Below, piece by piece: positions 1 to 28,465 of a stretch of DNA of 28,465 bases. How positions within the stretch are numbered: position 1 is the first letter of the stretch; every line of letters begins with the position of its first letter. The notes under the pieces are model-generated. The model was not told the DNA's origin, did no database searches, and was given only the letters and a program-made list of their open reading frames with translations. Location of the stretch: positions 1 to 28,465 of the forward strand of contig CAYFVI010000086.1 of the NCBI GenBank assembly GCA_964346525.1, given 5' to 3'. Origin of the DNA: an uncultured Dehalococcoidaceae bacterium (GTDB lineage Bacteria; Chloroflexota; Dehalococcoidia; Dehalococcoidales; RBG-16-60-22). A program made the position numbers and the translations under genes.

Positions 1-91
1 CGACACCCTGATTCTTTAAAAACTACTTAAGAGAGACGGCCTATTTAGCTTTGGTAGGCCGTGCAGGTCTCGAACCTGCGACACCCTGATT
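1..91. repeat. 13-bp direct repeat CGACACCCTGATT (1-13 and 79-91) plus 8-bp inverted repeat ACGGCCTA/TAGGCCGT (36-43, 55-62); tRNA-Lys-derived
   Basis: Read directly from the sequence. The copy at 1-13 is cut by the window edge and matches the anticodon-stem/variable-loop segment of the tRNA fragment at 52-107. Confidence 0.8.
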
Positions 92-107
92 AAAAGTCAG
101 GTGCTCT
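52..107 (-). tRNA. tRNA-Lys(UUU) 3' fragment, lacking the 5' acceptor strand and most of the D-arm (pseudo-tRNA or att-like)
   Basis: Minus strand reads AGAGC-A-CCTGA-CTTTTAA-TCAGG-GTGTC-GCAGG-TTCGAGA-CCTGC-ACGGCCT-A-CCA: anticodon TTT, T-arm and CCA are intact. Upstream is the folE stop 4 nt away, with no complementary 5' acceptor strand. Confidence 0.75.
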
Positions 108-111
108 GGTT

Positions 112-678
112 TTACTTCCCCTGGATTATGGCGAAGAATTCCGCTCTGCTGGCCGCTTTGCGGCTGAAGATGCCCCTGATGGCCGAGGTTATCACGTTTG
201 TGCCCGGCTTCTTGATGCCGCGCATTATCATGCACAGGTGCTCGGCCTGAATGACCACTGCCACGCCGTCCGGTTCGATGGCGTCCATGATGGTATCGGC
301 AATCTCGGTGGTCATCCGTTCCTGAAGCTGGGGCCGCTTGGAGATTATCTCCACCACGCGGGCCAGTTTGCTGATGCCGACGATTCGGCCCTCATCATTG
401 GGGATGTAGCCGATGTGGGCCACGCCAAAGAAGGGCAACAGATGGTGCTCGCACATTGAGTAGAACGGGATATCCCGCAGCACCACCATCTCGCGGTGGC
501 CGAGCTCAAACCCGACCTTCAGCTCCTCCCGCGGGTCCTGTTCCATGCCTCCGAATAGCTCGGCATACATCTCGGCAACGCGTTCCGGCGTGCCCAACAG
601 TCCCTCCCGGTTTGGGTCGTCCCCGATGGCTTTGATAATTTCATTTATGGCATTTTTGATTTTGGCCTCGTCAAGCAT
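112..678 (-). CDS. folE: GTP cyclohydrolase I
   Basis: Motifs [43 protein letters not shown] and [10 protein letters not shown]. Start trimmed from 855 to ATG at 678 (or 681), which follows AGGAGG and avoids overlap with thrC. Confidence 0.95.
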
Positions 679-698
679 CATTGCCTCCTGAAACCCGG

Positions 699-1754
699 TT
701 ATCCCCAGCCCAGAGCCTTCTCTATCTCTTCTATATCTGCTGATAACTGGAGGAAGGGAGGGGCATCCTTCAGGGCGATATCGGTATCTTTCAGACCGGT
801 GCCCGTTATCACGCAGGCAATCGTTTTCCTGGTGAAATCCCATCCCCGATGGCAAAGCTTGACCAGCCCCGCCACTGAAGCCGCTGAAGCCGGTTCACCA
901 AAGACGCCGGCCTTGGTGGCGAGAAGCCTTTGCGCCGCCAGGATTTCGGCATCGCTGACCATGTCAATGAGACCGCCGGATTCGTCACGCGCCGCCACTG
1001 CTTTCTGCCAGCTCGCCGGGTTGCCGATACGTATCGCGGTGGCCACCGTCTCCGGCTTATCAATGGGGTGGCCACGGACGATGGGTGCGGCCCCTTCTGC
1101 CTGGAACCCCATCATCATCGGTTTGTGGCTCGCCTTTCCCCGTTGATGGTATTCTACAAAACCCTTCCAGTAAGCGGTGATGTTGCCGGCGTTGCCCACC
1201 GGAATGAACAGGTAGTCGGGGGCATCGCCAATAGCATCAATGATTTCAAAGGAGGCCGTCTTCTGTCCTTCTATCCGGTGCGGGTTCAATGAGTTCACTA
1301 GGGTGACCGGGTGCTTCTCGGTAAGCGCGCGGACAATCTGCAGCGCCTTATCGAAGTTGCCATCGATGGTCAGTATTCTGGCACCGTAGATAATCGCCTG
1401 CGCCAGCTTGCCGAGGGCAATCTTGCCTTCGGGCACGACGATTATCGCGGTCAGGCTGCAGTAGGCAGCATAGGCGGCCGCCGAGGCGCTGGTATTGCCC
1501 GTGGAGGCGCACATAATGGCCTGGCTCTTCTCTTCCAGCGCCTTGGCCACAGCCACCACCATACCCCGGTCTTTGAAGGAGCCGGTGGGGTTACACCCTT
1601 CCAGCTTGAGGTACAGTTCCCCGCAGCCGATTTCCTTCGCCAGCTGGTCGCATTTGACCAGCGGGGTCTCCCCCTCTCCCAGAGAGAAAAGGGGCGTTTG
1701 GGGGGTAACCGGGAGGAGGTCTTTGTATTTGTGGAGGACGCCTGTTTTCACCAT
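699..1754 (-). CDS. thrC: threonine synthase (short form, PLP-dependent)
   Basis: [23 protein letters not shown] (PLP lysine), [24 protein letters not shown] and [12 protein letters not shown]; adjacent to hom. Confidence 0.95.
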
Positions 1755-1781
1755 CGGCTGAACACCTTGTTTCGGCTGTAA

Positions 1782-3086
1782 TTATATATGCTCCACGCGG
1801 ATGAAGTTGCTTATTTCCTTCACCACCTCAAGCTGTTCAAGCTGACGCAAAGCCTGCTGCATCGCCTCTTCCCGTGTCAGATGGGTGGTTAAAACAAGCT
1901 CGGCGGTCTGGGTAGCAATGTTGGTCTCCTTCTGAATTGCCGAGGCGATGCTGATCATGTTATCGCCCAGTATCTTGGAAATCTGCGCCAGCACGCCGGG
2001 GCGGTCAGCACAGTTCAGACGGAGGTAGTACTGGGTTTCAATCTTATCCATGGGCTTGACCCGTTTTCCTGACTCCGGTTTCCACTTCAGCCGGTTGCCC
2101 ACGTTAAAAGTGATGTCCTGTGCCGAGGCCACGATATCGGCGACCACGGCGCTGCTGGTGGCCAGCGGACCAGCGCCCTGCCCGTAGAACAGCACCTTGC
2201 CGATAAGGTCGCCTTCCACCAGGATGCCATTGTAAACGCCGTCGACCTTGGCCAGAAGCGAGTCCTCCGGGATGAGGACCGGATGCACCCGGACTTCAAT
2301 TGAGCCATCCGCGCGTTTGGCGATGGCCAGGAGCTTTATGGCCAGGCCCAGCTCCCGGGCGTAGCGGAAATCCTGGCTGCCAATGCGGGAGATACCTTCC
2401 CGATAAATGTCCTCAGGCTTGACCATGGTCTGAAAGGCCAGTGAGGCCCTGATGGCCAGCTTGTAATTGGCGTCAATGCCCTCGATGTCATTAACGGGAT
2501 CGGCCTCGGCGTAGCCCAGTTCCTGGGCGCTCTTCAGCGCAACAGGGAAGTCGATGCCCTCGCGCGCCATGCGGGTGAGAATGTAATTGGTGGTCCCGTT
2601 GATGATGGCGTAGATACCGGTTAACTCGTTGGCCACCAGGTCGTGCTTGAACGGCGCAATTATGGGAATGCCGCCGCCAACGCTGGCCTCATAGCGCAGT
2701 CCGACTTTTTGCTGCTGGGCCAGCGCCTGCAGTTCGGCGCCGTGCTTGGCAATGACCTCCTTATTTGAGGTTACCGCATACTTGCCGCCGGCAATGGCCC
2801 GCTTGAGATACTCGCGGGCCGGGCTCTCGCCACCGATGGCTTCAACCATGATATCGATTCCGGATTCATGGAAAAACTCGTCATCGTCCGTGGTCAGAAG
2901 CTCGGCGGGCAGTTCTCTGGCCAGTGACTTATCCAGGTCTGCGGGCAGCACCTTAATCTTGCGCAGGACCAGGGAACAGCCAGCCTGCTCGGCGAGCATC
3001 TCGGCTTTTTCCGTTAAGACCTTGGCCACCTGTCCGCCGATTATCCCCAGGCCCATCAAACCAATGCCAATGCTTCTATCTGTCAT
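1782..3086 (-). CDS. hom: homoserine dehydrogenase with C-terminal ACT domain
   Basis: GLMGLGIIG Rossmann motif, VTSNKEVIA, YEASVGGGIPII, INGTTNYILT, AQELGYAEADP and the ACT signature DRPGVLAQIS. Confidence 0.95.
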   Translation of the reverse strand: MTDRSIGIGLMGLGIIGGQVAKVLTEKAEMLAEQAGCSLVLRKIKVLPADLDKSLARELPAELLTTDDDEFFHESGIDIMVEAIGGESPAREYLKRAIAGGKYAVTSNKEVIAKHGAELQALAQQQKVGLRYEASVGGGIPIIAPFKHDLVANELTGIYAIINGTTNYILTRMAREGIDFPVALKSAQELGYAEADPVNDIEGIDANYKLAIRASLAFQTMVKPEDIYREGISRIGSQDFRYARELGLAIKLLAIAKRADGSIEVRVHPVLIPEDSLLAKVDGVYNGILVEGDLIGKVLFYGQGAGPLATSSAVVADIVASAQDITFNVGNRLKWKPESGKRVKPMDKIETQYYLRLNCADRPGVLAQISKILGDNMISIASAIQKETNIATQTAELVLTTHLTREEAMQQALRQLEQLEVVKEISNFIRVEHI

Positions 3087-3111
3087 TCCACCTCTATACC
3101 TCGCTGTGGTG

Positions 3112-4368
3112 CTAGCCTTTCGCTGCCTGTTCTACTGCCCAGTATTTCTTCTCCTCATCAAGGTAGTTTACGATTTCATAGTCCTTTTCGTCTATCAGCG
3201 AGGTCACCCACTCATCCAGGGCTTTAGCTTTCAGGTGATCCCTGAAGGCAGTATCGATGCGCCGGTCAGGAGCCTCATCAAGCACCTCTACCAGCCAGTA
3301 GCCACCCTTGGTGATTACACTTTCGTCGCTTATTGGCTCGCTTATGGCTCCTATCTCTGTATCCGGGCTATGAACATATTCATCAACCAGTGGTTGCATA
3401 TCGCCTTCTACTACCAGATACTCGCCCAAATTTTCTTTGACCCCTTTTATCTGGGAATGCTCGATGGCCAGGTCTCCCCAATCAGCTCCTGCCTCCAGCT
3501 GTTTCTTGATTTTTAGTGCTTCCTCTGCACTGCCCAGGAGCATTACCTGGATATGCGTCTCTTCCTCCTCATTTCGCTCCAGGACCCTTACCAGCCAGTA
3601 GCCGACCCCTTTCTCCGCTTCCTCATCATATATCGGCTGGCTCAGCTCTCCCACTCCGTGGTCGAAAATATCATCGACAATTGAAGTCTGCAGCATATCC
3701 TGCAGGATATCCCTGGGGACCCAGCCAAAGTCGCCTCCTTTATTTTTAGAGAGCAGATTCAGGCTCATCTCTCCTGAAATTTCGCCAAAGTCCTCACCGT
3801 TCACCAGCTGGCGTCTGACCTCCAGAGCCTGTTCTTGGCTCTCCAGCATCATCGCCATGACCTGCCTTTGCTCGGCATACAATGGCACCTGGGAGCCAAA
3901 GTGCACGTCCAGCAAACGCTCGATTAGCAGTTGATAACGGACCAGGTCGCGGTAGGCCTCTTTGTCAGGCAGGTTATTATCCTTGATTAACTTTTTCACT
4001 TCTTCATCGGTAACGCTGATTCCCAGTTCCAGAGCACCCTGTCTGATGAGCTCATTGCGCTGCATATTCTGCAGTACGGTATCGGCGACCCGTAACGGGT
4101 CTGTATCCGAATAAAAAGCGCTTTCGATTTTCAGCATTTCCACATAATAGTCCATGGTGAACTCAGTGTCATTAACCTTGAGGATCGTCTCACGCAACGG
4201 CTTATACTGGCCTAGGTACCAGCCAATGCCCACGAAGGTCAGCACCAGAGCAATGACGAAGATGCCCGTCATCAAGATAAGGCGCTCTCGCTTTTTCTGT
4301 TGCTCCCAGCGCGATATCTGGTGCGGCGTTAATATGCGCTGAGGCTTCTCCGCCTTCTTTTTGGTCAA
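3112..4368 (-). CDS. membrane-anchored SurA/PrsA-like peptidyl-prolyl isomerase (foldase) with two parvulin-like repeats
   Basis: N-terminal TM (ILMTGIFVIALVLTFVGIGWY), SurA-N-like helices (ELIRQGALELGISVTDEEV), parvulin motifs GEDFGEIS..S..SKNKGGDFGW and GELSQPI, repeated GYWLV.VL. TTG start. Confidence 0.8.
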   Translation of the reverse strand: MTKKKAEKPQRILTPHQISRWEQQKKRERLILMTGIFVIALVLTFVGIGWYLGQYKPLRETILKVNDTEFTMDYYVEMLKIESAFYSDTDPLRVADTVLQNMQRNELIRQGALELGISVTDEEVKKLIKDNNLPDKEAYRDLVRYQLLIERLLDVHFGSQVPLYAEQRQVMAMMLESQEQALEVRRQLVNGEDFGEISGEMSLNLLSKNKGGDFGWVPRDILQDMLQTSIVDDIFDHGVGELSQPIYDEEAEKGVGYWLVRVLERNEEEETHIQVMLLGSAEEALKIKKQLEAGADWGDLAIEHSQIKGVKENLGEYLVVEGDMQPLVDEYVHSPDTEIGAISEPISDESVITKGGYWLVEVLDEAPDRRIDTAFRDHLKAKALDEWVTSLIDEKDYEIVNYLDEEKKYWAVEQAAKG

Positions 4369-4512
4369 TTCTAAATCCTTCTTTCTGCCACAATGGCAAA
4401 ATACTCTTATATTTATAACCCAAAAGCACTATCTTTTCAAATGAGAAGCGGGCGTATTTGCGGAACCGGTGCCGGCGCCAGCGATGCATTCATATTCGGC
4501 CAAACAACATAT

Positions 4513-4529
4513 TGTAACGCATTTGTAAC
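4513..4529 (+). promoter_or_regulatory. direct repeat TGTAAC-N5-TGTAAC (11-bp period), OmpR/PhoB-family-type operator
   Basis: Exact hexamer repeat with a one-helical-turn period in the divergent intergenic region. Confidence 0.5.
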
Positions 4530-4660
4530 AGGATTTTAATGAATATAGCCTCGGTCAATCAATAAAAATTGCGCTGAAAATGCTATCATGGTTAGTACGT
4601 TAGTACCGGTAACATTGGCAATTATGAAGCGGACGACTCGCACTTCAGTTCACTACACTC

Positions 4661-4689
4661 TTGACATTTAACGTCTGGCAAAATAATAT
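4661..4689 (+). promoter_or_regulatory. sigma70-type promoter of the pilB arm (TTGACA-N17-TAATAT)
   Basis: Perfect -35, 17-nt spacer, TAnnnT -10, 56 nt upstream of the 4746 ATG. Confidence 0.65.
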
Positions 4690-4745
4690 TATTTATGTAA
4701 ATCAAATAGGAAATAGCCTGGGAGATAGCGGAGAGGCTGTACTGT

Positions 4746-5636
4746 ATGTTTGGATTGCTCAGAAAAAAGCGCAGCGCAAAAGAGGCAGAAAGAAGGCCAC
4801 CAGAGGAAAGCCACAAGGTTGGGGGCAGAGGAAACGAGGAGCGGATGGGCAGTCTGGTTAACGACCTTGTAGGAGAGCACAGCGCTTCGGCTTCGATTTC
4901 AGTCCGCTCTATTATCAAGGCGGCAATTGGCAGCGCGGAGCAGATTGTTGATAGTATGAAAATGCGAGCGGCGGAAGAAGCTCAGCAAGAAGCGGCGAAG
5001 GTCATTGCTGAGGCCAGGAAAGAAGCGGAAAAGATAAGGGGAGAAGCACCGGTTCAGGGGGCGGCCGCGGAAAATATCATCTCCGCGGTGGGGGAAATTG
5101 CCAAAGAAGAGATAGAGGCGCCGGAACAGGCTCTGGAAGAGATGGTTGTCCCGGAAGAGAAAGAGAGGGCCCAACTTCAAGAGGAAGCAGCAGAACAGGC
5201 GGCGGAAGAAATAGCACCGCAAGATGAAGAGCCCGTGACTCTGGAGCTTGGCGCCGAAGAGGAGGAGCCTGAAAAAGCCGCTCCGAAGGAAGAAGACACG
5301 GAAAGGGAAAAACGGGAAATGTGGGTGACCCAGGAGGAAAGTCAGTCGCTGTACACCGGGGAGGTTGAGTTAATAGTCGCCGTACCGGTTGAACCGACGA
5401 TGGTATCCAAGCTTTACAGTTACCTGCAGACAACGTCCGAAGTAAAATTTGTGCGCACGGTGGGTTCATGGAATAAGGGAAGCGCTATCACCATAGCACT
5501 GGATAAACCAATCCCCTTGATTTCTGTGCTCGCTTCCAAGTTGCCTGAAGCGAATGTGGTGCCTGAGCGAACCGAAGGAAGCGGTCACGTGAAGGGGGCA
5601 AGGCGGAGAATTAACATTTCACTGAAGAATAAATAA
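4746..5636 (+). CDS. hypothetical acidic protein: DivIVA/FliH-like coiled coil, Glu-rich linker, small C-terminal alpha/beta domain
   Basis: AAEEAQQEAAKVIAEARKEAEKIR heptad-like segment, E-rich low-complexity middle, ordered C-terminus (TGEVELIVAVPV...VKFVRTVGSWNKGSAITIALDKP). First gene after the promoter. Confidence 0.65.
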   Translation: MFGLLRKKRSAKEAERRPPEESHKVGGRGNEERMGSLVNDLVGEHSASASISVRSIIKAAIGSAEQIVDSMKMRAAEEAQQEAAKVIAEARKEAEKIRGEAPVQGAAAENIISAVGEIAKEEIEAPEQALEEMVVPEEKERAQLQEEAAEQAAEEIAPQDEEPVTLELGAEEEEPEKAAPKEEDTEREKREMWVTQEESQSLYTGEVELIVAVPVEPTMVSKLYSYLQTTSEVKFVRTVGSWNKGSAITIALDKPIPLISVLASKLPEANVVPERTEGSGHVKGARRRINISLKNK

Positions 5637-5667
5637 TCCACTCTGAGCTAGTCCGGGGGGAAGAGAA

Positions 5668-7371
5668 ATGGAAGCACCGGCAAAAAACGTAAAGAGAGAC
5701 GTTCTCAATATTCTGATGGAGGCCGGGATAATCAACGATGAGCAATTACAGCGCGTCCATGACCTGCAGCAGAAGACTGGAGATAGACTGGAACACATTC
5801 TACTTCAGCAACGGATGGTCACCCAGCAGCAATTAGCCTTTTTTACCAGCCTGCATCTGGGAATACCGTTCATCAATCTGAGAAGAGAAGGCGTCAAGAC
5901 CGATGCCGTGAAGCTGATCCCGGAAGCGGTAGCCAGAAAATATGGCATTATACCGGTTGAAGTAAAGGACAGCACCATTGTGATCGCTATGGAGGACCCC
6001 AAGGATATCGAGGCGATTGAGGATTTGGCCGCGATAACCATGAGAACAATTGAGCCGGTGATCAGCACGGCGCAGGACATCCAGGAAATGATTGATCTCA
6101 ATTACCGCATCGGTGGTGAGCTGGAGGAACAGCTGAGCCAGATTCCCACCCGTTATCGCAGCAGCGGGGGATTGAGAGAGGCCCGGGTATCGCCGGAAAC
6201 GATTGCGCAGGCGCCGGTGGTGCGCGCCATTGACCTGCTGATAAAACAGGCGGTGCGGGACCGCGCCTCCGATGTGCATATCGAGCCGCAGGAAGACAGG
6301 GTGCGAGTTCGCTACCGGATTGACGGAATTCTGAATGAGGTGATGGGCCTGCCGTTAAGTGTGCACGCGCCATTGCTTTCCCGTGTGAAAATCATGGCCG
6401 GGTTGAACATCGCCGAGCGCCGTCGCGCGCAGGATGGCCAGATAACCTTTGACATGGGTGACCGTGAGGTGGATATCCGCGTGGCCACTTCCAACACGAT
6501 ATACGGTGAAATGGCGGTGCTGAGAATACTGGACAAGGCCTTCGCCTTTATGCCTTTGCCGGAAATCGGTTTCATGCCGGAGATGCTGGAAAAATACCTG
6601 AGGATGCTGAAAACACCTTTTGGCATGATACTTATTAGCGGTCCCACCGGTTCCGGTAAAACCACCACGCAGTACGCTTCGGTAAATACGCTTGACTCCG
6701 TGGGGCGCAAGATAATCACCATTGAAGACCCGGTGGAATACCATTTCTCCAATATCAATCAGATGCAGGTCAATCCGGCGGCAGCCGTCACCTTTGCCTC
6801 CGGACTGAGGGCCACGATGCGGCTTGACCCGGATGTGATACTGGTCGGTGAGATACGTGATACGGAGACAGCGCAGATAGCCACCCAGGCCGCCCTTACC
6901 GGACATCTGGTGTTGTCTTCAGTTCACGCCAATGATACCGTAAGCACCATCATTCGAATGATTGACCTCGGTATCGAGCCCTTCCTCATTTCCTCGGCGG
7001 TGATAGGGGTTGTTGCCCAGAGAATGGTGCGCCGCGTCTGCCCGTACTGTTCACGCCCTGTCGAAGTAGCCGCGGAGGAACGGGAAGCTTATGAGGAGGA
7101 AATGGACGAAAAACGCTCTGAATTCATTATCGGTGCCGGGTGCAATTTCTGTGCTGGCACTGGCTATCTGGGACGGACCGGCATCTTTGAGGTGTTATTG
7201 GTCAGTGAGGCCATCCGCAGGATAATTGTAAAAGGCGCCGATTCCGATGAAATACGCTTGCAAGCCAAACAGGAAGGCATGGTCTCCCTGTGGCATGACG
7301 GTATGTTGAAGGTCAAAGAGGGAATTACCACTCCCTATGAGGTTCTGCGTAACGTATTTTCAATTTCTTAA
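5668..7371 (+). CDS. pilB: type IV pilus assembly ATPase PilB (GspE/PulE family) with degenerate MshEN N-terminus
   Basis: RASDVHIEP, Walker A GPTGSGKTT, Asp box TIEDPVE, Walker B DPDVILVGEIRD, His box TGHLVLSSVHAN, tetracysteine CPYC...CNFC...GYLGRTG. Confidence 0.92.
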   Translation: MEAPAKNVKRDVLNILMEAGIINDEQLQRVHDLQQKTGDRLEHILLQQRMVTQQQLAFFTSLHLGIPFINLRREGVKTDAVKLIPEAVARKYGIIPVEVKDSTIVIAMEDPKDIEAIEDLAAITMRTIEPVISTAQDIQEMIDLNYRIGGELEEQLSQIPTRYRSSGGLREARVSPETIAQAPVVRAIDLLIKQAVRDRASDVHIEPQEDRVRVRYRIDGILNEVMGLPLSVHAPLLSRVKIMAGLNIAERRRAQDGQITFDMGDREVDIRVATSNTIYGEMAVLRILDKAFAFMPLPEIGFMPEMLEKYLRMLKTPFGMILISGPTGSGKTTTQYASVNTLDSVGRKIITIEDPVEYHFSNINQMQVNPAAAVTFASGLRATMRLDPDVILVGEIRDTETAQIATQAALTGHLVLSSVHANDTVSTIIRMIDLGIEPFLISSAVIGVVAQRMVRRVCPYCSRPVEVAAEEREAYEEEMDEKRSEFIIGAGCNFCAGTGYLGRTGIFEVLLVSEAIRRIIVKGADSDEIRLQAKQEGMVSLWHDGMLKVKEGITTPYEVLRNVFSIS

Positions 7372-7377
7372 GGGGGG

Positions 7378-8631
7378 ATGATGGCGGGAACGGCTCAGGC
7401 GCCTAATAAACTGAAAGATATCACCTACCGCTATACGGCTTCCACCAGACAGGGCAATCTGGTAAAGGGCAATATCAAGGCCCCCAGCGAGATTGCCGCC
7501 GAACGTTTGCTCATCAATAAAGGATATATCCCAGAGCATGTTGAAGTCGCGCCGTCTATGTTCAGTCTGGAAGAAGCGTTCCCCACCCTCTTCCGTTTAA
7601 AACCCCGTGATATTATCGTTTTCTCCCGTCAGTTGGCTACACTGCTGCGCTCTGGCATCTCGCTGTTGCCGGCACTGGAAATCCTGCAGGGGCAGGCTGC
7701 CAGCAGCCGCGCTTTTAGAAGCGTTCTGGCCAGTATCGTGAATGATATTCGATCCGGAGGTTCGTTCTCGCAGGCGGTGAAAAAAAATCCCAAAGCATTT
7801 AGCGAGATTTACTGCCGCACCATCGCCGTTGGCGAGGAGACGGGCAACCTGGATATGACGCTCAACCAGATGGCTGACTTCATGGAGAAGCATCAGGCGA
7901 TGACCCAGAAGGTGAAAAAAGCGATGACCTACCCGATGATAGTCATGGGTGTTGGCGTCGTCGTGGTCTTTATGTTGATAACCGTGGTTATGCCCCAGTT
8001 GCTGGGCATGTTTTCCGCGCTGAATGTAGAGTTACCCTTGCCGACCAAGATTCTCATTGCCATTACCGAGATATTTCAAAATTACACCCTTTATATTGTC
8101 GTGGGTGGGGCATTATTGCTTGCTGTATTTCTCTGGATGACAAAACAACCCTCTGGGAAGCGGGTGCTGGACCGTCTACGGCTCAGCATGCCGATTATCG
8201 GTCCGCCGGCTCTTATGGCAGAGTTGGGGCGCTTTGCCAGAACGCTCTCGGTGATGATCGGTGCCGGACTTAAACTGCAAGAAACGATGGAGTTGCTGCC
8301 ACAGGCGACGGCCAATATGCTTTTCCGTGATTCTCTGCACAAAGTCAACGAGCGGTTGCTACTCGGCGAGGGGTTGTCCGAGCCGATGAGCCGGGTCAGC
8401 CTGTTTCCGCCGCTGCTTGTGCAGATGGTTGCGGTGGGCGAAGAGAGCAACACCCTGGACTTCACCATGGGGGTGGTAGCTGATTTCTATGAAACGGCCG
8501 CGGAAGAAAAAACCGCTGCCATGGTGGGCCTGATAGGCCCCGTCAGTACCATCGGCATCGCCCTGCTGGTCGGCTTCATTGCCGTATCTATTCTTATGCC
8601 GATGTATACCCTCACCGGCGCCTTCGGTTAA
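7378..8631 (+). CDS. pilC: type IV pilus platform protein PilC (GspF family), copy 1
   Basis: FSRQLATLLRSG, VGEETGNLD, AMTYP, TM segments, VAVGEESNTLD; directly follows pilB. Start at 7378 or 7381. Confidence 0.92.
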   Translation: MMAGTAQAPNKLKDITYRYTASTRQGNLVKGNIKAPSEIAAERLLINKGYIPEHVEVAPSMFSLEEAFPTLFRLKPRDIIVFSRQLATLLRSGISLLPALEILQGQAASSRAFRSVLASIVNDIRSGGSFSQAVKKNPKAFSEIYCRTIAVGEETGNLDMTLNQMADFMEKHQAMTQKVKKAMTYPMIVMGVGVVVVFMLITVVMPQLLGMFSALNVELPLPTKILIAITEIFQNYTLYIVVGGALLLAVFLWMTKQPSGKRVLDRLRLSMPIIGPPALMAELGRFARTLSVMIGAGLKLQETMELLPQATANMLFRDSLHKVNERLLLGEGLSEPMSRVSLFPPLLVQMVAVGEESNTLDFTMGVVADFYETAAEEKTAAMVGLIGPVSTIGIALLVGFIAVSILMPMYTLTGAFG

Positions 8632-8671
8632 TTGACACGGGTCACTTAACCATTTATTTGAATAATTACCT

Positions 8672-8700
8672 TTGGTGGGGCAGGGGAAAGAGTTTATAAT
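8672..8700 (+). promoter_or_regulatory. possible internal sigma70-type promoter (TTGGTG-N17-TATAAT)
   Basis: Perfect -10 and partial -35 at 17 nt, in the 116-nt gap after pilC. Confidence 0.45.
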
Positions 8701-8747
8701 AATCTTAAGCCTACGGTACGCTTGCGCTAGACGAGAGGAGTAACATA

Positions 8748-9143
8748 TTGAGCCAGGAGGCGATGCCCAAGCCGGAAGGAGAAGAAACAAAACAGGAAGC
8801 GGTTCGAAGGGCGAAAGAGAGAGCCAGAATCGCAAGGTGGGACCTCGATGTGGCCGTATTTCTCTTTGTGGTACTGATTGTGGTGATAATCCTGCTGTTT
8901 CAAAATATCAGCGTTGGCATAGTGGCGCCGGTAGCCATCTTTGGCCTGATAATGGTCTGGATAACAGGCTGGAGGCGCGGTAAGCATTTGTTTCGTAGCT
9001 TTTACGCTGAAGAGCTTTTCAGGTTGGAAAGAGAGATAAAGGAGACCGAAGAGAAAGAGAATAGGGAGAAGAAAGCGGCAAAGCCCATTGATGATACCAT
9101 TGAGGAAGCGGTGCAGCGGGCGCTGCGCGAAAGGTGGAAATAA
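8748..9143 (+). CDS. hypothetical membrane protein (2 TM, charged tails)
   Basis: Hydrophobic stretches VAVFLFVVLIVVIILLF and IVAPVAIFGLIMVWITGW. TTG start at 8748 after GAGGAG, or ATG at 8763. Confidence 0.7.
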   Translation: MSQEAMPKPEGEETKQEAVRRAKERARIARWDLDVAVFLFVVLIVVIILLFQNISVGIVAPVAIFGLIMVWITGWRRGKHLFRSFYAEELFRLEREIKETEEKENREKKAAKPIDDTIEEAVQRALRERWK

Positions 9144-9217
9144 TCAAGCGCGGGGTTCAGCCTCTATTTCGCTGGGGGATATATGCCAAGCCGCGGCAGA
9201 ACATGGAGTAGAGTAGA

Positions 9218-10168
9218 ATGCAGGAGTTACTGGCCAGAATACGTCGCATGGGCTTTATGATAGTGCTCGGGGTCTGCATCATCATTTATGTTGGTCTCGG
9301 CTTTGTTTACATGCAACAGGGGCCAAAGCAGAAGAGCCTCGAAGAGCAAATAAGGAAGACCATTCTGGTGGTAAGCAAGCCTCTACCGAGCATGAAAGAA
9401 TTGCAGGCCAAATACGACGCGGTGAATAAAGCCCTGGAGCCGATGGAAACGCCTCAAGCGCTGGAGGTGATTGTCGGCATTGCGGAGAAAAGCGGCATAG
9501 ATGTCGATCCACAAAACGACAAGCTACGCATCGGTGCCCCGGGCAGACCCGAAAAAAGGAAAATGGCTGAAGGCACCTATAATGTTTTGTCTTTCGGTGA
9601 CATCATGGCGCAGGGTGATTATGAGGCCGTGATGAATTTTATATCTGATCTTGATGCCGGCAATACGCTGGAAACTATGATTCTCAGAAGGGTAAATCTT
9701 GGATGGGTACAGGTGGCACTTTCGGAAGGAGAGGTGATACGGAGAGCCGAATACCGCGCGGTAATACAGGCAGTGGCTGATATGATGGCGGATAATAATC
9801 TCGCTGAGATTCCCAACGCGGTAAATTATGATGGCGGGCTGGCGGTGAATGAAATGGCCGTCTTTCCCGATACTATCACTACCGCAAAGGAAAAGGGATA
9901 CACTGGCGTGGAGACCCCATCAGATGGCTATGTACTCTATGAGCACGACCGGATCGCGACTGATAATACCGCCGATTATCAGACGATGATATACCTTGAT
10001 AATCCCACTACGGAATATTATTACATCTGTGAGCTGGATGGCACCGTGCGGCAGTTTGATGGACCAGATTTGGCAACAGCGACGGAGTATTTCGGCAGCG
10101 AGGAGCTTATCTATGAGGCCGTTGCCAGGTTATCCATTGACCTGTATTCCAAACTGCCCAAAGGATAG
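9218..10168 (+). CDS. PilO/GspM-like bitopic protein with an inserted pilin head domain (aa ~170-280)
   Basis: N-terminal TM plus coiled coil and PilO-type motif QGDYEAVMNFISDLD...ILRRVNL...ARLSIDLY that aligns with the PilO at 25053-25616. The insert aligns with the major pilins at 11893-12886. Confidence 0.8.
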   Translation: MQELLARIRRMGFMIVLGVCIIIYVGLGFVYMQQGPKQKSLEEQIRKTILVVSKPLPSMKELQAKYDAVNKALEPMETPQALEVIVGIAEKSGIDVDPQNDKLRIGAPGRPEKRKMAEGTYNVLSFGDIMAQGDYEAVMNFISDLDAGNTLETMILRRVNLGWVQVALSEGEVIRRAEYRAVIQAVADMMADNNLAEIPNAVNYDGGLAVNEMAVFPDTITTAKEKGYTGVETPSDGYVLYEHDRIATDNTADYQTMIYLDNPTTEYYYICELDGTVRQFDGPDLATATEYFGSEELIYEAVARLSIDLYSKLPKG

Positions 10169-10197
10169 TGGGCCTGGCGGCTATATATTAAAGGTGG

Positions 10198-11739
10198 TTG
10201 ATTGTGGCGAAACAGAACGAAAAAGCTAAATCTCAAAGCATCGTGAATCTCGACTTGGGCACTGCCGTTAAAAAGCTCCTGAAGGCATTGGAGAGAGCAC
10301 TGGCGCGGTTTGCCGCCGGCAAGGTTGTTACCCTGGACATCAGCCAGACCGGCCTCCGGCTCATGGAGACGCGTGGCGGTACGGTTAAAAGCTGGGCTGA
10401 TGTCGCCTTTGAACCAGAAGAAATGGGGCAAATAGCCAAAGGGGGAGAGACCACCCTGGGTGCCAAAGTCAAGCAACTGATGGATTCAAGCGGCATCAAA
10501 GCAAAGAGTGTAATCGCCAGCATAAGCGGTATGTATACCATAAGCCGCCTCATACCCGTGTCCAACTTGCCGGCGGCGCCAACACTTGAGGAATCGGTTA
10601 ACGAGATTGCCCAGGAAATAATGCCCGTTCCCACCGAAGGTCTCTACTTCTTCTGGCAGACCGTGGGTACTGATGAGGGAGAACGGCAGGTATTTACTCT
10701 CGGTGTACCCAGAAACGTCATGGATAACAGTATAAAATCTCTGAAAAGTGTGGGTATCAACCCACAGATTGTCGAGCTCAAGACGATGGCGCTGGCCAGA
10801 GTCATCAATAAAGAGCAGGCTCTGATTCTGAATATTGAGCCTGCCAGCTTTGACATTATTATGGCGGTCAAAGGCATCCCCAGAATCATGCATTCGCTGG
10901 CCTGGCGATGGGATAGCATGAACATCGGGGATGCGGCCGAATATCTGGCCACAAACCTTGAGATGACGGTCGATTTCTATAACAGCCACCATCTTGATGA
11001 GCCTTTTGATATGACCAATCCGCTTTACATTACCGGGCAAATGTCCGTGGAACCGGAATTGATGGAGAAACTGCGGGCCAGACTGGGGTTTGCTGTTGAA
11101 GAACTAACACCGCCGCTGGATTGCCCGGCTTTCCTTCCGACATCCCAGTACGCGGTGAACATAGGGCTTGCCATGCGCAAGGAGATGTCCTTACGCAATA
11201 GAGATGGTGAAGTTGGATTCTTCCCGCTCGATGTAAATCTTCTTCCCCCGGCCTATCGGCCATGGCGCCCGACCGCCAAGCAGATATATTCAACCGGCAT
11301 CCTTATATCCGCAATTGCTCTCATCTTCCCATTATTCCAGATCGCCGACGAGACCATGAGCCAGACGACCATTTTAGAGCGAAAGTATGACATTCTCAAT
11401 AACCAGTTGCTGCTGAAGAAAACGGAAATAGAAAAGCGTGAGCCGTTGCAGAGAGCTATCGCTGAGTACGAATCTATAGTTGCCAGGGAAGGGAGTTTCA
11501 GCGAGGATATCAGTGCGATTATAAATGAGGCGGAGAAACTGGATGTTGAGGTGAGTTCCATAATCCATGACAAAAAGAGCATAACCGTTTCCTGCGTAGC
11601 CAAAGATTACCTTTCCTTTCGGGAATACCTGACGGCGCTTGGGGAAAGCGGTCGTTTTACCACCCCCATCCCTCCCCCGGAGGGCTACCCGTATACTACG
11701 AGCGGTACCGTTAAACTTGAAGCCAAAATCAGCCAGTAG
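10198..11739 (+). CDS. PilM-PilN fusion protein, copy 1
   Basis: PilM actin-like fold (TLDISQTGLRLME, K.VIASISG, LKTMALAR), then the PilN N-terminal motif DVNLLP, a TM, a coiled coil and a PilN-like C-terminal domain. Start may be GTG at 10204. Confidence 0.8.
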   Translation: MIVAKQNEKAKSQSIVNLDLGTAVKKLLKALERALARFAAGKVVTLDISQTGLRLMETRGGTVKSWADVAFEPEEMGQIAKGGETTLGAKVKQLMDSSGIKAKSVIASISGMYTISRLIPVSNLPAAPTLEESVNEIAQEIMPVPTEGLYFFWQTVGTDEGERQVFTLGVPRNVMDNSIKSLKSVGINPQIVELKTMALARVINKEQALILNIEPASFDIIMAVKGIPRIMHSLAWRWDSMNIGDAAEYLATNLEMTVDFYNSHHLDEPFDMTNPLYITGQMSVEPELMEKLRARLGFAVEELTPPLDCPAFLPTSQYAVNIGLAMRKEMSLRNRDGEVGFFPLDVNLLPPAYRPWRPTAKQIYSTGILISAIALIFPLFQIADETMSQTTILERKYDILNNQLLLKKTEIEKREPLQRAIAEYESIVAREGSFSEDISAIINEAEKLDVEVSSIIHDKKSITVSCVAKDYLSFREYLTALGESGRFTTPIPPPEGYPYTTSGTVKLEAKISQ

Positions 11740-11822
11740 TGAATTATCCACGCTGGCGTGACTTATCGATTGAAGGAATTATCTACCTTTAATAACCAGA
11801 TGTGGCACCTTTTGAATGGCCT

Positions 11823-11857
11823 AAAAAGAGAGATGCCCAGAATGGGCATCTCTCTTT
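11823..11857. terminator. bidirectional intrinsic terminator between convergent pilMN and pilin genes
   Basis: 15-bp perfect stem AAAGAGAGATGCCCA (11825-11839) / TGGGCATCTCTCTTT (11843-11857), GAA loop, A/T tails. Confidence 0.85.
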
Positions 11858-11892
11858 GACCACACCCCCTCAACCCATCTTCGGTTCAGCGA

Positions 11893-12363
11893 TTATTCAT
11901 AGCCGGTGGTTTCCTGGGTTACCGTTCCTTCTGCGTCAACGGTATAGGTGCCCTTGGTCATTTCCGTGGCCACGTAGTTGACGGTGGTGTTGACGCTGTT
12001 GTCGGCGGTGATATCGTGCTGGTAGAGTATGAAGCCGTCCTTGTCACCGGCCTGGTAGGCAGTTCCATCCGGGTCATTGAGCTTGTCAACGGTGACGGCT
12101 GAAGTGTCATCGGGGAACAGGCTCATGTTACCGGTAGCTACGGTGACCGGGTTGGGCAGGGTACTCAACTGGTTATCAACCATCATGGCGACGACCGCTG
12201 ACTGGACGTTGGCAAACTCGGTATCCGCGGCTTCCGACTCACCTCTCCCGATGAACCTTCCCACGTTGGGGATGACCACCGCTGCCAGCACACCGAGGAT
12301 GGCTACCACGATGAGCAGCTCGATCAGTGTGAACCCCTTCTCGCCTCTCTTCGGCAATCTCAT
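11893..12363 (-). CDS. pilA: major type IV pilin, copy 2 (146 aa mature, no Cys)
   Basis: Class III signal MRLPKRGEKG|FTLIELLIVVAILGVLAAVVIP with G-1, F1, E5 and P22; AGGAGG RBS. Confidence 0.93.
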   Translation of the reverse strand: MRLPKRGEKGFTLIELLIVVAILGVLAAVVIPNVGRFIGRGESEAADTEFANVQSAVVAMMVDNQLSTLPNPVTVATGNMSLFPDDTSAVTVDKLNDPDGTAYQAGDKDGFILYQHDITADNSVNTTVNYVATEMTKGTYTVDAEGTVTQETTGYE

Positions 12364-12415
12364 TTTTCACCTCCTCCTCACCTTATTTCAGGTCTAATAA
12401 ACAGAGTGATGTAAA

Positions 12416-12886
12416 TTACTCGTAGCCGGTGGTTTCCTGGGTTACCGTGCCTAGGGCGTCAACGGTATAGGTACCCTTGGTCATTTCCGTAGCCACGTAG
12501 TTGACGGTGGTGTTGACGCTGTTGTCGGCGTTGATATCGTGCTGGTAAAGTATGAAGCCATTCTTGTCACCGGCCTGGTAGGCAGTTCCATCCGGGTCAT
12601 TGAGCTTGTCAACAGTGACGGCTGAAGTGGAATCGGGGAACAGGCTCATGTTACCGGTAGCTACGGTGACCGGGTTGGGCAGGGTTTCCAGCCCGTTATC
12701 CGTCATCATGGCGACGACCGCTGACTGGATGTTGGCAAACTCGGTATCTGCGGCTTCCGATTCACCTCTCCCGATGAACCTTCCCACGTTGGGGATGACC
12801 ACCGCTGCCAGCACGCCGAGGATGGCCACCACGATGAGCAGCTCAATCAGTGTGAACCCCTTCTCGCCTCTCTTCGGCAATCTCAT
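12416..12886 (-). CDS. pilA: major type IV pilin, copy 1
   Basis: Same class III signal peptide as copy 2; 8 aa differences. Confidence 0.93.
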   Translation of the reverse strand: MRLPKRGEKGFTLIELLIVVAILGVLAAVVIPNVGRFIGRGESEAADTEFANIQSAVVAMMTDNGLETLPNPVTVATGNMSLFPDSTSAVTVDKLNDPDGTAYQAGDKNGFILYQHDINADNSVNTTVNYVATEMTKGTYTVDALGTVTQETTGYE

Positions 12887-12953
12887 TTTTCACCTCCTCC
12901 TTTTCGTTATTTTATTGGCCAAGCCCGAAACAAGACTATTCCGCAACAGTTTA

Positions 12954-12982
12954 ATGATAAGTTGCTGGTGAAATATATACAA
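12954..12982 (-). promoter_or_regulatory. possible sigma70-type pilin promoter (TTGTAT-N17-TATCAT)
   Basis: Partial consensus with 17-nt spacing, ~68 nt upstream of the pilin ATG. Confidence 0.4.
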
Positions 12983-13065
12983 TCCTGCAAAGTAGTGATT
13001 TTGGGGAAGCTGATGGCTAATACTTTCGGGTGAGCGAATACAGGACTTATTGCCTAGTACCGTGA

Positions 13066-13737
13066 TTATTTCCGGCTATGGGGAACAAGGCCTCGTTTCA
13101 CGGCGTAAGCGGCCGCCTGGCTGCGATTTGCCAGGTGGAGTTTGTCCATTATATTGCGCAGGTGTGTTTTCACCGTGTTCTCCGAGATGAACAGAGAGTC
13201 AGCGATTTCTCTATTGGTAGCACCCTGGGCCACCAGTCGCAGCACTTCATCCTCGCGGTGGCTCAGATGGGCCTCTTCGGCTGTGGTATCTTTATCCCTG
13301 GCATCTGTGCCCGATTCCTTGAATTCGGTCAGCAGTTTGGTTGCCATAATGGGGGAAAGGATGACGCCGCCCTGGGCTATGTGATAAATGGCCTGAACCA
13401 GCTCCTCCGGCTCCGTATTCTTTAAAATATAACCGGTAGCCCCGAACTTGATGGCCGCGAAAAGGTCAGCTTCATTTTCGGAAACGGTCAGAACTAGGAT
13501 ATTCACCTGCGGCATCTTAGCTTGCAGTGCCTGTGTGGCTTCCAGCCCGCTGCATTGTGGCATGTTAAGGTCCATCAGGATGACATCAGGCTTCAGTTTT
13601 TCCGCCTTTTCTATTGCCTCCAGACCGTTGGCCGCCTCTCCCACAACGCTTATATTTGCCTGATTTGTCAGTACGGTGCTGATGCCGCGTCGGAAGAGAG
13701 AATGGTCATCCACAATAAGAACCCTGACCGCTTCCAT
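13066..13737 (-). CDS. NarL/LuxR-family response regulator (canonical receiver)
   Basis: VLIVDDHSLFRRG, PDVILMDLNMP, VLTVS, GYILK; HTH LSHREDEVLRLVAQGATNREIA...SENTVKTHLRNIMDKL. Confidence 0.93.
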   Translation of the reverse strand: MEAVRVLIVDDHSLFRRGISTVLTNQANISVVGEAANGLEAIEKAEKLKPDVILMDLNMPQCSGLEATQALQAKMPQVNILVLTVSENEADLFAAIKFGATGYILKNTEPEELVQAIYHIAQGGVILSPIMATKLLTEFKESGTDARDKDTTAEEAHLSHREDEVLRLVAQGATNREIADSLFISENTVKTHLRNIMDKLHLANRSQAAAYAVKRGLVPHSRK

Positions 13738-13738
13738 T

Positions 13739-14908
13739 TCACAACCTCACTTTCTCCACCGGAAGATTTACCTTTACCACGGTGCCCTGATTGGGGGCAG
13801 TGGTGATAAGCACATTGCCGCCAAGCCCTTCGGCCCGCTCTCTGATGATGGCCAGACCATGATAGCCGGGCGGGTATTCCTCTAGTTCTTCAAGTTTGAA
13901 ACCCCTGCCATCGTCTTTAACCACCATTTCCACCTTGTCTGCGGTGTTCCTCAGCGTTATCTCAACGCTGCTGGCCATGGCGTGGCGCCTGACGTTGGTC
14001 AGTGCTTCTTGGGCAATGCGCAGCATCTGGAGTTCCGCCACCGGCGAGAGCTGGGTAAAAGGCTTGGAGATCTCAAACTGCACCGGGATGCCATTATTGC
14101 TGCTGAATTCCCGAATATAGTTGCCGAGAGCGTTGAGGATGGAAACGCTTTTTATTTCGGTGCTCAGCTGGTCGATTGATTCCCTGATGTCCTCGTAGGT
14201 ATCCTGTACCACTTCGCGGATCTCGGTAAGCTCGGTGAGCGCCTGCACGGAATCCTTTGACGCGAGCAGGTCGCTTACTGCCTTGGTCTTCATATTGAGG
14301 TAGCTTAATGACTGAGCAACACCGTCATGGATTTCCCGGGCAATGCGGCGGCGCTCCTCAATGATGGCTTCCCTCTCAATGCGGCGCCGTATGTTCAGAT
14401 TGATGCGATATGGCACGGTGGCAACGACAACGGAGAAGAGGGTATAAACGATGAGCAGCGTGAGGTTGTATCCCTGCATTATCCAGGTGAATCGTGTCGT
14501 GAACTGGTGCAAGAACAGGTGCGTGAGGGAAAGAGACAGGGAAGCGGTGGCGGCCAGAGAAAGAGCAATCTTTTCCTCTAAGAGCAGGGCCGCAGTCATA
14601 ATGGGTGTGAGAGAATAAAGCAGGAAGATACTGTTGAGACCGTTGGTATAAATAACCAGCAAAATACAGAGGATAAAATCCCCACTCAGTATCAGGTAGG
14701 TCATGGTGCCTCTGATCTGCCAGCGGAGCGGGGAGAAAACCTTCAGGGCGGTATAGACACCCAGCGTCCCCAGAATGATATAAAGCTGAGCCGCGGGCAT
14801 GGCGGCCATAATTGGGGATACCTGGGAGAAGAGCACTGCCAGCGCGTACGCCAGAAAGCGGTAAACGGCCAGAAACTGATATGCCTCTTTTTCGTACCGG
14901 TACTGCAT
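13739..14908 (-). CDS. sensor histidine kinase, HisKA_3 (NarX-like) core with ~6-TM membrane sensor domain
   Basis: ERRRIAREIHDGVAQSL H-box, RIAQEALTNVRRHA N-box, DDGRGF, GLAIIRERA..LGG; six hydrophobic segments N-terminally; 1-nt gap to the response regulator. Confidence 0.92.
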   Translation of the reverse strand: MQYRYEKEAYQFLAVYRFLAYALAVLFSQVSPIMAAMPAAQLYIILGTLGVYTALKVFSPLRWQIRGTMTYLILSGDFILCILLVIYTNGLNSIFLLYSLTPIMTAALLLEEKIALSLAATASLSLSLTHLFLHQFTTRFTWIMQGYNLTLLIVYTLFSVVVATVPYRINLNIRRRIEREAIIEERRRIAREIHDGVAQSLSYLNMKTKAVSDLLASKDSVQALTELTEIREVVQDTYEDIRESIDQLSTEIKSVSILNALGNYIREFSSNNGIPVQFEISKPFTQLSPVAELQMLRIAQEALTNVRRHAMASSVEITLRNTADKVEMVVKDDGRGFKLEELEEYPPGYHGLAIIRERAEGLGGNVLITTAPNQGTVVKVNLPVEKVRL

Positions 14909-14942
14909 TTTAAGGTCATATTCCTCTGCTATTGTCGTTTAA

Positions 14943-14971
14943 ATGGTAGTTCGCAGGGTACTCAATGTCAA
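14943..14971 (-). promoter_or_regulatory. sigma70-type promoter of the kinase-regulator pair (TTGACA-N17-TACCAT)
   Basis: Perfect -35, 17-nt spacer, TAnnnT -10, 34 nt upstream of the ATG. Confidence 0.65.
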
Positions 14972-15040
14972 GACTAGACATAATATGTTACGCGGCAAAG
15001 GACTGACAAATATTGCCATACCAAAAAGCTGGGCTGCGAA

Positions 15041-15718
15041 TCAGGCGAGGGAAATCAGTCCCTGCTTAATGGCCACAACCACTGCCTCCGTGCGAGCATT
15101 GGCATTTAGCTTGCGCAAAATGGAGGTGACATGGTTCTTAATCGTCTGTTCGCTGATATCCAGTTCGGCGGCAATCTGCTTGTTGAGATACCCCTGAGCT
15201 ATGTGTTTCAGGATTTCCATCTCTCTCGGCGTCAGCGGTGCGATGAACGACTCCGCTTCGCTGCGCATTGACAGTTCTTGGAACTGTTGCAGCACCTGTT
15301 CGGCCAGCTTGGGCCGGTTGGTCAGGCTTTCGTTTATCGGATGTTCCCCGCGGTGAACGCGTCTTATGGTATTTACCAGCTCGCTGGCGGTAACTTCCTT
15401 GCTCAAATAGGCTACTGCCTGAGCTTTAAGCGCCTGGAAGATTTGAGAGTCATCCTGACTTGACGTAAGCACCACCACCCCGATTGTCGGCAGGCGCTGT
15501 TTTATTTTCCGCGCCAACTTCAGGCCGGCATCAGCCGGGGTATCGATATCGAGCAGGGCAACATCGGGCGGCAGATTATCGATTATGGATAGCACTTCAT
15601 CGGAAACCTCGGCTGTGGCTGATATGGCCATATCACGTACTCCGGAGAGGGAATGCTCTATTCCCTGGCGGAAAAAGGTCTGCTGGCTGATAATAATAAT
15701 CTGTGTCTTGTTCATCAT
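15041..15718 (-). CDS. NarL/LuxR-family response regulator with atypical receiver
   Basis: PPDVALLDID, VVVLTSS, AYLSK; HTH LTPREMEILKHIAQGYLNKQIA...SEQTIKNHVTSILRKL. Start trimmed to MMNKTQ at 15718 (upstream extension overlaps the DGC gene). Confidence 0.9.
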   Translation of the reverse strand: MMNKTQIIIISQQTFFRQGIEHSLSGVRDMAISATAEVSDEVLSIIDNLPPDVALLDIDTPADAGLKLARKIKQRLPTIGVVVLTSSQDDSQIFQALKAQAVAYLSKEVTASELVNTIRRVHRGEHPINESLTNRPKLAEQVLQQFQELSMRSEAESFIAPLTPREMEILKHIAQGYLNKQIAAELDISEQTIKNHVTSILRKLNANARTEAVVVAIKQGLISLA

Positions 15719-15737
15719 TGGCAACCTTCTTTTATAA

Positions 15738-18700
15738 TTATTTGTCTGCTGGCCCAGTCTCGGGTGAGGCCATTTCCCCAATATCCCTGCCAACCGGAGC
15801 TGTCGCAGTGCTCTGGATGGCACGATTGAAGATTTCAACCAGATTCGGGTCAAATTGAATACCGGCACCCCGTTTCAATTCCTCAAGCGCCTCGGCAATG
15901 TTCATGGCCTCGGAATAACTCCGCACTGAGGTCATGGCGGTAAAAGCATCAGCTATCGCCAGAATGCGAGCTTCCAGAGGTATCTCCTCACCCTTCAGGC
16001 CAACAGGATAGCCGGTTCCATCATATCTCTCATGGTGGTGCAGAATGCCGGGCAGGCACGGGGCCAGTTCCGGGGCACGGCTGGCTATGTTCACTCCCAC
16101 CTGAGGATGTGTTTTTATTATTTCCCACTCGGCAGCCGTCAGCGGAGTTCGTTTATTTAATATCTCTTCGCTGATACTTATCTTGCCGATGTCATGAAGC
16201 AAAGCGCTGGTCTCAAGTTTGCTGATTGCCTCTGGCTCCAGGTCAGCGGCTGTGGCCAGAAACGTGGCATACTCCTTCACTTTTTTCCAGTGGCCGTTGG
16301 AGTAATGTTCCTTGGCGTCGACGGCTTCCGCTATGGTAAATATGCCGCTCAGCGTGTCGCTGTCCGTGTTATCTCTTAAACTGGGCGGCGCGTCTTTCAG
16401 TTCCAGCAAAGTTCCCGAAGCACAGTAGCTGCGGTTACCACCTTCGCGCTTGGCGCGGTAAAGCGCGGTATCGGCAGCGGCCACTATTTCATCCGCATCA
16501 ACGCCGTCTGCCGGCCAGTTTGCCAGGCCAATGCTGGCCGATACCGCAATATGTCCGGTCTTTGCCCGGGCGGCAATCTGACGGCGGATGCGGTCTGCCA
16601 CCTGTGTGGCGGAATCAATCGGAGTACTCGGTAAGAGAACAGCAAACTCGTCGCCACCGTAACGAAAGGCCTGGTCAGTGCTCCGTATGGTACTTTTCAG
16701 GATGCTGCCGATTTTCTTGAGCAGTTTATCTCCCGCCGGGTGTCCGTAGTTATCATTAAAGGCTTTAAATCCGTCGAGGTCAAGAATGATAAGCGAGAAG
16801 ACGCCTCCGTATCGCTGGTGTCGGTTGATTTCCGTAGTCATCTCCTCATCAAGGGAGCGACGATTCAGCAAGGCGGTGAGTTCATCAATCCGCGCCTTTT
16901 CTTCCGCTTCAGCGTACAGGCGCGAGTTTTCAATGGACATGGCAATCTGGGCAGCAAGCTGTTCGAGCAGCATCATATGTCTCTGTGAGTAGGCATTCGG
17001 ATTGACGGTGGCGACAACGAAACTGCCGATGACTGCCCCTTTGGCGATGAGTGGAAGGTAGGCGATGGTACGCACTCCTTGCTTAAGGTGATATTTGGCG
17101 GTGATGAACTGACCTTCCTGGGACAGGTCAGATTCCAGCAGCGACTTATTATTCAGGGCGACCCATTCCGTGCCCGTGCCCCTCATTGGAATTTGCTCCC
17201 CAGCTTTCCAGACCGAACCTATCTCGGAATACAGCGCCAGGATATTGAGATGGTTGTTTTCAAGGAGATTGATTGATGCCCAGTTAGTATCAACCACTTT
17301 TTTGAGTTCGGCAATGAAGCTGTCATATGTCTCCCGTATATTCATATTTGAGGTGATAATGGCACTGCAATTGTTTATCACGGATAGCTCTACTTCGCGC
17401 TCCCTGAGCTGCTCACGGAGGTATTCTTTCTCTAGGCTTACCGCCACTTGGTCAGTTACTTCCTCCAGCAAATGGAGGTCTTCCAGGGAGTAGCGACCGG
17501 TCCCCTTTTTATCCAGTACCAGGATACCTATGAGTCGTTCGCGGCTTATCAACGGCACAAAGAGTTCTATCTCCTGAGAATCGATCTCCTCCCTTTCCTC
17601 CTGCCATAGTCCCCTGAATTCAGGCAGAATGGTCAGGTTCTCCCTGGTCAGCAACTTGCGCTCTCGCTGCAGGTACCCTACGATGAGGCTCTTGCCACTC
17701 AATCTGAATTGATACATGGAATCGTCTTTTCCTTTTGGCTCAACAAAACGGGTGGTAAAATCCTCTCCATCTACGTCCAGGAAAAGGAGACGGGCGCGCC
17801 GGCAACCAACCGCTTTGGTGACCAGCGACAGAATCTCACCGCCCTGCTCTTTCAGGCTGAAGACATTGTGTATCTTGCTGGCAAATTCAGAGAGCCGCTG
17901 GCGGTAATTATAGCTTTGTCCCTGCAAGGCCTTGCCGATAGTGATAAACAGATAGTTGCGCAATTTAAAAATCAATATAGCGACAAAAACAGCCAGCACA
18001 GTAGCTATGACGGTGGCAGTGGGGTTAAACTTGAAGCCGAACACGCTATTGAGGATGACGAACAACAGCCCGTAGCAGAAGACACCGATGACTGCCAGGC
18101 TTACCCATCCCAGACTGCGCCGGAGCACGATTCTGATATCCACCAGTTGGTGCCTGATAACGGCATTGCTGAGGATAAAGGCCATGACAATGCTGCCAAA
18201 GTGAGTTATGGCAAACTCCCTTCCCCAAGGAAGGAGGGCAAGTAAAGTGAAGAATATAAAAACAAATAATCCAAGCATCAGGGAATAGATTTGATTGCGC
18301 AGCACCGGATTATCTAAAATCTTCAACATTCTCCCGAAAACGAAGGTCGCTCTGGCTGCTAGGGCCAGAAGAGGGAAAGCCAGAAAGATGGTTCCTCTTC
18401 CATAGTCAAGATGAAGCTTGTCGCCGTTGACCATGGTAACCCCCTCGGCGACATAGCCCATCACTACCAGTACGCTGACTATTATCAGCGAAGTGTAGGC
18501 GAGGTATAACCATCGCCCCTGGCCAGAAGCATAGAAAGAAGAGATAAAGACGTAGAATTGAACTGCCGTCCAGGTATAAGTAATAAGAACGAGCTCAAGA
18601 AAAGCGCGGTTATACTGCGGGAAGAAATTGCTGCGCAGGAAGATATCGGTGGTGCTCCAGCTCATGGCGGCGACAAGGAATAAGATGAACAGTTTATGAC

Positions 18701-18791
18701 GCTTTTGCCAGGGACGGCTGCCCACTGTGGTTATAAACAGCGGGATATATGCGATTACCGCGCTTAACGGGAATAAGGCGTAAATATTCAT
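15738..18791 (-). CDS. membrane-bound diguanylate cyclase / HD-GYP phosphodiesterase hybrid (7TM-type N-terminus, GAF, GAF, GGDEF, HD-GYP)
   Basis: Multiple N-terminal TMs; GAF ends LLEEVTDQVAVSLE and LLEQLAAQIAMSIENSRLY; DELTALLNRR, DLDGFKAFNDNYGHPAGD, RSTD (I-site) ...RYGGDEF; LLHDIGK, HHHERYDGTGYP, EIPLEARILAIADAF. Confidence 0.92.
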   Translation of the reverse strand: MNIYALFPLSAVIAYIPLFITTVGSRPWQKRHKLFILFLVAAMSWSTTDIFLRSNFFPQYNRAFLELVLITYTWTAVQFYVFISSFYASGQGRWLYLAYTSLIIVSVLVVMGYVAEGVTMVNGDKLHLDYGRGTIFLAFPLLALAARATFVFGRMLKILDNPVLRNQIYSLMLGLFVFIFFTLLALLPWGREFAITHFGSIVMAFILSNAVIRHQLVDIRIVLRRSLGWVSLAVIGVFCYGLLFVILNSVFGFKFNPTATVIATVLAVFVAILIFKLRNYLFITIGKALQGQSYNYRQRLSEFASKIHNVFSLKEQGGEILSLVTKAVGCRRARLLFLDVDGEDFTTRFVEPKGKDDSMYQFRLSGKSLIVGYLQRERKLLTRENLTILPEFRGLWQEEREEIDSQEIELFVPLISRERLIGILVLDKKGTGRYSLEDLHLLEEVTDQVAVSLEKEYLREQLREREVELSVINNCSAIITSNMNIRETYDSFIAELKKVVDTNWASINLLENNHLNILALYSEIGSVWKAGEQIPMRGTGTEWVALNNKSLLESDLSQEGQFITAKYHLKQGVRTIAYLPLIAKGAVIGSFVVATVNPNAYSQRHMMLLEQLAAQIAMSIENSRLYAEAEEKARIDELTALLNRRSLDEEMTTEINRHQRYGGVFSLIILDLDGFKAFNDNYGHPAGDKLLKKIGSILKSTIRSTDQAFRYGGDEFAVLLPSTPIDSATQVADRIRRQIAARAKTGHIAVSASIGLANWPADGVDADEIVAAADTALYRAKREGGNRSYCASGTLLELKDAPPSLRDNTDSDTLSGIFTIAEAVDAKEHYSNGHWKKVKEYATFLATAADLEPEAISKLETSALLHDIGKISISEEILNKRTPLTAAEWEIIKTHPQVGVNIASRAPELAPCLPGILHHHERYDGTGYPVGLKGEEIPLEARILAIADAFTAMTSVRSYSEAMNIAEALEELKRGAGIQFDPNLVEIFNRAIQSTATAPVGRDIGEMASPETGPADK

Positions 18792-18793
18792 TA

Positions 18794-18829
18794 TGAGGTA
18801 ATTATTACCTCAATCAGTATTACTGTCAA
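18794..18829 (-). promoter_or_regulatory. promoter (TTGACA-N17-AATAAT) overlapped by the perfect palindrome TGAGGTAAT-T-ATTACCTCA (18794-18812)
   Basis: -35 at 18829-18824, -10 at 18806-18801; 9-bp arms end 2 nt from the ATG; no Shine-Dalgarno visible. Confidence 0.55.
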
Positions 18830-18872
18830 GCAAAACTAAAGTCGTTTGACCAAAGTGAGGTGGACTAAAGTA

Positions 18873-20540
18873 CTAACGGATCGCTGCTGTCTCGCTGGTG
18901 GTCTCAGAGCTAACTCTGACCACCTCTGCTGGTTTCTCTGCCAGCAGTTCGAGCACTCTCTGGGAAGGGTTTATGTGTGGCGGCTTGAGGTGTGCCAGGT
19001 CGGCTCCTTCTGCCCGCCGTTGCTCGGTGAAGTGGGCGAAGGCTCCGGGCGACAGTGTATTCACCTCAACCTTGAAGTCAATCATCGCGGCAAATTCATC
19101 ACGGTAGAGTGCCGCGGTATCTTTACTCTGGCTGTCCGACCTCAATATCTGCTCCCTTACGGCGTCAGCAATTCCTGCTTCGCTGCCCTGGTAGCCGTTT
19201 TTCAACTCGATATAGAGGCTGAGCACCGGCTGTCCCTCCTTCTTGAAGGCGGTCCAGTCTTCATAGGCGATGCCCGTGTTCTCAATTGCCTGCCAGATTG
19301 TTTTCTCGGTCAGCCGGACAAATACGAAATCGAGCAGGTCATCGGCGCGCCGTTCAAAGGTCATCTGCGGAATGTCAATGCCCAGCCGCTCATTGCGCAG
19401 TGAGGTGATGCGAATCATGTCTCCGGGACGATATCTGACCAGCGGCCCGCCGTGGAAGTTGGAAATTACCATTTCGTAATACTGGCCGGCTTCCACTTCA
19501 TCCAGCAGAACCGTCTTTGGCTGATAGGCAGGGTCGAGGCGCCACTTGAAGTGTTCCTTTTCCGTGATAAACTCCAAGAAGTTGAGGCTGGGAATGAAGG
19601 TCATGCCCTCGAAGTCCCAGGCCTGCGTGGCGATGATACCGCTTTCGGTGCCGGAGTAGATATCCAGCGGGTATTTGCCCCAGAGCGCCTTGATTTTCTC
19701 ACGGTAAATGCCGCTATCAAGGCCGCTGCTCATGATGCCCTTCACCGACCAGATATCCCTGGGCAGCATCGGCCGTCGTGCCAGTTTGCTCTTGGTCATG
19801 CCCTTGGCCAGGCGGAACAGCGCCCCGGGATGGGTGAGCAGGGGGCGGATATCAACTTTATCGCCGGACTGGCTGAACTTGTTGCCCACCACCGCCAGAA
19901 CCATGGACAGCCCGAAAAAGTAATCGAGCCCCTGGGACAGGGCCTGTTTGAAACCGAGCTTGATTCTATCTTCAAAAGTAAGTTCCTCGGCTTCTTCCAG
20001 CGGGGGCAGGTACTGTATAGGTGTCTGCATGCTGATCATATCCGCCATGGTTCCGGACATGTACGGTCTGGGTGCCACGGTATAAACGATTTTGGGGCGG
20101 CTGTTGAGCTGGGAGGTGTCACCCCAGCCCTTGCAGCTGGAGAGCATCCCCACGCCATACATGATAGTGCTCAATTCCTCGGCAAAAGCCCGTGTGATTG
20201 GTACCCACTTGCATGGGTAGTCGCCGGAACGCCCTGACGTATGCACCCAGAAAGCGGGTTCGGCAGGTAACGGCGCCTCTCTTTTATCGCTGAGCTCGGG
20301 GCAGTAGTCAGCATAGGTTGTCAGGGGCACGTGCTTGCGGAATTCCTCCACCGTTTCCAGCCTGGCGCCGTTCATAATCTTTCTGCCCAGTGTGCACCCA
20401 TTGAGCAGCCCTATCTGTTCCAGGAGCAGTCTCTTCTGAATGGCCATAAACTGCTCCAGAGAAAGCTTCAGGTAGCCACAGCACATCTGCCAAAGCTCTT
20501 CGTTCCTTCCCTGCTGTAAAAGCTCTATGGCTTTCAGCAC
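18873..20540 (-). CDS. GH3-family (acyl-adenylate/amido synthetase-like) protein
   Basis: EEFRKHVPLTTYADY, motif I HTSGRSG..KWVPIT, motif II YSGTESG, F.P..NFLEF, YEMVISNFHGGPLVRYRPGD (motif III). GTG start after GGAGGTG. Confidence 0.85.
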   Translation of the reverse strand: MLKAIELLQQGRNEELWQMCCGYLKLSLEQFMAIQKRLLLEQIGLLNGCTLGRKIMNGARLETVEEFRKHVPLTTYADYCPELSDKREAPLPAEPAFWVHTSGRSGDYPCKWVPITRAFAEELSTIMYGVGMLSSCKGWGDTSQLNSRPKIVYTVAPRPYMSGTMADMISMQTPIQYLPPLEEAEELTFEDRIKLGFKQALSQGLDYFFGLSMVLAVVGNKFSQSGDKVDIRPLLTHPGALFRLAKGMTKSKLARRPMLPRDIWSVKGIMSSGLDSGIYREKIKALWGKYPLDIYSGTESGIIATQAWDFEGMTFIPSLNFLEFITEKEHFKWRLDPAYQPKTVLLDEVEAGQYYEMVISNFHGGPLVRYRPGDMIRITSLRNERLGIDIPQMTFERRADDLLDFVFVRLTEKTIWQAIENTGIAYEDWTAFKKEGQPVLSLYIELKNGYQGSEAGIADAVREQILRSDSQSKDTAALYRDEFAAMIDFKVEVNTLSPGAFAHFTEQRRAEGADLAHLKPPHINPSQRVLELLAEKPAEVVRVSSETTSETAAIR

Positions 20541-20689
20541 AAGTCACCTCCCAAGCCAACTTGGCTACAAGTTGACTATGACACGTATAAATGAGACTGG
20601 GAAGTGATTGTGTTCTAGAATATAGTTCTATTTAATCGTGGAAGGAATTAGATGAGGACAGTGACTTAGATAGCATAGAGGAGGGATGG

Positions 20690-21019
20690 TTAGGCGCTTT
20701 TACCCTTGTTGCCGGAGCCGCCAAGCGTCTGCAGTTTCTGGCTAAGCTCCTGAAAGGTTTTGTCCTGGGGCTGTTTGCCCAGTTCTAGTCCGTAACTGAG
20801 GAAAAATTCCAGGAAATTGCGCAGCAGTTCCTTCATGCCGGCAGCAAACTGGTTGAATTCCTCTTTGTCAACATAAGCATTGCTGGTAGCGGGTTCTTTC
20901 AATCGGCTATCAATCAGGAAGTCCAGGAATTCCGAGTAGCTCATATCGCCGCGGTTTTCGTCAATCCTCCTGGCGATGTCGGCATCAATAATAAGCATCC
21001 TTTTATCTGCCACGCTCAT
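20690..21019 (-). CDS. hypothetical protein, N-terminal ribbon-helix-helix-like segment
   Basis: MLIIDADIARRIDENRGDMSYSEFLDFLIDSRL fits the RHH strand-helix-G.S.SE-helix pattern; AAGGAG RBS. Confidence 0.6.
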   Translation of the reverse strand: MSVADKRMLIIDADIARRIDENRGDMSYSEFLDFLIDSRLKEPATSNAYVDKEEFNQFAAGMKELLRNFLEFFLSYGLELGKQPQDKTFQELSQKLQTLGGSGNKGKSA

Positions 21020-21043
21020 CTCCTTACTTCTATATTTATATTT

Positions 21044-21085
21044 AAAAAGTGACCTGAAGACCTATCTGTCCTCAGGTCACTTTTT
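21044..21085. terminator. intrinsic terminator (bidirectional-type) downstream of the wHTH gene
   Basis: 14-bp arms AAAAAGTGACCTGA (21044-21057) / TCAGGTCACTTTTT (21072-21085). Confidence 0.8.
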
Positions 21086-21102
21086 CAAGCGTTACACGAA
21101 GG

Positions 21103-21384
21103 TTACAAGCTGTAATTTTCATCCAGCCCGAGCATTTCCTTGATGTTGTTAATTAGCTGCAGTAGTTTCAGGCCGCTTTCCGTTATCTGGTAGGTCACGG
21201 AGGGATTGCCCAACTTCATCTGGTCGATATAGCCGTTGCCCACAAGATAACCCAGATACTTCTGTATCTGGCTATAGCTCATATTGGCGCTGTACATGAT
21301 TTCCGTCTTGCCCGCGCCATTCTCGCCCACTTTGAGCATATCGGCAATGATTTCAATGTCAGAGCGCCGCCGATTTACCCTCAC
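21103..21384 (-). CDS. small winged helix-turn-helix transcriptional regulator (archaeal COG3432/HTH_45-like)
   Basis: RRRSDIEIIADML...KTEIMYSANMSYSQIQKYLGYLVGNGYI...YQITESGLKLL matches the family pattern as recalled. GTG start after GGGAGG. Confidence 0.8.
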   Translation of the reverse strand: MRVNRRRSDIEIIADMLKVGENGAGKTEIMYSANMSYSQIQKYLGYLVGNGYIDQMKLGNPSVTYQITESGLKLLQLINNIKEMLGLDENYSL

Positions 21385-21416
21385 GGAATCCTCCCCTGCT
21401 TTATATAGGTATGACC

Positions 21417-21445
21417 ATTGTACTAATCCTTTGGCTATTTGTCAA
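21417..21445 (-). promoter_or_regulatory. sigma70-type promoter of the wHTH gene (TTGACA-N17-TACAAT)
   Basis: Near-perfect consensus with 17-nt spacer. Confidence 0.7.
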
Positions 21446-21552
21446 TAGTCGCGGGGAAAAAAGGACGTTGCGCAACTCAAATCACACTCAATGAATACAA
21501 CAAAATTAAGTAGAAAATGCGGGTGTATTGCTGTCGGTAAAGCCAAAAAAGA

Positions 21553-22362
21553 TTAAAGAGAAAACATTCCCAGGTACCAGTTGAGGATATCGTTTCCCCA
21601 GAGCAGGGTTAGCAGGGCGGCTATGGCCAGGAAAGAGCCGAAGGGGAGGGGCTCTTGCCTGTTCTTCAGCTTCAATGACAGCAGGACTATGCCCACCAGG
21701 CCGCCGAGAATTGCCCCCAGTGTCAGCGAAAGAAGCACCAGCCTGGGGCCAGTTGCCAGCCCGATCAGCGCCATCAGTTTCACATCGCCAAACCCGATTG
21801 CCTCACGCTTATAGATGGCCAGGGTTATGAAGTAGGCTAGCAGAAGGAAGATAAAGCCCAGAGCTCCCCCCATCAGCCCGCTGACAAGGCCCGGCCACGG
21901 CCAGTCCAGATTCAGCTCAATCAGTCCCGGCGGGGGTTTAAAGACGGAAATGACCAGCGCCACCGCCATTGCCGGATAGGTGATTTTATTCAGTATAAGC
22001 TGGTGTTCCAGGTCAATGATGCCGATGACCAGAAACAGGCTGCCGTAGAAAGCAATAATTACGAACTGGACGCTCAATCCAAAATACCAGTAGCTCAGGG
22101 CAAAGAGCAATCCCGTGCCCAGTTCCACCCAGAAGGGTCTCTGAGGAATGGACGCCCCGCAATAGCGACAGCGGCGGCACAGCCATAAGTAGCTGAAGAG
22201 TGGCACCAGGTCTCCGGGTGACAGCCGGTGCTGGCAGGAATCACAGTGTGACGGCGGGCGCAGTATCGACTTGCCTGCGGGCAGGCGGTCGATGCATACA
22301 TTTAAGAAACTGCCAACAGCCGTGCCGAACGCGGCAAATATAATGATAAGCGCGATATCCAT
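21553..22362 (-). CDS. pilD: prepilin peptidase / N-methyltransferase
   Basis: GSFLNVCIDRLP, PPSHCDSC...CRRCRYC zinc site, IIDLEHQLI and GFGDVKL catalytic aspartates, LPFGSFL. Confidence 0.95.
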   Translation of the reverse strand: MDIALIIIFAAFGTAVGSFLNVCIDRLPAGKSILRPPSHCDSCQHRLSPGDLVPLFSYLWLCRRCRYCGASIPQRPFWVELGTGLLFALSYWYFGLSVQFVIIAFYGSLFLVIGIIDLEHQLILNKITYPAMAVALVISVFKPPPGLIELNLDWPWPGLVSGLMGGALGFIFLLLAYFITLAIYKREAIGFGDVKLMALIGLATGPRLVLLSLTLGAILGGLVGIVLLSLKLKNRQEPLPFGSFLAIAALLTLLWGNDILNWYLGMFSL

Positions 22363-22413
22363 TTCGCCGTATTTTGAGCGTTTTTTCTCCGTTCGTCAAG
22401 GTCAGCAAAAGAG

Positions 22414-22446
22414 TTGTCCCCTCCAGGGAGAGTCAGGAGGGGACAA
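22414..22446 (-). terminator. putative intrinsic terminator/attenuator between pilT and pilD
   Basis: 11-bp arms TTGTCCCCTCC / GGAGGGGACAA followed on the minus strand by CTCTTTT. Confidence 0.55.
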
Positions 22447-22519
22447 GGTGAGGAGGAGGTTAGGGCTATAAGCAAGGCCTTATGCCAGGATTGCTATTCA
22501 GCCTATGCTGCCTTTAAGG

Positions 22520-23590
22520 TCATTCTACCTCAACTGTTCCCATAAGCTTGGTCACCTCTTCGCGGTCGTTGCAGCAGGAAAACAGGCTGTCGCCGCTGAT
22601 GACGCCGCTGCGGTAGAGATTTAGCAGAGCGTGGTCGAGAAGCATCATTCCCGAACGTGTCTGCGTCATGATGGCATTGGGCAGTTGATGTATTTTACCC
22701 TCACGAATAATGTTCTTGACCGCCGGGCTGGCTATCATAACCTCAACGGCGGCTGTTCTCCCCTCACCATCAATTCTGGGGACCAGCGACTGACACAAGA
22801 TACCGAGGAGCAGGGACGCCAGCCGTGTCTGGGCAAGGTGTCGCTCATGGGTGGGGAAAAGGTCGACGATTCGCTCCACAGCCTGTGCGGCGCTGGTGGC
22901 ATGCCCGGTGGTCAGGACCAGGTGGCCGGTCTCGGCGACGATAAGTACCGCGGCCGCGGTTTCCAGGTCTCTCATCTCACCCACCAGAATGACATCAGGG
23001 TCCTGCCGCAGTATATGTTTCAGCGCATCAGCAAAGGATAAGGTGTCATTGCCCAGTTCTCGCTGGGTGATGGTACACTTTTTGTTTGAATACAGGTATT
23101 CAATCGGGTCCTCAAGGGTAATAACGCGTTTGTTTTCCATTGAGTTCAGGTAATTTATCATTGCCGCCAGCGTGGTGGATTTGCCGCTGCCGCTGGGTCC
23201 GCTGACCACCACCAGTCCCCTCGGTTTCATGATAAGGTCCTTGCATATAGTGGGCAATCCCAATTCGTCAAGCGCGGGAATGACCAGCGGTATAAGCCTG
23301 ATGGTAAGCGTTAGTGTACCACGCTGTTTGGCTGCGTTACAGCGCAGCCGCCCAACATCGGGCAGCGTGTAGCCAAAGTCAAGCTCAAGGCTGCGGTGAA
23401 AATCAGCCCTTTCTTTTTCCGAGCTAATCTGCTGGAAAGCCTCGGCAACGTCATCCTGTGTTAGGGGTGGCATATCAGCCTCTGGTCTAAGCAGGCCATT
23501 GATGCGGAAAATGGGGGCATCGCCGGTCACTAGGTGCAGGTCAGAGGCGCCCTTTTCTGCGGCTAATCGAATCAAAGCAAATATATCCAT
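22520..23590 (-). CDS. pilT: type IV pilus retraction ATPase PilT
   Basis: GASDLHL, GRLRCNA, GPSGSGKSTT, TLEDPIE, ILRQDPDVILVGEMRD, AETGHLV, AVKNIIREGK (AIRNLIRE-like). Start trimmed to MDIFALI at 23590. Confidence 0.93.
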   Translation of the reverse strand: MDIFALIRLAAEKGASDLHLVTGDAPIFRINGLLRPEADMPPLTQDDVAEAFQQISSEKERADFHRSLELDFGYTLPDVGRLRCNAAKQRGTLTLTIRLIPLVIPALDELGLPTICKDLIMKPRGLVVVSGPSGSGKSTTLAAMINYLNSMENKRVITLEDPIEYLYSNKKCTITQRELGNDTLSFADALKHILRQDPDVILVGEMRDLETAAAVLIVAETGHLVLTTGHATSAAQAVERIVDLFPTHERHLAQTRLASLLLGILCQSLVPRIDGEGRTAAVEVMIASPAVKNIIREGKIHQLPNAIMTQTRSGMMLLDHALLNLYRSGVISGDSLFSCCNDREEVTKLMGTVEVE

Positions 23591-23594
23591 GCGC

Positions 23595-25049
23595 TCACTC
23601 TCCTGAGTCGAGAACGACAGCAAAATTGGTGGTGCCCCCAAACACGTTCTTGAGCTCGGTAATGGTAATGCTTGAGAACCGCTCGCTGGCCTCCAGTTCT
23701 CTTAGGTATGAAAGGAGGTCATCTTCACTTTGGGCCTGTCCTTTGAGGGCCAGGGTATTGCCGTTCTGGCTGATAATGGTCAGGCCCACCGTTTCCGGCA
23801 AACTGTTGACGGTTACCTCAAGATTACGGTTTACTTCCTCGCTCTGCGTTTCCAGAACTGACAAGGCGAGGGCAAAGTTGCCGCCGGAGGTCTCGGCGTT
23901 GTTTATCTTCTGCTGGAGTTCAGCAATGACATCTGTATATTTTTGCTTCTGGACAATCCTTTGTTGGAGAAGTTGATTGGTAGTATTTAGCTGGCCCCTT
24001 GTCTCGGCAATATCCGCGGAGGTATTCTGAACTATCAGCGCTAGGAATATCAGCAGGCTGGCGGCAAGGACTGCGCTGGGCACGGCCAGGATTCTATTCA
24101 GGGAAATGGGCTCGGGCTGGTATACGGTGGGGACTATATTAAGTTCGCTTACCGAGAGCCCAGAACCGTTTGTCGATGCAGCCTGCTTGAGAACCAGTCC
24201 CATGTTTGCCATGTAACGGCTGGTATCAAGGCCATCAGGCTTCTCAAACGGCGGCGGCAGAGGCAAAACCGGCCGGCGTAGCCCGTCCGAAAGCATCTGG
24301 CACTGTTTATCTTCATCGGCCAGTTCGCCGGAAGCCCAGATGGGCAATGTAGCGGCAAGAGGGGTTTCCGGATTGTTGGTATTGTAGAATTCAATAGTCC
24401 GGCTAATATCGTCTTTTATCATCTTGGTTTTTTCCTGCCAGGATGATACCTTGTTGGGGAAAGGCACGGTGCGGACAGGCTGGGGGATACCGCCGGTCAT
24501 AACCACGATGTCAAATTCGGTCGGCTGAACATCGACGATAATAGCCATCGTGTCCTTTACCATTCTGGCCAGGAGCATGGGTTTCAGGTCCATCAGGTCT
24601 GACTTGAGGCCGGCAAGATGCAGCGTATTGAACAAAGCGTCGGCGGCGGTACGGGGAATCGCTACCAGGTAGACCTGTAGTTTTCCCTCCGGAGCGGGGA
24701 TGGACTGCCACGAAATGTAAAGCTGGTCGGGAGAGACCGGCAGCACCCGCTTTGCCTCCCGCCTTACCGCCTCCTCCAGCATGTCCCTGGGAAGCTGAGG
24801 CAGGAGGAGAGGGCGGGTAAGACAGTGCAGCCCGCTGACACCGAGGGTAACCTTATTGGCATCTATCTTGCGCATCTTGAGAGTCTGCTTGAGCTTGGCG
24901 GCAACCTCTTCCGGTTTCAGCACCACGGAGTTTTTCACCATGCCGGGCTCAAGAGGCACGTCCGCCCATTTCTTGATCCGTTGCCCGCTGGTTACCAGGA
25001 GCCGGATGCTGGTGTCATCGATGTATAAAGTGACTACTTTCTGTGCCAT
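23595..25049 (-). CDS. PilM-PilN fusion protein, copy 2
   Basis: KVVTLYIDDTSIRLL...KKWADVPLEP aligns with copy 1; ELNIVP linker, TM, coiled coil, and PilN-type LALKGQAQSEDDLLSYLRELEASERFSSI. Confidence 0.82.
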   Translation of the reverse strand: MAQKVVTLYIDDTSIRLLVTSGQRIKKWADVPLEPGMVKNSVVLKPEEVAAKLKQTLKMRKIDANKVTLGVSGLHCLTRPLLLPQLPRDMLEEAVRREAKRVLPVSPDQLYISWQSIPAPEGKLQVYLVAIPRTAADALFNTLHLAGLKSDLMDLKPMLLARMVKDTMAIIVDVQPTEFDIVVMTGGIPQPVRTVPFPNKVSSWQEKTKMIKDDISRTIEFYNTNNPETPLAATLPIWASGELADEDKQCQMLSDGLRRPVLPLPPPFEKPDGLDTSRYMANMGLVLKQAASTNGSGLSVSELNIVPTVYQPEPISLNRILAVPSAVLAASLLIFLALIVQNTSADIAETRGQLNTTNQLLQQRIVQKQKYTDVIAELQQKINNAETSGGNFALALSVLETQSEEVNRNLEVTVNSLPETVGLTIISQNGNTLALKGQAQSEDDLLSYLRELEASERFSSITITELKNVFGGTTNFAVVLDSGE

Positions 25050-25052
25050 TGC

Positions 25053-25616
25053 TTATCTTTCCTCGTAGGTATAAATCACCATCTGAATGCTGGCAGAAGA
25101 TTTTTTATCACCGGCGGGGTATGGTATGCCCATGTCAACTGACCTGACCACACCAGTAGCCAAGTTATCATTTAGCTGGGTGATGAAGCCCACCAGATTA
25201 CTGACTTCGCCTTCAATATTAGCGGTTAGCGATAACGCTCGGCAGGGTACGCTTTTCAGCTCCTCATCGACCATACCCGAAGATTTGACCTCGGTTATGT
25301 TAACGCTATTGCTCTCGGCCGTGTTGAATAATATATCGGTGATGATAATGCTGTTCATCGGTTCTGAGAGCGTTTCCCGGGCAGTTTCAGACTGCGAGAT
25401 TGTTTCGTCTAGCTGCTGCTCGAGTTCTGCCTGCTGGTTCGCGAGATCCTCAGGCTGAATTGAACTCAGCTGCGACGCGGCCAGGGCAAGCTCTTCTCTC
25501 AGTTGTTTCTTCACGCCGGACTGCTGAGAGTAGACCATCCAGAGGCTCACCAGGGCGATCAAAAAGATACCGATGCCGATAAACAGCCAGCTTTTCTTAC
25601 TCAGTTTCATCTTCAT
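25053..25616 (-). CDS. PilO/GspM-like protein, copy 2 (no insert)
   Basis: N-terminal TM, coiled coil, IEGEVSNLVGFITQLN...VRSVDM...ASIQMVIY; lies between the minor pilins and pilMN. Confidence 0.8.
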   Translation of the reverse strand: MKMKLSKKSWLFIGIGIFLIALVSLWMVYSQQSGVKKQLREELALAASQLSSIQPEDLANQQAELEQQLDETISQSETARETLSEPMNSIIITDILFNTAESNSVNITEVKSSGMVDEELKSVPCRALSLTANIEGEVSNLVGFITQLNDNLATGVVRSVDMGIPYPAGDKKSSASIQMVIYTYEER

Positions 25617-25632
25617 TCCTTAAAGATACAGG

Positions 25633-26487
25633 CTAGTTATATATCTTCCACAATGAAATATATGTATTCTCACCTTGTATCATTGCCTTACTAACAATTT
25701 TAGCGGTGGTCCTGTTAGTCTCCGGATTAATTGCGGTCGCCGTAATTTCATAAGCGGTACTGTTGATTTCACCCACGGCGCCGATATCCTCCCGACGAGC
25801 CAGTATCCAGGCGTAGTAGCCCTCTTGTTCCCCTGAACCTGCCATGTAAAAGCTCTGGGTTCGCTGTGTTTGGTTCTCAGATACCTGGGGATATGGTGAT
25901 GACATTACCCAGTTCACAAGATAAGCGCCCTCCGGGTCCAAGGTCGCATCCGGCTCGTCAGTGGAGAGGTTTTCCGTGAAATTGGCCGCTGACCCGGTCT
26001 GATAACTGTAGTTGATGGGAAGCCTGGCGCCAACTTCCTCTAGATGTATGGTTGGTTCTCCGCTGCTCGGTTGCCAGGTGACCGTAATCGTGTATTTGTA
26101 AGCATCAGCCCCTTCGTCCCAAGTGATATTGCTGCTCACGTGAAGGTATACGATGTGGCCGCCCATCTCGAGGAGTTCACCAAGATATATGGTGTGGGTC
26201 CCCTTGTCTACGGTCTGTATATTTACCTGCATATCGTTGATATTCTCGGAAAGCTGGGTGGGGGGTGGCTGGCCGTTGGCCAGCGACCATAAGATATTTT
26301 CCACGCCGGCATCGGCGGCGTAGGTGCCCTTCACGCCGGTCTGAAGCATATTGCTGGTTTTGGCGCTGGTAAAATTCAGGCTCAAGCTCGGCGCGATGGT
26401 CAGCCCGCCGATGATAAGCAGGGCCAGCGTTATGGGTAAAGCCTGTCCCGATTCTCCCTTTAGTATTTGTCGCCAAATCCTACGCAT
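25633..26487 (-). CDS. minor pilin, PilX/GspK-like (no E5)
   Basis: MRRIWRQILKGESG|QALPITLALLIIGGL, A.YAADAGVENIL. Start trimmed to 26487 after AGAGGA. Confidence 0.8.
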   Translation of the reverse strand: MRRIWRQILKGESGQALPITLALLIIGGLTIAPSLSLNFTSAKTSNMLQTGVKGTYAADAGVENILWSLANGQPPPTQLSENINDMQVNIQTVDKGTHTIYLGELLEMGGHIVYLHVSSNITWDEGADAYKYTITVTWQPSSGEPTIHLEEVGARLPINYSYQTGSAANFTENLSTDEPDATLDPEGAYLVNWVMSSPYPQVSENQTQRTQSFYMAGSGEQEGYYAWILARREDIGAVGEINSTAYEITATAINPETNRTTAKIVSKAMIQGENTYISLWKIYN

Positions 26488-26500
26488 TGTCACACATCCT

Positions 26501-27034
26501 CTAATAAACATTTGGTCGGTTATTGATGCGGTATTCCCTGGTTTCCATGGCACTCTCAACGAGGGAGGTCAGCTGCAGGGTCAGCACCGGTGCCTGGTAG
26601 CTGGCCTTGGTGGTATCATCCGGGTCCGCGGGGGCGTAATAGATATGGGTGGCAATAAGCGTCTGTTCATTGGCGCCGGCGCTGCTCCAGTGAGTCCGTT
26701 TCAGCTTGCCGGTATCGCCGGATAAATCGGCGAAGGAATAATTTGCTGTGTGATATATCTTTTCATCCAGTTCATTCCATTCCGACCACGTGAAGACGAG
26801 GAAATCCGGTGGTGTCAGGTTATCGGTGCTCACGCTCTGTGCCATTCTGGCGTCACGGCTGATCCAGTATCCGGCGGTCTGCACCTGGCGCACCGCGTTC
26901 ATATGGGTATTGTTGGTTTCGGTGCCCTTCATAATCTGGAAGATGGCGATGGAGGCGGCGCCGCTCACCAGCACGATAATGGTGGTGGCGATAATTAATT
27001 CCAGCAGGGTGTACCCTTTTTCGCCGTTTCTCAT
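26501..27034 (-). CDS. minor pilin, PilW/GspJ-like
   Basis: MRNGEKG|YTLLELIIA, AGYWISRDARMA, LKR; ATGA-coupled to the upstream gene. Confidence 0.82.
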   Translation of the reverse strand: MRNGEKGYTLLELIIATTIIVLVSGAASIAIFQIMKGTETNNTHMNAVRQVQTAGYWISRDARMAQSVSTDNLTPPDFLVFTWSEWNELDEKIYHTANYSFADLSGDTGKLKRTHWSSAGANEQTLIATHIYYAPADPDDTTKASYQAPVLTLQLTSLVESAMETREYRINNRPNVY

Positions 27035-27435
27035 CGGTCTACCTTATATCCTTCCAGGTTAAAGATGTCTTTGCCGGAGCGCTGGATGGTAATGGTGATT
27101 TTCTGGATGCCGTCATCCGGGGTATGGACTGGCTCGGCCAGCACGGTGGCGGAATACTGTGAATAATCCTTGCCCGCGGGAAAGGGAGCGGTGGAATAGG
27201 AGGTAGCGTTATATGAATAGTTGGCGTTTTTCACCCATTCCATCTGGCTTTCCGCCAGGCTCTCGGCGGTGGAGTGCTCGTCGGTGATGAAGACGGATTT
27301 GGAAGCCGTGGTCAAGCCGTTGAGGAAGGAAACGGAGACCGCGCCGAGGATAGCCACGGCGATAACCGTTTCCATGAAGGTTATTCCTGACTCCCGCCGG
27401 ATAAAATTCTTGATTAATTGTTGGAACTTCATCAT
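27031..27435 (-). CDS. minor pilin, PilV/GspI-like
   Basis: RRESG|ITFMETVIAVAILG, AESLAESQMEWVK, IQKITITI. Confidence 0.82.
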   Translation of the reverse strand: MMKFQQLIKNFIRRESGITFMETVIAVAILGAVSVSFLNGLTTASKSVFITDEHSTAESLAESQMEWVKNANYSYNATSYSTAPFPAGKDYSQYSATVLAEPVHTPDDGIQKITITIQRSGKDIFNLEGYKVDR

Positions 27436-27445
27436 TGAATTCCCC

Positions 27446-28465
27446 TTAAAATCCCGTTCCGTACATGGAATACATGGCTGAGACCAGGGAAAAGGCGATG
27501 GCGGCGATGACCACGCCGATAATCAGCGTCATGGCCGGCTGGATAAGTGAGATGAGGGAGCGGGTCTTGTCCTCGGCCTCGGCGTCATAGCTGCGGGCGA
27601 CGGCGAGCAGGGTAGCGTCGAGGTTGCCTGTTTCCTCGCCGACCCTTACCATCTGCACCATCATGGGCAGGAAGAGGCTGTTCTTGGTCATGGGCCGTGA
27701 TATACCTTCGCCCTTTATCATGTCCTGCTGGACGGTGCTGAGGGCTTTGGATATTGCCTGGTTGCGGCTGCTCTGGACGAGGAGGGGGAGGATTTCGGTC
27801 AGGGGGAGGCCGGCGCGGAAGAGCATTGACATGCTGCGGCAGAGGCGGGAGAGCTCGCTCAGGTGGACGACACGCCCGAGCAGGGGCAGGCGCAGGACGA
27901 TTTTGTCCCATCGGGCGCGGCCGTTGGGCGTTCTGATGTAGAAATAAGACAGGCCCAGTACCGTCAGCATGCCCAGCATGAGGAAGGTCCAGTACTCTTT
28001 CAATTTTCCGGAGAAGTCGATAAGCAGCCTGGCGGAAGCGGGCAGCTCAACGCCCAGCGAGGTATACAGGCTGCCGAAGCTGGGCAGGACAAAGGTTACC
28101 AGAACGGCGATGACGCCTACGGTAACCACGAAGGTAATCACCGGGTACATCAGGGCGTTTTTGGTCTCCTTGGCGGTGTTGACCTCTTTTTCCATATAAT
28201 CGGCCACCTGTTTGAGCACGGTTTCGAGGTCACCGCTCTGCTCGCCAACGCCGATGAGCCGGCAGTAGATAGGGGAAAAGATGCTGGGGTGCTTGCTCAG
28301 GGCTTTGGACAGCTGGTGGCCGGAGCGCAGGTCTGAGATGACCTCGCCCAGGACCTTTTTCAGGGCGCGGCTGGTGGCCTGTTCCTGCAGCAGTTCCAGC
28401 GAGGCAACAATATCGATGCCGGACTCCAGCAGCATGGCCATCTGCCGGTACATCAGGATAATATC
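27446..28465 (-). CDS. pilC: type IV pilus platform protein PilC, copy 2 (5'-truncated by the window edge)
   Basis: Frame is open to the edge (DIILMYRQMAMLLESG), GEQSGDLE, ALMYP, VRVGEETGNLD, IQPAMT. Confidence 0.9.
   Translation of the reverse strand, partial: DIILMYRQMAMLLESGIDIVASLELLQEQATSRALKKVLGEVISDLRSGHQLSKALSKHPSIFSPIYCRLIGVGEQSGDLETVLKQVADYMEKEVNTAKETKNALMYPVITFVVTVGVIAVLVTFVLPSFGSLYTSLGVELPASARLLIDFSGKLKEYWTFLMLGMLTVLGLSYFYIRTPNGRARWDKIVLRLPLLGRVVHLSELSRLCRSMSMLFRAGLPLTEILPLLVQSSRNQAISKALSTVQQDMIKGEGISRPMTKNSLFLPMMVQMVRVGEETGNLDATLLAVARSYDAEAEDKTRSLISLIQPAMTLIIGVVIAAIAFSLVSAMYSMYGTGF

Follow-up and report, generated by a model that had tools for sequence, protein, structure and literature searches.

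The stretch of DNA analyzed here (the window) is one entire contig of 28,465 nt (C86), which belongs to the MAG of an uncultured Dehalococcoidia bacterium (81% completeness, 4% contamination). Its type IV pilus genes form two opposed, convergent arms, with two diverged PilC, two PilM-PilN fusions and two genes of the PilO family. Between the arms are two major pilins and seven further genes, mostly for signalling; PilD and PilT also lie inward. This duplication of PilC, PilMN and PilO had been proposed in the original prediction, and all the genes it named are in place.

One of the arms, set 1, lies on the plus strand in the order u296, PilB1, PilC1, u131, PilO1, PilMN1. The first gene, u296 (4746..5636), codes for an acidic protein of low complexity, in which a C-terminal domain of some 100 aa is conserved. 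A Pfam search gives no family above the cut-off for it, and its atlas look-alikes are Chloroflexota hypotheticals only. G008, G004, G024 and G038 also have this conserved C-terminal part upstream of their PilB1. A promoter-like site, TTGACA-17-TAATAT, is found near u296, at 4661-4689. PilC1 (7378..8631) is the platform protein of the set, with two T2SSF domains (185 bits). It is followed by u131 (8748..9143), a small protein with two transmembrane helices in a hydrophobic stretch at aa 26-76, with orthologues in G008 and G004 which are 68–72% conserved; it was rejected as a pilin, as it has no class III signal. PilMN1 (10198..11739) closes the set. It matches PilM_2 weakly (E 4.7e-5) and TIGR01175 pilM with E 3.6e-11, and its transmembrane helix is found at aa 362-386. 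Minor pilins, PilT and PilD are absent within set 1, which is therefore not autonomous and must borrow these functions in trans; no pilin gene belonging to the set itself was found either.

The extension ATPase of this set, PilB1 (5668..7371), has T2SSE (407 bits) and MshEN domains according to Pfam, and reaches 548 bits with type_IV_pilB of NCBIfam. The MshEN domain is common to PilB1 and PilB2, the motor of the other arm. An MshE-type N-terminal subdomain (aa 15-57) is extra in PilB1, which matches the c-di-GMP motif NF053729 with 42.7 bits (cut-off 38); PilB2 begins after the region of this motif and lacks the subdomain. The 24-residue motif is present twice in PilB1, at aa 11 and at aa 40, with 3–4 mismatches to the consensus in either copy. 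Judging from the sequence, c-di-GMP binding by PilB1 is uncertain, because in each motif 3–4 out of 12 defined positions are missed, and motif I is without its Arg and Gly.

PilO1 (u316, 9218..10168, plus strand) has a PilO core which is interrupted, between its last two strands, by an inserted domain resembling a pilin head (about aa 170-297). The pilin-bearing PilO of the original prediction is borne out: residues 178-279 match the PilA head in BLASTP (34% identity, E 5e-11), and the insertion is visible in the secondary structure of an AF2 model (pLDDT 88.7), for which the best matches in Foldseek, though weak, are to PilO. The PilO family of Pfam does not match PilO1 or PilO2 directly; it is matched by 4 of the 42 plain relatives of the N-terminal part of u316. 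More than 400 homologues of PilO1 were found, all of them intact and none of them named. For PilO2 (u187, 25053..25616, minus strand), an AF2 model with pLDDT 77 has PilO structures as its best PDB matches: 2rjz (E 2.6e-5), 3jc8_O and 5uvr. Profile-to-profile comparison of the u187 and u316 families with hhalign gives 98.3% probability (E 1.9e-14).

The genes of the middle region are all on the minus strand. The major pilin candidate pilA1 (11893..12363) has an N_methyl motif and the class III signal KG↓FTLIE. A tandem second copy, pilA2 (12416..12886), also with the N_methyl motif, is 95% identical. The pair lies no more than about 150 bp away from the end of set 1, and full-length pilins of the PilA1 type adjoin PilMN1 on every set-1 contig which extends that far. 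In G022, a PilA1-type pilin ends the signalling block on the side of set 2, with no set 1. The pilins are adjoined by RR1 (13066..13737), a NarL/LuxR-type response regulator (Response_reg and GerE). Next is a PilS-like histidine kinase (13739..14908) with six transmembrane segments (HisKA_3, HATPase_c and 6TM_PilS, the latter with 28.3 bits for a cut-off of 27). In G038 and G024, RR1 is likewise accompanied by the kinase and pilA. A second LuxR-type response regulator, RR2 (15041..15868, GerE and Response_reg), probably starts near 15718; the N-terminal 50 aa of its ORF are unconserved among relatives. The next gene codes for a multi-transmembrane GAF-GAF-GGDEF-HD-GYP protein (15738..18791), which its Pfam domains predict to carry out both synthesis and breakdown of c-di-GMP. 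Its GGDEF, HDIGK, HHE and GYP motifs are all intact. The GH3-family adenylating enzyme (18873..20540, GH3_M and GH3) keeps its place in G004, G005, G008, G009 and G022. A small protein of 109 aa, u109 (20690..21019), is 80–92% conserved in genus-mates and has no match in a Pfam search. The last gene is a winged-helix regulator (21103..21384, Pfam HTH_45, 82.5 bits), which adjoins PilD in G017 too.

Set 2 is read on the minus strand, in the order PilB2, PilC2, three pilin-like genes, PilO2, PilMN2, PilT, PilD. Its platform protein, PilC2 (27446..28465, T2SSF 199 bits), is truncated at the contig end. Directly after it we find u134 (27031..27435), whose sequence reads as a pilin (RESG↓ITFME) and which has a homologue at the same position in the single-set genome G033. 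It is followed by the minor pilin u177 (26501..27034, N_methyl motif, GEKG↓YTLLE) and by u308 (25633..26559), a pilin-like protein without Glu5 (…KGESG↓QALPI…) and with a transmembrane segment at aa 37-63. No family in Pfam or NCBIfam matches u308; its motif makes it a likely tip-type minor pilin. PilMN2 (23595..25049) matches PilM_2 and PilN, both above cut-off. The retraction ATPase PilT (22520..23641; TIGR01420 pilT_fam 419 bits, cut-off 319) has its probable start at a Met 17 codons into the ORF; the PilT of another contig of the genome, C7, aligns to it from residue 18. PilD (21553..22362, A24_N_bact and Peptidase_A24) is the prepilin peptidase, the single Peptidase_A24 match in this 81% complete genome, where no other prepilin peptidase was found. 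The search of the genome, at the same completeness, found no secretin, which is consistent with the monoderm without PilQ suggested from the window.

The right end of the window has an exact, unique overlap of 119 bp with contig C3 of the same genome. This contig holds the missing part of pilC2, its first 63 codons (C3:4191-4498), and then a full-length pilB2 immediately upstream (C3:2584-4119, 511 aa, T2SSE 404 bits). The joined PilC2 has 402 aa and is 78–88% identical to the orthologues found behind PilB2 on unbroken contigs. The basis of the join is the 119-bp graph overlap, together with synteny in relatives: on unbroken contigs of two genus-mates (G008:C10 and G004:C1), pilB2 is also directly upstream of pilC2, and the whole order of the locus is the same, which holds for the signalling core as well as for the PPIase and homoserine dehydrogenase genes on the flanks. 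The original prediction had considered one system in which two platforms depend on a single PilB, and had indicated the sequence to the right of the window as the place to look for a second pilB, whose presence just upstream of pilC2 it took to favor two ordinary independent machines; this gene is there, and the single PilB must be abandoned. Since the second motor gene sits just past the window edge, the locus, of about 30 kb, has the known layout of duplicated machines, not that of a single machine with two platforms. The two sets face each other around common pilins and a two-component/c-di-GMP block.

The sets are deeply diverged. Identity between them is 53% for PilB, 38% for PilC and 27% for PilMN (E 2e-47, aa 40-489, spanning the transmembrane and PilN part), while the PilO families match at profile level only. 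In the IQ-TREE phylogeny of PilB, the PilB2 clade (support 100/100) tracks genus, family and order. The genus and G038 make up the PilB1 clade, which also has support 100/100 and falls outside the PilB2 clade. Set 1 is restricted to this genus and two further lineages among those searched. A set-2-type cluster is found alone in G033 and G027, genomes that are complete or nearly so and have one PilB and one PilMN each; the layout in G033 is PilB, PilC, pilin, PilO, PilMN, PilT, pilin, PilD. Conversely, the only system found in G038 is of the PilB1/PilC1 type, with PilD, the kinase, RR1 and a PilA1-type pilin. Outside the genus, the sets are distributed independently of each other, an outcome which the original prediction had named as refuting a single integrated system. 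Set 2 is the pilus cluster which this Dehalococcoidia order has inherited vertically from its ancestor, and set 1 is an old paralogous module, which arose by ancient duplication or by transfer within the order. A third pilus set, on contig C7, is a recent copy of set 2. Within the genus, the sets were never seen apart at this locus, save in G007 and G014, deletion variants without set 1 which have lost the pilins too. The sets may for this reason be functionally interdependent inside this genus.

We consider it probable that the locus codes for two separate, complete type IVa pilus machines of the monoderm type, which share PilD and probably also PilA1/PilA2 and PilT; this sharing was one of the alternatives in the original prediction, and the one that the evidence favors. 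Each PilB would work with its own cognate PilC, PilMN and PilO. The pilins from the common middle region would be processed by the single PilD and polymerized by both machines, whose products would be retracted by PilT. The domain inserted in PilO1 would tie set 1 to PilA-type pilins. The machines would differ in their control, through the MshE-type subdomain which only PilB1 has: PilB1 may respond to the c-di-GMP made or degraded by the neighboring GGDEF/HD-GYP protein.

A much less probable reading is that the machines make two filaments and have only PilD in common. Set 1 would then build the PilA1/PilA2 pilus, as the short distance to these pilins and the homology of the PilO1 insert to the PilA head would suggest. 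Set 2, in which three pilin-like genes follow pilC2 directly, would build a different fibre from these, with u134 as main subunit besides u177 and u308. This fibre might be, for instance, a short pilus for retraction or for DNA uptake in concert with ComEC, which is present in the genome. Two distinct filaments are in fact produced from two sets in TM7x, discussed below. Nevertheless, in the single-set genomes G033 and G017, PilC is followed by a gene resembling u134, and another pilin, of PilA-like type, is encoded near PilT/PilD. The ancestral role of u134 therefore seems to be that of a minor pilin, with the PilA-like gene as the major one. Also, the PilA1-type pilin of G022 adjoins the set-2-side block with set 1 absent.

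One integrated machine with two different platforms and two alignment complexes, which would form heteromers or divide the tasks of extension and initiation/retraction between them, seems very unlikely to us. The arms are tightly linked, a linkage conserved in G000, G004 and G008, pilins, regulators, PilD and PilT are common to both, and set 1 has no minor pilins or PilT of its own. However, there is a full-length PilB on each arm, all components show the parallel deep divergence expected of co-evolved cognate sets, each type exists alone elsewhere (set 2 in other genera, PilB1 in G038), and a third set exists. We give even less credit to set 1 as a decaying, non-functional remnant of an acquired cluster which lost its pilins, PilT and PilD. 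The absence of minor pilins, PilT and PilD would fit, as would the large deletions at the locus in G007 and G014, but the reading frames of all six set-1 genes are open and intact, their order is conserved in at least 12 genomes of the genus (PilB1 87–92%, PilC1 about 80% identity), and the many PilO1 homologues are likewise intact.

Paralogous machines would have close precedents in Nanosynbacter TM7x and Clostridium. In Nanosynbacter lyticus TM7x, one locus codes for PilB1, PilC1, PilT, PilM1, PilN1, PilO1 and PilD, and another for PilB2, PilC2, PilM2, PilN2 and PilO2, without PilT; deletion of PilB2 removes one of two filament types (Grossman et al., PMC11623550). As here, this member of the Saccharibacteria is a single-membrane cell with a full locus (PilT, PilD, pilins) and a second one without PilT, and the pilins are encoded away from the second machine (PMC11623550). 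In our case, both sets share one locus around common pilins and a signalling block, each has a PilM-PilN fusion, a pilin head is inserted in the PilO of the reduced set, and there is a third set; two filament types, a possibility at the present locus, have been demonstrated in TM7x.

Clostridium perfringens is not known to have more than one pilM-pilN-pilO set. According to excerpts of its description (PMC6958937), this monoderm also has a second motor/platform pair: there are pilB1/pilC1 and pilB2/pilC2, with the second copies in a large pilin locus which starts with pilD, and one pilT. The same excerpts indicate that PilB2 binds c-di-GMP, and that c-di-GMP raises surface PilA2. They name a single pilM, pilN and pilO (PMC6958937), whereas PilMN and PilO are also duplicated here.

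A single machine, with PilM and PilN separate and no PilO-pilin chimera, is found in Streptococcus sanguinis. This species also has two tandem major pilins. It resembles our locus in having class III pilins, PilD, PilB, PilC, PilM, PilN, PilO and PilT, and no secretin or PilP (PMC6916266). The single-set Dehalococcoidia clusters (G033, G027 and G017) differ in lacking set 1, the PilO-pilin chimera and a PilA1-type head, but they are orthologous to set 2, with the same gene families in a similar order and PilB 63–72% identical.

Each of the two pilus arms of this locus has its own extension ATPase. The window is all of contig C86 from a MAG of 1.56 Mb in 310 contigs (81% complete, 4% contamination), and its genes were mapped with Pfam and NCBIfam scans. 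Close homologues carry names that assign the MAG to Dehalococcoidia/Dehalococcoidales. The map bears out the gene observation of the original prediction, two PilC, two PilMN and two PilO genes on convergent arms. The plus-strand arm, set 1, is formed by u296 (4746-5636), PilB1 (5668-7371), PilC1 (7378-8631), u131 (8748-9143), u316 or PilO1 (9218-10168) and PilMN1 (10198-11739). The minus strand carries a middle block with pilA1 and pilA2 (95% identical), RR1, a PilS-like kinase with six transmembrane segments, RR2, a multi-TM GAF-GGDEF-HD-GYP protein with intact motifs, GH3, a 109-aa protein and an HTH_45 regulator. Set 2 is found on the same strand: PilD (21553-22362, with A24_N_bact and Peptidase_A24 matches), PilT, PilMN2, u187 or PilO2, u308, u177, u134 and PilC2, which is cut by the contig end.

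The original prediction was that these genes form a single pilus system with two platforms and one extension ATPase, and that a second pilB to the right of the window would favour two ordinary independent machines. Such a gene is found. A genome-wide T2SSE search detects another full-length PilB, encoded on contig C3, and this contig ends with the first part of a T2SSF gene. Over their last 119 bases C3 and the window are identical, one being the reverse complement of the other, and this stretch is shared by no other contig of the genome. Joining both contigs gives pilC2 a 402-aa open frame, with pilB2 (511 aa, T2SSE 404 bits, plus MshEN) 71 bp upstream and housekeeping genes before it. Two genus-mates have the same arrangement on contigs without a break (G008:C10 and G004:C1): u296-PilB1-PilC1-u131-PilO1-PilMN1, a pair of oppositely oriented pilA genes, the signalling core, and PilD-PilT-PilMN2-PilO2-pilin-like genes-PilC2-PilB2, the whole locus being likewise flanked by PPIase and homoserine dehydrogenase genes. 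All three genomes contain two full sets of PilB, PilC, PilM, PilN and PilO. A single system with one motor is contradicted by the PilB directly upstream of pilC2, in C3 as in both genus-mates. The best supported reading is the one originally offered as a fallback, two machines which share PilD, PilT and the pilins. With a motor for every platform, the locus does not challenge the rule that a type IV pilus machine has a single platform.

The locus has every component that defines a monoderm type IVa pilus. The extension ATPase and the platform are each present twice, as PilB1, PilC1 and PilC2 in the window and PilB2 on C3. Their scores stay below the PilB and PilC equivalog cut-offs of NCBIfam (548 vs 676 bits), which marks them as divergent members of their families. 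PilMN2 matches PilM_2 and PilN, both over the cut-off, and PilMN1 is homologous to it. PilT has 419 bits with TIGR01420 (cut-off 319); a second PilT is found on contig C7. PilD is the sole prepilin peptidase found in a search of the genome. The pilins have a class III signal (G|F/Y/I-T-L-x-E); PilA1, PilA2 and u177 have N_methyl matches, and the motif of u134 was read directly in its sequence. No Secretin match (PilQ) is found in the genome, which is 81% complete.

Neither u187 nor u316 is matched by Pfam PilO, and their assignment comes from other evidence. The AlphaFold model of u187 (pLDDT 77) has as its best matches the solved PilO structures 2rjz, 5uvr and 3jc8_O. A profile-to-profile comparison of the u187 and u316 families gives a probability of 98.3% over the first ~160 residues. 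Plain relatives of PilO1, of ~190 aa and with no insert, also exist, and Pfam PilO matches 4 of 42 such relatives of the N-terminal part of u316. A Foldseek search with the whole PilO1 model gives only weak PilO rows (E 6e-3), so we base its identity on the profile and sequence evidence. The u316 model (pLDDT 88.7) shows a pilin-head domain (approximately residues 170-297) as an insertion in the PilO core, between its final two strands. Residues 178-279 are 34% identical to the PilA head (E 5e-11), from which the insert derives. The PilO1 family counts over 400 homologues, all unnamed; some reach 440-460 aa. This PilO-pilin chimera is the most unusual piece of the locus: A conserved PilO with an inserted pilin head is a concrete handle on the contact between alignment protein and pilin. 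Pilin heads of the PilO1 type are not confined to this family: Ordinary pilins and some much larger proteins have them too.

The neighbours of the pilin genes bear on which pilins each set may use. Full-length PilA1-type pilins adjoin PilMN1 in every set-1 contig which extends far enough, as would be expected if they were strictly bound to set 1. This is weakened by a contig from a sister genus (G022:C58), where such a pilin lies beside RR2, GGDEF and GH3 and set 1 is absent. In single-set relatives a u134-like gene follows PilC, and a PilA-like pilin is encoded separately; u308 lacks Glu5. Because of the G022 pilin and the presence of both pilins in single-set relatives, we favour a reading in which PilA1 and PilA2 would be the major pilin common to both sets, while set 2 would supply u134, u177 and u308 as minor pilins. 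The clusters of single-set relatives have their own minor pilins, PilT and PilD; the extra set described here lacks all three, and lies beside a resident system which has them. A more specific proposal would make set 1 a reduced, auxiliary machine for extension, which c-di-GMP might gate and which would polymerise the same PilA1/A2 pilins as set 2; the pilin-head copy, anchored to the machine through PilO1, would serve PilA assembly as a docking site, template or primer, in place of the minor-pilin priming complex that is absent from set 1. We regard this as improbable. If true, priming by the PilO1 head instead of minor pilins would be a new way to initiate a type IV filament.

The two motors may also differ in their regulation. 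Residues 15-57 of PilB1 match NCBIfam NF053729, the MshE-related c-di-GMP motif domain, with 42.7 bits (cut-off 38), while PilB2 and its order-wide orthologues lack the MshE-type N-terminal subdomain. PilB1 has two 24-residue motifs at residues 11 and 40, with the canonical 29-residue spacing. Each of them departs from the consensus (RLGxx(L/V/I)(L/V/I)xxG(L/V/I)(L/V/I)xxxxLxxxLxxQ) at 3-4 of its 12 defined positions, Arg and Gly of motif I among them, and these departures are consistent across PilB1 orthologues. With a GGDEF/HD-GYP enzyme encoded between the two arms, c-di-GMP control of set 1 is plausible from the sequence. PilB2 of C. perfringens is reported to bind c-di-GMP (PMC6958937).

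The origin of set 1 was studied with a PilB tree (IQ-TREE, LG+G4, 49 rows, rooted with PilT; row G018_C15, translated in a wrong frame, was excluded). The PilB2 clade is order-wide and tracks genus, family and order (support 100/100). The PilB1 clade (eight rows from the genus plus G038, a genome of another family; support 100/100) lies outside it, and the enclosing node which excludes PilB1 has a support of 100/99. Given this position, set 1 is either an ancient paralogue or was transferred within the order, and did not arise by a recent local duplication. Genes of the PilMN1 and PilB1 types are found in 12-13 of the 15 genomes of the genus, as well as in a sister genus (G024) and in G038. 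Two complete or near-complete genomes from other families, G033 and G027, have one PilB and one PilMN each, the gene order in G033 being PilB, PilC, pilin, PilO, PilMN, PilT, pilin, PilD. One PilB (PilB1-type, 74%) and one PilC (PilC1-type, 68%) were found in G038, with a u134-like pilin after PilC; a separate contig contains PilD, a kinase, RR1 and a PilA1-type pilin.

Two genus-mates might be taken as carrying set 2 alone. In G014 (L085, G014:C160) the region from the middle of PilD to PPIase is lost, set 2 ends in a truncated PilD abutting PPIase, and PilC2 is split. In G007 (L084, G007:C8) the stretch from u305 onwards is deleted as far as u296, of which only a remnant is left. We have rejected this possibility: In both genomes the locus has suffered large deletions, and the pilins are lost too. 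They reflect decay of the locus, suggesting that piliation has been lost recurrently in the genus, and do not demonstrate that set 2 works alone. The sister-genus stretch G022:C58:1-9000 (L081) contains GH3, GGDEF/HD-GYP, RR2 and a single PilA1-type pilin, adjoining PPIase; it has neither set 1 nor the PilS-like kinase nor RR1. This layout is either a state predating set 1 or the product of two deletions.

The closest precedent is Nanosynbacter lyticus TM7x. Its locus one contains PilB1, PilC1, PilT, PilM1, PilN1, PilO1, PilD and pilins, its locus two contains PilB2, PilC2, PilM2, PilN2 and PilO2 with no PilT, and deletion of PilB2 removes one of its two filament types (PMC11623550). Both organisms have two full PilB/PilC/PilM/PilN/PilO sets per cell. 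The new features are the placement of the sets face-to-face around common pilins and regulators, the fusion of PilM and PilN in both sets, a set 1 that has no minor pilins, PilT or PilD, and the PilO-pilin chimera.

Further pilus genes are found elsewhere in the genome. Contig C7 (L012:3249-7573) contains a u177-like pilin, u305, PilO, PilMN and its own PilT, collinear with set 2 (protein identity 44-89%), followed by a PALP enzyme where set 2 has PilD. PilB and PilC of this set 3 are absent from the assembly. Contamination could be suspected, but it is unlikely: Genus-mates whose own contamination is 2-5% have a third set too, and because of this recurrence C7 is probably genuine. As a rule, the better genus-mates (G001, G004, G005, G006, G008 and G009) have three PilMN genes in their genomes. 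A third PilB, 77-86% identical to PilB2, is found in G005, G006 and G009; the third-set PilBs nest within the genus-level part of the PilB2 clade, which indicates, judging by the tree, a recent duplication. The pilus repertoire of this uncultured Dehalococcoidia genus is enlarged to two to three sets per ~1.9-Mb genome. Our literature search on type IV pili and pilB in Dehalococcoidia found no paper. A ComEC gene (Competence domain, 190 bits) is present elsewhere in the genome, at contig C66:3597-4430, and one of the pilus sets may therefore serve in DNA uptake.

A few genes of the window deserve a comment. RR1 and RR2 are LuxR-type regulators. The receiver of RR2 starts with IIIISQQ, vs LIVDDH in RR1, so that the acidic pair is absent from RR2. 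The longest ORF of RR2 (15041-15868) runs into the GGDEF gene, and conservation suggests a true start near 15718. The sole Pfam match of u296 is DUF4972, below threshold; the Atlas look-alikes of its C-terminal domain are Chloroflexota hypothetical proteins with scores below 0.9. ARAGORN finds no complete tRNA in the whole window. A distant PilB3-PilC3-PilM3 cluster is found in G008:C4:161000-180999 (L027); these proteins are ~53%, 35% and 30% identical to their counterparts in both sets of the window. Genes of the PilB3 type are also present in other genera of the family, and their c-di-GMP motifs are better preserved.

Follow-up and report, generated by a model that had tools for sequence, protein, structure and literature searches.

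The window, which is the whole stretch of 28,465 nucleotides that was analysed, corresponds to an entire 28.5-kb contig of a metagenome-assembled genome (1.56 Mb, 81% complete). The target gene encodes a PilO-type protein into which a pilin-derived head is inserted, with GGAG located 11 nt 5' of its ATG, and the database homologues of the protein carry the labels Dehalococcoidia or Dehalococcoidales. A PilB-type assembly ATPase, a PilC-type platform protein and a small membrane protein are encoded upstream of it, and a probable fusion of PilM and PilN follows (Table 1). In this fusion, a hydrophobic segment was observed near residue 370, and the C-terminal region behind it, which matched no family, is probably PilN. 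Two major pilins, both prepilins with an N-methylation motif, are encoded on the minus strand and are accompanied there by a response regulator/histidine kinase pair. A second set of pilus-type genes was located at 21553-28453 on the minus strand, consisting of PilC, three minor-pilin-like genes, a plain PilO-like protein, PilMN, PilT and a prepilin peptidase (PilD).

Table 1. Coordinates of the pilus genes discussed in the text and of the regions of the target protein (positions in the window)
Feature	Position	Strand	Evidence or remark
PilB-type assembly ATPase, same operon as the target	5668..7371	+	T2SSE (E 5e-122), MshEN
PilC-type platform protein	7378..8631	+	T2SSF (E 5e-55)
Small membrane protein, 131 aa	8748..9143	+	No known family; in related loci, too, it immediately precedes the PilO gene
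PilO-type alignment protein with inserted pilin-derived head (P0001)	9218..10168	+	316 aa
Target: single N-terminal transmembrane helix, residues ~11-31	9248..9310	+	Hydrophobic stretch; within model helix 2-52
Target: coiled-coil/linker helices, residues 32-75	9311..9442	+	Model helices 2-52 and 59-72
Target: PilO core part 1, alpha-beta-beta motif 1 plus helix and first strand of motif 2, residues 76-166	9443..9715	+	VIA alignment to 2rjz_B, 3jc8_Oa and 5uvr_A
Target: inserted pilin-type head, residues 167-297 (131 aa), with alpha1-C helix 170-192, antiparallel strands and C-terminal tail	9716..10108	+	BLASTP, alignment, models
Target: last PilO-core strand, residues 298-313, closing the second alpha-beta-beta motif	10109..10156	+	Model strand 298-312; PilO superposition; matches the C-terminal strand of insert-free orthologues
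Probable PilM-PilN fusion, 513 aa	10198..11739	+	PilM TIGR01175 (E 3.6e-11) on the N-terminal part
Major pilin copy 1	11893..12363	-	N_methyl; head 32-38% identical to the insert, varying with the alignment
Major pilin copy 2	12416..12886	-	95% identical to copy 1
Plain PilO-like protein (second gene set), comparator without insert	25053..25616	-	187 aa

The gene order pilB-pilC-small membrane protein-PilO-pilMN was kept in more than 20 loci, the synteny set being composed of 20 homologous loci and four metagenomic contigs. A small membrane protein of 119-131 aa was encoded directly upstream of the PilO gene in the window and in each of the four loci with called genes (L073, L075, L078 and L079), and it may be an unrecognised component of the machine. 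In some relatives, three minor-pilin genes belong to the operon of the head-bearing PilO. They were placed between pilC and the small membrane protein in L075 and L079, whereas the window splits its pilus genes into two sets.

The target occupies the PilO position in a type IV pilus machine, and it is a member of the PilO family with a new inserted domain. The N-terminal features of the PilO/GspM family, namely a short N-terminus on the cytoplasmic side, one transmembrane helix and a coiled coil, were recognised in it. The full protein was modelled with 48 homologues as input at a pLDDT of 88 and a pTM of only 0.60. The model contained a long N-terminal helix and two alpha-beta-beta (simplified ferredoxin) motifs, the pair by which the PilO fold is defined (PMC5805733), with the insert lying between strands 154-166 and 298-312. 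PilO structures were at the top of the VIA search with this model (2rjz_B, Z 11.9; 3jc8_Oa, Z 11.5; 5uvr_A, Z 9.6), and EpsM, EpsL and PulM, which are homologues of GspM/GspL, came next with Z of 6.7-7.5. The superposition on 2rjz_B, the PilO of P. aeruginosa, had an rmsd of 1.9 A over 88 residues; since it covered model residues 77-313, it bridged the insert and took in the last strand. The best Foldseek match of the full model was 2rjz as well, weakly (E 0.1), and the PilO of M. xanthus (3jc8_Oa) was matched at E 5.6e-5 by a profile made from 43 insert-free relatives. Neither the target nor a two-head homologue matched any family of Pfam or NCBIfam at E <= 0.01.

A previous sequence-only reading of the same DNA had regarded the flanks of the insert as a PilO fold, which the above results bear out, and a named family with this architecture, which would have refuted that reading, did not turn up. 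It had also aligned the flanks with the plain PilO encoded at 25053-25616, and this match was recovered between that protein and target residues 9-162, though weakly (20% identity, E 4e-5). Better comparators were provided by insert-free orthologues of ~190-200 aa, which were 40-51% identical to the target over residues 1-175. In these proteins the penultimate strand is followed by a linker of 10-20 residues and then by a final strand matching target residues 298-313, in agreement with the short loop that had been pointed out in the plain PilO at the place where the head stands.

The insert separates the two final strands of the PilO core, so that the last PilO hairpin contains the entire globular domain of a pilin, which extends from alpha1-C to the C-terminus. 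By BLASTP, target residues 178-279 were aligned with residues 49-150 of pilin copy 1 (37/108 identities, 34%, E 3e-12), and the target matched copy 2 at E 1e-10. All four blocks in which the sequence-only reading had seen a pilin head lie inside the former alignment. The limits proposed there (~170-280) did enclose pilin head but were too narrow, and the true extent is residues 167-297 with a C-terminal tail included. This tail was absent from the local pilins and present in other Dehalococcoidales pilins, to which the insert was up to ~46% identical; prepilins such as P0191 could be aligned with the insert from just past the hydrophobic alpha1-N to their last residues. In the whole genome, the insert matched only the two pilins and itself, and GC content and composition were continuous across it. 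The insert begins at the equivalent of pilin residue ~38-41, and neither a G/FTLIE cleavage motif nor a hydrophobic alpha1-N was found before residue 167, as had been claimed from the letters. Without alpha1-N, the insert would not be expected to polymerise into a filament.

When modelled alone, the insert gave a pLDDT of 92.7 and a pTM of 0.85, with a 23-residue helix packed on antiparallel strands. Foldseek of this model against the PDB returned nothing below E 1. In the VIA search against solved structures pilins and pseudopilins headed the list, the best match being the pseudopilin EpsG with a Z of only 4.5, and about 15 of the 37 solved chains at Z >= 2 were pilins or pseudopilins, aligned from their residue 27 on. 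Such weak matches indicate that the head type is far from any solved pilin. Among predicted structures, the best shape match was a cluster of 206 Chloroflexota proteins (TM 0.75, 116 residues, 2.7 A), 99% of whose members bear the prepilin N-methylation motif (N_methyl), and the pilin-type head anticipated by the earlier reading thereby reappeared in the model. The homology of the insert to pilins is based on its sequence together with this match to modelled prepilins; taken as a whole, the architecture and the pilin origin of the insert can be regarded as almost certain.

More than 400 database proteins, all of them unnamed, share the design of PilO plus head. Full-length matches were present in ~30 of 300 species genomes of the order and were concentrated in three families, one carrier being a single-contig genome of 1.12 Mb. 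With the design found in so many proteins and in a single-contig genome, an assembly chimera, which the sequence-only reading had named as a possible refutation, is excluded. Among 300 evenly sampled genomes of the class, no full-length homologue was detected outside the genome of the window, and the distribution of the family is limited to part of a single order. The exhaustive search against cluster representatives sorted the matches into full-length proteins, proteins of ~190 aa matching residues 1-165 only, prepilins of ~175 aa matching residues 172-291 only, and large multidomain proteins matching the insert only. Proteins of ~440-460 aa carried two tandem heads in PilO. A literature search on PilO-pilin chimeras and on the pili of Dehalococcoidia found no description of such a protein, as the earlier reading had supposed. 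What is new in the present analysis is the test of a single origin with repeated loss, the negative co-evolution result, the evolution of the insert in line with that of PilC and PilMN, the list of other proteins that carry the domain and the envelope context.

In the tree of head domains, 33 of 41 inserts formed one supported clade which followed taxonomy, while the cognate pilins of most genomes formed a separate 'tail-less' clade; a single clade of all inserts was not rejected (p-AU 0.49). In the tree of PilO cores, by comparison, the grouping of all insert-bearing proteins as one clade was rejected (delta lnL 117, p-AU 0.0001), with insert-free orthologues interleaved with insert-bearing forms. 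Insert-free orthologues of the same order included P0147, P0151 and P0153, and others were present, for example, in the genomes G314, G317, G325 and G528. The data are compatible with a history, the simplest one, in which a pilin of a 'tail-bearing' lineage supplied the insert once, long ago, and several lineages, or at least a few, later lost it cleanly. G325 possessed the same operon and the same 'tail-less' pilin type, yet its PilO was plain, and because lineages that retain this operon and pilin type have lost the insert, it is an accessory and not a requirement. The insert was inherited with the machine, tandem-duplicated in some lineages and cleanly lost in others. Its mean pairwise identity was 0.57, compared with 0.45 for the PilO core and 0.50 for the membrane helix and coil, and this best conserved region of the protein is under selection.

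Several independent acquisitions of the insert from cognate pilins were also considered, as four insert groups stood apart on the head tree and the insert of P0132 had a peculiar loop. The idea was dropped, given the p-AU of 0.49 for a single clade and an identity of only 33% between the insert of P0132 and its own pilin. The insert of P0132 (L073:4110-5063) shares with the pilin subtype P0226 and P0253 a loop rich in Asp and Gly which resembles a calcium-binding motif; the neighbouring pilin of P0132 does not have this loop.

The head domain, which is covered by no Pfam family, was also observed in one to four tandem copies on lipoprotein, Ser/Thr kinase, LRR, GDYXXLXY and TIR proteins. A DUF6612/LolA-like lipoprotein ended in a head domain in L081:2710-3939 (-) of genome G316, and likewise in P0156 and P0169, and the lipoprotein head was the nearest relative of the main PilO insert clade. 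Two head copies each were carried by a Ser/Thr kinase with PD40 repeats (P0262), an LRR protein (P0225) and a GDYXXLXY protein (P0254), and four copies by P0168. In genome G314, a protein of 280 aa (L080:3010-3852, +) had an N-terminal TIR domain (TIR_2, E 3.5e-13) joined directly to an insert-type head, with no signal peptide or membrane segment evident; here the head is perhaps the sensor domain of a defence-type protein.

The variety of these hosts, together with the closeness of the lipoprotein copy to the main insert clade, would suit a general-purpose surface module, i.e. a promiscuous domain which binds a common ligand or acts as a spacer and makes no contact with pilin or filament. Against this, the domain in the present genome was found only in PilO and the two pilins, and the insert was more conserved than the PilO core and changed in step with the machine, its divergence correlating with that of PilC (r 0.87) and PilMN (r 0.85). 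Conservation and tracking of PilC and PilMN fit a fixed partner within the machine, and a general-purpose module is considered rather unlikely, although it has to be kept in mind. The repeated loss of the insert could be taken to mean that it has no function at all, being a neutral or decaying insertion, or that it is an artefact of assembly or gene calling. However, the frames were intact in the more than 400 proteins and in the ~30 species genomes, the single-contig genome included, the model was confident, and composition showed no break. This reading is effectively refuted by the conservation of the insert, the most conserved region of the protein.

The sequence-only reading had interpreted the insert as a pilin mimic that templates, primes, selects or caps the pilin, or else anchors the filament. 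In the first case the tethered head would dock cognate pilins head-to-head and recruit, prime, select or cap subunits. Descent of the insert from a pilin is in favour of such a role, Tammam reportedly found in 2013 that PilMNOPQ interact with PilA, and in two basal lineages the insert was 56-63% identical to the pilin of its own genome (rank 1-2 of 43); these two lineages, and only these, have an insert near their own pilin and still use tail-bearing pilins. In 13 of 15 genomes, however, the own pilin was no closer to the insert than foreign pilins were (mean 0.371 vs 0.364). The divergence of insert and pilin was correlated (r 0.51), but the correlation disappeared once PilC or PilMN was controlled, with a partial Mantel of 0.11-0.18 (p 0.24-0.32) at the low power of n=10, the co-evolution tests as a whole covering 10-15 genomes. 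The co-evolution of insert and cognate pilA which had been looked for on the advice of the earlier reading hence gave no signal. Moreover, the same pilin type is served by insert-free orthologues, related loci encode normal minor pilins in the same operon, minor pilins being known primers of pilus assembly, and the head domain is not exclusive to pili. When the full protein was predicted in complex with the mature form of the local pilin, the score was 0.00; this prediction was run with no controls and counts neither way. Matching of the cognate pilin by the insert is therefore judged improbable, and this part of the earlier reading found no support in these tests, while the anchoring of the filament that it also proposed may be correct.

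A static collar or anchor is the favoured reading of the inserted head, and a probability of roughly 40% is given to this role in a machine whose genome yielded neither a secretin nor a PBP gene. Secretin (PF00263) and PBP transpeptidase (PF00905) were found neither in the genome of the window (G000) nor in five relatives (G337, G399, G478, G493 and G499), all of these being incomplete genomes and the relatives being 93-96% complete. A single Mur-ligase-type match was obtained in G000, where PilP and secretin partners of PilO were likewise not detected. The missing matches to secretin and PBP and the single Mur match fit a single-membrane envelope without a wall; that these organisms have an S-layer is an assumption based on their relatives. 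Lacking alpha1-N, the PilO-borne head could not enter the filament core. PilO and PilN would form a ring around the pilus base and display the heads just outside the membrane, where they could act as a static collar or anchor. The heads might use their pilin-type surfaces to grip and steer the filament at its base, or they might tie the machine to the surface layer. Either way, they would replace the contacts made with PilP, secretin and cell wall in other bacteria.

With the PilO of type IVa pili (P. aeruginosa 2RJZ/5UVR, M. xanthus 3JC8) and with GspM/EpsM/PulM, the target shares the membrane helix, the coiled coil and the two alpha-beta-beta motifs, and with type IVa PilO it also shares the neighbourhood of pilM/pilN, pilB and pilC. 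Unlike in type IVa PilO, the last hairpin of the target is broken by the 131-residue head, no curated PilO model matched it, and no PilP or secretin was found. The insert-free orthologues have the same final strand and the same operon, with the linker of 10-20 residues in place of the head.

A likeness was also seen with archaeal FlaF/FlaG (ArlF/ArlG), where a subunit-like domain without signal peptide is kept, non-polymerising, in the base of the machine, in an envelope without peptidoglycan. FlaF, an S-layer binder, has an incomplete archaellin domain and no class III signal peptide, and it has been proposed to be either a subunit recruiter or a stator (PMC4425475). The target head is inserted in PilO and is of the bacterial pilin-type alpha/beta kind, whereas FlaF is a separate protein that folds as a beta-sandwich and has an N-terminal helix of its own. 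No FlaF/FlaG chain was present among the 37 solved chains at Z >= 2 in the VIA search with the insert, and the resemblance is presented as an analogy only, homology not being claimed. A wider proposal would have a ring of machine-tethered pilin heads serve as collar or stator for the emerging pilus in wall-less, secretin-less Dehalococcoidales, convergent with FlaF/FlaG, with the heads on lipoproteins, kinases and LRR proteins serving as a docking module to the pilus or its base; in this extended form it is speculative and quite unlikely.

In Litorilinea aerophila (Chloroflexota), PilO-like proteins with a C-terminal LysM are encoded beside the archaellum locus and were proposed to anchor the filament machine (PMC12488501). 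The accessory domain is in that case a C-terminal peptidoglycan binder, whereas the target carries a pilin head inside the fold and no PBP was found; the LysM-bearing protein shows that the PilO scaffold accepts envelope-anchoring passengers. Modular type IV pilins have extra domains grafted on or into the head, and pilin heads tolerate domain shuffling. Compared with modular pilins the roles are reversed in the target, where a machine protein hosts the pilin head as its passenger.

The head-bearing PilO offers a defined and conserved handle on the contact between the PilN/PilO ring and the growing filament, and it bears on what replaces PilP, secretin and wall anchoring in single-membrane, wall-less bacteria. 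The organisms are uncultured, and tracking of the cognate pilin by the insert was not borne out when tested in 10-15 genomes; natural variants with one head, two heads or no head could serve as ready-made controls. The head is furthermore an uncatalogued domain family, in which lipoproteins, sensors and a TIR protein, none of them pilins, carry a pilin-type head.

Two minor observations were made on the head domains and on the pilins. In P0139 (603 aa), P0142 (452 aa) and P0145 (486 aa), the head itself was split by an insertion of 85-210 residues without Pfam match, giving a nesting three levels deep. Two tandem pilin genes were found in most genomes, at 11893-12886 (-) in the window as well as in L054, L056-L060, L062, L064, L066, L070 and L072. 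On the head tree these tandem copies mostly grouped by genome, often with strong support, which suggests that the genes were duplicated repeatedly or that the copies undergo gene conversion with each other.
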